Of a stretch of 24,000 nt of DNA, positions 1-24,000 are shown one piece after another. Origin of the DNA: an uncultured Thermoplasmata archaeon. GTDB lineage: Archaea > Thermoplasmatota > Thermoplasmata > GCA-020350865. The notes beneath the pieces were generated by a model that saw nothing but the letters and a program-made list of their open reading frames with translations, had not been told where the DNA came from and ran no database searches. The number at the start of each line of letters is the position of its first letter. Within the stretch, counting starts at the first letter, position 1. Where the stretch lies: contig CBDUXN010000001.1 in the NCBI GenBank assembly GCA_965371185.1, forward strand, positions 1 to 24,000, written 5' to 3'. Made by a program: the position numbers and the translations under genes.

Positions 1-2
1 AG

Positions 3-554
3 CCCTACCTGTTCAAGGCCCACTCATTGAAACTCAATATCAAGGGCAAGCAGTTCCCTAAACTAAAATATTACATCAACAGCATGTTAAACGATCCAAA
101 AGACCACCTATTTCAGTCCAAAACTGTTCTTAGATGCTCGGAGCTCGCAAACTCCATAAACATCCCTAAACCGGCGATCAGAGAGGTAAAAAACAGCCCA
201 GCCTGCAGGATGACAGATCTCGCCCTAGAACTGGCCAAAACCAAGATGGAGCGCCACGTAAAGGTTGAGGAGTTCTTCCTTGTAAACGATTCCGCAACGG
301 TAGCTGTGGAAGTCCCTGTATACTTAACCGAATCCGAATCAGGATTCAAAAAGCCTCTCACAGGCCACATAGATTTAATTCAAGTGAGAGGAAATCGAGT
401 ACACATCCTTGACTACAAGCCCGAGAAAGGGGGAAACGCGGCGGCCCAGCTTACCCTCTATGCCCAAAGTCTTAAAAAACGCACAGGTTTATCAGAGATC
501 ACATGCGGGTACTTTGATGAAAACGAGTATTTTCAGTTCACACAGGAGATATGA
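3..554 (+). CDS. PD-(D/E)XK-family nuclease (Cas4/RecB-like fold), 5'-partial at window edge
   Basis: The frame is open from nt 3 (no stop before the TTG at 27 used by the ORF track), so the true start is probably outside the window. The C-terminal half carries GHIDLI (Asp), ILDYKP (D-x-K) and AAQLTLYA (QxxxY), the motif order of PD-(D/E)XK nucleases. There is no C-terminal Cys cluster. Confidence 0.55.
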   Translation, partial: PYLFKAHSLKLNIKGKQFPKLKYYINSMLNDPKDHLFQSKTVLRCSELANSINIPKPAIREVKNSPACRMTDLALELAKTKMERHVKVEEFFLVNDSATVAVEVPVYLTESESGFKKPLTGHIDLIQVRGNRVHILDYKPEKGGNAAAQLTLYAQSLKKRTGLSEITCGYFDENEYFQFTQEI

Positions 555-556
555 TA

Positions 557-576
557 AATCCTAGGATTATGATCAT
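557..576. promoter_or_regulatory. Adjacent perfect palindromes (12 bp aatcctaggatt at 557-568, 8 bp atgatcat at 569-576), candidate operator upstream of the TA pair
   Basis: Read directly from the sequence. They lie in the 58-nt spacer between the nuclease stop (554) and the wHTH-NTase start (613), just upstream of a TATA-like box. Confidence 0.3.
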
Positions 577-583
577 CAGCAAG

Positions 584-599
584 TTTTTAATATAAAAAG
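584..599 (+). promoter_or_regulatory. TATA-like box for the NTase/HEPN pair
   Basis: tttttaatataaaaag sits 14-29 nt upstream of ATG 613. An archaeal TSS ~25 nt downstream would fall at about 613-620, implying a leaderless or very short-leader mRNA. Confidence 0.3.
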
Positions 600-612
600 T
601 ATATTAACATTC

Positions 613-1176
613 ATGGTTCGAAAAAGTGAACATATGTTCGAAAAAGTGAACATAAGTCCCCTGGCTATAACCGTATTGACATATTTATCTCGCTCACCAG
701 ATAAACAATTCTATGTAAGAGAGATCGCAGCCATGACAGGAGGTAGTTTGGGCGGATCCCATAAGGTTTTAAAAAAACTGTATGAAATGGGCTTAATAAG
801 TAAGCAAAAGAGCGGACGAAACTTGTACTACAAAATAAACCAAAAGAACCCGGCCATCAAGTATTTTAAAATTTTTATAAATATTCAAGAATTGAATGGG
901 GTAATTAAAGAAATTGCACATGAATGTAATAAGATCATTTTGTATGGAAGTTGCTCAACAGGTGAAGATGTTTTGGACAGCGATATAGACCTTTTTGTAA
1001 TTACAGAGAATGTAAAAGATATTAAACAGTTCCTTCGGAACAAATGTATTACCAATAGACAGTTGAAACCAATAATTATGCTCCCGCATGAATTCATTAA
1101 ATTAAAGGATAAAGACCGGGCTTTCTATAATGAAATAAATAAGGGTATAGCCTTGTGGCGTGGCAGCTATGAATGA
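613..1176 (+). CDS. Winged-helix + minimal nucleotidyltransferase (MNT) protein, putative antitoxin of a HEPN/MNT module
   Basis: N-terminal wHTH-like segment (AITVLTYLSRSPDKQFYVREIAAMTGGSLGGSHKVLKKLYEMGLISKQKSGRNLYYKI). It is followed by the MNT signature ILYGSCSTGEDVLDSDIDLFVI (GS...DxD). The start is ambiguous between ATG 613 and in-frame ATG 634. Confidence 0.8.
   Translation: MVRKSEHMFEKVNISPLAITVLTYLSRSPDKQFYVREIAAMTGGSLGGSHKVLKKLYEMGLISKQKSGRNLYYKINQKNPAIKYFKIFINIQELNGVIKEIAHECNKIILYGSCSTGEDVLDSDIDLFVITENVKDIKQFLRNKCITNRQLKPIIMLPHEFIKLKDKDRAFYNEINKGIALWRGSYE
617..654 (+). repeat. Exact 18-nt tandem direct repeat ttcgaaaaagtgaacata (617-634 and 637-654, period 20 nt) spanning the two candidate start codons
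   Basis: Exact match read from the sequence. Each copy follows an ATG (613, 634) and contains the TTCGAA palindrome. Confidence 0.9.
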
Positions 1177-1504
1177 ATTTGAAAGGTGCCTAAAGGAGCG
1201 GCGAATAGTAATAATAGAAGCATCCCGTGAGATGATCGAAAAGGAGTTGGAAGGGGCCAAATACGATCTTTCCAGTGCCGAAGAGAGTTTGCATGATGAA
1301 GATTATAAATGGGCGTCCGTACAGGCGTACTATTCCATGTTTCATGCGGCAAAAGCCCTCGTTTTCGAAAAAGGTTACAGGGAAAAGAGCCACTACTGCC
1401 TGTTGATTGCCCTGACATACGAGGAAGAAAGTGCAAGGATTGCTATTGAGAATGCAAGAAACTTTCTTGAAAAAGCCCTGGCTTTATTAAAAAATGATGT
1501 CTGA
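1169..1504 (+). CDS. HEPN-domain protein (putative toxin partner of the MNT), apparently shortened
   Basis: ATG 1169 overlaps the NTase stop (ATGAATGA, 1169-1176); the ORF track starts at GTG 1160. All-helical sequence with a HEPN-like core WASVQAYYSMFHAAKALVFEKGYREKSHY. Overlapping MNT-then-HEPN gene order is the classic HEPN/MNT layout. Confidence 0.65.
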   Translation: MNEFERCLKERRIVIIEASREMIEKELEGAKYDLSSAEESLHDEDYKWASVQAYYSMFHAAKALVFEKGYREKSHYCLLIALTYEEESARIAIENARNFLEKALALLKNDV

Positions 1505-1585
1505 TAGAGAATATTAACATATATACCAACCCTCTAATTTTATATTCATATTTCCAAAGGGCTCCGCCCTTTTAACTTCCTCACG

Positions 1586-1605
1586 CCAGTCCGTTTACGG
1601 GCTGG
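1586..1605 (+). other. 8-bp stem / 4-nt loop hairpin between convergent genes
   Basis: ccagtccg-ttta-cgggctgg. All pairs are Watson-Crick except one T-G (U-G wobble) when read as plus-strand RNA. It lies in the 119-nt spacer between the HEPN stop (1504) and the hypE stop (1624). Confidence 0.3.
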
Positions 1606-1623
1606 TAGTTTAACCGGTAACGA

Positions 1624-2688
1624 TCAACAAATCCTCGGCACAGGATCCCCGATCGGCATGTCCACGATTCTCTTACCCCCTACCAGCGTGTTCAAAACAA
1701 CTGTGCCGTCTCCCTTTTTTACTTCCCCGATAATTGCCGCATCCCTCCCCTTCTCAGTCCTTCTCAAGGATTCGAGAATCTCCTCTGCTTTCTCCTTCAC
1801 CACGCCCATCACAACCTTTCCCTCATTTGCTATGTTCAGAGGTTCTATTCCAAGCATCTCACAGGCTGCTGTGACAGGCTCCTTTATTGGAATGCTTACC
1901 TCGTTGATTTCTATGAGAACCTTTGATTTTTGGGCCCACTCGTTAAGGGTATTGGCGAGGCCGCCACGGGTTGGGTCTTTCATGGCAACTATTCCCCCCT
2001 CTTCCAAGGCTTTCGAGATCATCGAATTGAGTGGACAGACATCGCTCTTCAATTTTGCTTCGAAGCCGTAGCCCTCTCTTGCGGAGAGGATGATTATTCC
2101 GTGATCGCCGATACTGCCGGATATGATTATCTTGTCCCCTTCTTTGAGGTTCGAATCCTTCAGCCAATCTCCCTCAAAATTCCTGTATTTTTTTATCTCC
2201 TCGATGTTGGTATCCAAAAATTGCGATCTTCTCCCGATCCCCGAGGTATTGATGCAGATCTTGTCCATGGCACCTTTTTCCATGACCTTTGTATCGCCTG
2301 TGATGATGGGTATGCCTGTTTCTTTGGAGACCTTTCCAATGCTATCTAAAAGTCTATCTAGATCGGAGATCAAGAAACCTTCCTCGATGATCAAGCCCAG
2401 GGACAAGGCCAAGGGCTCTGCGCCCATGACAGAGAGGTCGTTTATCGTGCCTGAAAGGGCCAAACCTCCGATGTCCCCTCCAGGGAAAAATATTGGGTTT
2501 ACCACATAAGAGTCTGTGGTGAAAACTATGCCCTCCACTACGCCAGCATCATCTAAGTCCTGAAGTGAAATGTCTATGTCTCTACCTGATTCAAAAGCAC
2601 CGATATGCTCTAAAATGTTCCTCTGGATCAACTTCTGCATGATCGCTCCACCGGCGCCGTGTGAAAGGGTAATGCGCTCCTCGCTCAT
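1624..2688 (-). CDS. hypE: [NiFe]-hydrogenase maturation protein HypE
   Basis: The C-terminus GDPVPRIC is the invariant HypE PRIC terminus whose Cys carries the carbamoyl/cyano group. N-terminal LSHGAGG and an AIR-synthase-like body are present. The track start is GTG 2697. ATG 2688 (MSEERITLSHGAGG) has a GTGAT SD-like motif 5 nt upstream and is preferred. Confidence 0.93.
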   Translation of the reverse strand: MSEERITLSHGAGGAIMQKLIQRNILEHIGAFESGRDIDISLQDLDDAGVVEGIVFTTDSYVVNPIFFPGGDIGGLALSGTINDLSVMGAEPLALSLGLIIEEGFLISDLDRLLDSIGKVSKETGIPIITGDTKVMEKGAMDKICINTSGIGRRSQFLDTNIEEIKKYRNFEGDWLKDSNLKEGDKIIISGSIGDHGIIILSAREGYGFEAKLKSDVCPLNSMISKALEEGGIVAMKDPTRGGLANTLNEWAQKSKVLIEINEVSIPIKEPVTAACEMLGIEPLNIANEGKVVMGVVKEKAEEILESLRRTEKGRDAAIIGEVKKGDGTVVLNTLVGGKRIVDMPIGDPVPRIC

Positions 2689-2697
2689 TAGAATCAC

Positions 2698-2756
2698 TTA
2701 CTATATATCATTTAATAATTATTATTATAGAAAGAAAAAAACATTAAAATAGGAAA
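2698..2756 (-). promoter_or_regulatory. AT-rich spacer with a minus-strand oligo-T tract (terminator-like) and TATA-like sequence for hypE
   Basis: The minus strand reads ...tgtttttttctttctataataataattattaaatgatatatagtaagtgattctaATG. The T-run follows the 69-aa ORF stop, and ctataataataatt lies ~30-40 nt upstream of hypE ATG 2688. Confidence 0.3.
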
Positions 2757-2966
2757 TTATGCAGGTGGTGGTTCACCCTCTAAAACGATCTCAGTCACTT
2801 CTCTCCTCGAATACACCAAATGTTTTCCTTGCTCCTCGATAATTCTCGTCTCGAATCCATCTTTCTTGTAGGTTTCCTCAGCGGTATTGGCAGGCTCCAT
2901 TCCTTCGTAATTTTCTCCATCCCACATGAACTTCTTTCCGTCTATGATTTTACAGATCTCAGGCAT
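2757..2966 (-). CDS. Small hypothetical protein (69 aa)
   Basis: ATG start with GGGGGAAGTGA SD-like motif upstream and its own AT-rich upstream region (aaagattata). It sits between the endopeptidase gene and hypE on the same strand. No motif recognised: not HypA (no CxxC pairs) and not HypC (no MCxxxP). Confidence 0.5.
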   Translation of the reverse strand: MPEICKIIDGKKFMWDGENYEGMEPANTAEETYKKDGFETRIIEEQGKHLVYSRREVTEIVLEGEPPPA

Positions 2967-3063
2967 CGCTCACTTCCCCCAGTTGAGTTCTTCGGCATGG
3001 TATAATCTTTATCGTATTTCACATTAACTGACTCTCCATCATTCTACGAACAAATCCAGACCT

Positions 3064-3552
3064 TTAAAAGAATTTTTTTACGATGATCTCACATATCTCT
3101 TTGACCTTACCCTTCAAAGGTTCAGATAGACCTGGCTCCACCAATTCAGGTATATTCTCAACCTGGCATGAGAGGATCCTCACATCCACACCACAGAAAT
3201 CCCTTAACTCCCTTAAAAGATTGGATGTCGGTATCTGATGCATTGAGAAATCATCGATTTTATTTTCTGGCAGGTCATCCAAGTCGATCTCAAATACCTC
3301 ACCAGGTTGTTTTCCAACATCCACTGCATCCACGATGATTATCTTTTCTGGCCTTTTCTCGTCTATGGTGATGTTGAACAAGAACTCCCTAACAGATGTC
3401 CCGGCATTGATTATGCAAATGTGCTCAGGAATATTGTATTTGCTCTCGAGTTCTTCAGCAACAGCTGGACCGAAGCCGTCATCGCCAAATAGGATATTTC
3501 CGCATCCAAAGATGATTACAGACTTATCGCGGTATTCAGGCATGTCTTCCAA
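3064..3552 (-). CDS. [NiFe]-hydrogenase maturation endopeptidase (HyaD/HycI/FrhD family)
   Basis: GCGNILFGDDGFGPAV near the N-terminus, IIIVDAVD mid-protein and FSMHQIP late. This is the Asp/Asp/His Ni-ligand spacing of the hydrogenase C-terminal endopeptidase family, at ~160 aa. The track start is TTG 3552 with GGAGG 8 nt upstream; ATG 3543 is an alternative. Confidence 0.88.
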   Translation of the reverse strand: MEDMPEYRDKSVIIFGCGNILFGDDGFGPAVAEELESKYNIPEHICIINAGTSVREFLFNITIDEKRPEKIIIVDAVDVGKQPGEVFEIDLDDLPENKIDDFSMHQIPTSNLLRELRDFCGVDVRILSCQVENIPELVEPGLSEPLKGKVKEICEIIVKKFF

Positions 3553-3740
3553 GGTTGTTGCCTCCTTAGCCCGCTAAGAACGAGCTTCTAATAAAGTTTA
3601 TGGTCAGCTGAGCGGATGTAGGCTTAAAGGCTTCTCTGGAGCATAAAAAACGATAAAATGCCTTTTTAAAACGATGTCCAATCTTTTATTACGAATTAGA
3701 TGTCATATATCGTCATAAAAATATCGCTATGCGTAGTAGA

Positions 3741-3749
3741 TTTTATATA
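3741..3749 (+). promoter_or_regulatory. Archaeal TATA box of the mvhGA operon
   Basis: ttttatata lies 45 nt upstream of ATG 3794, with a purine-rich BRE-like stretch (gtagtaga) just 5' of it. AAGGAGGG SD is at 3781-3788. The predicted TSS near 3770 gives a ~24-nt leader. Confidence 0.5.
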
Positions 3750-3793
3750 CCTTTATTCCATACACATCTCCACCTTTCATAAGGAGGGAGCGT

Positions 3794-4753
3794 ATGGTAA
3801 AAGTGGCAGAAGAATGGCTTAACATCTGTGGCGGTTGTGAAGTAACTATTTTGGACATCGGTGAACCATTGCTGGATCTGCTTGCGCAGCTGGAGTTCGT
3901 GCATATACCTGTTCTGATGGACCACAAGTATTTTGGACAGACTGGTGAAGACGATACGAACATCATCCAGATACCAGAAGCGGATGTGGGCATAATCTCC
4001 GGCGGTGTGAGGAACGAGAAGGAGAAGCATGTGGCAGAGGCGATGCGAAAGAGCTGTAAGACGCTAATAGCGCTGGGCTCGTGCGCATGTTTTGGTGGCA
4101 TCCCTGCCTTGGCGAATATGTATACATTGGAGGATCTGTGCAATAAAGTGTACAGGGAATCCAAGACTACGGAGCCGGCAGACACTCCTAAGGAGAACTT
4201 ACCGCCTCTTTTGGACAGGGTTTATGCAGTGGATGAGATCATAAAAGTTGATGTGGCTATTCCAGGTTGCCCAACAAATCCTGTTCTAATCGTTGAGGCT
4301 TTAACAGCTCTTTTAGAAGGTAAGGAGTGGTCAATGCCTGAGAGAAGCGTTTGCGATGACTGTCCAGTAAAGAGAGAGAAGAAGGCCGAAGTGACGATCA
4401 AAAGACCTCTGCAGGATGCACAGTTTACTCCGGGCGAATATGACAGCTGGCGATGCTTCAACGAGCAGGGGATCATTTGCTTGGGCACTGTAACGAAATC
4501 CGGATGTGGCAAAACAGCTACAGAAGGAGAGCAAACGGTACCTCGATGCGTTAAAGGATACATGCCGTGCAGAGGGTGCTTTGGGCCGATAAGAAAGGGC
4601 GCCAATCCACTGGTGGACATGATGAGCGCGATGTCAAGCATCGGTTTGAATGCTAGAGATGTTGACGATAGAAGAGCGCTGCTGAACAGATACATCGGAG
4701 CACAGAAGAGGTTGAGACCATTACCTGCGAGACCCAGACCTGGAGGGGGGTGA
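3794..4753 (+). CDS. mvhG: F420-non-reducing [NiFe] hydrogenase small subunit (MvhG/VhuG type)
   Basis: Cys-rich small-subunit pattern: NICGGCEV, LGSCACFGGIPA, IPGCP, CDDCP, CLGTVTKSGCG, CRGCFGP. It is separated by 5 nt from the large-subunit gene, which has its own GGTGAT SD. Confidence 0.9.
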   Translation: MVKVAEEWLNICGGCEVTILDIGEPLLDLLAQLEFVHIPVLMDHKYFGQTGEDDTNIIQIPEADVGIISGGVRNEKEKHVAEAMRKSCKTLIALGSCACFGGIPALANMYTLEDLCNKVYRESKTTEPADTPKENLPPLLDRVYAVDEIIKVDVAIPGCPTNPVLIVEALTALLEGKEWSMPERSVCDDCPVKREKKAEVTIKRPLQDAQFTPGEYDSWRCFNEQGIICLGTVTKSGCGKTATEGEQTVPRCVKGYMPCRGCFGPIRKGANPLVDMMSAMSSIGLNARDVDDRRALLNRYIGAQKRLRPLPARPRPGGG

Positions 4754-4758
4754 TATAA

Positions 4759-6204
4759 ATGGGAAAGACTCTTACAATAGCACCGGTATCGAGAATTGAA
4801 GGTCATGCGAAAGTGACCATTCAACTGGACGATGCAGGCAATGTTGCAGATACCTTCGTCAACGTGGTGGAACTTAGAGGCTTTGAGAAGTTCTGCATCG
4901 GCAGGCCAGTGGAGGAATTACCAAGGATAACCACCAGCATATGCGGTGTGTGCCCGTGGTCGCATCATCTTGCCTCAGCAAAGGCGAATGATGCAGTTTT
5001 TGGTGTGGAGCCCCCACCTGCCGGCAGGAAATTGAGGGAGCTGTGTAACAGCATAGCCTTTACAGAGGAACACATCCTGCACTTCTTCTTCCTTGCAGGA
5101 CCCGACTTCGTGATGGGTCCGGATGCGGACTACTCTGTTAGGAACGTTATAGGCATCGCTCAAAAGTTCCCGGACATCGGAAAGAAGGTGGTAAGGAACA
5201 GGCATTTGGGTGCACAGATGCTTACCATTGTCTCAGGCAAATCAATACATCCTGTTACCGCGGTACCAGGCGGTTTCAGCAAGCCACTTACGGCAGCTGA
5301 AAAGGATAAAGTACTCCCAATGGCAGAAGAGGTGCTTGAGTTCGCAAAGTTCGCAATAAAATTTGCAAAAGAGGATCTATTCTCGAAATACATCGATACT
5401 GTGAAGACGCTCGGGGTCATAAAAACAGGCTTTTTGGGCACGGTTCGTGACGATGGATCAATGGACCTATACGATGGTAAAGCGAGGCTCATGAAGCCGG
5501 ACGGAAGCTATGAGGAGTTCGAATATACCAACTACACGGATTATATAGAAGAAAAAGTCTTACCCTGGACCTACCTTAAGTTCCCGTATGCAAAGAGCTG
5601 GGGCGAAGGATTCGATATGAATCTGGACGCACCTAAAGGCATCTATAGGACGAACACATTGGCAAGAATAAACGTTGTGGACAAGATTCCCACGCAGCTA
5701 GCGCAGGCGGAGCTTGAAGAGTTCCGCAAGGAGTTCGGAAGACCAGCACAACAGACACTATTGTACAATTGGGCCAGGTTGATTGAGTTACTGTACAACG
5801 CAGAGTACATGGTGGAACTGCTCAACGATCCGGAGATAACCAGCACGGAAACAAGGGTCCCGGTTACACCCAGGGCCGCTCATGGTATCGGCGCTACCGA
5901 AGCACCGAGAGGCACTTTGATCCATGATTACGAGACAGACGAAAGGGGCATGGTCACGAATGTGAACCTGATCGTTGGTACAACCCACAACAACGCTCCA
6001 ATAAACATGTCGGTGAAACAGGCTGCTACGAGTCTAATAAAAGACGGCAAATATGACCAGGGCATTTTAAACCAGGTTGAGATGAGCATTCGGGCATATG
6101 ACCCGTGCCTGAGCTGTGCAACCCATAACCTGGACGGTACCATACCAGTGAAAGTGGACATAATGGATCATAGGGGAAAGCTGCTGAATACCTTTAAAAA
6201 TTAA
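4759..6204 (+). CDS. mvhA: F420-non-reducing [NiFe] hydrogenase large subunit (MvhA type, group 3c-like)
   Basis: N-terminal RIEGH and [NiFe] ligand motif ICGVCPWSHH. C-terminal DPCLSCATH is followed by a 25-aa tail, the part removed by the maturation endopeptidase. The 481-aa size and the MvhG/MvhD neighbours fit Mvh. Confidence 0.95.
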   Translation: MGKTLTIAPVSRIEGHAKVTIQLDDAGNVADTFVNVVELRGFEKFCIGRPVEELPRITTSICGVCPWSHHLASAKANDAVFGVEPPPAGRKLRELCNSIAFTEEHILHFFFLAGPDFVMGPDADYSVRNVIGIAQKFPDIGKKVVRNRHLGAQMLTIVSGKSIHPVTAVPGGFSKPLTAAEKDKVLPMAEEVLEFAKFAIKFAKEDLFSKYIDTVKTLGVIKTGFLGTVRDDGSMDLYDGKARLMKPDGSYEEFEYTNYTDYIEEKVLPWTYLKFPYAKSWGEGFDMNLDAPKGIYRTNTLARINVVDKIPTQLAQAELEEFRKEFGRPAQQTLLYNWARLIELLYNAEYMVELLNDPEITSTETRVPVTPRAAHGIGATEAPRGTLIHDYETDERGMVTNVNLIVGTTHNNAPINMSVKQAATSLIKDGKYDQGILNQVEMSIRAYDPCLSCATHNLDGTIPVKVDIMDHRGKLLNTFKN

Positions 6205-6210
6205 ATTCTT

Positions 6211-6234
6211 CCCCTTTTTCTTTTTAATTTTTTC
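6211..6234 (+). terminator. Oligo-T termination tract after mvhA
   Basis: cccctttttctttttaatttttt begins 7 nt after the mvhA stop, in the 48-nt spacer between convergent mvhA and mvhD. Archaeal terminators are typically oligo-T runs. Confidence 0.45.
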
Positions 6235-6252
6235 ATGGTAATATTCGTTCTA

Positions 6253-6699
6253 TTACATCCTGTAAGGACTCGGTCCCAAGGCTTTTATCTGCTCCGTCAT
6301 CTCCTTCATAACCTCTGCGAACCTTTGACCTTCTGATGCGGAAATCCATTCCAAGCGATATCGCTCAGGCTCGAGGCCCAAATCCTCCAATAGAAGGAAG
6401 ATCGCATCTGCTCTTTTCTCAGCTATCAGGTTGCCTTCAATGTAATGACAGTCTCCAGGGTGGCAGCCGCACATCAGAACTCCGTCAGCACCTTTTGAAA
6501 GGGCATCGATCACTAAATTGGGATGGACCATCCCTGAGCACATGACGCGGATTATCCTGATATTCGATGGATATTGAAGTCTTGAAGTGCCTGCCAAATC
6601 TGCCCCGGTGTAGGAACACCAGTTGCAACAAAATGCGATTATCAACGGCTCGAAATCCTCTTCTCCTGCTATTCCTTCAGTTGTCCCCCCCTCCACCAT
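6253..6699 (-). CDS. mvhD: MvhD-type hydrogenase/Hdr-bridging [2Fe-2S] subunit (minimal 148-aa form)
   Basis: FlpD/MvhD Cys pattern: FCCNWCSYTGADLAG, RVMCSG, GADGVLMCGCHPGDCHY. ATG directly abuts the stop of the upstream HdrA gene (TAAATG), and GGAGGTGG SD lies inside the upstream gene. Confidence 0.92.
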   Translation of the reverse strand: MVEGGTTEGIAGEEDFEPLIIAFCCNWCSYTGADLAGTSRLQYPSNIRIIRVMCSGMVHPNLVIDALSKGADGVLMCGCHPGDCHYIEGNLIAEKRADAIFLLLEDLGLEPERYRLEWISASEGQRFAEVMKEMTEQIKALGPSPYRM

Positions 6700-9600
6700 T
6701 TAAGCCACCTCCAATACTGCATCTACCATTGCACCCAACTGATTCAATTTGAAACCTTTCACCATTATTCCCTGCTTTGGACAGGTCGCCATGCAAACCC
6801 CACAGCCCTTGCAGGCGGTTTCGTTTCTCTCCACGGTCTTTTTTACCTGTCCGTTTCTCATATACTCGATTAGAGTCAATGCATTATATGGACAAGGATC
6901 TATGCAGTAAGCACAGCCGTCGCAGTTCTCATCTATTACCTCAGAGATCGTGGGCTCAAGTTCCATCGTTTCATTGCAGAGAATCGTGCATGCCCTGGAT
7001 ACCGTACCGCATGCCTGAGAGATGCTTTCATCGATGAATTTCGGGCCATGCGCCAGCCCACAAAGGAACACACCATCATTTGCGAAGTCAACTGGACGAA
7101 GCTTCATATGCGCCTCCAAGAAGAATTTATCCTTGCTCAGCGGAACTTTAAGCATCTGAGCCAATTCTTCATTGTCAGGTTGTGGGAGTGTTGCCGCGCT
7201 CAAAACAACATATTCGGTTTTGATCGTTATCTGTTCGGTCAGTATCGGGTCTGTTACGGTTACGGCCATACCGTCTCCATTCTTAGCGACTTCCGGCATA
7301 TGTTCATCATCGTATCTAATGAATCTCACACCCTTGTCCGCGGCTTCCCTGTAGTAGTCCTCCCTGAAACCATAGGATCGAATGTCCTTGTATAGCACGA
7401 AAATCTCTGCATCAGGGTTCCTCTCCTTGATCTTCAGCGCGTTCTTAATTGCATCTGCACAGCATATCCTGCTGCAATATGGTCTTTCCTCGTTTCGTGA
7501 ACCCACGCACTGAATCATGACCACGCTGTTCGGCTTGAGGTCGGCCTTGGCCAGCTTTTCCTCCAGTTCCATTTGTGTCAAGACGCGCTCATCCTGTCCA
7601 TACAGGTATTCCTTAGGTTTATACTCCAATCCACCGGTAGCGACTATGACAATACCATGCTCGATTTCCGTTTCATCTGAGAGCACGGTTTTAAAATTAC
7701 CCACGAACCCTTCGATGCTCTTCACCGTTGTTCCGAGATGTACCTTGATTTTCTCGTTGTCCACGACCTTTTCAACGGTTTGTTTTAAAATCTCCTGCGG
7801 ATCCTCGTCCTTCTCGCTGAGCACATAGTGAATTCTTCTTAAATTCCCGCCGAGTTCCTTCTCTCTTTCCACGAGATGAACTTCGTAGCCCTGTTTTGCC
7901 AGTTCTAACGCGGCAGTCATACCACTCAAACCCCCTCCGATTACCAGTCCCGACTGAAACACGTTTAAGGTTAATTCGTATAAGGGTTCAAGCAGCCTTG
8001 ACTTCGCTACAGCCATTCTTACCAGATCTTTCGCCTTCAGGGTTGCTTTTTCAGGTTCGTGCATATGAACCCAGGAGCATTGGTCTCTGATATTCGCCAT
8101 TTCAAAGAGGTAGGGGTTCAGACCGCCTTCCTTGGTGGTGCTTCTGAAAAGAGGTTCATGGGTCCTTGGAGTGCAGGAAGCCACAATAACCCTGTTTAAG
8201 TTGTGCTCTTGGATTTTCTCCTTGATACCTTTCTGAGTGTCTTCCGAGCAGGTATAGAGGTTGTGCTCAGAATAAACCACATTCGGCAAAGTCTTAGCGT
8301 ATTCCACAATCTCTGGGACATTAACCACTCCTCCAATATTGATGCCGCAATGGCATATAAAGACACCTATGCGTGGCTCCTCATCGCTAATATCCCTCTC
8401 TGGAGGATACTCTTTGATAGTGATCATTTTTCCTCTCTCAGAGGAGATCATCGAGGATGCTTTTGCTGCCGCACCGCTTGCCTGCGCCACCGTATCGGGA
8501 ATGTCCTTGGGACCGTTGAACACACCGCTGACGAATATCCCGGGTTTGGAGGCCTCTAGAGGCGTGAATACGCCAGTATCGCAGAAATTGTACCTGTTCA
8601 GTTCGATGCCGACCTTTTCTGCCAATTCCTTTACGTTCTCTGGCGGTTGAAATCCTGTAGATAGGACAACGAGGTTGAACTCCTCCTCCTTCAGCTCTCC
8701 ATCTTCCACATACTTCACCATCAAATTCTGAGTTTCAGGCACCTCCGTGATCTCAGCCACCCTGCATCTTGTGAACCCTATTTTATGCTCCTCCTCTGCC
8801 CTCTTGTAGTAATCGTCAAATTCCTTACCGAACGCCCTGAGATCCATGAAGAATATGTGGGATTTCAAGCCCTCAGAGTGCTCCTGTGCGATTATGGCCT
8901 CTTTTAAGGCGAACATGCAGCATACCGATGAGCAGTATTCGTTTCCCATCTGGCTGTCCCTGCTCCCAACGCATTGGATGAACGCCACCTTCTCAGGTAT
9001 GTCACCGTCGGAAGGGCGCATTACCGTGCCCGCGAATGGGCCTGTGGCACTCAAGAACCTCTCGAATTCCATGCTCGATACGACGTTTTTGTATCTGCCG
9101 TAACCGTATTCTGTCTTCAGGGAAGGGTCGAACATGCTGTAACCCGGAGAGAGGATGATGGAGCCCACATTGAGGTCAAATTTCTGCTCCTCCTGGTCGT
9201 ACTCCACTGCATTGGCCTTGCACTCCTCCTCGCATATACCACAGCCTATGCACTTCTCCTTATCTATCATGAATTTTAGGGGCACAGACTGAGGATAACG
9301 AATGAACATAGCCCCTCTTTTTGTGAGCCCCCAGTTGTATTCATCGATGGCCTCAACAGGGCATTTGGAGCCGCATACACCGCATCCGGTACATTTCTCC
9401 TCGTTGATCCTTCTCGGTCTTCGAACGAGCGTCACTTTGAATTTACCTGCCTCGCCTTCCACGGATTCGATCTCCGTGTTGCTGATGACCTCGATGTTAT
9501 GATGCCTGCCTGTGCCAACAAGTTTCGGAGCCATGATGCACATAGCACAGTCGTTGGTGGGGAAAGTCTTGTCCAATTGGGACATCACCCCACCTATGCT

Positions 9601-9717
9601 GGGCAGTTTGTCGATAAGATACACCTTGAAACCTGAATCTGCCAAATCAAGTGATGACTGCATCCCGCTTATTCCGCCGCCAACAACCAGCACGGCCCCG
9701 ATCTTATCACCGCTCAT
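6700..9717 (-). CDS. hdrA: Tandem-fused double HdrA-like flavoprotein (1005 aa), copy 1
   Basis: First half: VVGGGISGMQSSLDLADSG, DKTFPTNDCAMCIMAPK, inserted 2x[4Fe-4S] ferredoxin (CTGCGVCGSKCP, CIGCGICEEEC), CVGSRD..YCSSVCC. Second half: HdrA N-terminal-domain motif GVFICHCGINIGG..ASCTPRTH..CSWVH, a second VIGGGLSGMTAALELAKQG, CVGSRNEERPYCSRICC, FLEAHMKLRPVD, and a C-terminal ferredoxin (CDGCAYCIDPCP, CKGCGVCMATCP). ATG overlaps the upstream stop (ATGA at 9714-9717), with GGAGGTGA SD. Confidence 0.9.
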   Translation of the reverse strand: MSGDKIGAVLVVGGGISGMQSSLDLADSGFKVYLIDKLPSIGGVMSQLDKTFPTNDCAMCIMAPKLVGTGRHHNIEVISNTEIESVEGEAGKFKVTLVRRPRRINEEKCTGCGVCGSKCPVEAIDEYNWGLTKRGAMFIRYPQSVPLKFMIDKEKCIGCGICEEECKANAVEYDQEEQKFDLNVGSIILSPGYSMFDPSLKTEYGYGRYKNVVSSMEFERFLSATGPFAGTVMRPSDGDIPEKVAFIQCVGSRDSQMGNEYCSSVCCMFALKEAIIAQEHSEGLKSHIFFMDLRAFGKEFDDYYKRAEEEHKIGFTRCRVAEITEVPETQNLMVKYVEDGELKEEEFNLVVLSTGFQPPENVKELAEKVGIELNRYNFCDTGVFTPLEASKPGIFVSGVFNGPKDIPDTVAQASGAAAKASSMISSERGKMITIKEYPPERDISDEEPRIGVFICHCGINIGGVVNVPEIVEYAKTLPNVVYSEHNLYTCSEDTQKGIKEKIQEHNLNRVIVASCTPRTHEPLFRSTTKEGGLNPYLFEMANIRDQCSWVHMHEPEKATLKAKDLVRMAVAKSRLLEPLYELTLNVFQSGLVIGGGLSGMTAALELAKQGYEVHLVEREKELGGNLRRIHYVLSEKDEDPQEILKQTVEKVVDNEKIKVHLGTTVKSIEGFVGNFKTVLSDETEIEHGIVIVATGGLEYKPKEYLYGQDERVLTQMELEEKLAKADLKPNSVVMIQCVGSRNEERPYCSRICCADAIKNALKIKERNPDAEIFVLYKDIRSYGFREDYYREAADKGVRFIRYDDEHMPEVAKNGDGMAVTVTDPILTEQITIKTEYVVLSAATLPQPDNEELAQMLKVPLSKDKFFLEAHMKLRPVDFANDGVFLCGLAHGPKFIDESISQACGTVSRACTILCNETMELEPTISEVIDENCDGCAYCIDPCPYNALTLIEYMRNGQVKKTVERNETACKGCGVCMATCPKQGIMVKGFKLNQLGAMVDAVLEVA

Positions 9718-10499
9718 GCCTTCACCTCCTGCATTATGGAGATGTATTTCGGTGTAAAACCGTCGATGCTATCAAGTGCCAACTGATTTTTCTTTCTCAA
9801 ATAAACTACGTGATCCAGAACCTTGTCAGTGGGGATTTCGATCTCCTTGGCAAGCTCCTTTACAGACATCGGATTCTCTTTTATCAGCTCCAGGAGCCTC
9901 TTTCTATAAAACTCAGCTTCTACAGCATCCCCCATAAACTCGTCCCATTCCTCCTGGGTTTTCTTCTCATTGTAAACGTTGCCCAGCTCCACGATCTGTC
10001 TCTCTTTGGCTACAATGGCTCGAAGCCTGAAGTCCAATGCTGCAAGCTTTGCAGCGTTTACGTTCTGCAAAAGTTTCTCATCAGGCTTCTCGCCAGCCAA
10101 TGGGCTTGGCCCCAATTCTTTGATTTGGTTTGTGAATTCCCTCACCAGCTTTGCGAAACGCTCGCCCTCCGAGGCTGCCACCCATTCCATTCTCAGCCTT
10201 TCAGGCTCCAACCCTGCTCTTTTCACAAGTTGTCTCGTCATTTTAATTTTCCTCTCGGCCTGATAGTTACCTTCAAGGTAATGACAGTCCCCGGGATGGC
10301 ACCCGCCAATGAACATACCGTCAACGCCTTGAGCGAAGGCCTCGAGTATAATGTAAGGATCGATCCTACCAGAGCACATCACTCTGATGATCCTGATGTT
10401 CGGTGGATATTGGAATCTGCTCACGCCGGCCAGATCTGCTCCTGCGTATGAGCACCAGTTGCAGAGGAAACCAACGATCTTGGGCTCGAATTCCACCAT
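9714..10499 (-). CDS. MvhD-type protein with ~125-aa C-terminal extension ending in a winged-helix-like domain (261 aa)
   Basis: The core (res 1-133) matches MvhD: FLCNWCSYAGADLAG, RVMCSG, GGCHPGDCHY. The extension has a conserved helical segment (DFRLRAIVAKERQIVELGNVYNE) and then RLLELIKENPMSVKELAKEIEIPTDKVLDHVVYLRKKNQLALDSIDGFTPKYI, read as helix-turn-helix plus wing. Confidence 0.85.
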   Translation of the reverse strand: MVEFEPKIVGFLCNWCSYAGADLAGVSRFQYPPNIRIIRVMCSGRIDPYIILEAFAQGVDGMFIGGCHPGDCHYLEGNYQAERKIKMTRQLVKRAGLEPERLRMEWVAASEGERFAKLVREFTNQIKELGPSPLAGEKPDEKLLQNVNAAKLAALDFRLRAIVAKERQIVELGNVYNEKKTQEEWDEFMGDAVEAEFYRKRLLELIKENPMSVKELAKEIEIPTDKVLDHVVYLRKKNQLALDSIDGFTPKYISIMQEVKA

Positions 10500-13400
10500 C
10501 TATCCCACCTCCCTCACTGCTGCCTTAACCTGGGCTATCAGCTGTTCGTCTGTAAATTGTTTTAGTGATACCGCCTTTTCAGGGCAGCTCGCCGCGCAGG
10601 TCCCGCAGCCCTTGCAAAGCACCTCGGTTACTCTCGCTATATCGTTCTCGTCCTTCTCTATCGCGTTGAATGGGCATAGCACAACGCAAGTACCACATCC
10701 TGTACAGATATTCTCATCTATGGTGGAAACCACCCCTTCTGCCTCAAGGATCTCTTTGGAGAGGATCGTGGAGGCTCTTGATACGGCAGCGCTCGCTTGG
10801 GAAACACATTCCTCAAAGAATTTTGGTGAGTGGGCAAGTCCGCAAAGGAATATACCTTCAGTGGCGAATTCTACGGGACGAAGCTTCATATGCGCTTCCA
10901 AAAAGAATCCATGCTTGCTCAGCGGCACCTTCAACATCTGCGCCAACTCACCGTTATCTGGGTGTGGTATTGTGGCTGCGCTCAAAACCAGAAGGTCTGG
11001 TTCAATTACAATTTCCTCGTCAAGGAACTGCTCTTTGATCTTCACCCTCAAACCCTTCTTATCGCTCACCTCGGGTTTTGTTTCGTCATCGTATCTAATG
11101 AACTTTATACCTTTTTTCGCTGCCTCCTCATAAAACACCTCGCTGAAACCGTAGGTTCTGATATCTTTGAATAGCACATAGACATTTGCATCCGGTTTCA
11201 ACTCCTCGATCTTTAGGGCGTTTTTCACTGCCTCGGTGCAGCATACTCTACTGCAATACGGCCTCTCTTCATTTCTGCAGCCAACGCATTGAATCATTAC
11301 TATGGTATCTGCATCGACCTTACTCTTAGCCAGCCTTTCCTCCAGTTCCAGTTGGGTTAGAACATTTTTATTTTTACCGTAAAGGTACTCCGTAGGCTTG
11401 TACTCCTGTCCTCCAGTTGCCACTATGACTATTCCATGCTCGATTTCCTTATCTTCGCCGTTATGGTCTACAAGCGTTTTGAAGTTGCCAATATATCCCG
11501 ATATATTTTTCACTGTGCTGTTTGTGAATACATGGATCTTTTCATCTGAATCAATGCTTTTTATCAGTTTTTTCATTTTTTTCTGGATGTCCTTCTTCTC
11601 GCCAACCATTTCGTAATGTATTCGTTTCATTAGACCTCCAAGTTCATTCTCCCTTTCAACGATGAACGCCTCATAGCCTTGTTTAGAAAGCTCTAATGCT
11701 GCGGTCATGCCGCTCAATCCACCCCCTATGACCAGACCTGAAGGTTTAATGTCTATGGGAACTCGTTTTAAGGGCTCAAGTAAACCAGCCTTTGCCACCA
11801 CCATTCTTACCAAATCTTTGGCTTTTTGTGTTGCTTTCTCAGGTTCATGCATATGCACCCATGAGCACTGGTCGCGAATATTCGCCATCTCAAAAAGATA
11901 CGGGTTTAAACCCGCCTCAGCCACCGTATTTTGGAAAAGGGGTTGATGTGTTCTAGGAGTGCACGATGCAACTATCACTCTGTTCAATCCGTGCTCTTCG
12001 ATCTTTTCTCCGATCTTCTTTTGCGTATCCTGAGAGCATGTGTAGAGATTATTCTCAGCATAGACCACATTTGGTAGTGTCTTTGCATACTCCACCACCT
12101 CAGGTACATTCACTACACCACCTATGTTGATGCCGCAGTGGCATACAAAAACACCTACGCGGGCCTCTTCACCACTTATATCTCTCTCTGGTGGGTACTC
12201 CTTTACAGTGACCAGTTTTCCACGCTCAGAGGCGATGACAGATGAAGCTTTGGCTGCTGCACCACTTGCCTCTGACACGCTGTCAGGGATATCCTTTGGT
12301 GCACCAAATGCTCCGCCTACAAATATCCCGGGGCGAGAGGTCTCTAACGGGGAGAACAATATATCTGTAGAGCAAAAATCGTATGGGTTCAGCTCTATAC
12401 CGAGCTTGGTGCTCAGATCCTCTGCATCCTTTGGTGCTGTCATTCCCACAGCCAGTGCTACCATATCGAACTCCTCTGAGACCAGTTGCCCTTCTTTGAT
12501 ATAAGTTATGAAAAGATTATTGGTTTCCGGGTCCTCAGCGATAGAGGATATCCTGTTGTTTTTTATGAAGTTTATACCATGCTCTTTCTCAGCCCTTATG
12601 TAGTAATCATCGAATTCTTTACCGAAGGCACGCATATCCATGAAGAATATGGTTGCCTTCAAGCCCGGGGTGTGCTCCTGCGCTATCACAGCCTCCTTTA
12701 TCGCGAACATGCAGCAAACAGAGGAACAATATGGGTTGCCGATGCTTCTGTCTCTGGAACCCACACATTGTATGAACGCTATCTTCTTCACCAGCTCCCC
12801 ATCTGAGGGCCTTAAAACCAATCCACCGTATGGACCTGTGGCGCTGAGCATCCTCTCCAGCTCAAGGCTTGAAACAACGTTTGGATACCTGCCGTAGCCG
12901 TATTCCCTTCTCTTTTTGAGTAAATCAAATTCATCAAAACCAGGTGAGACAATTATTGAACCCACATTCAATTCTTGTGTTTCCTCCTCTTGGTTGTAAA
13001 CGATTGCACCTGCCGTGCAGTTTCTTTCACAGTTTCCGCAGCCGATGCAATGATCTTTATCTATGGTGAATATTAGTGGCACAGCTTGAGGATATCTAAC
13101 GTAGATAGCTTTGCGAACCTTGAGACCTTTATTGTAGTCATCCACTACCTCAACAGGGCACTTTTGGGTACAGATTCCACATCCAGTACATTTGTTCTCA
13201 TCTACATATCTGGACCTTTTGATGATGGTGACCTTGAAATTACCTGCATCCCCTTCGACCTTCTCTAAATGCGCATTCGTTATCAGATCTATATTACGAT
13301 GCCTTCCAGTCTCAACCAATTTTGGGGCCATGATGCACATGGCACAGTCGTTTGTGGGAAAGGTTTTATCAAGCTGGGCCATAGCCCCGCCGATGCTCGG

Positions 13401-13511
13401 GCTTTTGTCCAAAAGGTATACTCTAAACCCTGAATCGGCCAAGTCCAGGGAGGACTGCATGCCTGCGATTCCTCCACCCACAACCAGAACTGCTCCTACC
13501 GCATCGGTCAT
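10500..13511 (-). CDS. hdrA: Tandem-fused double HdrA-like flavoprotein (1003 aa), copy 2
   Basis: Same motif series as copy 1: GGGIAG, DKTFPTNDCAMC, CTGCGICTQKCP, CIGCGNCERNC, GVFVCHCGINIGG, GGGLSG, CVGCRNEERPYCSRVCC, CTGCGTCVVLCP, CKGCGTCAASCP. ATGA overlap with the upstream MvhD-like gene (13508-13511). Its stop abuts the next ATG (10499/10500). Confidence 0.9.
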   Translation of the reverse strand: MTDAVGAVLVVGGGIAGMQSSLDLADSGFRVYLLDKSPSIGGAMAQLDKTFPTNDCAMCIMAPKLVETGRHRNIDLITNAHLEKVEGDAGNFKVTIIKRSRYVDENKCTGCGICTQKCPVEVVDDYNKGLKVRKAIYVRYPQAVPLIFTIDKDHCIGCGNCERNCTAGAIVYNQEEETQELNVGSIIVSPGFDEFDLLKKRREYGYGRYPNVVSSLELERMLSATGPYGGLVLRPSDGELVKKIAFIQCVGSRDRSIGNPYCSSVCCMFAIKEAVIAQEHTPGLKATIFFMDMRAFGKEFDDYYIRAEKEHGINFIKNNRISSIAEDPETNNLFITYIKEGQLVSEEFDMVALAVGMTAPKDAEDLSTKLGIELNPYDFCSTDILFSPLETSRPGIFVGGAFGAPKDIPDSVSEASGAAAKASSVIASERGKLVTVKEYPPERDISGEEARVGVFVCHCGINIGGVVNVPEVVEYAKTLPNVVYAENNLYTCSQDTQKKIGEKIEEHGLNRVIVASCTPRTHQPLFQNTVAEAGLNPYLFEMANIRDQCSWVHMHEPEKATQKAKDLVRMVVAKAGLLEPLKRVPIDIKPSGLVIGGGLSGMTAALELSKQGYEAFIVERENELGGLMKRIHYEMVGEKKDIQKKMKKLIKSIDSDEKIHVFTNSTVKNISGYIGNFKTLVDHNGEDKEIEHGIVIVATGGQEYKPTEYLYGKNKNVLTQLELEERLAKSKVDADTIVMIQCVGCRNEERPYCSRVCCTEAVKNALKIEELKPDANVYVLFKDIRTYGFSEVFYEEAAKKGIKFIRYDDETKPEVSDKKGLRVKIKEQFLDEEIVIEPDLLVLSAATIPHPDNGELAQMLKVPLSKHGFFLEAHMKLRPVEFATEGIFLCGLAHSPKFFEECVSQASAAVSRASTILSKEILEAEGVVSTIDENICTGCGTCVVLCPFNAIEKDENDIARVTEVLCKGCGTCAASCPEKAVSLKQFTDEQLIAQVKAAVREVG

Positions 13512-14293
13512 GCCTCCACCTCCTGCGTCTCCGCGATATAAAGGGGCGTCGTGCCCTCTATTCCCTCCAATCGTATCAAATTCCGGTCCCTCAGAGTCAC
13601 GACATGCTTGAGAACTTCCCTAGAAGGCACTTTCATCTTTTTTGCCAACTCTTTAACAGATCTGGGTTTATCTTTTGCGAGAAGAAGTATCCTCGTGCGC
13701 ACAAGTTCCTCTACAATGGCAGTATCCATCAATTCATCCAATCTCTCCTGCGATATATTTTCATCATAGACGTTTCCCTTTTCCACTAACCCAAGCTCCT
13801 TTCCCACCAGCGTCCTCAATCTGAAATCTTCCACAGCATTTCTTGCGGCGTACAACGCCTCCATTGTTTCCAAATCAGGTTTCTCCCCTGCCACAGGATT
13901 GGGTCCTAGCCCCTTGATTTGTTCAGTGAACTTTTTTATCGTTTCCGCAAACCTCTCACCTTCGGAGGCGGCGATCCACTCAAGCCCTAATCTTTCTGGC
14001 TCGAGATTGGATTGTGCAAGCACCTTTCTGAGCATTTTCACCCTTCTCTCAGTATGATAATTGCCCTCCATGTAATGGCAATCACCAGGATGGCAACCGC
14101 CGATCAGAACACCATCAGCACCTTGCAGAAACATCTCCACTACGAATAAAGGATCGACTCTGCCAGAGCACATGACCCTCACGATTCTGATGTTCGGTGG
14201 ATACTGGAATCTGCTCACACCCGCCAAATCGGCTCCCGCATAAGAGCACCAGTTGCAAAGAAAGCCTACTATCTTCGGCTCAAATGCCGTCAT
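13508..14293 (-). CDS. MvhD-type protein with C-terminal winged-helix-like extension (261 aa)
   Basis: FLCNWCSYAGADLAG, RVMCSG, GGCHPGDCHY. The extension is DFRLRTLVGKELGLVEKGNVYDE ... RILLLAKDKPRSVKELAKKMKVPSREVLKHVVTLRDRNLIRLEGIEGTTPLYI. AGGAGAGTGA SD lies in the 19-nt spacer upstream. Confidence 0.85.
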   Translation of the reverse strand: MTAFEPKIVGFLCNWCSYAGADLAGVSRFQYPPNIRIVRVMCSGRVDPLFVVEMFLQGADGVLIGGCHPGDCHYMEGNYHTERRVKMLRKVLAQSNLEPERLGLEWIAASEGERFAETIKKFTEQIKGLGPNPVAGEKPDLETMEALYAARNAVEDFRLRTLVGKELGLVEKGNVYDENISQERLDELMDTAIVEELVRTRILLLAKDKPRSVKELAKKMKVPSREVLKHVVTLRDRNLIRLEGIEGTTPLYIAETQEVEA

Positions 14294-14312
14294 TTTTTCA
14301 CTCTCCTAAATA

Positions 14313-14597
14313 TCACTCCGGTTCTACTCCAGACATCAAACCTCTTACACAAACAGAAAAATTACAGGCATCGGTTCTCGCCCTCTCACAGTAATGGCAC
14401 CGCAACGTTAACAACACTTCCCTGATGATCCATTCTTTTGTCTCGTCGTCAACATCTGGAAGATTCTTTTTGATGTCTTCTATGCTTTTGGTTTGCACAT
14501 CCTTCCATTTCGGCTGTGTTGAAAGGAGCATCCTTTTCTTCCAGGCATTCCTCATCTCCTCTATCTTCTTCTGCTCTTCTTCGTTTAATTCGCTCAA
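14313..14597 (-). CDS. Small Cys4 protein (94 aa), paralogue of 17605-17913
   Basis: Conserved block with its paralogue: W.(D/Q)VQTK.I...LP(D/E).D(D/E)ETK..I.R..LLTLRCH(Y/S)CERAR(T/S)D(A/E)CNFSVC(V/I)RGL, i.e. CX2CX7CX4C. TTG start overlaps the HdrA stop (TTGA 14594-14597) and is preceded by AGGAGGGGAT SD. An internal ATG (EEMRNAW) is a possible alternative start. Confidence 0.6.
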   Translation of the reverse strand: MSELNEEEQKKIEEMRNAWKKRMLLSTQPKWKDVQTKSIEDIKKNLPDVDDETKEWIIREVLLTLRCHYCERARTDACNFSVCVRGLMSGVEPE

Positions 14598-17500
14598 GCG
14601 ATCCCCTCCTTAAGTGCAGCGACAGCCTGTGCAAGAATCTGCAAATCCGTAAAGTGGGCAATATCAATGGCCTTCTCAGGACAAGCAGCGCTACAGGTGC
14701 CGCATCCCTTGCATAATACCTCGGCCACCTTCGCCTTCAATTCTTCCATATCAACACTTACTGCCCCGTACGGGCATACCATTTCGCAGGTACCGCAGCC
14801 TGTACATTTTTCCTCATCAACAGAAGATACCACCCCCTCAACAAAGAGCCTCTCTTTCGATAGAATCGTGGCAGCTCTTGAAACAGCAGCGCTTGCCTGT
14901 GAGATACATTCGTTAAAGAATTTGGGCGAATGAGCCAAGCCGCACATGAAGATGCCATCTGTTGCGAATTCCACTGGACGCAGCTTCATATGCGCTTCCA
15001 AGAAAAATCCGTCCTTACTCAAGGGTACCTTCAGCAGTTGTGCCAATTCAGAGTTGTCTGGGTTGGGAAGCGTTGCGGCGCTCAACACCAGGTAATCTGG
15101 TTTCAATACGATATCCTCATTCAGAAAATGATCAAAAACCTTGACTTGTAGGCCATCATCATCGGTAGCCACCGGCTTCGTTTCGTCATCGTATCTGGTG
15201 AAATTGACACCCTGCTTTGCCGCCTCTTCGTAGTAAATTTCCCTGAAACCGTATGTTCTCATATCCTTATACAGGATGAAGACGCTGATATCGGGATTCT
15301 TTTCTTTAACCTTCAATGCATTTTTAACGGCCTCCACACAGCACACCCTGCTGCAGTAGGTTCGAGCTTCGTCCCTGCAACCTACACACTGGATCATAAC
15401 CACCGTTTTGGCTTTGGGATTCAATTCATTATTGAACAGAATATTATCGAATTCTAGCTGGGTAAGCACTTTTTCATTTTTACCGTATAAGTACTCCGTA
15501 GGTTTGTATTCGATACCACCTGTGGCAACGATAATTGCCCCATGTTCAAGGGTCTTCTCTTCGCCATTATGATCCAAGGTACTGACGAAGTTCCCGACAT
15601 AGCCCGAGACGTTCTTTATCACCGTATTTTTATAGACGGTAATTTTGTCGTTTGCCTCGACCTTTGAAAGGGTCTCATTCAGATACCCAGGGATATCTTC
15701 CCCCTTTAAACCGTAATGGAGTCTTTTTACCAGTCCTCCCAATTCATTCTCCTTCTCCACCAGGTAGGCCTCAAATCCCTGCTCCGCAAGTTCCAAGGCT
15801 GCCTGCATCCCGCTTATTCCTCCGCCTATTACCAGGGCGGATTGTTTTACCTCGATCGATATCTTTGGCAGTGATGTGTTCAATCTCGCTTTTGCCACCG
15901 CCATCCGTACCAGATCTTTCGCCTTCTCCGTGGCTCTTTCCGGATCGTTCATGTGGACCCACGAGCACTGATCGCGAATGTTCGCCATCTCAAAGAGGTA
16001 CGGGTTCAAACCTCCTTCAGCCACAGTGTTTTGGAACAATGGCTGATGTGTCCTGGGAGTGCAAGAGGCTACCATCACACGATTGAGGTTATGCTCCTTG
16101 ATCATCTCCTTTATGTGCTCCTGTGCATCTTGGGAACACGTGTACAGATTATCTTCCGCATGAGCGACATTCGGCAGTGTTTTCGCATATTCCACAACAC
16201 CAGGAACATCCACAACACCCCCGATATTAATGCCGCAATGACAGATAAAAGCTCCAATGCGAGGCTCCTCACCAGAAACATCCTTCTCCTCTGGATATTC
16301 CTTTACCGTGGTGAGCGTATCCCTTTGTGATGAAATGACGCTCGACGCTCTTGCTGCTGCTCCAGAAGCTTGGGCAACGCTGTCAGGAATGTCCTTTGGA
16401 TCCTGGAACACACCGGATACGAATATTCCCGGCTTGTTCGTACCTATGGGAGAGAATATGGTGGTACTGCAGAAGTCGAAATCGTTTAATTCGATCCCCA
16501 ATTTTTCGCCCAGCTCTTTTGCATGTTTGGGGTGTTCCATGCCCACCGCAAGAACGACTAAATCGAACTCTTCCTCCTTTAGTTCGCCCTCCTCGATATA
16601 TACTATTTTGAGATTCTTTGTATCACGCATCTCCTCAACAGAAGAAATGCGATTGTTGCTGACAAATCTCACTTTATGTTCATCGGCAGCCCTGATGTAA
16701 TAATCATCGAATTCCTTGCCGAAGGCCCGCATGTCCATGAAGAATATGGTTGAACTCAGGCCTGGAGTATGTTCTTGCGCTATAACCGCCTCTTTTATTG
16801 CGAACATGCAGCATACTGAGGAGCAGTATGGGTTGCCGATGCTTCTGTCTCTGGAACCCACACACTGGATAAATGCTATTTTCTGGGCTATCTTTCCATC
16901 CGATGGTCTGAGAACAACACCTCCATAGGGGCCAGTTGCGCTCAGCATGCGCTCCAATTCGAGACTTGATACAACGTTGGGAAATCTGCCGTAGCCGTAC
17001 TCCCTTCTCATGGTGCTCAGATCGAACTCCTCGAACCCTGGAGACACGATGATCGAGCCCACGTTCAGTTCCATATCTTCCGGTGTTTGGGAATATTGTA
17101 TCGCCCCAGCCCTGCACTGGGTATCGCAGATGCCGCATCCTATGCAGTGATCCTGGTCTATGCAATGGGTTGGAGGTACAGCCTGGGGATATCCGATGTA
17201 GATCGCCTTTCTGACCTTGAAGCCCCTGTTGTACTCATCCTTGACCTCAACAGGGCAGCGCTGTGTACACAGACCGCAGCCTGTACATTTGCTCTCGTCC
17301 ACGTACCGGGGCCTTTTACTCACGGTGACCTTGAAATTGCCTGCCTCGCCTTCCACCTTTTCCACATCAGCATTCGTTATCAGCTTGATGTTGTGATGTC
17401 TTCCCGTCTCAACCAACTTAGGGGCCATGATGCACATTGCACAGTCGTTCGTTGGGAACGTTTTGTCCAACTGAGCCATGGCACCGCCAATGCTGGGTGA

Positions 17501-17608
17501 GCTGTCAACTATGTACACATAATAACCTGAATCAGCCAAATCCAGTGACGACTGCATGCCTGCTATTCCGCCGCCTATGACAAGAACAGCACCCACCTTA
17601 TCGCTCAT
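14594..17608 (-). CDS. hdrA: Tandem-fused double HdrA-like flavoprotein (1004 aa from ATG 17608), copy 3
   Basis: Motif series as copies 1-2: GGGIAG, DKTFPTNDCAMC, CTGCGLCTQRCP, CIGCGICDTQC, GAFICHCGINIGG, GGGISG, CVGCRDEARTYCSRVCC, CTGCGTCEMVCP, CKGCGTCSAACP. The track start (17662) adds 18 non-homologous residues. ATG 17608 (MSDKVGAVLVIGGG) aligns with the paralogues, has GGAGGTG 7 nt upstream, and forms ATGA with the upstream stop. Confidence 0.9.
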   Translation of the reverse strand: MSDKVGAVLVIGGGIAGMQSSLDLADSGYYVYIVDSSPSIGGAMAQLDKTFPTNDCAMCIMAPKLVETGRHHNIKLITNADVEKVEGEAGNFKVTVSKRPRYVDESKCTGCGLCTQRCPVEVKDEYNRGFKVRKAIYIGYPQAVPPTHCIDQDHCIGCGICDTQCRAGAIQYSQTPEDMELNVGSIIVSPGFEEFDLSTMRREYGYGRFPNVVSSLELERMLSATGPYGGVVLRPSDGKIAQKIAFIQCVGSRDRSIGNPYCSSVCCMFAIKEAVIAQEHTPGLSSTIFFMDMRAFGKEFDDYYIRAADEHKVRFVSNNRISSVEEMRDTKNLKIVYIEEGELKEEEFDLVVLAVGMEHPKHAKELGEKLGIELNDFDFCSTTIFSPIGTNKPGIFVSGVFQDPKDIPDSVAQASGAAARASSVISSQRDTLTTVKEYPEEKDVSGEEPRIGAFICHCGINIGGVVDVPGVVEYAKTLPNVAHAEDNLYTCSQDAQEHIKEMIKEHNLNRVMVASCTPRTHQPLFQNTVAEGGLNPYLFEMANIRDQCSWVHMNDPERATEKAKDLVRMAVAKARLNTSLPKISIEVKQSALVIGGGISGMQAALELAEQGFEAYLVEKENELGGLVKRLHYGLKGEDIPGYLNETLSKVEANDKITVYKNTVIKNVSGYVGNFVSTLDHNGEEKTLEHGAIIVATGGIEYKPTEYLYGKNEKVLTQLEFDNILFNNELNPKAKTVVMIQCVGCRDEARTYCSRVCCVEAVKNALKVKEKNPDISVFILYKDMRTYGFREIYYEEAAKQGVNFTRYDDETKPVATDDDGLQVKVFDHFLNEDIVLKPDYLVLSAATLPNPDNSELAQLLKVPLSKDGFFLEAHMKLRPVEFATDGIFMCGLAHSPKFFNECISQASAAVSRAATILSKERLFVEGVVSSVDEEKCTGCGTCEMVCPYGAVSVDMEELKAKVAEVLCKGCGTCSAACPEKAIDIAHFTDLQILAQAVAALKEGIA

Positions 17609-17913
17609 CTGAACACCTCCTGACCGGAGAGGAGACCTCTTATACATACGGAGAAGTTGCACTCATCACTCCTCGCCCTCTCACAGCTGTGGCATCTCAA
17701 CGTTAGGAGCATGTTCCTAGTGATTTTCTTCTTCGTCTCTTCATCGATTTCGGGCAGTGAGGCCAAGCATTCCTGGATGATTTTGGTTTGAACCTGCCCC
17801 CATCTTGGGAGCGTGGAGATGCGTTCCCGATCTTGCCAGGAATCTCTTATCATCTTTATTCTCCCCTTTGTACCTTTGCTCTTAGACTTGGTAGGGGGTT
17901 CTTCTCTCTTCAT
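17605..17913 (-). CDS. Small Cys4 protein (102 aa), paralogue of 14313-14597
   Basis: Same C-terminal block, LLTLRCHSCERARSDECNFSVCIRGLLSG. Basic N-terminus (KREEPPTKSKSKGTKGRIK). ATG overlaps the upstream MvhD-like stop (ATGA 17910-17913), with GGAGGTG SD. Confidence 0.65.
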   Translation of the reverse strand: MKREEPPTKSKSKGTKGRIKMIRDSWQDRERISTLPRWGQVQTKIIQECLASLPEIDEETKKKITRNMLLTLRCHSCERARSDECNFSVCIRGLLSGQEVFR

Positions 17914-18830
17914 CTGAGCACCTCCTCTTTCAGGGTTATGTAAAGAGGCATCACGCCGTCGAACTTGTCCACCATAACCAAACCTCTATCTTTAAGGGTG
18001 ACGATATGCTGCAGCACCTTTTGCGGGGGGAGTTGGATATTGGAAGCGATATCTATAACGGAGTAGGGTCCGTCCATGGTCATAAGAAGAATTTTCTGCC
18101 TGGCAATCTCATCATCTATCGCTCTCTCCATAAGATCGTCAAATTCTTCCTGCGAAAGCTTGTTATCGTAGACATTGCCCTTCTCTATCAGCTCAATTTC
18201 TTTGGCCACAAGAGACCTCAACCTGAAATCCCTTACAGCGTTCTTGGCGGCGAAGAGGGTTTCAAGTTTTTCAATGTCGGGCTTATCTCCCGCTACAGAA
18301 CTGGGGCCCAGAGCCTTTATTTCATTAACAAAATCCTCCACAACCTTGGAAAATCTCTCGCCTTCCGATGCGGATATCCATTCCAAGCGCAATCGCTTCG
18401 GTTCAACTCCTGCCTTCTCGATCAATTTTCTTGCCAGCTTGACCTTCTTCTCTGTGAAGTAATTTCCTGTTATATAGTGACAATCGCCGAGATGGCAGCC
18501 TCCAACGAGCACACCATCCGCACCGTGAATGAACATCTCAATTATGAGAACAGGGTCAATCCTGGAGCTGCACATTACCCGAACCGTCCGAGTGTTTGTA
18601 GGATACTGGTATCTGCTCACGCCCGCCAAATCCGCACCTGCGTAAGAGCACCAGTTGCAGAGAAAGGCTATGATCTTCGGCTCGAATTCTTTTCCAGTTT
18701 TTTCCTCTTCTGCTTTGGCTTCAACTTTCTTTTTGAGCTTTAATTTGATGGTTTTCTTCTTTGGCTTCTCAGCTTTATCTTCCACTTTCTCCTCTTTAGA
18801 GGCGTTTTGTAAGCTCTGTTCTTCGCTCAA
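17910..18830 (-). CDS. MvhD-type protein with Lys/Glu-rich N-terminal extension and C-terminal winged-helix-like extension (306 aa)
   Basis: Core: FLCNWCSYAGADLAG, RVMCSS, GGCHLGDCHY. C-terminal extension: DFRLRSLVAKEIELIEKGNVYDN ... KILLMTMDGPYSVIDIASNIQLPPQKVLQHIVTLKDRGLVMVDKFDGVMPLYI. The N-terminal 47 aa are K/E low complexity. TTG start (TTGA overlap 18827-18830) is supported by GGAGGAGGTGG 5 nt upstream and by the absence of any internal Met before the core. Confidence 0.8.
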   Translation of the reverse strand: MSEEQSLQNASKEEKVEDKAEKPKKKTIKLKLKKKVEAKAEEEKTGKEFEPKIIAFLCNWCSYAGADLAGVSRYQYPTNTRTVRVMCSSRIDPVLIIEMFIHGADGVLVGGCHLGDCHYITGNYFTEKKVKLARKLIEKAGVEPKRLRLEWISASEGERFSKVVEDFVNEIKALGPSSVAGDKPDIEKLETLFAAKNAVRDFRLRSLVAKEIELIEKGNVYDNKLSQEEFDDLMERAIDDEIARQKILLMTMDGPYSVIDIASNIQLPPQKVLQHIVTLKDRGLVMVDKFDGVMPLYITLKEEVLR

Positions 18831-20710
18831 GTTCCCACCTCCTCCAAGGCCGCGATGGCTTCAGCGGTGAGCTGCTCGTCCGTGTAATGTGTCATGGATA
18901 TCGCCTTCTCTGGGCAGATGGAGCCGCAGGTCCCGCAGCCCTTACATGCCGCCACGATGGTCTCAGCTATGCCTTCTTCATCGAATTGGATCGCTCCATA
19001 TGGACAGACCTTTTCACATGATCTACACCCCGAGCATCGCTCCCTGTCCACCTGGGAAACGATGGCCTCTGCCTGAACATAACCCTTACCCATAGGTATA
19101 GAGGCATGAGAGGCTGCGCCGTATGCCTGAGCCACTGTCTCGTTGATGTTTGCTGGGCCGTGAGCTGTGCCGCACAGGAATATACCATCCGTTGCAAAAT
19201 CCACGGGGCGGAGCTTGACATGGGCCTCCAAGAAGAAACCGTCCCTACCCAAAGGAACCTTGAGCAGCTTTGACAGCTCCACTGCTCCAGGCCTCTGGGT
19301 AAGAGGTGTTGCCAACACTATCAGATCAGGCTGCATCCTCCTATCAGCCTTCAACGTTTCGTGGTAGTAGGATATCGTGAGCTTTCCGTCCTCCATCGTA
19401 ACTTTCGGCGGGTTCTCGGGAACGAAGCGTGTGAACTTAACCCTTTTTTCTCTGGACTTATTGTATAAAAGCTCTTGCTCTACCCCGTAAGTTGTTATTC
19501 CCCTGTTGAATACGGTAACCTCCACACCACCCCTTTCTTTCGGTCTTTCTTCGCCTCTCTCAACTCCCCGCCTTCTCGTGGGTCTCCTCGCCCTTCTGTC
19601 CCTTCTGCTCCTTCTTCCTGATGCTCTTTGCTCCTCTGGTTCCTCCGCTGCCTCCTCCTTTCCTTCCTCGGCTTGTTCCTCCTCCCCATTTTCATCCCCC
19701 TTTGCCTCAGCGGCACCTGATGCCATTTCCATGAGCTTCATGGCGTTTTTCACGGTTACAGTGCAGCAGATCCTCGAGCAGTACTCCTTGTCCTGACCCC
19801 TCGAGCCCGCACATGTGATAAACGCAACGTTCTTTAGGTCCGAGGGGAGCTTATCCTCCCTGGCCATTTCCTCGAAATCAGTTAATGTTATAACGTTATC
19901 GAACTCTCCCAATCCGTACAGGCCTTTTGGCCTGTGTTCCTCAGCACCTGTAGCCACTATGATCGTGCCTACACCTATCTCCTTATCCTCGCCATTGACG
20001 TCAAGAACTGCATCGTATTTGCCGATGTATCCCTTTAAAAATTTCAGATTTGTATTCGTGTACAAATGGATTTTTTCATTTGCTTTCACCTTTTCAATCA
20101 GGGGTTCTACGACTTTGTTACCGCTCTCCCCTGTTTGGTAGAGGGTGTTCAGCTTCTTGATAAAGCCGCCAAGCTCAGGCTCCCTCTCGATCAAATGGGT
20201 TTCGAAACCTTGGTTTGCCAGGTTGAGGGCAGCGGTCATACCAGCCACTCCACCTCCCAACACAAGAGAAGATGGCCTGACATCTATTTTCACTTCCTCC
20301 TGCGGTTCGAGAAGTGTGGCCCGAGCGACACCCATTCTTATCAGATCCTTGGCCTTTTCAGAGGCTCTCTCCTTCTCCTTCATGTGCACCCATGAGCAGT
20401 GCTCCCTGATGTTCACGAAGGTGAACAGGTATTTGTTCAACCCGGCCTCTTCGCAAATTCTCATGAAAAGCGGTGCGTGGGTACGGGGTGTGCATGATGC
20501 CACGATCACCCTGTTGAGGTTGTGCTCCTTTATGGCGTTCTTAATCGCCGTTAACCCGTCATCAGCGCAAGTGTAGAGGTTATTCTCGGCATGAACCACA
20601 TTGGGCAATGTCCTTGCATAATCCGCAACGGTTGGCACATCGACGAAGCCGCCGATGTTCACCCCACAGTGGCAGACGAACACACCGATTCTTAGCGTTT
20701 CCTGTTCCAT
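18827..20710 (-). CDS. hdrA: HdrA-like flavoprotein, C-terminal-half type (627 aa): N-terminal Cys domain + FAD domain + C-terminal ferredoxin, with a charged low-complexity insert
   Basis: GVFVCHCGVNIGG..ASCTPRTH..CSWVH, LGGGVAGMTAALNLANQG, CAGSRGQDKEYCSRICC, FLEAHVKLRPVD, CSGCRSCEKVCP, CKGCGTCGSICP. It is collinear with the second half of the fused copies. ATG shares one nt with the upstream stop (TGATG 20708-20712), with GGTGGTGA SD. Confidence 0.88.
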   Translation of the reverse strand: MEQETLRIGVFVCHCGVNIGGFVDVPTVADYARTLPNVVHAENNLYTCADDGLTAIKNAIKEHNLNRVIVASCTPRTHAPLFMRICEEAGLNKYLFTFVNIREHCSWVHMKEKERASEKAKDLIRMGVARATLLEPQEEVKIDVRPSSLVLGGGVAGMTAALNLANQGFETHLIEREPELGGFIKKLNTLYQTGESGNKVVEPLIEKVKANEKIHLYTNTNLKFLKGYIGKYDAVLDVNGEDKEIGVGTIIVATGAEEHRPKGLYGLGEFDNVITLTDFEEMAREDKLPSDLKNVAFITCAGSRGQDKEYCSRICCTVTVKNAMKLMEMASGAAEAKGDENGEEEQAEEGKEEAAEEPEEQRASGRRSRRDRRARRPTRRRGVERGEERPKERGGVEVTVFNRGITTYGVEQELLYNKSREKRVKFTRFVPENPPKVTMEDGKLTISYYHETLKADRRMQPDLIVLATPLTQRPGAVELSKLLKVPLGRDGFFLEAHVKLRPVDFATDGIFLCGTAHGPANINETVAQAYGAASHASIPMGKGYVQAEAIVSQVDRERCSGCRSCEKVCPYGAIQFDEEGIAETIVAACKGCGTCGSICPEKAISMTHYTDEQLTAEAIAALEEVGT

Positions 20711-22011
20711 CAGCTCACCACCTTGGTTGTAAGGAGCTCCGCAGCCCTCGCAGCGGCACCGCTCGCCTGGGTTACAGCCTCAGGAATATCCATGGGCTCA
20801 TGACAGTAACCAGCCAGATAAATTCCAGGCCGCTTGGTGTCAACTGGGTTCAGCAGCTTGTCCACAGATTCGTAGAAGCCGAACTCATCCACGTCGATTC
20901 CAAGAAGCTCTGCCAGTTCTTTGGCACCCTTCCTGGGCATGAGCGTTGTCGCCAGAACCACCATGTCAACCTCCATCTTCTCCTGTCTACCAGCCACATC
21001 ATATATTACAATGGGGTTATGGTTGTCGGGATTCTCATCCACGGTGGCGTCTGAGTTGATGTATGTGATACCGTAATCGCTCTTTCCCCTCTCCACGTAC
21101 TCGTTGAAACCCTTGCCGAAGGTCCTCAAATCCTTATAAAAGATGAACGATTCCATGTCATCGTGATGCTCCCTTGCCAATATCGCCTCCTTCGTAGAGT
21201 GCATGCAGCAAACACTGCAGCAGTACGGACGGTCCAACTGTGGATTCCTCGAACCAACGCACTGTATGAACCCGATTTTCTTGGGCCTTTCGCCGTCGGA
21301 ACGTCTCTGTATATGTCCGCCTGTTGGTCCTGAGGCGTTGATCAGGCGCTCGAATTCCATGGATATAAAGACATTGGGAATCTTACCGTAGCCGTATTCT
21401 TTTGCACTGGTTGGGTCCCAAACATCGAATCCCGTGGCAACGATGATCGCAGCCACGTTCAACTTCACCTCCTCGGGGCCCTTATCGAATTCTATTGCGC
21501 CGATTTTACACAGCTTCTCGCACACCCTGCACTTGCCCTTCGTGAAGAATATGCAGTTCTCCTCGTCTATGGTCATGACCCTTGGAACGGCCTGTAAGAA
21601 TGGTAAATAGATGGCCTTTCTCATGCCCAAATTCATATCGAATTCATTTGGGACCTTGACTGGACATTTTGCGTTACAGTCACCGCAACCAGTGCATACA
21701 TCCTCCTTTACATGCCTGGCCTTTCTCAGCACCTTCACCTCATATTTTCCTGCCTCACCTTCTATGCCTTTAACCTCAGAATAGGTCATGACCTTGATGT
21801 TTTCGTGGCCAAAACAATCTGCCATCTTCGGGGCAAGTATGCAGATGGAGCAATCGTTCGTGGGAAAGGTCTTGTCCAGTTGAGCCATTCTTCCCCCGAT
21901 GCTCGTTTCCCTTTCCACGAGATAGACCTGCATACCTTTATCAGCCAAATCCAAAGAGGCCTGGATCCCTGCGATGCCTCCGCCTATGACCAAAACGCTT
22001 TTGTCTTCCAT
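20710..22011 (-). CDS. hdrA: HdrA-like flavoprotein, N-terminal-half type (433 aa, QmoA-like size/architecture)
   Basis: VIGGGIAGIQASLDLADKG, DKTFPTNDCSICILAPK, CTGCGDCNAKCP, CIFFTKGKCRVCEKLC, CVGSRNPQLDRPYCCSVCC. It is collinear with the first half of the fused copies and ends where their inter-half linker begins. It is the first gene after a 194-nt intergenic region. Confidence 0.88.
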   Translation of the reverse strand: MEDKSVLVIGGGIAGIQASLDLADKGMQVYLVERETSIGGRMAQLDKTFPTNDCSICILAPKMADCFGHENIKVMTYSEVKGIEGEAGKYEVKVLRKARHVKEDVCTGCGDCNAKCPVKVPNEFDMNLGMRKAIYLPFLQAVPRVMTIDEENCIFFTKGKCRVCEKLCKIGAIEFDKGPEEVKLNVAAIIVATGFDVWDPTSAKEYGYGKIPNVFISMEFERLINASGPTGGHIQRRSDGERPKKIGFIQCVGSRNPQLDRPYCCSVCCMHSTKEAILAREHHDDMESFIFYKDLRTFGKGFNEYVERGKSDYGITYINSDATVDENPDNHNPIVIYDVAGRQEKMEVDMVVLATTLMPRKGAKELAELLGIDVDEFGFYESVDKLLNPVDTKRPGIYLAGYCHEPMDIPEAVTQASGAAARAAELLTTKVVS

Positions 22012-22084
22012 TTTATGCCCCCATTAACTTTGAAGGAAACGATACTTTACTCCCCTCATTTGAAGGTTTTAAGGCAATCCTGAA

Positions 22085-22125
22085 TTGTTTTTTAATGATA
22101 AATAGTTTATGACGATATATGGCAC
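22085..22125 (-). promoter_or_regulatory. Candidate promoter region of the hdrA/mvhD array (TATA-like runs)
   Basis: The minus strand reads ccatatatcgtcataaactatttatcattaaaaaac, ~75-115 nt upstream of ATG 22011. It is the only strongly AT-rich TATA-like stretch in the 194-nt spacer. No TSS data are available. Confidence 0.25.
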
Positions 22126-22205
22126 TTTTCAGATTGTTTTCGGCAATATAACCCTGGAATTTGGCAGGTTTCGACGTAGGTAACCCAGGTTCAATCGGCC
22201 TCAAA

Positions 22206-22763
22206 TCATATGTTCAGGTCATATTTGAGTTTATTTATAGCGATTTCTATATCCTCGATATGTTTTGCACCGGTACAAACGACTTTCCCGGTTTGGAAAA
22301 GCAACAACACCGTCTTAGGCTCATCAATTCGGTACACCAGACCTGGAAATTGCTCTGGTTCGTATTCTACATTCTCCAGGCCCAGGCTTACCGCAACATC
22401 AATTAGGTTCAACCTCACACCCAAATCGCATGTTGCCACGATGTTCTGAATAGTGATATTCGGATTTTTATTCACCTTGAAGTTCGCATCTCCAAGTATT
22501 TTGACAAGGGTTTCTATGCTTCGATCGACATTTTCTATATCCTTCCCGCCCGTGCACACGACTTGTCCACTTTTAAACAGGAGCAACGTGGTTCCCAGCT
22601 CCCTTAAACGAAAGACGAGCCCTGGAAATATCGCGGGATCATATTCTGTCCCATTCATCATCCGGTGAATAAGCTTTAGATCGAGATTCTCGGCAACAGG
22701 CGTCGTAGCAACGAGATTTTGTATTTTTATATTATTCATGTTAACATCTACCATAACAGTCAA
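22206..22763 (-). CDS. tbp: TATA-box-binding protein, paralogue B (divergent)
   Basis: Two TBP repeats: NIKIQNLVATT..YDPAIFPGLVFRL..LLLFKSGQVVCTGGK and ITIQNIVATCDLG..YEPEQFPGLVYRI..LLLFQTGKVVCTGAK. The track start is TTG 22763 (TTGA-type overlap with the upstream TBP stop, no SD). ATG 22754 or ATG 22739 are alternatives. Confidence 0.9.
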   Translation of the reverse strand: MTVMVDVNMNNIKIQNLVATTPVAENLDLKLIHRMMNGTEYDPAIFPGLVFRLRELGTTLLLFKSGQVVCTGGKDIENVDRSIETLVKILGDANFKVNKNPNITIQNIVATCDLGVRLNLIDVAVSLGLENVEYEPEQFPGLVYRIDEPKTVLLLFQTGKVVCTGAKHIEDIEIAINKLKYDLNI

Positions 22764-23308
22764 TGTAGTAGGCCTGCAGCTTTCAACTCCTTTTTGAGCG
22801 CTTCCACAGTTAGGTCCAAGTCCTCTGCTCGCTTCGCACCGGTCAATACGACCTTCCCGGACCCGAAAAGCAATGTTACCACTTTCGGGTTGCTGAAGCG
22901 GTATACCAGGCCGGGGAACTGCTCAGGCTCGTATTCAACCCCTTCCAAACCGAGGGTCACTGCGATTGCCGTCAGATTCAACTCGTGACCTAGGTCATAG
23001 ACAGCAACCATGTTTTGAATCTTTATTTCTGGGTTCTTAATTATTGGGATACCGGCCTTATCTAGTAGATTTATCACAATATTGATGGATTTTCGAACGT
23101 CATCCATACTTTTTCCACCGGTACAGTTGACCTTTCCGCTTCTAAAGAGCAACAGTGCGGTCTTCGGCTCCTTTATCCTGAAAATAAGGCCGGGAAATTG
23201 TTCAGGCTCGTACTCTGCACCCTCTAGGGCCATAGCAATCGCGGTCAAATCGAGACTATCTGCAATTTGCGTTGATGCAACGATATTCTCAACCTTTGCT
23301 TTTGTCAT
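22760..23308 (-). CDS. tbp: TATA-box-binding protein, paralogue A
   Basis: Two TBP repeats: KVENIVASTQI..YEPEQFPGLIFRI..LLLFRSGKVNCTGGK and IKIQNMVAVYDLG..YEPEQFPGLVYRF..TLLFGSGKVVLTGAK. 182 aa, the canonical archaeal TBP size. Confidence 0.92.
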   Translation of the reverse strand: MTKAKVENIVASTQIADSLDLTAIAMALEGAEYEPEQFPGLIFRIKEPKTALLLFRSGKVNCTGGKSMDDVRKSINIVINLLDKAGIPIIKNPEIKIQNMVAVYDLGHELNLTAIAVTLGLEGVEYEPEQFPGLVYRFSNPKVVTLLFGSGKVVLTGAKRAEDLDLTVEALKKELKAAGLLH

Positions 23309-23352
23309 TTGGAGGTTACATAATTTCGACAGTGAAATACGTTTTGAGAAAG

Positions 23353-23360
23353 CTTTATAG
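23353..23360 (-). promoter_or_regulatory. Candidate TATA box for the TBP pair
   Basis: The minus strand reads ccactataaagctttc, 45-52 nt upstream of ATG 23308. There is no SD before the ATG (the upstream sequence reads ..aacctccaaATG). Confidence 0.3.
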
Positions 23361-23448
23361 TGGAGTAACTTAAAGTCGAAGAAAACTCGACAAATTGCGG
23401 GGAAGAGGAAAGCTCATCAGCATAACGATAAACATTTTTGTTACGATC

Positions 23449-24000
23449 TTATCTCAATCTGTTAAGAGTATCCATTCCCCTCCTTCTCTTTCTTTCGGCG
23501 AATTCTATCAGTTTATCGAGCCTTGTTGCTAGATCAACATGTGTGCCCTCTTCACGATCATCGAGTTCTTCTATGTAACCATGACGAATTGCTTCCGAGT
23601 AGATCGCCTCTCCGACATCAGTCCTGATTACCAAAGTTGTCCATCCTTCTGGCGAACCGAGACCTCCAAAGGAGATGTCCGCAAAGTCGTTGGAATAATC
23701 CGTGCATGCAAGGCAGGCTAGGCGAACGAATTCGTTCATTTTTTCCAAAGAGATGTGTCTCGTCTCTCCGTCTTTGAGCATGATGATGAAATTCTCCCTC
23801 AAATTCATTTTTTCGATATCATCCAAATTAACACCTAACACCTTCTCAACATCCTCTCTTTTCGAGGCATCGAAGGAAAAATTCTCTGCACAGAAGAGCC
23901 CGAGAACGAATTTTACCACATGTGAAGGAACAACGCTGAGGCTCTGCATCTTTCTGAGGGTGTGTACCTGACATGGAGTGCCCACAACTGCGATCCTTAT
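23449..24000 (-). CDS. FrhB/FdhB-family protein (F420-interacting FAD/Fe-S subunit family), 5'-partial at window edge
   Basis: The frame stays open to nt 24000 (..IRIAVV precedes the GTG used by the track). Family signatures present: VGTPCQVHTLRK, GLFCAENF, CLACTDYSNDFADISFGGLG. Confidence 0.8.
   Translation of the reverse strand: MRIAVVGTPCQVHTLRKMQSLSVVPSHVVKFVLGLFCAENFSFDASKREDVEKVLGVNLDDIEKMNLRENFIIMLKDGETRHISLEKMNEFVRLACLACTDYSNDFADISFGGLGSPEGWTTLVIRTDVGEAIYSEAIRHGYIEELDDREEGTHVDLATRLDKLIEFAERKRRRGMDTLNRLR

Follow-up and report, generated by a model that had tools for sequence, protein, structure and literature searches.

Organisation of the locus

The window analysed is a 24,000-nucleotide stretch of DNA from an uncultured Thermoplasmata archaeon, dominated by an array of 11 minus-strand open reading frames at 6253-22011, all of which ORF calling recovered with the positions and lengths given in the original prediction. 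From the upstream edge, the features are as follows.

23449..24000 (-), FrhB/FdhB-like flavoprotein, C-terminal part (Pfam FrhB_FdhB_C 1.5e-38, NCBIfam frhB-like)
22012..22205 (-), array upstream spacer, with a conserved block at about 22082-22152 and a TATA-like AT-rich element
20710..22011 (-), HdrA 'N-half' protein, 433 aa (Pfam and residue table against 5odc_A)
18827..20710 (-), HdrA 'C-half' protein, 627 aa (Pfam and residue table against 5odc_A)
17910..18830 (-), long MvhD, 306 aa (Pfam FlpD 3e-52 and a weak HTH_5)
17605..17913 (-), Cys4 protein, 102 aa (motif C-x2-C-x7-C-x4-C)
14594..17608 (-), fused double HdrA, 1004 aa, 'middle' paralogue group (Pfam and residue table against 5odc_A)
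14313..14597 (-), second Cys4 protein, 94 aa, 56% identical to the first
13508..14293 (-), long MvhD, 261 aa (Pfam FlpD 3e-56)
10500..13511 (-), fused double HdrA, 1003 aa, 'middle' paralogue group (Pfam and PDB mapping)
9714..10499 (-), long MvhD, 261 aa (Pfam FlpD 6e-56 and PF0610-like_N)
6700..9717 (-), fused double HdrA, 1005 aa, ancient 'last' paralogue group (Pfam and residue table)
6253..6699 (-), canonical short MvhD, 148 aa (Pfam FlpD 5e-56)
3794..6204 (+), mvhG (319 aa) and mvhA (481 aa) (Pfam MvhG, Oxidored_q6; MvhA, NiFeSe_Hases)
3064-3552 (-), HycI-type endopeptidase gene (Pfam HycI)
1624-2697 (-), HypE-like gene (Pfam AIRS/AIRS_C)

Re-reading the junctions confirmed the claimed gene order, lengths, overlaps, abutments and spacer: ATGA overlaps occur four times (9714-17, 13508-11, 17605-08, 17910-13), TTGA overlaps twice (14594-97, 18827-30) and a TGATG overlap once (20708-12), two gene pairs abut directly (6699/6700, 10499/10500), and the sole spacer measures 19 nt (14294-14312). 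Shine-Dalgarno sequences had been described as GGAGGTG-like at almost every start, and sites of the GGAGG(T/G)G type indeed precede 9 of 11 starts; the other two deviate, with AGGTGGTGA before one and GGGGG only before the first array gene. The eight predicted dinucleotide-binding motifs were also counted (GGG[ILV][SA]G), and a Pfam search agreed with the proposed families, identifying four FlpD/MvhD proteins (E 1e-52 to 1e-56) and showing that the five large ORFs contain HdrA-type FAD and Fer4 domains. The ORF call for the 1004-aa HdrA runs on to a GTG at 17662, and ATG 17608 was chosen as its start because of the Shine-Dalgarno site, the ATGA overlap and paralogue alignment.

Judging from orthologue divergence, all 11 array genes are under strong purifying selection, with dN of 0.06-0.16 relative to the related loci L002 and L008, saturated dS, and dN/dS of 0.03-0.08 in the 4 of 11 genes where it was computable. 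Junction spacings of -4, -1, 0 and +1 are kept in relatives. The paralogues of the array share 62-72% amino-acid and 60-77% nucleotide identity and are therefore old, which rules out an assembly artefact.

As had been proposed, a single hydrogenase faces the four HdrA/MvhD units, encoded convergently at 3794-6204. This group-3c-like [NiFe] enzyme has intact L1 (RITTSICGVC) and L2 (DPCLSCATH) motifs in MvhA, followed by a C-terminal tail of 25 aa. Its best solved relatives are 9sfi_g (8.8e-121), MvhA 5odc_F (2.9e-118) and 7t2r_D, with similar E-values, and NCBIfam matches to VhuA/VhuG fell below the cut-off. The HypE-like and HycI maturation neighbours are also present in L002-L004, and there is no mvhD within the mvhGA transcription unit.

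Paired HdrA halves and two classes of MvhD

The four HdrA units comprise three fused proteins and one split pair; the array lacks a canonical homodimeric HdrA of ~650 aa. By Pfam and the residue table against 5odc_A, the 433-aa N-half contains a TrxR-like FAD domain whose NDCxxC pair corresponds to Cys194/197, the TrxR [4Fe-4S] cluster and, as an insertion, a 2x[4Fe-4S] ferredoxin domain, but neither an N-terminal cluster domain nor a C-terminal ferredoxin. The 627-aa C-half combines the N-terminal cluster domain and a C-terminal 2x[4Fe-4S] ferredoxin with a second FAD domain of the TrxR-like type, which is devoid of Cys194/197 and of the inserted ferredoxin. A further feature of this half is an insert of ~63 aa, acidic then Arg-rich (aa 332-394, about nt 19529-19717), whose position and charge pattern are kept by orthologues. 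We rejected the two proteins as pieces of one canonical HdrA, since the ~1000-aa fused proteins have an N half matched by the first and a C half matched by the second; identity between the N-half and its counterparts in the fused paralogues is 45-47%. The same 433/627 split occurs in the orthologues of L004, L007, L008, L009 and L026, and by this comparison it is ancient.

Among the fused proteins, PDB mapping of the 1003-aa HdrA revealed a domain permutation, with residues 8-378 matching HdrA 146-516, residues 448-595 matching HdrA 2-149 and residues 868-1001 matching HdrA 516-652. The 1004-aa HdrA is chimeric with respect to the modules of L002/L003: up to about residue 925 it is orthologous to AA1, and from about aa 932 (nt 14597-14815), in the C-terminal ferredoxin, to AA2. 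The 'last' group (1005 aa) always adjoins the hydrogenase-proximal MvhD. Every unit contains a single copy each of the N-terminal cluster, the Cys194/197 pair, the inserted ferredoxin and the C-terminal ferredoxin, distributed in a perfectly complementary cysteine and domain pattern in all four cases, with the inserted ferredoxin and Cys194/197 on one half and the N-terminal cluster and C-terminal ferredoxin on the other. Lys409 and Glu356 are kept in both halves (Asp in one case). The sequences thus establish each unit as an asymmetric pseudo-heterodimer with a predicted 2 FAD and 7 [4Fe-4S], which by domain pattern is the BamE or type II HdrA design.

Type II or fused HdrA (HdrA3/4) and tandem pairs (HdrA5/6, 12/13) have been described in ANME and methanogens (PMC9012536; PMC12054007), and a heterodimer was suggested for tandem and fused HdrA (PMC9012536). 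The array proteins resemble them in having more than 1000 aa with two HdrA-like halves, in the existence of tandem split versions, in the association with MvhD, FrhB/FdhB and sometimes HdrD, and, for most members, in the retention of Lys and Glu by both halves; N-terminal domain and Cys197 likewise complement each other between halves, implying a built-in heterodimer. In contrast, FdhB, Molybdop and HdrBC accompany one or two HdrA genes in the published clusters, these papers describe neither an array of 4-8 HdrA/MvhD pairs nor a long-adaptor class or Cys4, and the host here belongs to a Thermoplasmata lineage rather than to ANME or Methanosarcinales.

One MvhD-type [2Fe-2S] adaptor gene follows each HdrA unit, and only the last of the four (148 aa) is of the canonical class, with a CCNWC motif but lacking a winged helix. 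Presumably this protein connects to MvhGA, given that mvhGA lacks its own mvhD and that its position beside the short MvhD is kept in five loci (L002, L003, L004, L016 and L017), where a short MvhD gene is also followed by a convergent hydrogenase. The other three are long and BamF-like: Leu takes the place of Cys12 (LCNWC), and an ArsR-like winged helix is present along with a helical linker. The premise that one MvhD wires one hydrogenase to one HdrA therefore fits only the 148-aa protein. The LCNWC motif was found in 74 of 80 motif-bearing wHTH-type MvhDs, and CCNWC in 21 of 21 HdrD-fused and 38 of 60 motif-bearing short MvhDs.

For the 261-aa adaptor at 13508..14293, which comprises the MvhD core, a helical linker and an ArsR/SmtB-like winged helix, the PDB sequence match to 5odc_D is limited to residues 1-134. 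Its AF2 model (pLDDT 85.8) matched MvhD in Foldseek (TM 0.85), and the C-terminal domain matched SmtB, HlyU and NolR. The 306-aa adaptor is of the same class as this modelled protein (D261a), with a K/E-rich N-terminal tail preceding the MvhD/FlpD core with LCNWC, the helical linker and the winged-helix domain. Two of the three long MvhDs are accompanied by Cys4, a lineage-specific Cys-rich protein in which C74, C77 and C90 are invariant and C85 and C49 nearly so. No Pfam or NCBIfam family matched the 102-aa Cys4, and the family is narrow (127 matches in 5.8e9 proteins; 9 clusters in 1.84e9 representatives).

With the MvhAGD-HdrABC complex of hydrogenotrophic methanogens (PDB 5ODC) and its Elp/Fdh-Hdr variants (PMC12350162), the locus shares a group-3c-type MvhA/MvhG, a canonical MvhD (148 aa), conserved HdrA cofactor-binding residues and MvhD as the connector between donor module and HdrA; an FrhB-like, MvhD and HdrA arm is a further shared feature, lying upstream in the array's relatives. 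The locus differs from these complexes in that its HdrA is not a ~650-aa homodimer, the operon lacks hdrBC and mvhB, and 3 of 4 MvhDs are of another class. If the host is non-methanogenic, CoM-S-S-CoB is an unlikely substrate.

Conservation of the array and its upstream flank

Searching relatives for the same gene order showed that the layout recurs: tandem HdrA/MvhD arrays are widespread among Thermoplasmata MAGs, with at least three HdrA units on one strand in 39 of 72 sources, and no account characterising them was found in the searchable literature. The four-fold number, part of the tandem, fully coupled organisation originally singled out as the possibly new element, did not prove special. 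The conserved core consists of three ancient paralogue groups whose fixed order is kept across lineages diverged to about 55-65% identity, the module count is 4-5 in the window's lineage and reaches about 7-8 HdrA units in relatives, and sequence comparison traces the four-module state to recombinational loss of one module. The HdrA and MvhD families and the fused-HdrA design are already known, and the array is a variant thereof.

Pfam searches detected no CCG-domain (HdrB/D) protein and no polyferredoxin in the whole window, so the reported lack of hdrBC holds inside it; beyond it the claim probably fails, as close relatives encode an HdrD-like protein just upstream. In the closest relatives having upstream sequence, L008 (CP070751.1) and a 39,962-bp JGI contig, a co-directional set encoding HdrD-like (2 Fer4 and 2 CCG), HdrA (~590 aa), short MvhD and FrhB proteins lies directly upstream of the HdrA-N orthologue, and L004 and about 20 further Thermoplasmata loci have an HdrD-like gene or an MvhD-HdrD fusion immediately upstream. 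The absence of hdrBC is thus probably a window-edge effect.

Two TBP genes intervene between the FrhB gene and the array in this genome. The array upstream spacer shows a mean column identity of 83% with the FrhB-HdrA spacers of L008 and L006, with synonymous sites saturated, and is a probable promoter or regulatory region; this conservation of a promoter-like spacer suggests that the array is its own transcription unit. The idea that hdrBC sits beyond the window in the same operon is probably half right, since the window ends within the FrhB gene: an HdrD-like set lies upstream in relatives, and the array appears to be a separate unit.

Proposed assembly and alternative readings

With a probability of about 0.5, we propose that the whole array encodes a multi-module, hydrogenase-linked bifurcating/confurcating assembly whose modules co-assemble in series, as gene order, fusions and analogy suggest. 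The solved structures of Mvh-, Fdh- and Elp-Hdr complexes have MvhD joining the donor module to the C-terminal-ferredoxin side of HdrA, and MvhD/ElpC is a generic connector (PMC12350162). Here, the 148-aa MvhD would plug the last HdrA (1005 aa) into MvhGA, and each long adaptor would bind the preceding HdrA on the C-terminal-ferredoxin side, its winged helix docking onto the redox module encoded next, which in the array is always another HdrA. Adaptors bridging the preceding HdrA and the next module in this way would make the modules co-assemble.

In related loci (72 sources), 86 of 87 long MvhDs precede an HdrA gene, either directly or with a Cys4 gene between the two, counts that are not independent because the loci are phylogenetically related and were fetched with fused HdrA as the query. 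Short MvhDs precede a hydrogenase (sometimes via a stand-alone wHTH protein), an HdrD-like gene, FrhB or the operon end, but also an HdrA gene in 14 cases, so that the order HdrA, MvhD, next redox module is strict for the long class only. Natural fusions, namely HdrA-MvhD (1177 aa), MvhD-HdrD (532 aa) and MvhD-wHTH-Cys4 (P0363), imply physical association.

One of the closest analogies is the BamE/BamF(/BamD) module of the class II benzoyl-CoA reductase of Geobacter metallireducens, known from a cryo-EM preprint in which BamE is a fused HdrA dimer, the FBEB modules lie in series, and BamF is a long MvhD that touches the input subunit BamI through its wHTH (bioRxiv 10.64898/2026.04.10.717634). 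By that published description rather than by direct sequence comparison, the array shares with it a ~1000-aa fused, domain-permuted HdrA dimer with two TrxR-FAD domains and Cys-x2-Cys in TrxR1, one inserted and one C-terminal ferredoxin per subunit, an MvhD homologue that exceeds the canonical length by more than 100 aa and has a winged helix-turn-helix, the succession of HdrA-like gene, adaptor and next redox module, and an HdrD-like partner (for the array, in relatives only). Unlike the single Bam pair with its BamGHI or BamBC partner, the array has four tandem pairs (up to about 7-8 HdrA units in relatives), a [NiFe] hydrogenase, the extra Cys4 protein and an archaeal host. The long adaptors have Leu at canonical Cys12, whereas BamF has a selenocysteine near the cluster, the correspondence of positions being putative. 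BamE wiring may not transfer, because its second flavin (TrxR2) is non-bifurcating (Gln768), whereas both halves here keep the bifurcating-flavin Lys409 and Glu356. Also against co-assembly, a long MvhD before an HdrA can be read as the adaptor of the following HdrA, the hydrogenase is a separate convergent transcription unit, and relatives have one HdrD-like acceptor per roughly 7 HdrA units, leaving most high-potential outlets unaccounted for.

A possible account, which we nevertheless doubt, is that the HdrA units, each with its MvhD, make up bifurcating complexes in their own right, with different donors, acceptors or ferredoxins or in competition for one hydrogenase, the tandem reflecting duplication history and shared regulation. 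Paralogues 62-72% identical with complete cofactor sets could each act alone, a module number of 4 or 5 and a tolerated chimeric HdrA suggest interchangeable units, and the literature generally takes multiple HdrA copies as alternative complexes (PMC9012536, PMC12054007). However, just one of four adaptors is of the hydrogenase type, no donor or acceptor genes lie between modules, the long adaptors carry a putative docking domain and are always followed by HdrA, and the fixed order of three ancient groups with obligate translational coupling argues for stoichiometric co-production.

It is unlikely that this is an ordinary expanded Mvh-Hdr locus, in which a canonical MvhAGD-HdrA-HdrBC/D for an unknown heterodisulfide is the functional unit and the extra copies are redundant or spare. 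The HdrD-like gene and FrhB just upstream in relatives would fit, and papers on related Thermoplasmata and Asgard archaea label such genes HdrABC/MvhADG with an unknown heterodisulfide, but canonical HdrA is missing, selection acts on all 11 genes, orthologues of each paralogue are kept across deep divergence, and HdrA units outnumber CCG proteins about 7:1 in the JGI contig. Long MvhDs acting as redox-sensing transcription factors, the [2Fe-2S] cluster sensing redox and the winged helix binding DNA to regulate the operon, would agree with the ArsR/SmtB-repressor fold (weakly by sequence, HTH_20 and HTH_5) and the JGI label 'predicted transcriptional regulator' on some members, but seem very improbable given their threefold presence in the operon, always in translational coupling with an enzyme subunit of 1000 aa, domain net charges of +3, 0 and -2 (two of three neutral or acidic), the protein-protein contact of the homologous BamF winged helix in a solved complex, and the domain's occurrence as a stand-alone ORF between mvhD and mvhG in some loci.

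The original suggestion of co-assembling modules thus appears viable, favoured by gene order, fusions, fixed paralogue order and conserved tight junctions, and the layout kept in relatives suggests modules linked to one another. Such modules would form a hetero-oligomeric multi-flavin complex linking H2/H+ with ferredoxin via the inserted ferredoxin domains, and also with the HdrD-like (disulfide-type) and FrhB-like (F420-type) terminals encoded upstream in relatives.

Genes, junctions, and HdrA units of the array

The ORF listing and a second reading of the junctions bore out the original prediction of 11 minus-strand genes at 6253-22011, with their lengths and each junction as described (four ATGA, two TTGA, and one TGATG overlaps, two direct abutments, and one spacer of 19 nt). 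In order, these genes encode HdrA-N (433 aa), HdrA-C (627 aa), MvhD (306 aa), Cys4 (102 aa), HdrA (1004 aa), Cys4 (94 aa), MvhD (261 aa), HdrA (1003 aa), MvhD (261 aa), HdrA (1005 aa), and MvhD (148 aa), a module being one HdrA unit, fused or split, plus its MvhD adaptor. Pfam searches recovered the proposed families, namely four FlpD/MvhD proteins (PF02662, all scoring 176-189 bits where the cut-off is 22.3) and five large ORFs with HdrA-type FAD/Fer4 domains. HdrA units and MvhD genes stand at 1:1, and all eight GGG[ILV][SA]G motifs were found. SD sites had been claimed for nearly all starts, which holds for nine starts of GGAGG(T/G)G type and one with AGGTGGTGA; the first gene carries a weak GGGGG.

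The repeat unit of the array (3.8-4.4 kb) is old, its paralogues being 60-77% identical in nucleotides and 62-72% in protein. Compared with their orthologues, the array genes showed dN of 0.06-0.16 and saturated dS; this low dN, together with the divergence among paralogues, argues that the genes are real and functional. An assembly artefact or a recent duplication was ruled out by the 60-77% nucleotide identity of the repeats and by the synteny of the array in other genomes, and decay of the paralogues by dN/dS values of at most 0.08 where computable. Likewise, the 433/627 split is neither a frameshift nor a selenocysteine read-through, since the overlap shifts the frame and the orthologues are also split.

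Each HdrA unit contains Rossmann GGGxxG motifs at about residues 10 and 595, with Pfam Pyr_redox_2 and FAD-domain matches in both halves, and thus two TrxR-like FAD domains carried on one polypeptide or on the adjacent split pair. The 1003-aa protein aligned with the HdrA chain of the MvhAGD-HdrABC structure (5odc_A) in three blocks, with a second, more divergent TrxR domain between the N-terminal cluster domain and the C-terminal ferredoxin:

Blocks of the 1003-aa HdrA aligned with 5odc_A
Residues 8-378: HdrA 146-516, TrxR domain with inserted ferredoxin
Residues 448-595: HdrA 2-149, N-terminal cluster domain
Residues 868-1001: HdrA 516-652, C-terminal ferredoxin

We then tabulated residues of all eight HdrA halves against Methanothermococcus thermolithotrophicus HdrA. 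Cys194/Cys197, all eight inserted-ferredoxin cysteines, and the TrxR cluster (Cys386/399/403/404) are kept in the N halves and the 433-aa protein, where both the N-terminal domain and the C-terminal ferredoxin are missing; in the C halves and the 627-aa protein the pattern is reversed, and this complementarity is strict across all eight halves. It makes each HdrA unit an internal heterodimer carrying 2 FAD and 7 [4Fe-4S], a design previously proposed for ANME tandem and fused HdrA (PMC9012536) and for "type II HdrA" (PMC12054007), and shown for a fused HdrA in the cryo-EM structure of BamE, a subunit of class II benzoyl-CoA reductase (BCRII; bioRxiv 10.64898/2026.04.10.717634). By domain pattern, the HdrA units of the array are thus classed as fused, type II HdrA resembling BamE. 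Furthermore, the bifurcation hallmarks of the second flavin are not lost: the Lys409 equivalent is present in 8/8 halves and Glu356 in 7/8, with Asp in the remaining one. In this respect the array agrees with most type II members, which keep the second-flavin Lys/Glu hallmarks (PMC12054007), and differs from BamE, whose TrxR2 has Gln instead of Lys at N5, whereas the array HdrA keep Lys in both halves. Among the PDB chains searched with the 1003-aa protein, no fused HdrA was found. As a separate observation, the 627-aa HdrA carries within its second TrxR domain a low-complexity insert of ~63 aa (aa 332-394, ~19529-19717), acidic and then Arg-rich, whose place and charge pattern, not its sequence, are kept in the orthologues of four related loci (L008, L004, L007, and L009); the fused paralogues are without it.

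MvhD adaptors and Cys4 proteins

The four MvhDs align with the solved MvhD across about 134 residues and keep the equivalents of Cys13, 16, 42, 67, and 72 (the [2Fe-2S] set), with Cys12 present only in the 148-aa protein. The 261-, 261-, and 306-aa proteins extend ~125 residues beyond this core. In the AF2 model of a 261-aa MvhD (pLDDT 85.8), the extension forms a helical linker (141-205) and a winged helix (wHTH, 213-254), for which Foldseek returned the ArsR/SmtB-type domains of SmtB, HlyU, and NolR with probability 1.0; Pfam matches of the extension to HTH_20 and PF0610-like_N were weak. More distant relatives encode a stand-alone wHTH ORF between the short mvhD and mvhG. Counting motifs over the window and 71 related loci, we found LCNWC, with Leu in place of M. 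thermolithotrophicus Cys12, in 74 of the 80 motif-bearing winged-helix MvhDs, and CCNWC in all 21 HdrD-fused MvhDs and in 38 of 60 motif-bearing short ones, the 148-aa protein of the window among them. The adaptors are thus assigned to two classes that can be told apart by motif. The long class fits the description of BamF, which exceeds the usual MvhD adaptor by more than 100 aa and touches the input subunit BamI with its winged helix (bioRxiv 10.64898/2026.04.10.717634), the comparison being with that description only (MvhD core plus >100 aa with winged helix). Separately, the 306-aa MvhD (17913-18830) bears a Lys/Glu-rich N-terminal extension of ~45 residues ahead of its core; the orthologues of L002 and L003 (268 aa) have a shorter extension and that of L004 (325 aa) a longer one.

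The Cys4 proteins belong to a very narrow family (127 matches in a search of 5.8 billion proteins, 9 clusters in one of 1.84 billion representatives) and gave no match to curated families in Pfam and NCBIfam. C74, C77, and C90 are invariant and C85 and C49 nearly so; the AF2 model is poor (pLDDT 59, and <50 across the Cys motif). A natural fusion of MvhD core, winged helix, and Cys4 (protein P0363) suggests that Cys4 is most likely an accessory protein of the long MvhD adaptor. The JGI label "ribosomal protein L44E" for Cys4 was rejected as a function, since the Pfam match behind it, at 15 bits, stays below the cut-off of 25.

Distribution, module history, and flanks

The best relatives of the array are in Thermoplasmata and "Methanomassiliicoccales" MAGs. 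In two of them, L002 (CP070739.1) and L003/L008 (CP070751.1), the gene order is that of the same array with five modules, followed by the short MvhD, convergent mvhA/G, HycI, and HypE; L004 has four modules. Gene order and tight coupling are conserved features of the array. More distant Thermoplasmata carry a co-directional version (order listed below), and related arrays occur in Asgard (Jordarchaeia) and Syntrophales loci, with at least three HdrA units on one strand in 39 of 72 sources. The loci L058-L066 (Syntrophales and other Desulfobacterota), which hold a bacterial four-gene version, keep the order "HdrA then MvhD". A Jordarchaeia locus (L013, JAHAWU010000009.1, 1073-22304) combines split and fused HdrA units and MvhDs with a stand-alone winged-helix ORF and with hdrC/hdrB-like pairs, of which there are at least four; it has a ratio of CCG (HdrB/HdrD-type) proteins to HdrA units much above that of the Thermoplasmata arrays.

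Gene orders in related loci
Distant Thermoplasmata, co-directional: MvhD, HdrA (~1011 aa), MvhD-HdrD fusion, split HdrA (431 + 625 aa), long MvhD, HdrA (~1013 aa), short MvhD, stand-alone winged-helix protein, MvhG, MvhA
L058-L066: HdrA (~1500 aa) with NfnB/GltD-like insert, long MvhD (~255 aa), fused HdrA (~1015 aa), short MvhD (~112 aa)
L008, directly upstream of the HdrA-N orthologue: MvhD, HdrD-like, HdrA (596 aa), short MvhD, FrhB
JGI contig (39,962 bp), further upstream: HdrA (1117 aa), long MvhD, Cys4, HdrA-MvhD fusion (1177 aa)

A distance tree separated three ancient HdrA paralogue groups in fixed order (split pair, "middle", and "last"), the "middle" group having expanded within the lineage of the window. 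The 1004-aa HdrA is chimeric, matching module 1 of L002/L003 over residues 1 to about 925 and their module 2 in the C-terminal ferredoxin. The recombination scar lies at 14597-14815, the last ~75 residues being 80-90% identical to module 2 and 58-75% to module 1. This chimera indicates that the four modules of the window arose by unequal recombination, the crossing-over that we reconstruct having removed one module (a long MvhD, a Cys4 gene, and most of one HdrA). The retained ferredoxin still adjoins "its" downstream Cys4 and MvhD genes, and the module lost in L004 is a different one.

The predicted MvhG and MvhA genes, convergent with the array at 3794-6204, were found by Pfam, as were a HycI protease and HypE in the window. 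MvhA keeps both Ni-Fe motifs, L1 and L2, intact and ends in a cleavable tail; its best solved relatives, with similar E-values, are the group-3-type large subunits 9sfi_g (8.8e-121), MvhA 5odc_F (2.9e-118), and 7t2r_D, and MvhGA can be classed as a group 3c-type [NiFe] hydrogenase. The NCBIfam VhuA model scored 455 bits, under its equivalog cut-off of 800. The hydrogenase operon has no mvhD of its own and adjoins the canonical short MvhD of the array. Against the co-directional locus L009 (17675-20212), MvhG is 31% and MvhA 43% identical, and the stand-alone winged-helix ORF of such distant arrays is absent in the window. It seems that, as the cluster evolved, its hydrogenase partner was replaced by another or inverted. 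The left edge of the window holds three plus-strand ORFs, the last two of which look like an MNT/HEPN toxin-antitoxin-type pair:

27-554, plus strand, PD-(D/E)XK nuclease-like ORF
613-1176, plus strand, MarR-like HTH and nucleotidyltransferase ORF
1160-1504, plus strand, HEPN ORF overlapping the nucleotidyltransferase ORF

The original prediction had also noted the absence of hdrBC and mvhB, which is true inside the window: Pfam found no CCG (HdrB/D) protein and no polyferredoxin in the 24 kb, no canonical ~650-aa five-domain HdrA stands there with hdrB and hdrC, and the array proteins fall under the cut-offs of the NCBIfam HdrA and HdrA2 models. It does not extend to the relatives, which carry an HdrD-like CCG gene upstream, 3.7-5 kb from the HdrA-N orthologue in L008 (381 aa, 2 Fer4 and 2 CCG) and the JGI contig, and directly upstream in L004, L009, and others. 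The right end of the window falls within an FrhB gene, and what lies beyond 24000 is deduced from the synteny of relatives. These upstream genes and the truncated FrhB suggest that the missing hdrBC is very probably a window-edge effect. An exact-sequence look-up of two window proteins returned no record, and the FrhB fragment gave one weak 2-kb match in metagenomes.

The array's 194-nt upstream spacer aligns with the FrhB-HdrA spacers of two relatives, L008 and L006, at a column identity of 83%, and a block within it is conserved far beyond the (saturated) synonymous divergence:

22082-22152, conserved AT-rich block of ~70 nt, containing ATATATCGTCATAAAnTATnTATCATnAAA
22206-23308, minus strand, two tandem TBP paralogues of 185 and 182 aa that overlap by 4 nt and share 53% identity

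The block is probably an archaeal promoter or operator, and the array is apparently transcribed as a separate unit. Scans for Rfam families and tRNAs were negative, and no Rfam family fits the block; an inverted repeat that L008 and L006 have in this spacer does not recur in the window and was dropped. The TBP pair sits between the FrhB-like gene and the spacer, and no TBP genes occupy the equivalent position in L008, L006, or the JGI contig.

Proposed wiring and significance

In gene-order counts over related, hence non-independent, loci, 86 of 87 long-class MvhDs precede a further HdrA gene, either directly or past a Cys4 gene, and many short or fused MvhDs are followed by a hydrogenase, HdrD-like, or FrhB gene; since a short MvhD stands ahead of an HdrA gene in 14 cases, the rule is strict for the long class only. 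We infer a recurrent order of HdrA, MvhD, and next redox module, supported by HdrA-MvhD, MvhD-HdrD, and MvhD-wHTH-Cys4 fusions. The bam genes run in the order bamE, bamF, and input-module genes. MvhD and ElpC join donor modules to HdrA (PMC12350162), and the BamF winged helix joins BamE to its input module (bioRxiv 10.64898/2026.04.10.717634). In the array, the short MvhD would connect the 1005-aa HdrA with MvhGA and the long adaptors would tether consecutive HdrA units to one another, yielding a multi-flavin assembly in which H2/H+ and ferredoxin would be coupled with the HdrD-like and FrhB-like terminals encoded upstream.

We put the probability that the modules co-assemble at about one half. 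The high-potential outlets of most modules lack explanation under co-assembly, and the pairing direction of the long adaptor (preceding or following HdrA) is ambiguous. The less probable alternative is that the modules are parallel isoenzymes. Still somewhat more doubtful is a specific architecture in which long MvhDs and Cys4 would daisy-chain HdrA pseudo-dimers linearly, with three catalytic terminals plugged in through MvhD ([NiFe] hydrogenase, FrhB-like, and HdrD-like), both flavins of each unit functional, and serial bi-/confurcation. HdrA units number four in the window and about 7-8 in relatives when upstream genes are included, and such a chain, if true, would be a natural cascade of bifurcating modules surpassing the two-module coupling of BCRII. 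That the long MvhDs are DNA-binding regulators falls within the small share left to other readings, and the net charges of the three winged-helix domains (+3, 0, and -2) argue against it.

Flavin-based electron bifurcation is the ATP-free route of strict anaerobes to low-potential electrons. Structures from 2025-26 show Hdr-type modules plugging into varied donor modules via MvhD (PMC12350162) and two bifurcation modules coupled serially in BCRII (bioRxiv 10.64898/2026.04.10.717634). HdrA in fused and tandem form, genomes with multiple HdrA copies, and clusters of HdrA, MvhD, and FrhB are already on record (PMC9012536; PMC12054007), and all protein families of the array are known except Cys4. 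A non-methanogenic lifestyle is reported for related Thermoplasmata clades (bioRxiv 10.1101/2020.03.09.984617), and publications on related archaea of the Thermoplasmata and Asgard groups treat such genes as plain Hdr/Mvh acting on an unknown heterodisulfide (bioRxiv 10.1101/2020.03.09.984617, and others). The searchable literature, queried also by accession and for archaeal Bam-like arrays, yielded no description of a conserved multi-module array, nor of the adaptor-class distinction, the gene-order rule, the Cys4 protein, or a BamE/BamF link.

What makes the locus interesting is chiefly that it may represent a natural hierarchy of bifurcating modules: it and many uncultured Thermoplasmata relatives encode four to eight BamE/BamF-like modules in fixed order, co-translated, and beside a hydrogenase. 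If the modules do not co-assemble, it would still give biochemists a compact set of specialised HdrA isoenzymes to work on. If they do, this would be the largest hierarchy of bifurcating units known, and the standing question of what the numerous "orphan" HdrA paralogues do in non-methanogenic archaea would become testable.

Follow-up and report, generated by a model that had tools for sequence, protein, structure and literature searches.

Fused double HdrA proteins in a Thermoplasmata operon as candidate single-chain asymmetric HdrA dimers

What is the function of a protein that joins two HdrA-like flavoprotein units in one chain? Three such proteins are encoded in the window, a 24,000-nucleotide stretch of a contig (CBDUXN010000001.1) from an uncultured Thermoplasmata archaeon. 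The original prediction placed three open reading frames of about 1000 residues here, and they lie at exactly those coordinates, all on the minus strand; we refer to them as F1, F2 and F3. Its by-eye estimate of two-thirds to three-quarters protein identity with clearly diverged DNA agrees with the pairwise values, which are 64-72 % in protein and 70-72 % in DNA. We take ATG 17608 as the start of F3 because it gives a 4-nt overlap with the stop of the preceding ORF, as at other junctions; the upstream GTG at 17662 is less favoured.

Four HdrA copies and their partners

3794..6204, plus strand: Mvh/Vhu-type [NiFe]-hydrogenase small (319 aa) and large (481 aa) subunits (Pfam Oxidored_q6 and NiFeSe_Hases), convergent with the HdrA array
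6253..6699, minus strand: plain MvhD, a [2Fe-2S] adaptor of 148 aa, directly downstream of F1 (Pfam FlpD, E=4.8e-56)
6700..9717, minus strand: F1, fused double HdrA, 1005 aa (ORF; match to 5odc_A, E=6.5e-209)
9714..10499, minus strand: MvhD with a C-terminal helical, HTH-like extension, 261 aa, downstream of F2 (FlpD, E=6e-56)
10500..13511, minus strand: F2, fused double HdrA, 1003 aa (ORF, Pfam, Cys mapping)
13508..14293, minus strand: MvhD with HTH-like extension, 261 aa, downstream of F3 and orf94 (FlpD, weak HTH_20, alignment)
14313..14597, minus strand: orf94, small Cys-motif ORF, 94 aa, downstream of F3
14594..17608, minus strand: F3, fused double HdrA, 1004 aa (ORF, Pfam, Cys mapping)
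17605..17913, minus strand: small Cys-motif ORF, 102 aa, paralogue of orf94, translationally coupled upstream of F3
17910..18830, minus strand: MvhD with HTH-like extension, 306 aa, TTG start, downstream of the split pair (FlpD, weak HTH_5)
18827..20710, minus strand: split B, unfused half-2-type HdrA, 627 aa, 1-nt overlap with split A (family matches, Cys mapping)
20710..22011, minus strand: split A, unfused half-1-type HdrA, 433 aa (Pfam; NCBIfam HdrA2 positions 140-562)

The array holds a fourth copy that the original prediction had missed. Split A, which carries the Cys pair, inserted ferredoxin and HA4 cluster site, and split B are collinear with the fused proteins at 46-50 % identity, and they lie upstream of F1-F3 in the same 11-gene operon. 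Translational coupling links every HdrA copy to an MvhD gene. The two small ORFs share a CxxC-x8-C-x5-C motif; the 102-aa ORF has no family match in Pfam or NCBIfam. An FrhB-like gene stands upstream in the window, as it does in locus L072.

The hydrogenase subunits match the NCBIfam models VhuG (5.4e-65) and VhuA (2.3e-136), both under the curated cut-offs, and their convergent arrangement with HdrA recurs at two other loci (L002 and L003). We found no HdrB (CCG), HdrC or HdrD gene in the 24-kb window, and ORF sizes in the flanks of L002 and L003 give no hint of one.

Complementary halves

F1 divides as follows.

8428..9717, minus strand: half 1 (residues 1-430), with a TrxR-like FAD core, Cys pair, inserted ferredoxin and HA4; aligns with HdrA 146 to about 570
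9538..9549, minus strand: Cys pair C57-x-x-C60 in DKTFPTNDCAMC, equivalent by alignment offsets to Cys194/197 of Methanothermococcus thermolithotrophicus HdrA and Cys202/205 of M. marburgensis
9190..9420, minus strand: inserted 2x[4Fe-4S] ferredoxin of half 1 (about residues 100-176; Pfam Fer4 103-170), its eight Cys corresponding to HdrA 246-303
8380..8427, minus strand: inter-half linker (residues 431-446), the stretch that separates the TrxR match from the N-domain match
6700..8379, minus strand: half 2 (residues 447-1005); aligns with HdrA 2-234 and 318-648

A phmmer search of PDB with F1 matches M. thermolithotrophicus HdrA (5odc_A, E=6.5e-209), aligned in three collinear pieces: residues 9-371 with HdrA 146-510, 446-599 with 2-155, and 845-1000 with 497-648. 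Half 2 runs from an N-terminal Cys domain through a second TrxR-like FAD core with an HA4-type cluster to a C-terminal 2x[4Fe-4S] ferredoxin; queried alone, it matches HdrA 2-234 and 318-648, which is the whole of HdrA minus the inserted ferredoxin.

The division extends to individual ligands. Half 1 of F1 has G13xG15xxG18, E219 and K272 (equivalent to Glu356 and Lys409) and C249/C262/C266/C267; half 2 has C455/457/490/515/547, G594xG596xxG599, E719, K758, C737/748/752/753 and C932-C979. Mapped Cys by Cys, half 1 retains C194/C197, all eight inserted-ferredoxin Cys and the four HA4 Cys, and is without the N-terminal domain and the C-terminal ferredoxin. Half 2 retains five N-domain Cys, four HA4 Cys and eight C-terminal-ferredoxin Cys; it is without the inserted ferredoxin, and C194 is replaced by Asp and C197 by Glu, Lys or Gly. 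The same complementary pattern is present in all 30 close relatives that were mapped. Alignment and Cys mapping thus agree with the domain sets originally assigned to the halves: Rossmann motif, Cys motif and inserted ferredoxin in half 1, and N-terminal domain, second Rossmann motif and C-terminal ferredoxin in half 2. From these ligands, each chain is predicted to carry two FAD and seven [4Fe-4S] clusters.

All domains, ligands and flavin residues of these proteins are homologous to those of canonical HdrA, which differs in being about 650 aa long with four domains per protomer and in being encoded with HdrBC; its homodimer is symmetric, holding 12 clusters and two equivalent circuits. F1-F3 depart from that plan, at 1003-1005 aa with only a subset of domains in each half. 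Their scores fall short of the curated NCBIfam cut-offs (HdrA2, 1009.6 bits against 1100; HdrA, 746 against 1400; hdrA_Methbact, 733 against 1300). Given the domain subsets, these scores and the absence of a CCG or HdrC gene from the window, we rejected the assignment of the window proteins as canonical HdrA.

An AlphaFold model of F1 (pLDDT 82.7, pTM 0.84) supports an HdrA fold in both halves. Foldseek aligns it with the HdrA core 8rwn_A at TM 0.94, rmsd 1.7 A and 46 % identity, a match assigned to half 1 from its identity and length, and with full-length HdrA 5odi_A at TM 0.76. The pTM value, together with a confidently modelled linker (pLDDT 86-90), also supports a fold that is compact across the whole chain.

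Distribution and precedents

The fused form is common. Among the best 150 representatives of 50 %-identity clusters, 107 are 900-1199 aa long and 32 are longer; two CxxxCC motifs occur in 138 of the 150. In 101/139 distant representatives, both HA4 motifs are accompanied by the Cys pair and the N-domain Cys. Fused forms make up a single clade, separate from the clade of split pairs, and tandem split genes with the same complementarity are found across many lineages. Fused HdrA has, moreover, been described before (Chadwick 2022, PMC9012536; Kremp 2022, PMC9430772; an archaeal fusion survey from 2024; bioRxiv 10.64898/2026.04.10.717634). The fused double HdrA is therefore widespread and already published; the window is a good new example and no discovery.

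The closest precedent is BamE of the Geobacter metallireducens class II benzoyl-CoA reductase, described in a cryo-EM preprint as "a fused HdrA dimer" within a single chain (bioRxiv 10.64898/2026.04.10.717634). Its TrxR1 holds the bifurcating B-FAD with Lys280, Cys59-Cys62, the E4 cluster and an inserted ferredoxin (E5/E6). The shuttle cluster E3 and the C-terminal ferredoxin (E1/E2) follow, and TrxR2 carries E7 and a non-bifurcating, structural NB-FAD that contacts Gln768, for a total of seven [4Fe-4S] clusters (E1-E7) and two FAD (bioRxiv 10.64898/2026.04.10.717634). Compared by numbering and domain description, the window protein has the same domain order and the same cluster and FAD count (C57/C60, K272, K758), but has Lys (K758) where TrxR2 of BamE has Gln768, a position matched by numbering only. 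The partner BamF is an MvhD homologue with a winged-HTH, more than 100 aa longer and containing selenocysteine (bioRxiv 10.64898/2026.04.10.717634); the 261- and 306-aa MvhD proteins of the window are similarly extended, with Cys16 in place of the selenocysteine. The genetic context also differs, being that of an Mvh-type hydrogenase. Identity with a class II benzoyl-CoA reductase was rejected, as genes for BamB (tungsten AOR), BamC, BamD and BamGHI are all missing from the window. A bacterial relative that is 54-55 % identical (locus L063) lies in a cluster of HdrCB, long HdrA, MvhD and MetF genes, not in a Bam cluster.

In ANME archaea, HdrA3 and HdrA4 each exceed 1000 aa and consist of two fused HdrA units that have lost Cys197 and the N-terminal domain in complementary fashion; they have been read as their own heterodimeric partners (Chadwick 2022, PMC9012536). 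Tandem pairs are also known there (HdrA5/6 and HdrA12/13), in the orders 'HdrA13 HdrA12 MvhD8' and 'HdrA6 HdrA5' (PMC9012536), which resemble the order of the window's split pair and MvhD. By the text of that paper (PMC9012536) the N-domain unit of HdrA3/4 comes first, whereas in the window proteins the Cys-pair unit does. The ANME clusters, from Halobacterota rather than Thermoplasmata, usually include HdrBC/HdrD and FdhAB-like genes.

Hdr-type methylene-THF reductase clusters encode a 101-kDa HdrA in Sporomusa ovata and a 162.8-kDa HdrA in Moorella thermoacetica, and the Glu356/Lys409 criterion has been applied to each of their TrxR domains (Kremp 2022, PMC9430772). Like the window proteins, these have an extra N-terminal TrxR-like unit followed by a unit of N-domain, TrxR and C-terminal ferredoxin without the inserted ferredoxin. 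The S. ovata protein differs in its five predicted clusters, a first unit that lacks the inserted ferredoxin and a single Glu/Lys pair, and the Moorella protein in its GltD insert and three FAD sites. No MetF or MetV gene occurs in the window.

The original prediction also drew a comparison with QmoA and QmoB, two different HdrA-like iron-sulfur flavoproteins that cooperate, the larger with an MvhD-like module. By description, this comparison suits the split pair with its MvhD reasonably well. It does not extend to the identity of the system: QmoB carries the MvhD-like domain as a fusion, and Qmo has a membrane subunit, QmoC, and works with AprAB. We rejected QmoABC for the window, where MvhD is a separate gene and neither a cytochrome-b/HdrC-like QmoC nor aprBA is present.

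One circuit or two flavins

We consider it probable that each ~1000-aa protein is a covalent, asymmetric HdrA 'dimer' of the BamE type, and that it is the core at which an Mvh/Hdr-like complex carries out flavin-based electron bifurcation. Each protomer of the HdrA homodimer has a mobile arm, made of its N- and C-terminal domains with MvhD docked on them, and this arm serves the opposite protomer, at its FAD, Cys pair, HA4 and inserted ferredoxin (PMC12350162, PMC13580544). Of the two symmetric circuits that cross between protomers, the fusion would thus retain exactly one, and by analogy this circuit would be centred on the half-1 flavin. Electrons would enter from the [2Fe-2S] cluster of an MvhD docked on the half-2 arm and pass C57/C60 to the half-1 FAD, where bifurcation would occur. 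The high-potential electron would leave through the half-1 HA4 to an HdrBC/HdrD-type partner not encoded in the window, and the low-potential electron would travel through the arm shuttle cluster and the half-1 inserted ferredoxin to ferredoxin. The half-2 core may serve mainly as a scaffold for the arm, with its flavin away from the branch point. The proposal that fusion hard-wires an asymmetric heterodimer with a division of labour is supported by the strict complementarity, an intact half 2, the pTM of 0.84, asymmetric constraint and the BamE precedent.

Alternatively, both FAD sites could be active and possibly both bifurcating, with half 2 working by a route foreign to canonical HdrA and exchanging electrons, for example, with a hydride donor or, through its HA4, with a second HdrBC-like partner. 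We regard this as unlikely, though half 2 is well preserved. The FAD sites of F1 and F2 combine GxGxxG, the Glu356/Lys409 pair and the HA4 motif C-x12-C-x3-CC in each half. Half 2 has counterparts of Glu356 and Lys409 in the split pair and in nearly all close relatives as well; the unit-1 Lys (K272) is invariant, and half 2 of F3 has Asp at the Glu356 position. This retention of GxGxxG, HA4 Cys and Glu/Lys, the Glu/Lys kept in both TrxR domains of M. thermoacetica HdrA (Kremp 2022, PMC9430772) and the FrhB-like gene upstream in the window and in L072 all favour a two-flavin enzyme. Against it, half 2 has neither Cys pair nor inserted ferredoxin, and half 1 has no arm, so that there is no known input or low-potential exit for the half-2 flavin. 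The second FAD of BamE is, in addition, reported to be non-bifurcating and structural, and the half-2 signature is relaxed across the wider family. Among 139 distant cluster representatives (37-59 % identity), half 1 is near-invariant (Glu in 135, Lys in 133), whereas half 2 has Glu in 105 and Lys in 94, with Arg, Glu, Gln or His in place of Lys. The suggestion of one bifurcating and one ordinary flavin thus gains from the relaxed signature and from BamE, but half 2 retains Glu and Lys in the window's own subfamily, and its flavin therefore cannot be classed as ordinary by signature alone.

It is very improbable that like halves pair between chains (half 1 with half 1', half 2 with half 2'), the fusion merely tethering two different homodimers. 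The class II reductase complex is dimeric at the BamED level (bioRxiv 10.64898/2026.04.10.717634), which would fit such pairing. However, it would leave the N-domain clusters of paired half 2 units without a partner Cys pair, and the Cys pairs and inserted ferredoxins of paired half 1 units without an arm. The AlphaFold model places all domains in one confident body, the fused HdrA dimer of BamE lies inside one chain, and tandem split genes share the complementarity in many lineages. That one half is a decayed duplicate, or that read-through or misassembly has artificially joined two neighbouring genes, is effectively refuted, despite the unfused pair of the same gene order in the operon, by three independent copies in the window, the length distribution, the separate clade of fused forms, the conserved and confidently modelled linker and the invariance of all cofactor ligands in both halves; the half-2 FAD residues, whose loss would have marked decay, are kept.

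A bolder reading, which we hold to be doubtful, is that in this Thermoplasmata lineage the operon supplies interchangeable single-circuit bifurcation cores and that the half-2 flavin, whose Glu/Lys signature is kept in this subfamily, is a second active flavin. It draws on the gene content: one split HdrA module and three to four fused ones, an MvhD for each, a lone Mvh hydrogenase and no HdrBC. If true, different electron-input modules would be engaged through plain MvhD or BamF-like MvhD-HTH, and an active half-2 flavin would make a two-flavin HdrA with a mechanism unseen in BamE or canonical Hdr.

Under the single-circuit model, F1 and its plain MvhD probably dock the adjacent Mvh hydrogenase. 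For F2, F3 and the split pair, MvhD-HTH is probably the adaptor to other input modules, much as BamF docks BamI through its winged-HTH. All four MvhD genes match FlpD (E about 1e-52 to 1e-56), and three have an extension of about 125 aa with weak HTH matches. The protein encoded at 9714..10499 aligns with 5odc_D (E=1.1e-56), with Cys16, His68 and Asp71 conserved, and has a weak PF0610-like_N match besides FlpD. Its model resembles MvhD over residues 1-135 (TM 0.83) and continues into a helical extension; identity to solved MvhD chains is 55-60 % in Foldseek structural alignments. The weak Pfam matches and this model, built from a shallow alignment, weakly suggest that the extension is HTH-like or winged-HTH.

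Related copies are found well beyond this genome. F2 is 87-88 % identical to copies in two Thermoplasmata MAGs (CP070739 and CP070751), and F1 groups with a fused copy that adjoins plain MvhD in Bathyarchaeia, Freyarchaeota and Jordarchaeia. The cluster of split pair, MvhD-HTH, fused HdrA and MvhD is conserved in Thermoplasmata, Bathyarchaeia and Freyarchaeota. In the latter two groups MvhD-HTH likewise follows the split pair, and genes for HdrC and a CCG-domain (HdrB-type) protein lie downstream of the cluster.

Complementary halves of the fused HdrA proteins

Eleven minus-strand open-reading frames (ORFs) run from 22011 down to 6253 in the window. Because neighbouring ORFs share 4 nt or 1 nt, or else lie at most 19 nt apart, we treat them as one operon. 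Three large ORFs (F1, F2 and F3) occupy the positions at which fused double HdrA proteins had been predicted. An unfused fourth copy in the same operon, the pair split A and split B, extends that observation. The gene order is as follows.

20710-22011, minus strand: split A, half-1 type HdrA, 433 aa
18827-20710, minus strand: split B, half-2 type HdrA, 627 aa
17910-18830, minus strand: MvhD-HTH, 306 aa
17605-17913, minus strand: orf102, small Cys-motif ORF, 102 aa
14594-17608, minus strand: F3, fused HdrA, 1004 aa
14313-14597, minus strand: orf94, small Cys-motif ORF, 94 aa
13508-14293, minus strand: MvhD-HTH, 261 aa
10500-13511, minus strand: F2, fused HdrA, 1003 aa
9714-10499, minus strand: MvhD-HTH, 261 aa
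6700-9717, minus strand: F1, fused HdrA, 1005 aa
6253-6699, minus strand: MvhD, 148 aa

Among the fused copies, identity is 64-72 % at the protein level and 70-72 % at the DNA level, in line with the by-eye estimate of two-thirds to three-quarters protein identity with diverged DNA. F1 matches crystallised HdrA of M. thermolithotrophicus (5odc_A; E=6.5e-209) in three collinear pieces: F1 9-371 corresponds to HdrA 146-510, 446-599 to HdrA 2-155, and 845-1000 to HdrA 497-648. Half 2 (F1 residues 447-1005), searched alone, aligns to HdrA 2-234 and 318-648; it is a whole HdrA minus the inserted ferredoxin, with a Cys-free stretch in place of LDKTFPTNDCSIC. The window proteins score below the NCBIfam cut-offs for both HdrA and HdrA2.

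The 5ODC HdrA sequence, rebuilt from HMMER output, served as reference in an alignment that included the two halves of each of 30 family members as well as the split pair. Half 1 (F1 residues 1-430) keeps Cys194/Cys197 (reference numbering), the eight inserted-ferredoxin Cys and the four Cys of the core [4Fe-4S] cluster, HA4; the N-terminal domain and the C-terminal ferredoxin are missing from it. In half 2, five N-domain Cys, four HA4 Cys and eight C-terminal-ferredoxin Cys remain, Asp and Glu/Lys/Gly occupy the Cys-pair positions, and the inserted ferredoxin is absent. The complementary domain sets of the original prediction are thus borne out in every particular, in all 30 aligned members. 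In the same alignment, split A shows the half-1 pattern and split B the half-2 pattern.

An AlphaFold2 model of F1, built from a 34-sequence alignment, has a mean pLDDT of 82.7 and a pTM of 0.84, with pLDDT 86-90 in the inter-half linker (431-450). Foldseek is chain-based and sequential, so its matches bear on each half singly and not on their mutual geometry: the model matches the core-only HdrA 8rwn_A (thioredoxin-reductase-like (TrxR) FAD unit plus inserted ferredoxin) with TM 0.94, rmsd 1.7 Å and 46 % identity, and full-length HdrA with TM 0.76 and 37 % identity. We read the first match as half 1 and the second as half 2 of the model. Confidence is lowest in the Cys-pair loop 45-57 and in residues 870-880 (window 9547-9585 and 7078-7110), the only long segments with pLDDT below 50; both may be cofactor- or partner-dependent. 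The loop leads to C57, where the Cys pair begins, with C60 just past it. Residues 870-880 (HMKLRPVDFAN) belong to the conserved FFLEAHxKLRPVD region of HdrA, which is absent from half 1. A phmmer search with F1 found no solved structure of a fused HdrA protein in the PDB copy searched.

Scanned with phmmer, 1.84 billion cluster representatives (50 % identity) yielded 13,124 matches at E<=1e-3, of which 3,066 reached E<=1e-30. Fused length proved common in this survey: among the best 150 of the 13,124 (37-59 % identity), 107 are 900-1199 aa long and 32 are 1200-1600 aa, while many of the 11 below 900 aa are probably fragments. We reject decay of one half into a non-functional duplicate, since the GxGxxG motif and the downstream GG motif of FAD binding are present in both halves and both keep their cluster Cys. 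A read-through artefact is rejected as well, given three fused copies in the window and the frequency of fused lengths among the representatives.

Two flavin sites and a proposed electron path

Several anaerobic energy-conserving complexes have HdrA as their flavin-based electron-bifurcating centre. A bifurcating HdrA flavin is recognised by Glu356 and Lys409 (Appel, 2021; applied by Kremp et al., 2022, PMC9430772). Half 1 carries both equivalents (E219 and K272 in F1) in 30/30 family members; in half 2 (E719 and K758), Glu is present in 29/30, with Asp in F3, and Lys in 29/30. Split pairs and bacterial relatives likewise have the signature. The half-2 substitution of Asp for Glu, with Lys kept, occurs in the F3 lineage (F3 residue 721; bin33_a1021, bin983_a1010). 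Half 2 departs from canonical HdrA at three points: its Cys-pair loop is altered, 9-13 residues are deleted around HdrA 363-375, and the GPKDIP motif reads GPKF(I/F).

Across the wider family, conservation was counted in alignment columns for the 139 of the best 150 representatives that are at least 900 aa long; in distant representatives, plain regexes proved too strict for both the Cys pair and the N-domain. The Glu356 equivalent is present in 135/139 first halves but 105/139 second halves, and the Lys409 equivalent in 133/139 but 94/139, where Arg, Glu, Gln, His and other residues replace it. HA4 Cys are kept in 137/139 and 133/139, respectively. The Glu/Lys counts point to an asymmetric constraint on the flavin environment, as expected were bifurcation required of the half-1 flavin but not of the half-2 flavin. 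The proposal of one bifurcating and one ordinary flavin fits this family-wide asymmetry, but half 2 of the window proteins keeps the Glu/Lys signature, and by that criterion alone its flavin would not count as ordinary. The asymmetry across the family is a simple argument, from sequence alone, as to which flavin is the bifurcating one, and it agrees with the recent structure of BamE, a subunit of Geobacter metallireducens class II benzoyl-CoA reductase.

Cryo-EM structures of Elp-Hdr and Mvh-Hdr-Fmd describe a mobile arm of HdrA that serves the partner protomer (PMC12350162, PMC13580544). The [2Fe-2S] cluster of MvhD nears the partner's Cys pair (Cys202'/205' in M. marburgensis) and FAD'. The high-potential electron passes from FAD' through HA4' to HdrCB, and the low-potential electron from FAD' through the arm's shuttle cluster to HA5'/HA6' in the partner's inserted ferredoxin (PMC12350162, PMC13580544). 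By the offsets of the HdrA alignment, M. marburgensis Cys202/205 correspond to C57/C60 of F1. The window MvhD proteins keep Cys16, His68 and Asp71, which correspond to residues opposite the Cys pair in the structure from M. marburgensis (PMC12350162, PMC13580544).

By analogy, half 2 would be exactly the arm and half 1 exactly the core that it serves, with all specific parts of the reciprocal circuit gone. We infer that the fused HdrA is most likely a hard-wired, single-circuit form of the HdrA dimer; two FAD and seven [4Fe-4S] clusters are predicted per protein. In showing which parts of the symmetric homodimer make up one working circuit, such a protein would provide a natural 'minimal wiring diagram' for bifurcation.

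Hydrogenase neighbourhood, MvhD adaptors and small Cys-motif ORFs

The genes on either side of the Hdr operon are the following.

27-554, plus strand: PD-(D/E)XK nuclease-family ORF, adjoining the next pair
613-1504, plus strand: nucleotidyltransferase with N-terminal HTH (187 aa), overlapping a HEPN-domain ORF (114 aa)
1624-2697, minus strand: AIR-synthase-family protein, 357 aa
3064-3552, minus strand: HycI-type maturation endopeptidase
3794-6204, plus strand: Mvh/Vhu-type [NiFe]-hydrogenase, small and large subunit pair, convergent with the Hdr operon
22206-22763 and 22760-23308, minus strand: tandem TATA-binding-protein (TBP) paralogues, 185 and 182 aa, overlapping by 4 nt
23449-23985, minus strand: FrhB/FdhB C-terminal-domain ORF (FrhB-like fragment), upstream of the array

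The AIR-synthase-family protein could be HypE-like and, with the HycI-type endopeptidase, also beside the hydrogenase genes, suggests a maturation set for the Mvh-type enzyme. The two TBP genes and the FrhB-like fragment mark the organism as an archaeon; the TBP pair lies directly upstream of the operon, ~194 nt away. By analogy with ElpB and FdhB, the FrhB-type genes upstream hint at F420H2 as an alternative electron donor. The ORFs at 613-1504 look like an MNT/HEPN toxin-antitoxin-type pair. Specific to this window are an operon that combines three fused modules with a split one and has two MvhD adaptor types, an Mvh hydrogenase neighbourhood without HdrBC within 24 kb, and retention of the half-2 Glu and Lys.

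Three of the four MvhD genes, those designated MvhD-HTH, carry a conserved ~125-aa C-terminal extension, AGEKPD..FRLR..VAKE..GNVY, followed by an HTH-like three-helix end. Pfam HTH matches are weak, the AlphaFold model has two long and three short helices, and a fold search of the PDB gave no match past the MvhD domain. The 261- and 306-aa forms resemble in outline BamF, an MvhD homologue whose winged HTH docks an input module. In Bathyarchaeia and Freyarchaeota, the gene after the split pair encodes a 257-aa MvhD-HTH form.

The paralogues orf102 and orf94 lie on either side of F3, each translationally coupled to it. A motif common to both is ...LLTLRCH[YS]CERAR[TS]D[AE]CNFSVC[VI]RGL... (CxxC-x8-C-x5-C). 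Neither has a Pfam or NCBIfam match; they may be small metal- or FeS-binding accessory subunits. In bin983, a 119-aa ORF without a recorded Pfam match (L072 5745-6104) occupies the equivalent place, a likeness of position alone.

Known fused HdrA systems and related loci

The reading of the fusion as a hard-wired asymmetric HdrA heterodimer is supported by the complementary retention pattern, though it is not original: the concept has been published in four places. ANME HdrA proteins of >1000 aa were described as two-HdrA fusions with complementary loss of Cys197 and the N-domain, alongside tandem HdrA pairs with the same complementarity, and intramolecular heterodimers were proposed (Chadwick et al., 2022, PMC9012536). 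The ANME gene orders 'HdrA13 HdrA12 MvhD8' and 'HdrA6 HdrA5' match the window's split pair, whereas HdrA3/4, going by the text of that paper, have the opposite unit order (PMC9012536). HdrA of S. ovata (101 kDa) and M. thermoacetica (162.8 kDa) each contain two TrxR units, and the Glu356/Lys409 test was applied to both (Kremp et al., 2022, PMC9430772). A survey of archaeal fusions (2024) also describes the arrangement. In BamE, reported as a fused HdrA dimer, the first unit holds a bifurcating FAD (Lys280), Cys59-Cys62, E4 and the inserted ferredoxin, and the second a non-bifurcating, structural FAD (Gln768) and E7; BamF is an MvhD-like adaptor >100 aa longer than MvhD, with the docking winged HTH (bioRxiv 10.64898/2026.04.10.717634). 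Compared by description only, BamE numbering and cluster count closely parallel C57/C60, K272, K758 and the seven clusters of F1.

A Bam, Qmo or MetFV system is rejected for the 24-kb window because none of the defining partners is present. Nor is the one annotated locus of the bacterial relatives (54-55 % identical), L063, a Bam cluster; it is an HdrCB / long HdrA / MvhD / MetF / HdrD-like cluster.

The conceptual addition from the window is small, yet it is a clean archaeal example in which three fused paralogues and the unfused version occur together in one operon. In its fused and unfused modules alike, both flavin sites are intact; two kinds of MvhD adaptor accompany them, and an Mvh hydrogenase lies alongside. 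At present the fused proteins are annotated only as 'HdrA family protein', a label that hides their architecture. The label may mislead metabolic reconstructions in which HdrA gene counts are taken as evidence for heterodisulfide reduction, as in those of Thermoplasmata, Bathyarchaeia and Asgard archaea.

The nearest genomes are Thermoplasmata/Methanomassiliicoccales MAGs (87-88 % identity), of which bin33 and bin396 each encode four fused proteins and share the window's convergent hydrogenase genes. Gene order 'split A, split B, MvhD-HTH, fused HdrA, MvhD' is repeated in Thermoplasmata bin983, with a full FrhB of 409 aa (L072 34-1263) directly upstream of the split pair, and in one Bathyarchaeia and one Freyarchaeota MAG. 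In the latter two, HdrC-type and CCG-domain (HdrB-type) genes lie downstream of the fused HdrA-MvhD pair, directly adjoining it in Freyarchaeota. A distance-based, midpoint-rooted NJ tree, without support values and thus a rough grouping only, unites every fused protein, whether archaeal or bacterial, in a single clade, with every split pair in a second one. In it, F1 falls with the plain-MvhD-adjacent copy of Bathyarchaeia, Freyarchaeota and Jordarchaeia, and F2 and F3 fall in a Thermoplasmata-specific expansion adjoining MvhD-HTH. This rough grouping indicates that the fusion is old and that F1-F3 are not recent duplicates.

In 31 of the 32 long variants, the extra length is an insertion past F1 residue ~150, within the inserted ferredoxin. 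In P0122-P0127 and other 1200-1530-aa representatives, ~300-500 aa separate the two cluster motifs of this ferredoxin. Further long variants occur at L063 (4645-9123), L028, L029, L034 and L037, and the L063 insert is GltD/DPD-like (Fer4_20 + Pyr_redox_2). The Moorella HdrA and ANME HdrA9-11 have matching NfnB/GltD-type inserts (PMC9430772, PMC9012536). P0165 (1089 aa) is the only representative found with another order: an N-domain motif at residue 16 precedes the Cys pair (219), and the two CxxxCC motifs are at 434 and 838. Such an order suggests a first unit close to canonical HdrA with a second TrxR unit behind it, and may represent a separate type of fusion.

Follow-up and report, generated by a model that had tools for sequence, protein, structure and literature searches.

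MvhD paralogues with a predicted winged-helix extension, probably a BamF-type adaptor arm, alternate with double HdrAs in an uncultured Thermoplasmata archaeon

Results

The window analysed here, the whole stretch of 24,000 nucleotides at positions 1 to 24,000 of contig CBDUXN010000001.1 of an uncultured Thermoplasmata archaeon (assembly GCA_965371185.1), carries a minus-strand array of 11 genes in which HdrA-type genes alternate with genes for MvhD paralogues. The first double HdrA, A1, is split in two genes (20710-22011, 433 aa, and 18827-20710, 627 aa; together 18827-22011), whose matches to the NCBIfam HdrA2 model cover positions 140-562, and 1-227 plus C-terminal Fd; when concatenated, A1 has 46-49% identity to A2-A4. 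It is followed by a long MvhD, L1 (17910-18830), immediately after which lies orf102 (17605-17913). Next come A2 (14594-17662, 1022 aa as called), orf94 (14313-14597), which encodes a small four-Cys protein (LLTLRCHYCERARTDACNFSVC) paralogous to orf102 and conserved in Thermoplasmata arrays, and a second long MvhD, L2 (13508-14293). A3 (10500-13511, 1003 aa, 72% identical to A2) precedes the third, L3 (9714-10499). A4 (6700-9717, 1005 aa), a BamE-like fused HdrA dimer matching the NCBIfam HdrA2 model in three stretches (E 9e-304), with two Pyr_redox/FAD cores near residues 8 and 591, precedes the short MvhD (6253-6699), the final array gene. This adjoins divergent, plus-strand genes for [NiFe] hydrogenase subunits (3794-6204), one MvhG-like (3794-4753; PF01058, E 3e-29) and one MvhA-like (4759-6204; PF00374, E 1e-32). 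Upstream of the array lie two TBP genes (22206-22763 and 22760-23308) and, on the minus strand, the C-terminal part of an FrhB/FdhB-like gene that is cut by the window end (23449-24000; PF04432, E 2.8e-41). In profile searches both the ~1000-aa double HdrAs and the TBP gene pair, each named in an original prediction made from the DNA letters, proved to be real.

Intergenic spacing within the array runs from -4 to +19 nt, with the single exception of a 58-nt overlap (-58 nt) between A2 and orf102, which suggests that the A2 start is mis-set, the true start probably lying ~17 codons downstream. Such tight gene spacing is typical of the subunits of stoichiometric complexes. HdrA-type genes, either fused ~1000-aa HdrAAs or, upstream of L1, the split A1 pair, lie on both sides of every long MvhD, and what follows each of these is the next double HdrA, with a small Cys protein intervening in one case. 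Paralogue trees were found to be congruent with units composed of HdrAA(i) and the downstream MvhD(i). Neither the 24-kb window nor the syntenic Thermoplasmata loci contain genes of a class II benzoyl-CoA reductase (AOR-type BamB, BamC, HdrD-like BamD, NuoEFG-like BamGHI), and the window encodes no BamI- or GltD-type partner.

The ORF list and translations confirmed that all four MvhD paralogues are as originally described, on the minus strand, and each matches PF02662 (FlpD/MvhD) over its full length (all 123 profile positions; 176-189 bits, the cut-off being 22.3; E 3e-52 to 3e-56) and retains five cysteines, C13, C16, C42, C67 and C72 in L3 numbering, with C42, C67 and C72 invariant in our alignment. 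The short MvhD (148 aa; E 5e-56) ends in ...IKALGPSPYRM and, by both profile search and translation, is without an extension. L3 (261 aa; E 6e-56 at residues 8-130), L2 (261 aa; E 3e-56) and L1 (306 aa, with a TTG start and a K/E-rich N-terminal tail; E 3e-52) continue for 128 residues beyond the GP(S/N)(P/S) point. The L3 core (10101-10499, residues 1-133) holds the five conserved cysteines and is 59% identical to the MvhD of PDB 5ODC (Foldseek E 2e-14); the L3 extension begins with residue 134 at position 10100, so that its originally proposed limits, ~9717-10100, are correct, and those of L2 and L1 lie at 13511-13894 and 17913-18296. Pairwise identity among the three extensions is 42-52%, while between L2 and L3 it is 73% in the core and 50% in the extension; against orthologues in related MAGs the window extensions reach 78-80%. 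Judged from these alignments, the conservation of the extension is far above chance, and the initial description of three paralogues sharing a C-terminal extension that is absent from the fourth is confirmed.

The cores are those of canonical MvhD/VhuD proteins of Mvh-Hdr complexes (PDB 5ODC, 7BKB, 8RVU), with 55-59% identity, Foldseek E values of ~1e-14, the same set of cysteines, and genes likewise placed beside HdrA and MvhAG. Canonical MvhDs, however, have 130-141 aa and stop at the GP(S/N)P hinge, where the long forms add a 128-residue spacer and winged helix-turn-helix (wHTH). The core also matches best the C-terminal part of the HdrA2 model (E ~1e-55), and the order HdrA then MvhD is that of HdrA-MvhD fusions (Methanosarcina HdrA2 type; NCBIfam NF040770); unlike HdrA2, which ends at the MvhD core, the window MvhD is a protein of its own, to which a C-terminal arm is added.

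The extension is predicted to consist of an acidic helical spacer and a true wHTH fold, as indicated by AlphaFold2, Foldseek and sub-threshold HTH profiles. In an AlphaFold2 model of full-length L3 (pLDDT 85.9, pTM 0.85) the spacer (9906-10100, residues 134-198, net charge -4), with its DFRLR helix and GNVY(N/G)E loop, comprises helices 141-155, 157-164 and 166-172 plus the beginning of 182-205, and the wHTH (9738-9905, residues 199-254) follows helix 182-205 with helices 213-220 and 224-236 and the 240-254 hairpin. Three short spacer helices are seen solely in the model that includes the core; in an extension-only model (pTM 0.59) the spacer is a single long helix. Foldseek searches with that model returned solely wHTH proteins of the ArsR/SmtB/HlyU/NolR, Zalpha and MarR types (best E 1.3e-3, probability 1.0). 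Profile matches were mutually consistent though sub-threshold: PF0610-like_N at 4e-7, HTH_20 at 6e-5 (L2), HTH_5 at 5e-4 (L1) and NCBIfam ArsR/SmtB at 1e-4, all below curated cut-offs in bits (HTH_5 20.2 against 22, HTH_20 23.3 against 27, NCBIfam HTH_metalloreg 18-22 against 55). The wHTH assignment, first made from the residue pattern, is thus borne out by AlphaFold2 model, structure search and profile search, in the last case at sub-threshold scores.

The domain has the topology of the ArsR/SmtB repressors (SmtB 1SMT, HlyU 3JTH, NolR 4OMZ; Foldseek probability 1.0, TM-score to target 0.55-0.62), from which it differs in its low identity (15-25%), its profile scores below cut-off, the absence of a metal site and of an alpha5 dimerisation helix after the wing (the chain in the L3 model stops 7 residues past the beta-hairpin), and its attachment to an Fe-S electron-transfer subunit. 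These features bear on one of two readings put forward originally, in which the [2Fe-2S] state of the MvhD core would control DNA binding by the wHTH and so regulate the hdr/mvh array. In keeping with such a regulator are the ArsR/SmtB-type fold, the weak HTH profile matches, the mildly basic wHTH (median net charge +2, median pI ~9.3), a semi-conserved LR(K/R)(K/R)G that closes helix 3, the 'biotin operon repressor' label that JGI applies to some family members, and the TBP genes upstream. Against it stand the sub-threshold scores, the missing alpha5 helix, the placement of the three paralogous copies as structural operon genes, and the lack of conservation of the polar positions of the recognition helix across the family, in which the nearly invariant residues are N174 of the GNVY(N/G)E loop (kept in at least 90% of members) and P250 of the conserved TPxY wing, with none on the recognition helix. 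An analysis of charge does not separate a DNA-binding from a protein-docking role. As for the TBP pair, we found no TBP homologue in the 51 related loci searched; in L017 and L044, the closest relatives reaching far enough upstream, the place taken by the TBP genes in the window, directly before the first HdrA, is occupied by an FrhB-like orthologue. The TBP genes are not conserved in relatives, and the support that they had been taken to lend to a regulatory reading therefore falls away.

A profile of the extension retrieved 326 clusters at 50% identity; among the best 150 of these about half carry the MvhD core, the remainder being extension-only fragments or other architectures. The family extends over Deltaproteobacteria, Bathyarchaeia and Thermoplasmata. 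One apparently stand-alone extension protein (P0197, locus L052) turned out to be the tail end of a long MvhD broken by a frameshift, with an HdrAA on either side, and for this reason many of the 70 extension-only representatives are probably fragments. Fusions place the extension within larger oxidoreductases. It is internal in proteins of 744-1737 aa, including P0117 (1737 aa), composed of HdrA, MvhD (598-720), the extension (742-838) and a GltD/NfnB-like module, and P0135, composed of MvhD, the extension and a GltD-like part; it is C-terminal in P0025 (HdrA-MvhD-extension) and in polyferredoxin-MvhD-extension proteins. Genes for long MvhDs are annotated merely as 'hydrogenase iron-sulfur subunit' or, in some cases, because of the wHTH, as 'biotin operon repressor', and many are called 40 residues short on account of TTG start codons in the archaeal genes and TGA codons for Sec in the bacterial ones.

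The bacterial members include Sec-type proteins. L3 aligns end to end with one of these, P0181 (35% identity over residues 41-259, E 1e-48), whose gene lies in a bam-like cluster of the type AOR / Fd / HdrD-like / Sec-split double HdrA / long MvhD. The frame upstream of the P0181 gene reads FCCTW-TGA-GYSAADLAG, placing a selenocysteine at the second Cys of CNWC. A search seeded with the Sec-type protein gave 937 matches, the best 120 of which are all long forms; within these 120 the source organism, where given, is a member of the Deltaproteobacteria or Desulfobacteraceae, and no protein bears the name Geobacter. The window long MvhDs do not have selenocysteine at the Cys beside the [2Fe-2S] cluster (CNWCSY, against CTW-TGA-GY in bacterial homologues). 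An upstream Sec codon was also considered for archaeal 221-aa homologues starting MCSGR and was rejected, as the open frame reads LTEFEPKIVGFLCNWCSY after a stop, pointing to a non-ATG start; for the bacterial homologues with this type of start it is correct.

The closest described counterpart is BamF of the Geobacter metallireducens class II benzoyl-CoA reductase (BCRII), reported in a preprint of April 2026 that is not peer reviewed (bioRxiv 10.64898/2026.04.10.717634) as an MvhD-homologous adaptor extending >100 aa beyond known MvhDs, which connects BamGHI to BamED in a two-module series, and whose wHTH interfaces with BamI. The corresponding PDB entries are 29QY, 29RC and 29RN. Given the BamF report, the statement in the original prediction that no MvhD-wHTH fusion had been characterised is outdated. 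Sec19 of BamF, described in the same preprint as a substitute for the MvhD Cys near the [2Fe-2S] cluster, agrees in position with the Sec of the frame upstream of P0181. Like BamF, the window long MvhDs join an MvhD [2Fe-2S] core to an extension of >100 aa with a wHTH; as BamF stands beside BamE, they are paired with fused double HdrAs; and they are colinear with the Sec-type long MvhDs of bam-like clusters, the link to Geobacter BamF running through these homologues and the text of the preprint. They differ in their CNWC site, which carries Cys in place of Sec, in their archaeal host and in occurring as three copies interleaved with four double HdrAs, in a window that, unlike Geobacter BCRII, is without BamB/C (AOR), BamD and BamGHI. 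The sole structure reported for a protein of this kind thus shows a protein interface, which, together with the internal position of the domain in large oxidoreductases and the absence of TBP genes from every related locus, leaves a DNA-binding regulator as the least probable of the readings considered here, and a very improbable one.

Gene order across related loci follows a consistent pattern. In about 40 archaeal loci (the genome census used one peptide pattern, DFRLR..., and so samples one subfamily) the arrays run (double HdrA, long MvhD) x n, with n=1-4, then double HdrA, then short MvhD, usually ending beyond the latter with HdrCB/MvhGA or an FrhB-like gene; in the window n is 3. Every pair of double HdrAs is separated by one long MvhD, and one short MvhD stands at the hydrogenase end. 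In the loci examined, the long MvhDs are translationally coupled subunits amid redox genes. Five bacterial loci share the order double HdrA, long MvhD, GltD-like, 270-aa protein. Residues 6-158 of the GltD-like protein match HdrAA residues 9-169 (E 2e-18), and residues 206-322 of the P0135 fusion, right behind the arm, match HdrAA residues 16-136 (E 3e-16). By these sequence matches, bacteria and archaea share the module with which the gene following the arm opens.

This arrangement can be set against a reading in which the arm folds back on its own MvhD or HdrAA, stabilising an MvhD that has no hydrogenase or covering its MvhG-binding face, with the three pairs acting as independent hydrogenase-free enzymes fed by ferredoxin or the FrhB-like protein. 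The high pTM of the full-length model (0.85) and the core-dependent folding of the spacer suggest that the spacer packs on the core; the one MvhD without an arm is the partner of the last double HdrA, adjoining MvhAG; and a search for a docking insert that would set HdrAAs preceded by a long MvhD apart from those followed by one, across 32 sequences, revealed no class-specific indels of at least 5 columns save a start-codon artefact. We nevertheless regard self-anchoring as unlikely, since it does not require the strict between-module position found in all loci, the wHTH of BCRII touches a different subunit, BamI, and fusions put the arm between MvhD and the module that follows.

The arm might instead dock a small accessory partner in place of the next HdrAA, namely the four-Cys orf94/orf102 proteins or the FrhB-like protein encoded upstream. 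Here orf102 lies immediately after L1 and orf94 immediately before L2, P0042 is a long MvhD with an orf94-like sequence fused at its C-terminus, and FrhB-like genes flank the arrays of the window, L017, L044, L012, L033 and L001. The small Cys proteins, however, are limited to Thermoplasmata arrays and absent from all Bathyarchaeia arrays with long MvhDs, the window has two of them for three long MvhDs, and most arrays have no FrhB-like gene nearby, all of which renders this reading decidedly improbable.

Discussion

Taken together, the data favour the view, to which we assign a probability of roughly two in three (0.68), that the extension of ~128 residues serves as an adaptor arm of the BamF type, clipping redox modules together, and not as a transcription-factor domain. 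Of the two original readings of the wHTH, docking within the Hdr machinery is therefore the one that the evidence favours, and redox-sensing regulation is left without positive support. We infer from homology with the structure in the preprint that the arm has a protein to dock in the first place; as to its partner in this archaeon, gene order points to the next double HdrA as a possible candidate.

Under the adaptor reading, the long MvhD would be a [2Fe-2S] electron-relay subunit whose core most likely rests on the double HdrA of the gene immediately before it, in the way that MvhD sits on HdrA in Mvh-Hdr complexes and BamF links to BamE in the Geobacter complex. The arm, made up of the acidic spacer with its nearly invariant GNxYGE loop and the C-terminal wHTH, would keep a second redox module within electron-transfer reach. 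This second module would be BamGHI in Geobacter BCRII, with the wHTH on BamI; in Desulfobacteraceae-type clusters it would be the GltD/NfnB-like NAD(P)H oxidoreductase, found fused to the arm in some proteins; and in this archaeon the next double HdrA may take its place.

A further, tentative possibility is that long MvhDs daisy-chain bifurcation modules, with the core on HdrAA(i) and the wHTH on the N-terminal FAD/ferredoxin segment of HdrAA(i+1), to give a linear super-complex of 2-5 units (four in the window) ending in the short MvhD and MvhAG, with HdrBC in Bathyarchaeia. The (double HdrA, long MvhD) x n gene grammar on which this builds is a new element of the present analysis. In the sections of Chadwick et al. 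2022 (PMC9012536) examined here, the fused or tandem ANME paralogues HdrA3/4 are likewise ~1000-aa HdrAs of two HdrA units encoded with MvhD, whereas neither the MvhD extension nor the order (HdrAA, long MvhD) x n, HdrAA, short MvhD appears in those sections.

The BamF-type adaptor arm is not peculiar to Geobacter, since it also occurs in Deltaproteobacteria, Bathyarchaeia and Thermoplasmata. Many anaerobes depend for their energy conservation on flavin-based electron bifurcation carried out by HdrA modules, and the arm bears on the way these connect to their various partners. From the archaeal gene grammar follows the prediction, open to direct testing, that uncultured archaea have bifurcation modules connected in series; if the daisy chain were true, several bifurcation steps would be coupled in series, more than in the two-module series of BCRII.

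Organization of the double HdrA/MvhD array

On the minus strand of the window, an array of 11 tightly packed genes runs from 22011 to 6253, with intergenic gaps of -4 to +19 nt and the sole exception of one -58-nt overlap, which we attribute to a mis-set start. The array opens with a double HdrA (A1, 18827-22011) encoded as two genes (433 and 627 aa), followed by a long MvhD (L1, 306 aa, 17910-18830), the small protein orf102 (17605-17913), a second double HdrA (A2, 14594-17662), a second small protein, orf94 (14313-14597), and a long MvhD (L2, 261 aa, 13508-14293). A third double HdrA (A3, 10500-13511) then precedes the long MvhD at the centre of the original prediction (L3, 261 aa, 9714-10499), and a fourth double HdrA (A4, 6700-9717) and a short MvhD (148 aa, 6253-6699) complete the array. 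Genes for MvhG- and MvhA-like hydrogenase subunits lie divergent from it, and behind them come HycI- and HypE-like maturation genes; the upstream flank carries a pair of TBP genes and the 3' portion of an FrhB-like gene. Similarity of both nucleotides and proteins assigns the window to an uncultured Thermoplasmata / Methanomassiliicoccales-related archaeon. Synteny is shared with CP070739.1 and other metagenome-assembled genomes (MAGs), at ~75% nucleotide identity to the window.

Several gene calls in the region deserve comment. The called GTG start of A2 overlaps orf102 by 58 nt and makes A2 exceed its paralogues by ~17 residues; a start further downstream is probably the true one. L1 begins at a TTG codon that overlaps the end of the preceding HdrA, and its residues 1-45 form a low-complexity Lys/Glu-rich N-terminal tail; in relatives, too, the long MvhD that comes first in its array is longer (268-325 aa in loci L017, L027, L037 and L044). 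We take a 266-aa ORF antisense to the L3 gene, at 9651-10451 (+), to be a shadow ORF because strong protein homology lies on the minus strand. An ORF combining an N-terminal MarR-like wHTH with a Pol-beta-type nucleotidyltransferase domain (613-1176, +) and the adjoining PD-(D/E)XK nuclease-like ORF (27-554, +) are both unrelated to the Hdr array.

The paralogues orf94 (94 aa) and orf102 (102 aa) share the motif LLTLRCHxCERxRxDxCNFSVCxRGLxSG, with four Cys spaced C-x2-C-x7-C-x4-C, and matched no Pfam family. Such proteins are kept beside long MvhDs solely in Thermoplasmata arrays, and one long MvhD (P0042, 322 aa) carries an orf94-like sequence fused at its C-terminus. They may be metal- or Fe-S-binding accessory subunits.

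Long MvhDs carry a conserved wHTH extension

All four MvhDs of the window possess a complete FlpD/MvhD domain and five conserved Cys. As originally predicted, three are extended and one is minimal: the short MvhD ends seven residues past LGP, and L1-L3 each add 128 residues. This extension, also predicted to be conserved, shows 42-52% pairwise identity among the three and 78-80% identity to orthologues. In an AlphaFold2 model of full-length L3 (pLDDT 85.9, pTM 0.85), the MvhD core is followed by three short helices (141-172), a loop, GNVYNEKKT (173-181), and a long helix (182-205), and then by helices 213-220 and 224-236 and a beta-hairpin (240-254). When the model of the extension alone was compared with the PDB using Foldseek, it matched solely wHTH proteins (best E 1.3e-3, prob 1.0), including HlyU, NolR, SmtB, CzrA, Zalpha and MarR-type proteins. 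Together with recurrent matches to Pfam and NCBIfam HTH profiles, all sub-threshold, these data bear out the proposed wHTH fold.

A search of 1.84 billion representatives with an extension-only profile recovered 326 clusters (50% identity level) at E <= 1e-3, 171 of them at E <= 1e-10. Among the best 150 of the 326, 63 consist of MvhD core plus extension (27 complete, 36 N-terminally truncated), seven are multidomain proteins with both, 70 are extension-only pieces and 10 have other architectures. Fusions include HdrA-MvhD-extension (P0025), MvhD-extension-GltD/NfnB-like (P0135), polyferredoxin-MvhD-extension (P0121, P0139, P0054) and a 1737-aa protein (P0117) in which HdrA, MvhD (598-720), extension (742-838), ferredoxin and GltD/NfnB-like domains follow one another. 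The extension is part of a sizeable family, and neither Pfam nor NCBIfam has a model dedicated to the long MvhD form. Source labels for these proteins are 'hydrogenase iron-sulfur subunit', 'F420-non-reducing hydrogenase subunit' and 'biotin operon repressor', the last of which is wrong.

The module may also occur outside MvhD contexts. Nine proteins of 120-138 aa (P0063, P0075, P0078, P0095, P0110, P0115, P0120, P0131, P0144) begin with an N-terminus of their own and continue into a GN(K/V)Y loop and an extension-like wHTH, and two of 516-756 aa (P0137, P0140) carry the module beside a C-terminal ferredoxin domain. Public gene calls shorten long MvhDs by ~40 residues, to an internal MCSGR/MCTGR start (L003 8102-8887; L001 9881-10666; L047 and L046 upstream of position 10001), owing to a non-ATG start in archaea and to an in-frame TGA (Sec) in CTW-U-GY in bacteria. 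In these Sec-type bacterial loci the double HdrAs, too, are broken into several called fragments, probably at Sec codons.

The wHTH as a probable docking rather than regulatory domain

The original prediction offered two roles for the wHTH, DNA-binding regulation or protein docking. The domain is mildly basic (median net charge +2, pI ~9.3) and its spacer acidic, so that electrostatics alone would be compatible with nucleic-acid binding. Evidence of many kinds nonetheless speaks against regulation: every HTH profile match falls under cut-off, the alpha5 dimerisation helix is missing, conservation in at least 90% of the family is restricted to N174 (in the GNxYGE loop) and P250 (in the wing), and the long MvhD genes are embedded among structural-subunit genes of one operon. 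The domain is also found within giant enzymes, and a wHTH enclosed by an oxidoreductase chain of 1737 residues does not fit well with action as a transcription factor. We conclude that the wHTH of long MvhDs is very probably not a transcription regulator, and that docking is the alternative supported.

Nor does the TBP pair, taken earlier as a hint of regulation, recur: tblastn found no TBP in the 51 related loci searched. The two genes overlap (185 and 182 aa; 22206-23308, -) and separate the FrhB-like gene from the first HdrA. In L017 and L044 these two adjoin, FrhB-like first, and the position of the pair is empty, or a short MvhD is encoded upstream instead. The TBP pair resembles an insertion of duplicated genes that is specific to this genome.

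A structural precedent in BamF

Our literature search returned a single paper joining an MvhD-type protein to a wHTH, an April 2026 preprint in which the class II benzoyl-CoA reductase of Geobacter metallireducens was solved by cryo-EM (PDB 29QY, 29RC, 29RN; bioRxiv 10.64898/2026.04.10.717634). There, BamE is a fused HdrA dimer and BamF is an MvhD-homologous adaptor exceeding known MvhDs by more than 100 residues, whose wHTH interfaces with BamI, thereby linking the BamGHI input module to BamED; Sec19 of BamF replaces the MvhD Cys near the [2Fe-2S] cluster (bioRxiv 10.64898/2026.04.10.717634). The MvhD-wHTH fusion itself, of which no characterised example had been known to the original prediction, is therefore not new.

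Bacterial bam-type clusters (L047, L048) encode AOR, a small ferredoxin, an HdrD-like protein, a Sec-interrupted double HdrA and a long MvhD; the frame 5' of the called MvhD start reads FCCTW-TGA-GYSAADLAG, placing Sec at the second Cys of CNWC in the window proteins. Residues 41-259 of L3 align with this long MvhD at 35% identity (E 1e-48) across the whole extension. On this alignment, we place the window proteins, as archaeal members of Cys type, in a BamF-type family of long MvhDs, linked through bacterial Sec-type homologues, whereas BamF, compared here by its preprint description, carries Sec.

Gene order places the long MvhD between redox modules

Five bacterial loci share one gene order: HdrD-like, double HdrA, long MvhD, GltD/NfnB-like (555-557 aa) and a 270-aa protein. 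Here the long MvhD falls precisely between a bifurcating double HdrA (HdrAA) and a putative module for NAD(P)H input, in the same order as in the fusions. Our archaeal census, a genome scan with a single peptide pattern covering one subfamily, comprises 42 loci. Bathyarchaeia supply most of them; the others come from Thermoplasmata and from one MAG each with the labels Methanocellales, Thermoproteota and Acidoferrum. In every case where the genes on both sides can be seen, the array has the order (double HdrA, long MvhD) x n, double HdrA, short MvhD, followed by HdrC-HdrB-MvhG-MvhA or an FrhB-like gene, or in Thermoplasmata by divergent mvhGA. In the census loci, long MvhDs therefore number one fewer than double HdrAs, and the hydrogenase/HdrBC end always holds the single arm-less MvhD. 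Most Bathyarchaeia have a single repeat (n = 1); n is 2 in L012, L033 and L044, 3 in the window and L027, and 4 in CP070739.1 (overlapping loci L037 and L005 merged). The sole deviant among archaeal-type loci examined, L001/L002, was obtained by protein look-up outside the scan; it reads FrhB-like, short MvhD, long MvhD, HdrAA, and its long MvhD still lies between HdrAA and another redox module.

Many Bathyarchaeia have a second cluster, divergent from the main array, of HdrC, HdrB, split double HdrA and short MvhD. Long MvhDs are absent from these (L007, L024, L030, L032, L034, L036, L041), which fits a rule that they occur only where more than one double HdrA stands in a row. Neither the archaeal Cys-type members, nor their multiplicity, nor the grammar with one arm-less MvhD at the hydrogenase end is described in the literature we searched; a comparative-genomics paper on ANME archaea reports fused HdrAs alongside MvhD, and we found neither an MvhD extension nor such array grammar in the passages searched (PMC9012536).

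The downstream double HdrA as candidate partner of the arm

Three observations, none decisive, point to the downstream HdrAA as the partner of the extension, or arm, in the window. Paralogue similarities are congruent with units of each HdrAA and the MvhD encoded next, the closest pairs being A2-A3 (72%) and, among MvhD cores, L2-L3 (73%). Such units match the HdrA-then-MvhD order of the fusions, leaving the arm toward whatever comes next. Residues 6-158 of the bacterial GltD-like protein (L047 10668-12341) are colinear over ~150 residues with N-terminal residues 9-169 of A4 (6700-9717; E 2e-18), the common segment comprising the FAD Rossmann start and an inserted [4Fe-4S] ferredoxin; segment 206-322 of P0135, right behind the arm, likewise matches HdrAA residues 16-136 (E 3e-16). 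The same type of module therefore starts the gene or domain after the arm in bacteria and archaea. The GltD/NfnB-like protein after bacterial long MvhDs has a hybrid HdrA-N/GltD architecture.

No indels were found that distinguish HdrAAs preceded by a long MvhD from those that are not, which calls for caution over the three observations. Packing of the arm back onto its own MvhD/HdrAA unit would also agree with the confident intramolecular geometry predicted by AlphaFold2. If the arm instead holds the downstream HdrAA, long MvhDs might, speculatively, chain several bifurcating modules in series.

Follow-up and report, generated by a model that had tools for sequence, protein, structure and literature searches.

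We conclude, with a probability of about 60%, that a family of small four-cysteine (Cys4) proteins, encoded twice in an HdrA/MvhD gene array of a Thermoplasmata archaeon, is a split or fused C-terminal metal-binding add-on to the winged-helix arm of long MvhD. Gene fusions, conserved synteny and the analogy with the adaptor BamF are the grounds on which we propose that Cys4 is an extension of the docking arm in long MvhD. The family is undescribed and lineage-restricted, and it is represented neither in Pfam or NCBIfam nor in the PDB. Flavin-based electron bifurcation is centred on HdrA/MvhD modules, and structural work is actively asking how these are coupled to different partners; a structure of a long-MvhD adaptor, BamF, first became available only in 2026. 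The Cys4 family would be a new part on this known kind of adaptor, and its occurrence in split and fused form provides a natural handle on what the MvhD arm docks to. It is relevant to the large, uncharacterised HdrA arrays of non-methanogenic Thermoplasmata and to their assembly. Its definition fills a gap in Pfam and NCBIfam and corrects a recurrent misannotation of metagenomes, "ribosomal protein L44E". Nothing so far points to any unusual chemistry for the module.

The window, i.e. the whole stretch of 24,000 nucleotides analysed here, carries HdrA-type and MvhD-type genes in an array on the minus strand. The original prediction placed two small open reading frames in it, and both are present on the minus strand with matching translations: protein 'a' (14313–14597; 94 aa, TTG start) and protein 'b' (17605–17913; 102 aa, ATG start). 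The spacing CX2CX7CX4C is likewise as proposed in both, formed by C67, C70, C78 and C83 in 'a' (14349–14399, from the translation) and by C74, C77, C85 and C90 in 'b' (17644–17694, from the translation). The order in the array is MvhD(306)–Cys4–HdrA(1004)–Cys4–MvhD(261), all on the minus strand. Immediately 5' of 'b' lies a long MvhD of 306 aa (17910–18830), composed of a FlpD domain (Pfam, 3.3e-52), a linker and a wHTH with weak ArsR-type HTH matches at residues 244–287. A double HdrA of 1004 aa (14594–17608; two Pyr_redox/FAD modules plus Fer4 in Pfam) is flanked by a Cys4 gene on either side and translationally coupled to both. A second long MvhD, of 261 aa (13508–14293; FlpD 2.7e-56, HTH_20 at residues 204–242), starts 19 nt 3' of 'a', and the 'a'/MvhD(261) pair is followed on its 3' side by another double HdrA of 1003 aa (10500–13511). 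The HTH matches of both MvhDs are all under the Pfam thresholds. These two adjoining long MvhDs, of 306 and 261 aa, are the likely partners of the two Cys4 proteins.

The translational coupling and strong Shine-Dalgarno motifs that had been read from the letters were found again at each junction. The ATG of 'b' at 17913 shares ATGA with the stop codon (TGA) of the 306-aa MvhD, the TGA of 'b' shares ATGA with the ATG of the 1004-aa HdrA at 17608, and the TTG start of 'a' at 14597 shares TTGA with the HdrA stop in a 4-nt overlap. A Shine-Dalgarno motif precedes each start codon by 5 nt (AAGGAGGGG-N5-TTG for 'a' and GAGGAGGTG-N5-ATG for 'b'). The two remaining HdrA/MvhD junctions in the window (9714–9717 and 10499/10500) are too tight to hold a small gene, in agreement with the claim that two modules lack one. 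No McrA match was obtained in the window's own genome (92% complete), which makes a methanogenic host improbable.

Proteins 'a' and 'b' are paralogues, with 46 identities over 82 residues (56%; BLASTP, E 2e-35). Their likeness is limited to the C-terminal four-fifths of the protein, where they have in common the motif LLTLRC-x2-CERAR-x3-C-x-FS-x-C-x-RGL-x-SG, and their charged N-termini are dissimilar, as had been noted. A third paralogue is found on the same contig at 31631–31936, 14 kb away and outside the window, flanked by a long MvhD of 259 aa and an HdrA–MvhD fusion of 1204 aa. The complete MAG genome CP070751 has an orthologue of each window gene, to which 'a' is 91% identical (pS 0.79, pN 0.05) and 'b' 79% identical (pS 0.75, pN 0.12). 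Synonymous sites are thus saturated while pN stays at 0.05–0.12, from which we deduce strong purifying selection. The N-terminus of 'a' as read from TTG is conserved in the CP070751 orthologue, which supports this start codon. A reading of 'a' and 'b' as spurious frames, already held unlikely in the original prediction, is ruled out by this conservation and by the contrast between pN and pS.

The family is very small, since only seven genuine clusters came up when 1.84 billion cluster representatives were searched exhaustively with HMMER. A word-indexed search of 5.8 billion proteins yielded 127 homologues of 95–107 aa, every one at least 55% identical, and altogether about 150 homologues were collected, all from uncultivated Thermoplasmata. 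The genes are therefore not confined to this locus. Scanning one genome per prokaryotic species for the pattern gave matches only in Thermoplasmata and "Methanomassiliicoccales" MAGs. Of the 401 genomes sampled from the class, the family is present in 17, and the carriers fall in four families (f1, 3/4 genomes; f4, 4/46; f15, 5/7; f20, 4/6).

Neither the two window proteins nor 33 members of the family gave any match above threshold in Pfam and NCBIfam, where only sub-threshold noise was seen, and a profile search of PDB sequences returned a single match, the Cys block of ribosomal protein S14 type Z (E 0.12). That no family was recognised earlier agrees with this lack of any curated counterpart above threshold. 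The remark that the spacing is not the ferredoxin motif CX2CX2CX3C(P) also holds, and no Fer4 family matched even at E up to 1. FlpD was not matched in the free Cys4 proteins, only in their separate or fused partner. In the literature, searches on the MAG accessions, on a small Cys-rich Hdr subunit and on the motif found no paper describing the family; the one relevant item was the spacing of the plant SHI/SRS finger.

CX2CX7CX4C is intact in 147 of the 150 family members, with C74, C77 and C90 invariant and C85 conserved at 99% (150 sequences). Taken as spaced pairs, C74-X2-C77 and C85-X4-C90 amount to four candidate ligands in two short-spaced pairs, 99–100% conserved. Near-invariance extends to S33-T34-L-P36-x-W38, L53, D57, T60, I64 and R66, and further to R73, E78, R79, R81, F87, R92, G93, L94, S96 and G97; W26 is essentially invariant in the free forms only. 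The number of charged and aromatic residues that are invariant within a domain of 70 residues suggests a tightly packed interface, not a free-standing protein. On average the core has a net charge of +2.4 (pI 8.3) and is close to neutral. A fifth cysteine, C49, occurs in 81% of members; the 94-aa window protein and every fused form lack it. Protein 'b' belongs to the C49-bearing subfamily, and a FastTree phylogeny places 'a' in the C49-less one, which is closest to the fused forms.

To find out in which context these genes occur across genomes, a check that the original prediction had called for, loci were located by tblastn with the window HdrA, long MvhD and Cys4 sequences (15 + 13, some from the same genomes). 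In 28 of 28 locus records, which overlap in part and span four Thermoplasmata families, the Cys4 gene or domain directly adjoins a long MvhD and the pair is flanked by HdrA genes, and the called genes of CP070751 agree. The long MvhD at these loci is about 260 aa long and consists of FlpD plus wHTH. Two arrangements were found, HdrA–long MvhD–Cys4–double HdrA (order A) and HdrA–Cys4–long MvhD–double HdrA (order B), so the position relative to MvhD does differ between modules, and the window holds one gene of each ('b' and 'a', respectively). The Cys4–MvhD order seen at 'a' was found again at loci L016, L019, L020, L060, L062 and L063, and the synteny of the 1003-aa HdrA behind the Cys4/MvhD pair at L007, L019, L020 and L063. 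In both orders, and at all loci whose downstream gene falls inside the fetched stretch, the gene 3' of the MvhD/Cys4 pair is a double HdrA that is 67–91% identical to the 1004-aa HdrA of the window. The array of CP070751 carries four Cys4 copies. A candidate fifth copy there, a 102-aa frame at L007:3813–4121, proved unrelated and is probably a spurious gene call.

The partner itself is designated by gene fusions. The first was seen in the search of representatives, a 322-aa protein whose last 70 residues are a Cys4 domain; a targeted search found 20 fusions and a whole-protein search added more, bringing the total to at least 22. All have the layout FlpD–linker–wHTH–Cys4. They are 246–380 aa long, with a Cys4 part 65–100% identical, and come from several lineages and from NCBI, JGI, ENA and Logan, on contigs of up to 3.58 Mb. 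Families f15 and f20 have them as open frames of 338–358 aa. Frameshift or sequencing artefacts are excluded by 22 proteins from four sources and by the length of these contigs. The fused Cys4 part begins at 'ISTLP', a few residues past the last wHTH strand, and the fused forms are devoid of the N-terminal helix of about 30 residues (I22-R-x-S-W26) that the free proteins possess; in the FastTree phylogeny, fused domains cluster with C49-less free proteins such as the 94-aa protein of the window. By the Rosetta stone argument, these fusions specify the wHTH-bearing long MvhD as the partner. We infer that the separate Cys4 protein binds the MvhD arm physically. The suggestion that these proteins are accessory or adaptor subunits of some HdrA/MvhD modules is thus upheld by the lack of a curated family, by constant adjacency and by at least 22 fusions.

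Two facts of distribution and gene order were counted against the add-on reading. Long MvhD is very widespread (4930 matches, Bathyarchaeia included) and mostly occurs without a Cys4 module, and order B puts the small gene before MvhD, where a C-terminal add-on is less obvious. Given how common long MvhD is, we regard Cys4 as a lineage-specific addition to a common adaptor, and its prevalence without the module indicates that the module is dispensable for the basic function of the arm.

The fusions also bear on a different possibility, that the Cys loop is a thiol/disulfide carrier or switch which cycles between dithiol and disulfide like the C-terminal arm of DsrC and is a substrate or redox switch for HdrA modules that have no HdrBC. 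The four HdrA/MvhD modules of the window lack hdrBC, the sole CCG-domain gene being outside the window, and the CXXC pair is predicted where a helix ends and a flexible tail begins. Thiol/disulfide chemistry is moreover central to HdrA/MvhD systems, according to the BCRII preprint (doi 10.64898/2026.04.10.717634). We nevertheless rate such a switch as highly improbable: fusion to MvhD speaks against a diffusible carrier, four invariant cysteines in a compact loop, not two, indicate a metal site, and no likeness to the DsrC/TusE or thioredoxin families was obtained (Pfam, E up to 1). The DsrC-type penultimate cysteine is also absent, the last conserved cysteine lying 8–15 residues before the C-terminus.

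Structure prediction was applied to both forms. For the free protein (33-sequence alignment), AF2 returned a mean pLDDT of 60.7, with helices at residues 12–26, 37–52 and 58–75 and a low-confidence Cys tail. For a fused protein (86-sequence alignment), the values were pLDDT 84.8 and pTM 0.82, and the model comprises the Rossmann-like core of MvhD, a helical linker, the wHTH and then two Cys4 helices (pLDDT 72–83), the Cys loop remaining at about 50. We counted the absence of a confident Cys-loop fold, free or fused, as a further point against the add-on reading, classical Zn knuckles being usually well predicted by AF2; such low pLDDT is consistent with a loop that would become ordered only with a metal or a partner. 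Foldseek searches of the PDB with the fused model recovered only the MvhD chains 5ODH_D, 8RVU_F and 7BKB_F (E 1e-12 to 1e-14, TM 0.88–0.94 relative to the target) and weak ArsR/MarR wHTH proteins. By sequence, the fused proteins match MvhD at 1e-58 to 1e-61, and a PDB search with their profile retrieved a single ArsR protein besides short MvhDs; neither a long MvhD nor the tail was among the matches.

The MvhD/FlpD (PF02662) subunit of the Mvh-Hdr, Fdh-Hdr-Fmd and Elp-Hdr complexes (PDB 5ODC, 7BKB, 8RVU) corresponds to the partner domain of Cys4. These solved MvhDs have 129–141 residues and neither a wHTH nor a Cys4 extension, and the Cys4 protein itself is unlike FlpD. Among known systems the BamF-type long MvhD adaptor comes closest, and the nearest sequence families are weakly similar zinc-binding ribosomal proteins. 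In the class II benzoyl-CoA reductase (BCRII) of Geobacter metallireducens, BamF is, according to the cryo-EM preprint, an MvhD adaptor that exceeds classical MvhD in length by more than 100 residues; its wHTH is a docking surface touching BamI, and its partner BamE is a fused double HdrA (doi 10.64898/2026.04.10.717634). The long MvhDs of the window share with this description a [2Fe-2S] MvhD domain, an extension of more than 100 residues that ends in a wHTH, and partnership with a double HdrA. They differ from it, BamF being compared by description and not by sequence, in the Cys4 domain of 70 residues past the wHTH, fused or separate; as far as it goes, the account of BamF stops at the wHTH and speaks neither of a Cys4 module nor of an additional small subunit. 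By text search, the word 'zinc' does not occur in the main text of the preprint (doi 10.64898/2026.04.10.717634).

We propose the following mechanism. The host complexes would be multi-module HdrA/MvhD assemblies of the flavin-based electron-bifurcation type in non-methanogenic Thermoplasmata. Each Cys4 protein is predicted to form three helices and a C-terminal CX2CX7CX4C loop; some lineages carry the module as a covalent tail of MvhD, and the genome of the window encodes it in a separate, translationally coupled gene. The free form appears to have gained an N-terminal helix of about 30 residues with an invariant Trp, which probably substitutes for the covalent tether. Metal binding is suggested by the four near-invariant cysteines, which most likely hold one metal centre, with Zn in a structural role more likely than a small Fe-S cluster. 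Such a centre would rigidify the loop and allow the arm to dock onto the adjacent double HdrA, which is most likely what the Cys4 module contacts, judging by analogy. The docking role is likewise suggested by the likeness to BamF, whose wHTH contacts BamI according to the preprint.

Whether the metal would be structural or redox-active separates this proposal from its main competitor, in which location and partner are the same and the role is redox. The cysteines would then bind a [2Fe-2S] or [4Fe-4S] cluster and form an extra electron relay between the [2Fe-2S] of MvhD and the next HdrA, wiring successive HdrA modules into a single electron path. Every neighbour of the Cys4 genes is an Fe-S or flavin electron-transfer protein, and the four cysteines are 99–100% conserved, with C49 as a fifth in one subfamily (81% of members); extra conserved cysteines are frequent around clusters. 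The disorder of the Cys loop in cofactor-free AF2 models is a further point in favour of a relay. Cluster-binding loops are often disordered in models made without cofactor. In BCRII, as the preprint's account has it, about 28 Å separate the MvhD-type cluster from the bifurcating FAD and a conformational swing is needed, so that an added relay would be mechanistically sensible. Against a relay, the spacing corresponds to none of the canonical ferredoxin motifs, and neither Fer4 nor any other Fe-S family was matched. Weak sequence likeness is closest to the zinc knuckles of ribosomal proteins, a plant RING-like zinc finger is the one precedent found for the spacing in the literature, and most long-MvhD systems function without the module. 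We hold a relay to be the less likely of the two and give a structural metal roughly twice its odds. In the most far-reaching version, Cys4 with its own Fe-S cluster would pass electrons from the [2Fe-2S] of a given long MvhD to the double HdrA that follows, putting the three to five HdrA bifurcation modules of an operon in series. This we regard as rather doubtful; if true, it would be a daisy-chained electron-bifurcating machine, a kind so far undescribed.

The resemblance to zinc-binding proteins that favours a structural metal has its own limits. The plant SHI/SRS RING-like zinc finger begins with the spacing CX2CX7CX4C, and S14 type Z aligns with Cys4 along 'RC..C.RAR....F.VC' (E 0.12), with an Arg-rich loop and two Cys pairs. 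No match to zinc knuckles or ribbons is significant, however; the second Cys4 pair is CX4C rather than CX2C, and zinc knuckles sit in a beta-hairpin, whereas in Cys4 a long helix is predicted to end at the first pair. The likeness of the Cys block to the Arg-rich zinc knuckles of ribosomal S14 and L44e, together with weak ArsR/SmtB-type matches of the wHTH, could also be taken to mean that the MvhD [2Fe-2S] domain, the wHTH and a Cys4 knuckle form a redox-sensing DNA- or RNA-binding control of the operon, with Cys4 as a helper. Such regulation seems improbable to us. The core is near neutral (+2.4, against +20.8 for L44e), up to four copies occur per operon, each translationally coupled to enzyme subunits, and all HTH matches are under the Pfam thresholds; in BamF, the solved precedent, the wHTH is used for protein docking as the preprint describes it.

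A last explanation comes from automatic annotation. JGI names 30 among 120 homologues listed 'ribosomal protein L44E', which would make the family a paralogue of L44e (eL42) working at the ribosome. In Pfam, one window protein matches Ribosomal_L44 (PF00935) with 15.3 bits (E 0.027) and the other not at all; weak matches occur in 15 of 33 members (best E 0.0067), and all are below the cut-off (15 vs 25 bits, the gathering threshold). A bona fide L44e (98.8 bits) is encoded on another contig of the same genome. All 26 sequences collected from the phylum for an L44e profile have the N-terminal CX2C half of the zinc site, which is missing in Cys4, and Cys4 adds two downstream cysteines. L44e is strongly basic (net charge +20.8, pI 10.8), and the region of Cys4 aligned to its extended rRNA-binding loop is predicted to be helical. 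Context and fusions tie Cys4 to MvhD/HdrA instead. The JGI name is wrong as a statement of function: a ribosomal function is very unlikely, and we give almost no credence to a paralogue at the ribosome.

The similarity to L44e is weak, collinear over about 54 residues, and centred on 'S.L.W.Q ... L.LRC..C', with identical Trp-to-first-Cys spacing in the alignment. Comparing the Cys4 and L44e profiles, hhalign gave a probability of 59–76% and a score of 29–32, with 73–76% and 31–32 over 54–55 collinear columns. None of 200 full column shuffles reached the observed score of 32 (10.7 ± 2.4, maximum 22.6), and 150 shuffles of the upstream columns with the Cys block fixed also stayed below it (mean 21.8, maximum 28.8). 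The likeness therefore seems to exceed composition, yet it is no proof of homology. A distant common origin of the two is possible, and a truncated duplicate of ribosomal protein eL42 may be the source from which the Cys4 module was recruited. The upstream part alone scored 11.5 against L44e, near the random mean of 10.7.

The HdrA/MvhD array continues past the end of the window on the minus strand, over positions 24,001-36,100 of the same contig (G000:C1:24001-36100; L004:646-12081 in the fetched stretch). This region encodes an HdrA of 1117 aa with additional Fer4 domains, a long MvhD (259 aa), a third Cys4 gene, an HdrA-MvhD fusion (1204 aa), an HdrB/C-like protein (381 aa, Fer4 plus two CCG domains), a half HdrA (586 aa) and an MvhD of 143 aa. 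The whole locus therefore holds at least seven HdrA units and, given the HdrB/C-like protein, one CCG-domain protein.

A group-3-type [NiFe] hydrogenase is encoded in the window by divergent genes for its small and large subunits, at 3794-6204 (plus strand) and 1624-3552 (minus strand), adjoining a short MvhD gene (6253-6699). Genes for a HycI-type maturation protease and for a HypE-like protein occur as well. This gene set suggests that H2 is the electron donor of the array. McrA (PF02249) had no match in the window's own genome, which is 92% complete. Since McrA was unmatched despite the very numerous Hdr/Mvh genes of this genome, we conclude that the host is probably a non-methanogenic member of the Thermoplasmata whose HdrA arrays serve another purpose.

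Among the matches listed, 30 of the 120 Cys4 family members carry the automatic JGI name "ribosomal protein L44E". The family shows a weak collinear similarity to L44e (hhalign probability about 75%), and the label is a systematic mis-annotation by JGI. In the complete MAG genome CP070751.1, a 102-aa gene (L007:3813-4121) is called with a half HdrA on one side and a short MvhD, whose start it overlaps, on the other. Its product shows no similarity to the Cys4 proteins, and the window's genome lacks a counterpart; the call is therefore probably spurious.

Two proteins in the window carry segments that other copies lack. The long MvhD at 17910-18830 (minus strand) has an additional Lys/Glu-rich N-terminal extension of ~45 residues (1-45), absent from both 261-aa paralogues. 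The 627-aa HdrA C-half (18827-20710, minus strand) contains, in its TrxR-like domain (about residues 335-400), a ~65-residue low-complexity insert that is absent from the window's remaining HdrA copies and consists of an acidic Glu/Ala run followed by an Arg-rich run (…EEQAEEGKEEAAEEPEEQRASGRRSRRDRRARRPTRRRG…).

Follow-up and report, generated by a model that had tools for sequence, protein, structure and literature searches.

Two genes for TATA-box-binding proteins (TBPs) lie head to tail within a run of redox-enzyme genes, and the question raised by this locus is where such a pair comes from and what it does there. The window, i.e., the whole stretch of DNA that was analysed, is the initial 24 kb of a 56-kb contig from a Thermoplasmata MAG (G000; 3.6 Mb, 92% complete, 4% contaminated). 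The genomes of the congeners G001 and G004 are closed, and the closed 5.16-Mb chromosome CP070751.1 belongs to a genus mate. The pair consists of:

22760-23308, minus strand: TBP paralogue A, 182 aa, ATG start, stop codon counted in; member of the A-type clade.
22206-22754, minus strand: TBP paralogue B, start most likely at the conserved ATG (22754), giving 182 aa; member of a genus-limited, fast-evolving clade with a diverged N-terminal repeat.

Both reading frames were found on the minus strand as complete two-repeat TBPs, as a preliminary description of this DNA had reported, with two Pfam PF00352 repeats each in A (E = 1.1e-57) and B (E = 5.9e-56). The two proteins match all ten NCBIfam TATA-box-binding-protein models (the PRK00394 models), of which only the broad subfamily NF001593 is passed at its cut-off (A 209.4 and B 189.7 bits, cut-off 181); neither protein reaches an equivalog cut-off, e.g., 270.8 (A) and 231.7 bits (B) vs 330 for NF001598. 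Over its full length, B can be aligned to the structurally characterised TBPs of M. jannaschii (2Z8U), S. acidocaldarius (1MP9), and P. woesei (1PCZ/1AIS/1D3U), with E-values from 2.5e-48 to 3.9e-41. The earlier estimate that A and B are roughly half identical corresponds to 53% (94 identities in 176 residues, ungapped), and it was likewise confirmed that the first repeat of B is the most divergent part: it has the lowest PF00352 score (81.8 bits vs 97.6-107.8 bits for the other three repeats), and A and B agree at 44% of positions in the N-terminal repeat, compared with 62% in the C-terminal one.

One detail of the gene boundary was revised. The longest open reading frame of B (22206-22763, 185 aa) begins at a TTG at 22763, at which the stop of A had been thought to overlap the start of B. 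On L150, a 48.9-kb JGI metagenome contig that carries the same pair, the in-frame TTG is absent at this position and the ATG 9 nt downstream is conserved together with the peptide MVDV.MNNIK. For this reason, B most likely starts at the ATG at 22754, with a 5-nt spacer after the stop of A and no overlap.

The pair is flanked by the following genes, and the two TBP genes together with the DNA upstream of A are referred to below as the cassette:

23449-24000, minus strand: 3' part of an frhB-like gene (whole gene C1 23449-24585); left flank of the cassette.
20710-22011, minus strand: hdrA433, which encodes the N-half of HdrA (433 aa), opens the downstream array, and borders the cassette on the right.

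These neighbours are those named before, with an FrhB_FdhB_C protein upstream and HdrA-like and MvhD proteins downstream after a 194-nt gap. The placement of the pair beside a redox array holds as far as the flanking genes go; its position at the edge of the array does not, since array genes continue upstream of frhB. Downstream of B come a split HdrA (433 + 627 aa), MvhD, and three units of an approximately 1000-aa HdrA plus MvhD, and upstream of frhB, on the same strand, come MvhD, HdrA, a CCG-domain HdrB/C-like protein, a 1204-aa HdrA-MvhD fusion, MvhD, and a 1117-aa HdrA. The pair thus sits within a same-strand gene run in which HdrA, MvhD, and CCG-domain genes extend upstream beyond the window. 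The HdrA433 orthologues of G001, G002, and G004 are 87-90% identical.

A count of TBP and TFB genes across the genome, as proposed in the preliminary description, yielded four TBP genes, namely, A, B, and the copies on contigs C78 and C63, and a single TFB gene, on contig C83. In G001 and G004, too, there is only one TFB gene, and in all three genomes it has two cyclin repeats. A and B are hence extra TBPs and not the housekeeping gene, and they are not the only TBPs of the genome, which has a conserved copy on C78. Among 40 sampled relatives of the class, 16 have at least two full TBP genes, four genes being reached in only one other genome, and pairs of TBP genes that are adjacent or nearly so are present in other members of the class, e.g., in G015, G027, G071, and G299. 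Multiple TBPs are common in Thermoplasmata, with G000 at the top of the range, and the general statement that most archaea have one TBP overstates the rarity of such sets. In the literature searched, no paper on TBP multiplicity in Thermoplasmata was found, and a comparative-genomics paper on Methanomassiliicoccales makes no mention of TBP. Contamination or a chimeric assembly was considered as the origin of the extra genes and rejected: it is unlikely because all four TBP clades occur in congeners too, and the GC content of the contigs is genome-typical. An assembly artefact was likewise dismissed, as the A-B order recurs in two other assemblies, including the independent JGI contig.

The relationships among these copies were resolved in trees of 67-93 TBPs, which separate four clades within the genus. 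The canonical clade contains the C78 copy together with single copies of three congeners out of four (93% identity), the candidate canonical copy of G001 having aligned only partly and been left unplaced; the C78 copy is presumably the housekeeping TBP. In a second clade, the C63 copy pairs with a copy from G003 (85% identity). The B clade (support 100/99) unites B with single copies of G001 and G004 and with several metagenome contigs at 69-86% identity to B, and was found in at least eight assemblies. The A-type clade (ten rows, support 95/89) spans five families of the class Thermoplasmata; the nearest relatives of A outside are 69-77% identical to it, and its orthologue P0123 on L150 is 87% identical.

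That A and B fall in different clades bears directly on the suggestion, made in the preliminary description, that the pair might be a recent tandem duplicate undergoing subfunctionalisation. The adjacency of the genes, their shared orientation, and their 53% identity would fit such an origin in this lineage, but each protein has closer matches elsewhere: the G001 and G004 orthologues of B share 70-71% identity with it, copies from other families reach 69-70% with A, and both clades have members in other genomes. An exclusive clade of A and B, orthologues included, costs 40.7 log-likelihood units and is rejected by the AU test (p = 0.00036), by which a recent duplication is refuted unless rate differences badly distort the tree; it is regarded as extremely improbable. 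According to these trees, A and B are separate, older paralogues from different clades. How long they have been neighbours is touched on by G015, a member of another family with an adjacent TBP pair in the same order as A-B, in which the downstream copy falls in the B super-clade (95/85 together with L048) and the placement of the upstream copy in the A-type clade has weak support (74/47). There is thus a hint that A and B were paired long ago; an ancient tandem conserved across families was not adopted as an explanation, given the weak placement of the upstream copy and pairwise identities that are not decisive.

Whether both proteins may still act as TBPs was assessed from alignments. The FPGL and LLF..GK elements are retained in all four repeats of the pair, as described before, and the loss of DNA-contact residues from B that had been considered is not seen: the four intercalating Phe, the strand-1 Asn/Val, the FRL/YRI arginines, and the LLF..GK strands are retained in A and in every member of the B clade. 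The retained Phe, Asn, and Val positions are taken here to be DNA contacts, as in yeast and archaeal TBP-DNA structures. The repeat-2 motif YEPEQFPGLVYR is also retained, the second repeat of the B clade is near-invariant (VEYEPEQFPGLVYRI.EP.TV.LLFQ.GKV.CTGAK), and its C-terminal stirrup, EYEPEQF, does not differ between A, the canonical copy, and the members of the B clade, B included. By equivalence to yeast E186/E188/L189, this stirrup is presumed to be the contact for TF(II)B. B shares its length, its repeat structure, and the C-terminal stirrup EYEPEQFPG with the structurally characterised archaeal TBPs, and differs from them in an N-terminal stirrup without both acidic residues and in a changed EPK turn.

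The changes of the B clade are concentrated in its first repeat. Both acidic stirrup residues are lost there (EPEQ to DPAI, NPKT, or NPVI), EPK has become ELG or DLK (in B itself, Pro-to-Leu and Lys-to-Gly in the EPK turn), and SGK has become SGQ or RGR (Lys-to-Gln in B); the AAGLLH tail that is present in A and in the canonical copy is missing from the clade. Identity among congeners is about 70% for the B clade and 93% for the canonical TBP, and by this measure B evolves several times faster than the canonical protein, mostly in lobe 1. Any functional meaning of these first-repeat changes is putative; the Lys-to-Gln and Pro-to-Leu replacements of lobe 1 could weaken DNA binding. One alternative is that B is a non-productive decoy which, owing to its changed first lobe, titrates TFB or blocks promoters. 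The N-lobe changes common to the clade and its much faster evolution are in line with such a role, but the saddle positions, the four Phe among them, are all retained, the first stirrup varies in characterised TBPs too (e.g., KYNPEEF in P. woesei), and the dN/dS of the N-terminal repeat is 0.10, so that a decoy is considered very unlikely. In comparison with the L150 orthologues (NG86), A has a dN/dS of 0.17 and B one of 0.12, with per-repeat values of 0.10-0.21; because of these low ratios, both genes are concluded to be under purifying selection and maintained.

The extent of the cassette was determined by comparing the frhB-hdrA433 junction in G000, on L150, and in the congeners G001, G002, and G004. 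In addition to the two genes, the following elements were delimited:

23309-23448, minus strand: upstream region of A, part of the cassette, 140 nt; absent in congeners, approximately 76-80% identical to L150.
About 23442-23427, minus strand: TATA-like element ACAAAAATGTTTATCG upstream of A, putative promoter element.
About 23363-23352, minus strand: TATA-like element CCACTATAAAGC upstream of A, putative promoter element.
22163-22205, minus strand: right-hand cassette junction; homology to the congener frhB-hdrA intergenic region resumes at about 22190-22162, 15-45 nt past the B stop.

Homology to the congeners breaks at the frhB stop (23449) and restarts at 22190-22162, from which it follows that G000 has approximately 1.26 kb of extra DNA here, made up of the 140-nt upstream region, A, and B. 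In G001, G002, and G004 the site is empty: the frhB stop is followed by about 45-210 nt, a conserved leader/promoter block, and hdrA433, and none of the three has a TBP at this junction. The order FrhB-A-B-HdrA433 is repeated on L150, where A is 87% and B 86% identical, and both TATA-like elements upstream of A are partly conserved there; on a short ENA contig (L156), an A-type C-terminus abuts an 85%-identical B. Since it recurs on the JGI contig and the ENA contig, the A-B arrangement is real and common to a sub-lineage. G000 is more distant from G001 and G004 than these two are from one another, and the difference between the genomes reflects either a gain of the cassette in this sub-lineage or its loss elsewhere.

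An unusual feature of the cassette is its low synonymous divergence. When G000 is compared with L150, the fraction of four-fold degenerate sites that are identical is 0.70 in A and 0.59 in B, against 0.29-0.47 in eight flanking genes of similar amino-acid identity, and dS is 0.3-0.6 for the cassette vs at least 1.0-2 for the flanks. Synonymous constraint as a general trait of TBP genes was rejected as the cause, because the canonical TBP, used as a control, is saturated like other genes in comparison with the congeners (0.35-0.44 at four-fold sites). On these values, the cassette seems to have a more recent ancestor than the DNA around it, which is what lateral exchange among related lineages would produce. 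However, the raised identity ends at the gene borders of A and B.

From this it might be supposed that A and B are passengers, i.e., redundant spare TBPs without a specific regulon that were exchanged laterally and whose position in the array is incidental. The absence of the cassette from the same site in three congeners fits such a supposition, as does its apparently younger age relative to the flanks, given that the canonical TBP lacks the synonymous conservation seen in A and B. However, A and B are both maintained by purifying selection, B-clade genes are still found in at least eight assemblies, and neither transposase, integrase, or other mobile-element genes nor terminal repeats were seen at the cassette junctions. 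The passenger explanation is accordingly considered unlikely.

The position inside the array raises the converse possibility, already put forward in the preliminary description, that the pair serves the neighbouring genes, for which the support is circumstantial. Two further features are relevant to it:

22082-22134, minus strand: hdrA433 promoter-like block ATCTGAAAAGTGCCATATATCGTCATAAACTATTTATCATTAAAAAACAATTC, 53 nt; its two TATA-like stretches precede the hdrA433 start by 89-106 nt.
3705-3719, plus strand: second copy of the 15-mer ATATATCGTCATAAA, 89 nt upstream of the start codon of the NiFe-hydrogenase small subunit.

The promoter-like block is conserved in all five genomes compared, irrespective of whether the cassette is present, and for this reason the array is predicted to have its own promoter downstream of B. 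As congeners that lack the cassette conserve the block to the same degree, the array needs no neighbouring A or B. No oligo-T tract was seen between the B stop and the block, so that read-through from B is possible. The 15-mer ATATATCGTCATAAA within the hdrA433 block has exactly two copies in the 3.6-Mb genome and is a candidate for a control element shared by two redox operons; as a marker of a regulon it was discarded, since there are only these two exact copies and near-matches lie outside promoter-like contexts.

In other genomes, B-clade genes adjoin co-oriented Hdr-type clusters in six of the eight sampled loci, in two gene orders. In G000 and on L150, B directly precedes hdrA433. A solitary B in G004, in L151/L152 (two assemblies), and in the closed CP070672.1 (L153) has a same-strand cluster downstream, in the order p335 (a 335-aa protein), HdrC-like, HdrB-like, CCG, split HdrA, MvhD, and a second CCG. 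In most solitary-B loci, B is preceded by p145, a conserved protein of 145-150 aa. Its interpretation as a decayed copy of A was abandoned, as p145 has no similarity to TBP and yet is 76% conserved between G001 and G004. The short contig L154 has the order p145-B-p335; L154 and L156, with its A-B order, are too short to show hdr genes. G001 keeps p145-B, followed by a helicase, and has no hdr cluster nearby; the location of this B orthologue away from hdr clusters weighs against a redox-related role. Beyond the genus, no hdr genes were found near the B-like copies of L048 and G015.

This linkage of the B clade to redox genes is supported by the gene order but not proven by it. It is the strongest indication of a tie to redox metabolism, but the evidence is weak because the loci are related, each genome contains about 30 HdrA-homologous segments, and part of the G000 array has its homologue in the module beside the solitary B. 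Synteny that was inherited and locally reshuffled may account for the linkage, and the two arrangements would then not be independent evidence.

It could be proposed on these grounds that B, alone or with A, is a dedicated basal factor which, much as a sigma factor would, directs transcription of the Hdr/MvhD array and of the Mvh-type hydrogenase operon nearby. Besides the co-orientation of B-clade genes with Hdr-type clusters, the 15-mer common to the hdrA433 and hydrogenase promoters and found nowhere else in the genome would agree with such a role. Against it, the promoter block is conserved where the array has no adjacent TBP, including in G002, in whose draft no B was found; the B gene of G001 is not near hdr genes; the linkage may be no more than synteny inherited in hdr-rich genomes; and a paralogue-specific TATA motif or consensus has been established for no archaeal TBP (PMC5501381). 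A dedicated factor is considered possible, though on balance unlikely. A further elaboration, which would combine such specialisation with the signs of exchange, holds that the B-clade TBP is a basal factor specialised for Hdr-type electron-bifurcation operons and forms, together with A, a transferable promoter-factor cassette that is exchanged among related Thermoplasmata and inserted beside the operons it serves. It is judged rather improbable; if true, it would amount to a sigma-factor-like, operon-linked TBP, a kind of factor not known from any archaeon.

The explanation favoured here is that A and B are probably two functional accessory TBPs in a basal set-up with several TBPs and one TFB, like that of Methanosarcina. 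Because only 5 nt lie between the genes, the pair would be transcribed as a single unit from its own promoter. Each protein would still bend TATA DNA and recruit the sole TFB via the unchanged C-terminal stirrup, and the remodelled N-terminal lobe of B would alter the regulators or promoter contexts with which B works. In this way the pair would shift transcription under some condition, which may be redox- or energy-related, as suggested by the repeated placement of B-clade genes beside Hdr-type clusters. Control of the Hdr array by A and B is possible.

Multiple TBPs with a single TFB are known from Methanosarcina (Blombach and Grohmann, PMC5501381), where M. acetivorans has TBP1, TBP2, and TBP3 next to its single TFB (Reichlen et al. 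2010, as cited in PMC5501381). As in M. acetivorans, several TBPs accompany one TFB here, every TBP keeps the two-repeat saddle, and one copy is highly conserved while the others are divergent and patchy in occurrence. The genus studied here differs in belonging to the Thermoplasmata, in having independent paralogue clades and four copies, and in having two copies that form a tight pair inside a redox-enzyme array. A TBP family expanded by accessory copies is also found in Halobacterium salinarum NRC-1, with its network of TbpA-F and TfbA-G (PMC2121645, PMC3261711). Halobacteria have expanded TFB too, with specific TBP-TFB pairs, in contrast to the single TFB of this genus. The cassette-like behaviour of A and B is nevertheless echoed there, since some haloarchaeal tbp genes reside on mobile replicons. 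The A-B pair is thus a further example of the known set-up with several TBPs and one TFB, in an unusual location.

For the question of how transcription is divided among the TBPs of archaea with several TBPs and a single TFB, this locus provides a compact natural test case. It brings together a conserved canonical TBP, an old A-type copy, and a fast B-type copy in which the TFB-binding lobe is frozen and the other lobe is changing, along with two candidate target promoters, those of hdrA433 and the hydrogenase, that share a unique 15-mer. Two features are worth following, namely, the one-sided divergence of the B clade with its Hdr linkage and the anomalous synonymous divergence of the cassette. 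Should the latter be due to lateral exchange, the mobility of basal transcription factors would exceed what is usually assumed.

At four-fold-degenerate sites, the TBP cassette of the window (22206-23308, comprising the adjoining paralogues A and B) shares an identity of 0.59-0.70 with its counterpart in L150 (9447-10549), a related metagenome contig with the same FrhB-A-B-HdrA433 gene order, which is far above the values of 0.29-0.47 found for the flanking genes (n=8) of the same two organisms. Judged by this measure, the cassette appears to be younger than its flanks, and its apparent youth may be due to lateral exchange. A second adjacent TBP pair is present in G015, a genome from another Thermoplasmata family (L115:8031-9209); its genes are separated by a 12-nt gap and are ordered as in the window, with the A-like gene upstream and the B-like gene downstream. 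This pair adjoins purA, and hdr genes are not nearby.

In congeners that contain a solitary B gene, B is flanked by two conserved proteins without a Pfam match, namely:

L021:9542-9994, L022:9611-10051 and L151:9528-9965, protein of 145-150 aa directly upstream of B
L021:10574-11596 and L151:10575-11582, protein of ~335 aa directly downstream of B

The upstream protein is 76% identical between G001 and G004, and no homologue of it was found in the G000 assembly; the downstream protein probably carries an N-terminal membrane segment. The closed genome G001 also encodes a stand-alone half TBP (L020, G001:C1:1589663-1589872). Its 115-aa open frame contains a single repeat, 58% identical to B residues 94-164, and it could be either a remnant or a gene with only one repeat. 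Four TBPs of about 270-280 aa from metagenome contigs (P0004, P0122, P0124, and P0125) contain three repeats rather than the usual two. In P0122, P0124, and P0125, the additional repeat reproduces another one exactly or nearly so, and could therefore stem either from misassembly or from a duplication that took place very recently; the repeat copies in P0004 are not the same.

Beyond the window, G000 encodes a 1204-aa HdrA-MvhD protein (contig C1 28074-31688, L103:4074-7688). At the same place, L150 has three separate genes, for HdrA (~439 aa), HdrA (~572 aa), and MvhD (~143 aa), so that the 1204-aa protein looks like a lineage-specific gene fusion.

Within the window, the 15-mer ATATATCGTCATAAA is located upstream of two redox operons, and these are its only exact copies in the 3.6-Mb G000 genome:

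3705-3719, + strand, copy 1, preceding the start codon of the NiFe-hydrogenase small-subunit gene by 89 nt
22106-22120, - strand, copy 2, preceding the start of hdrA433 (HdrA N-half gene) by 109 nt

The ~20 nt around the two copies likewise resemble each other, and the hdrA433-side copy is kept in four other genomes. The 15-mer may be a control element common to the hydrogenase and hdrA433 redox operons.
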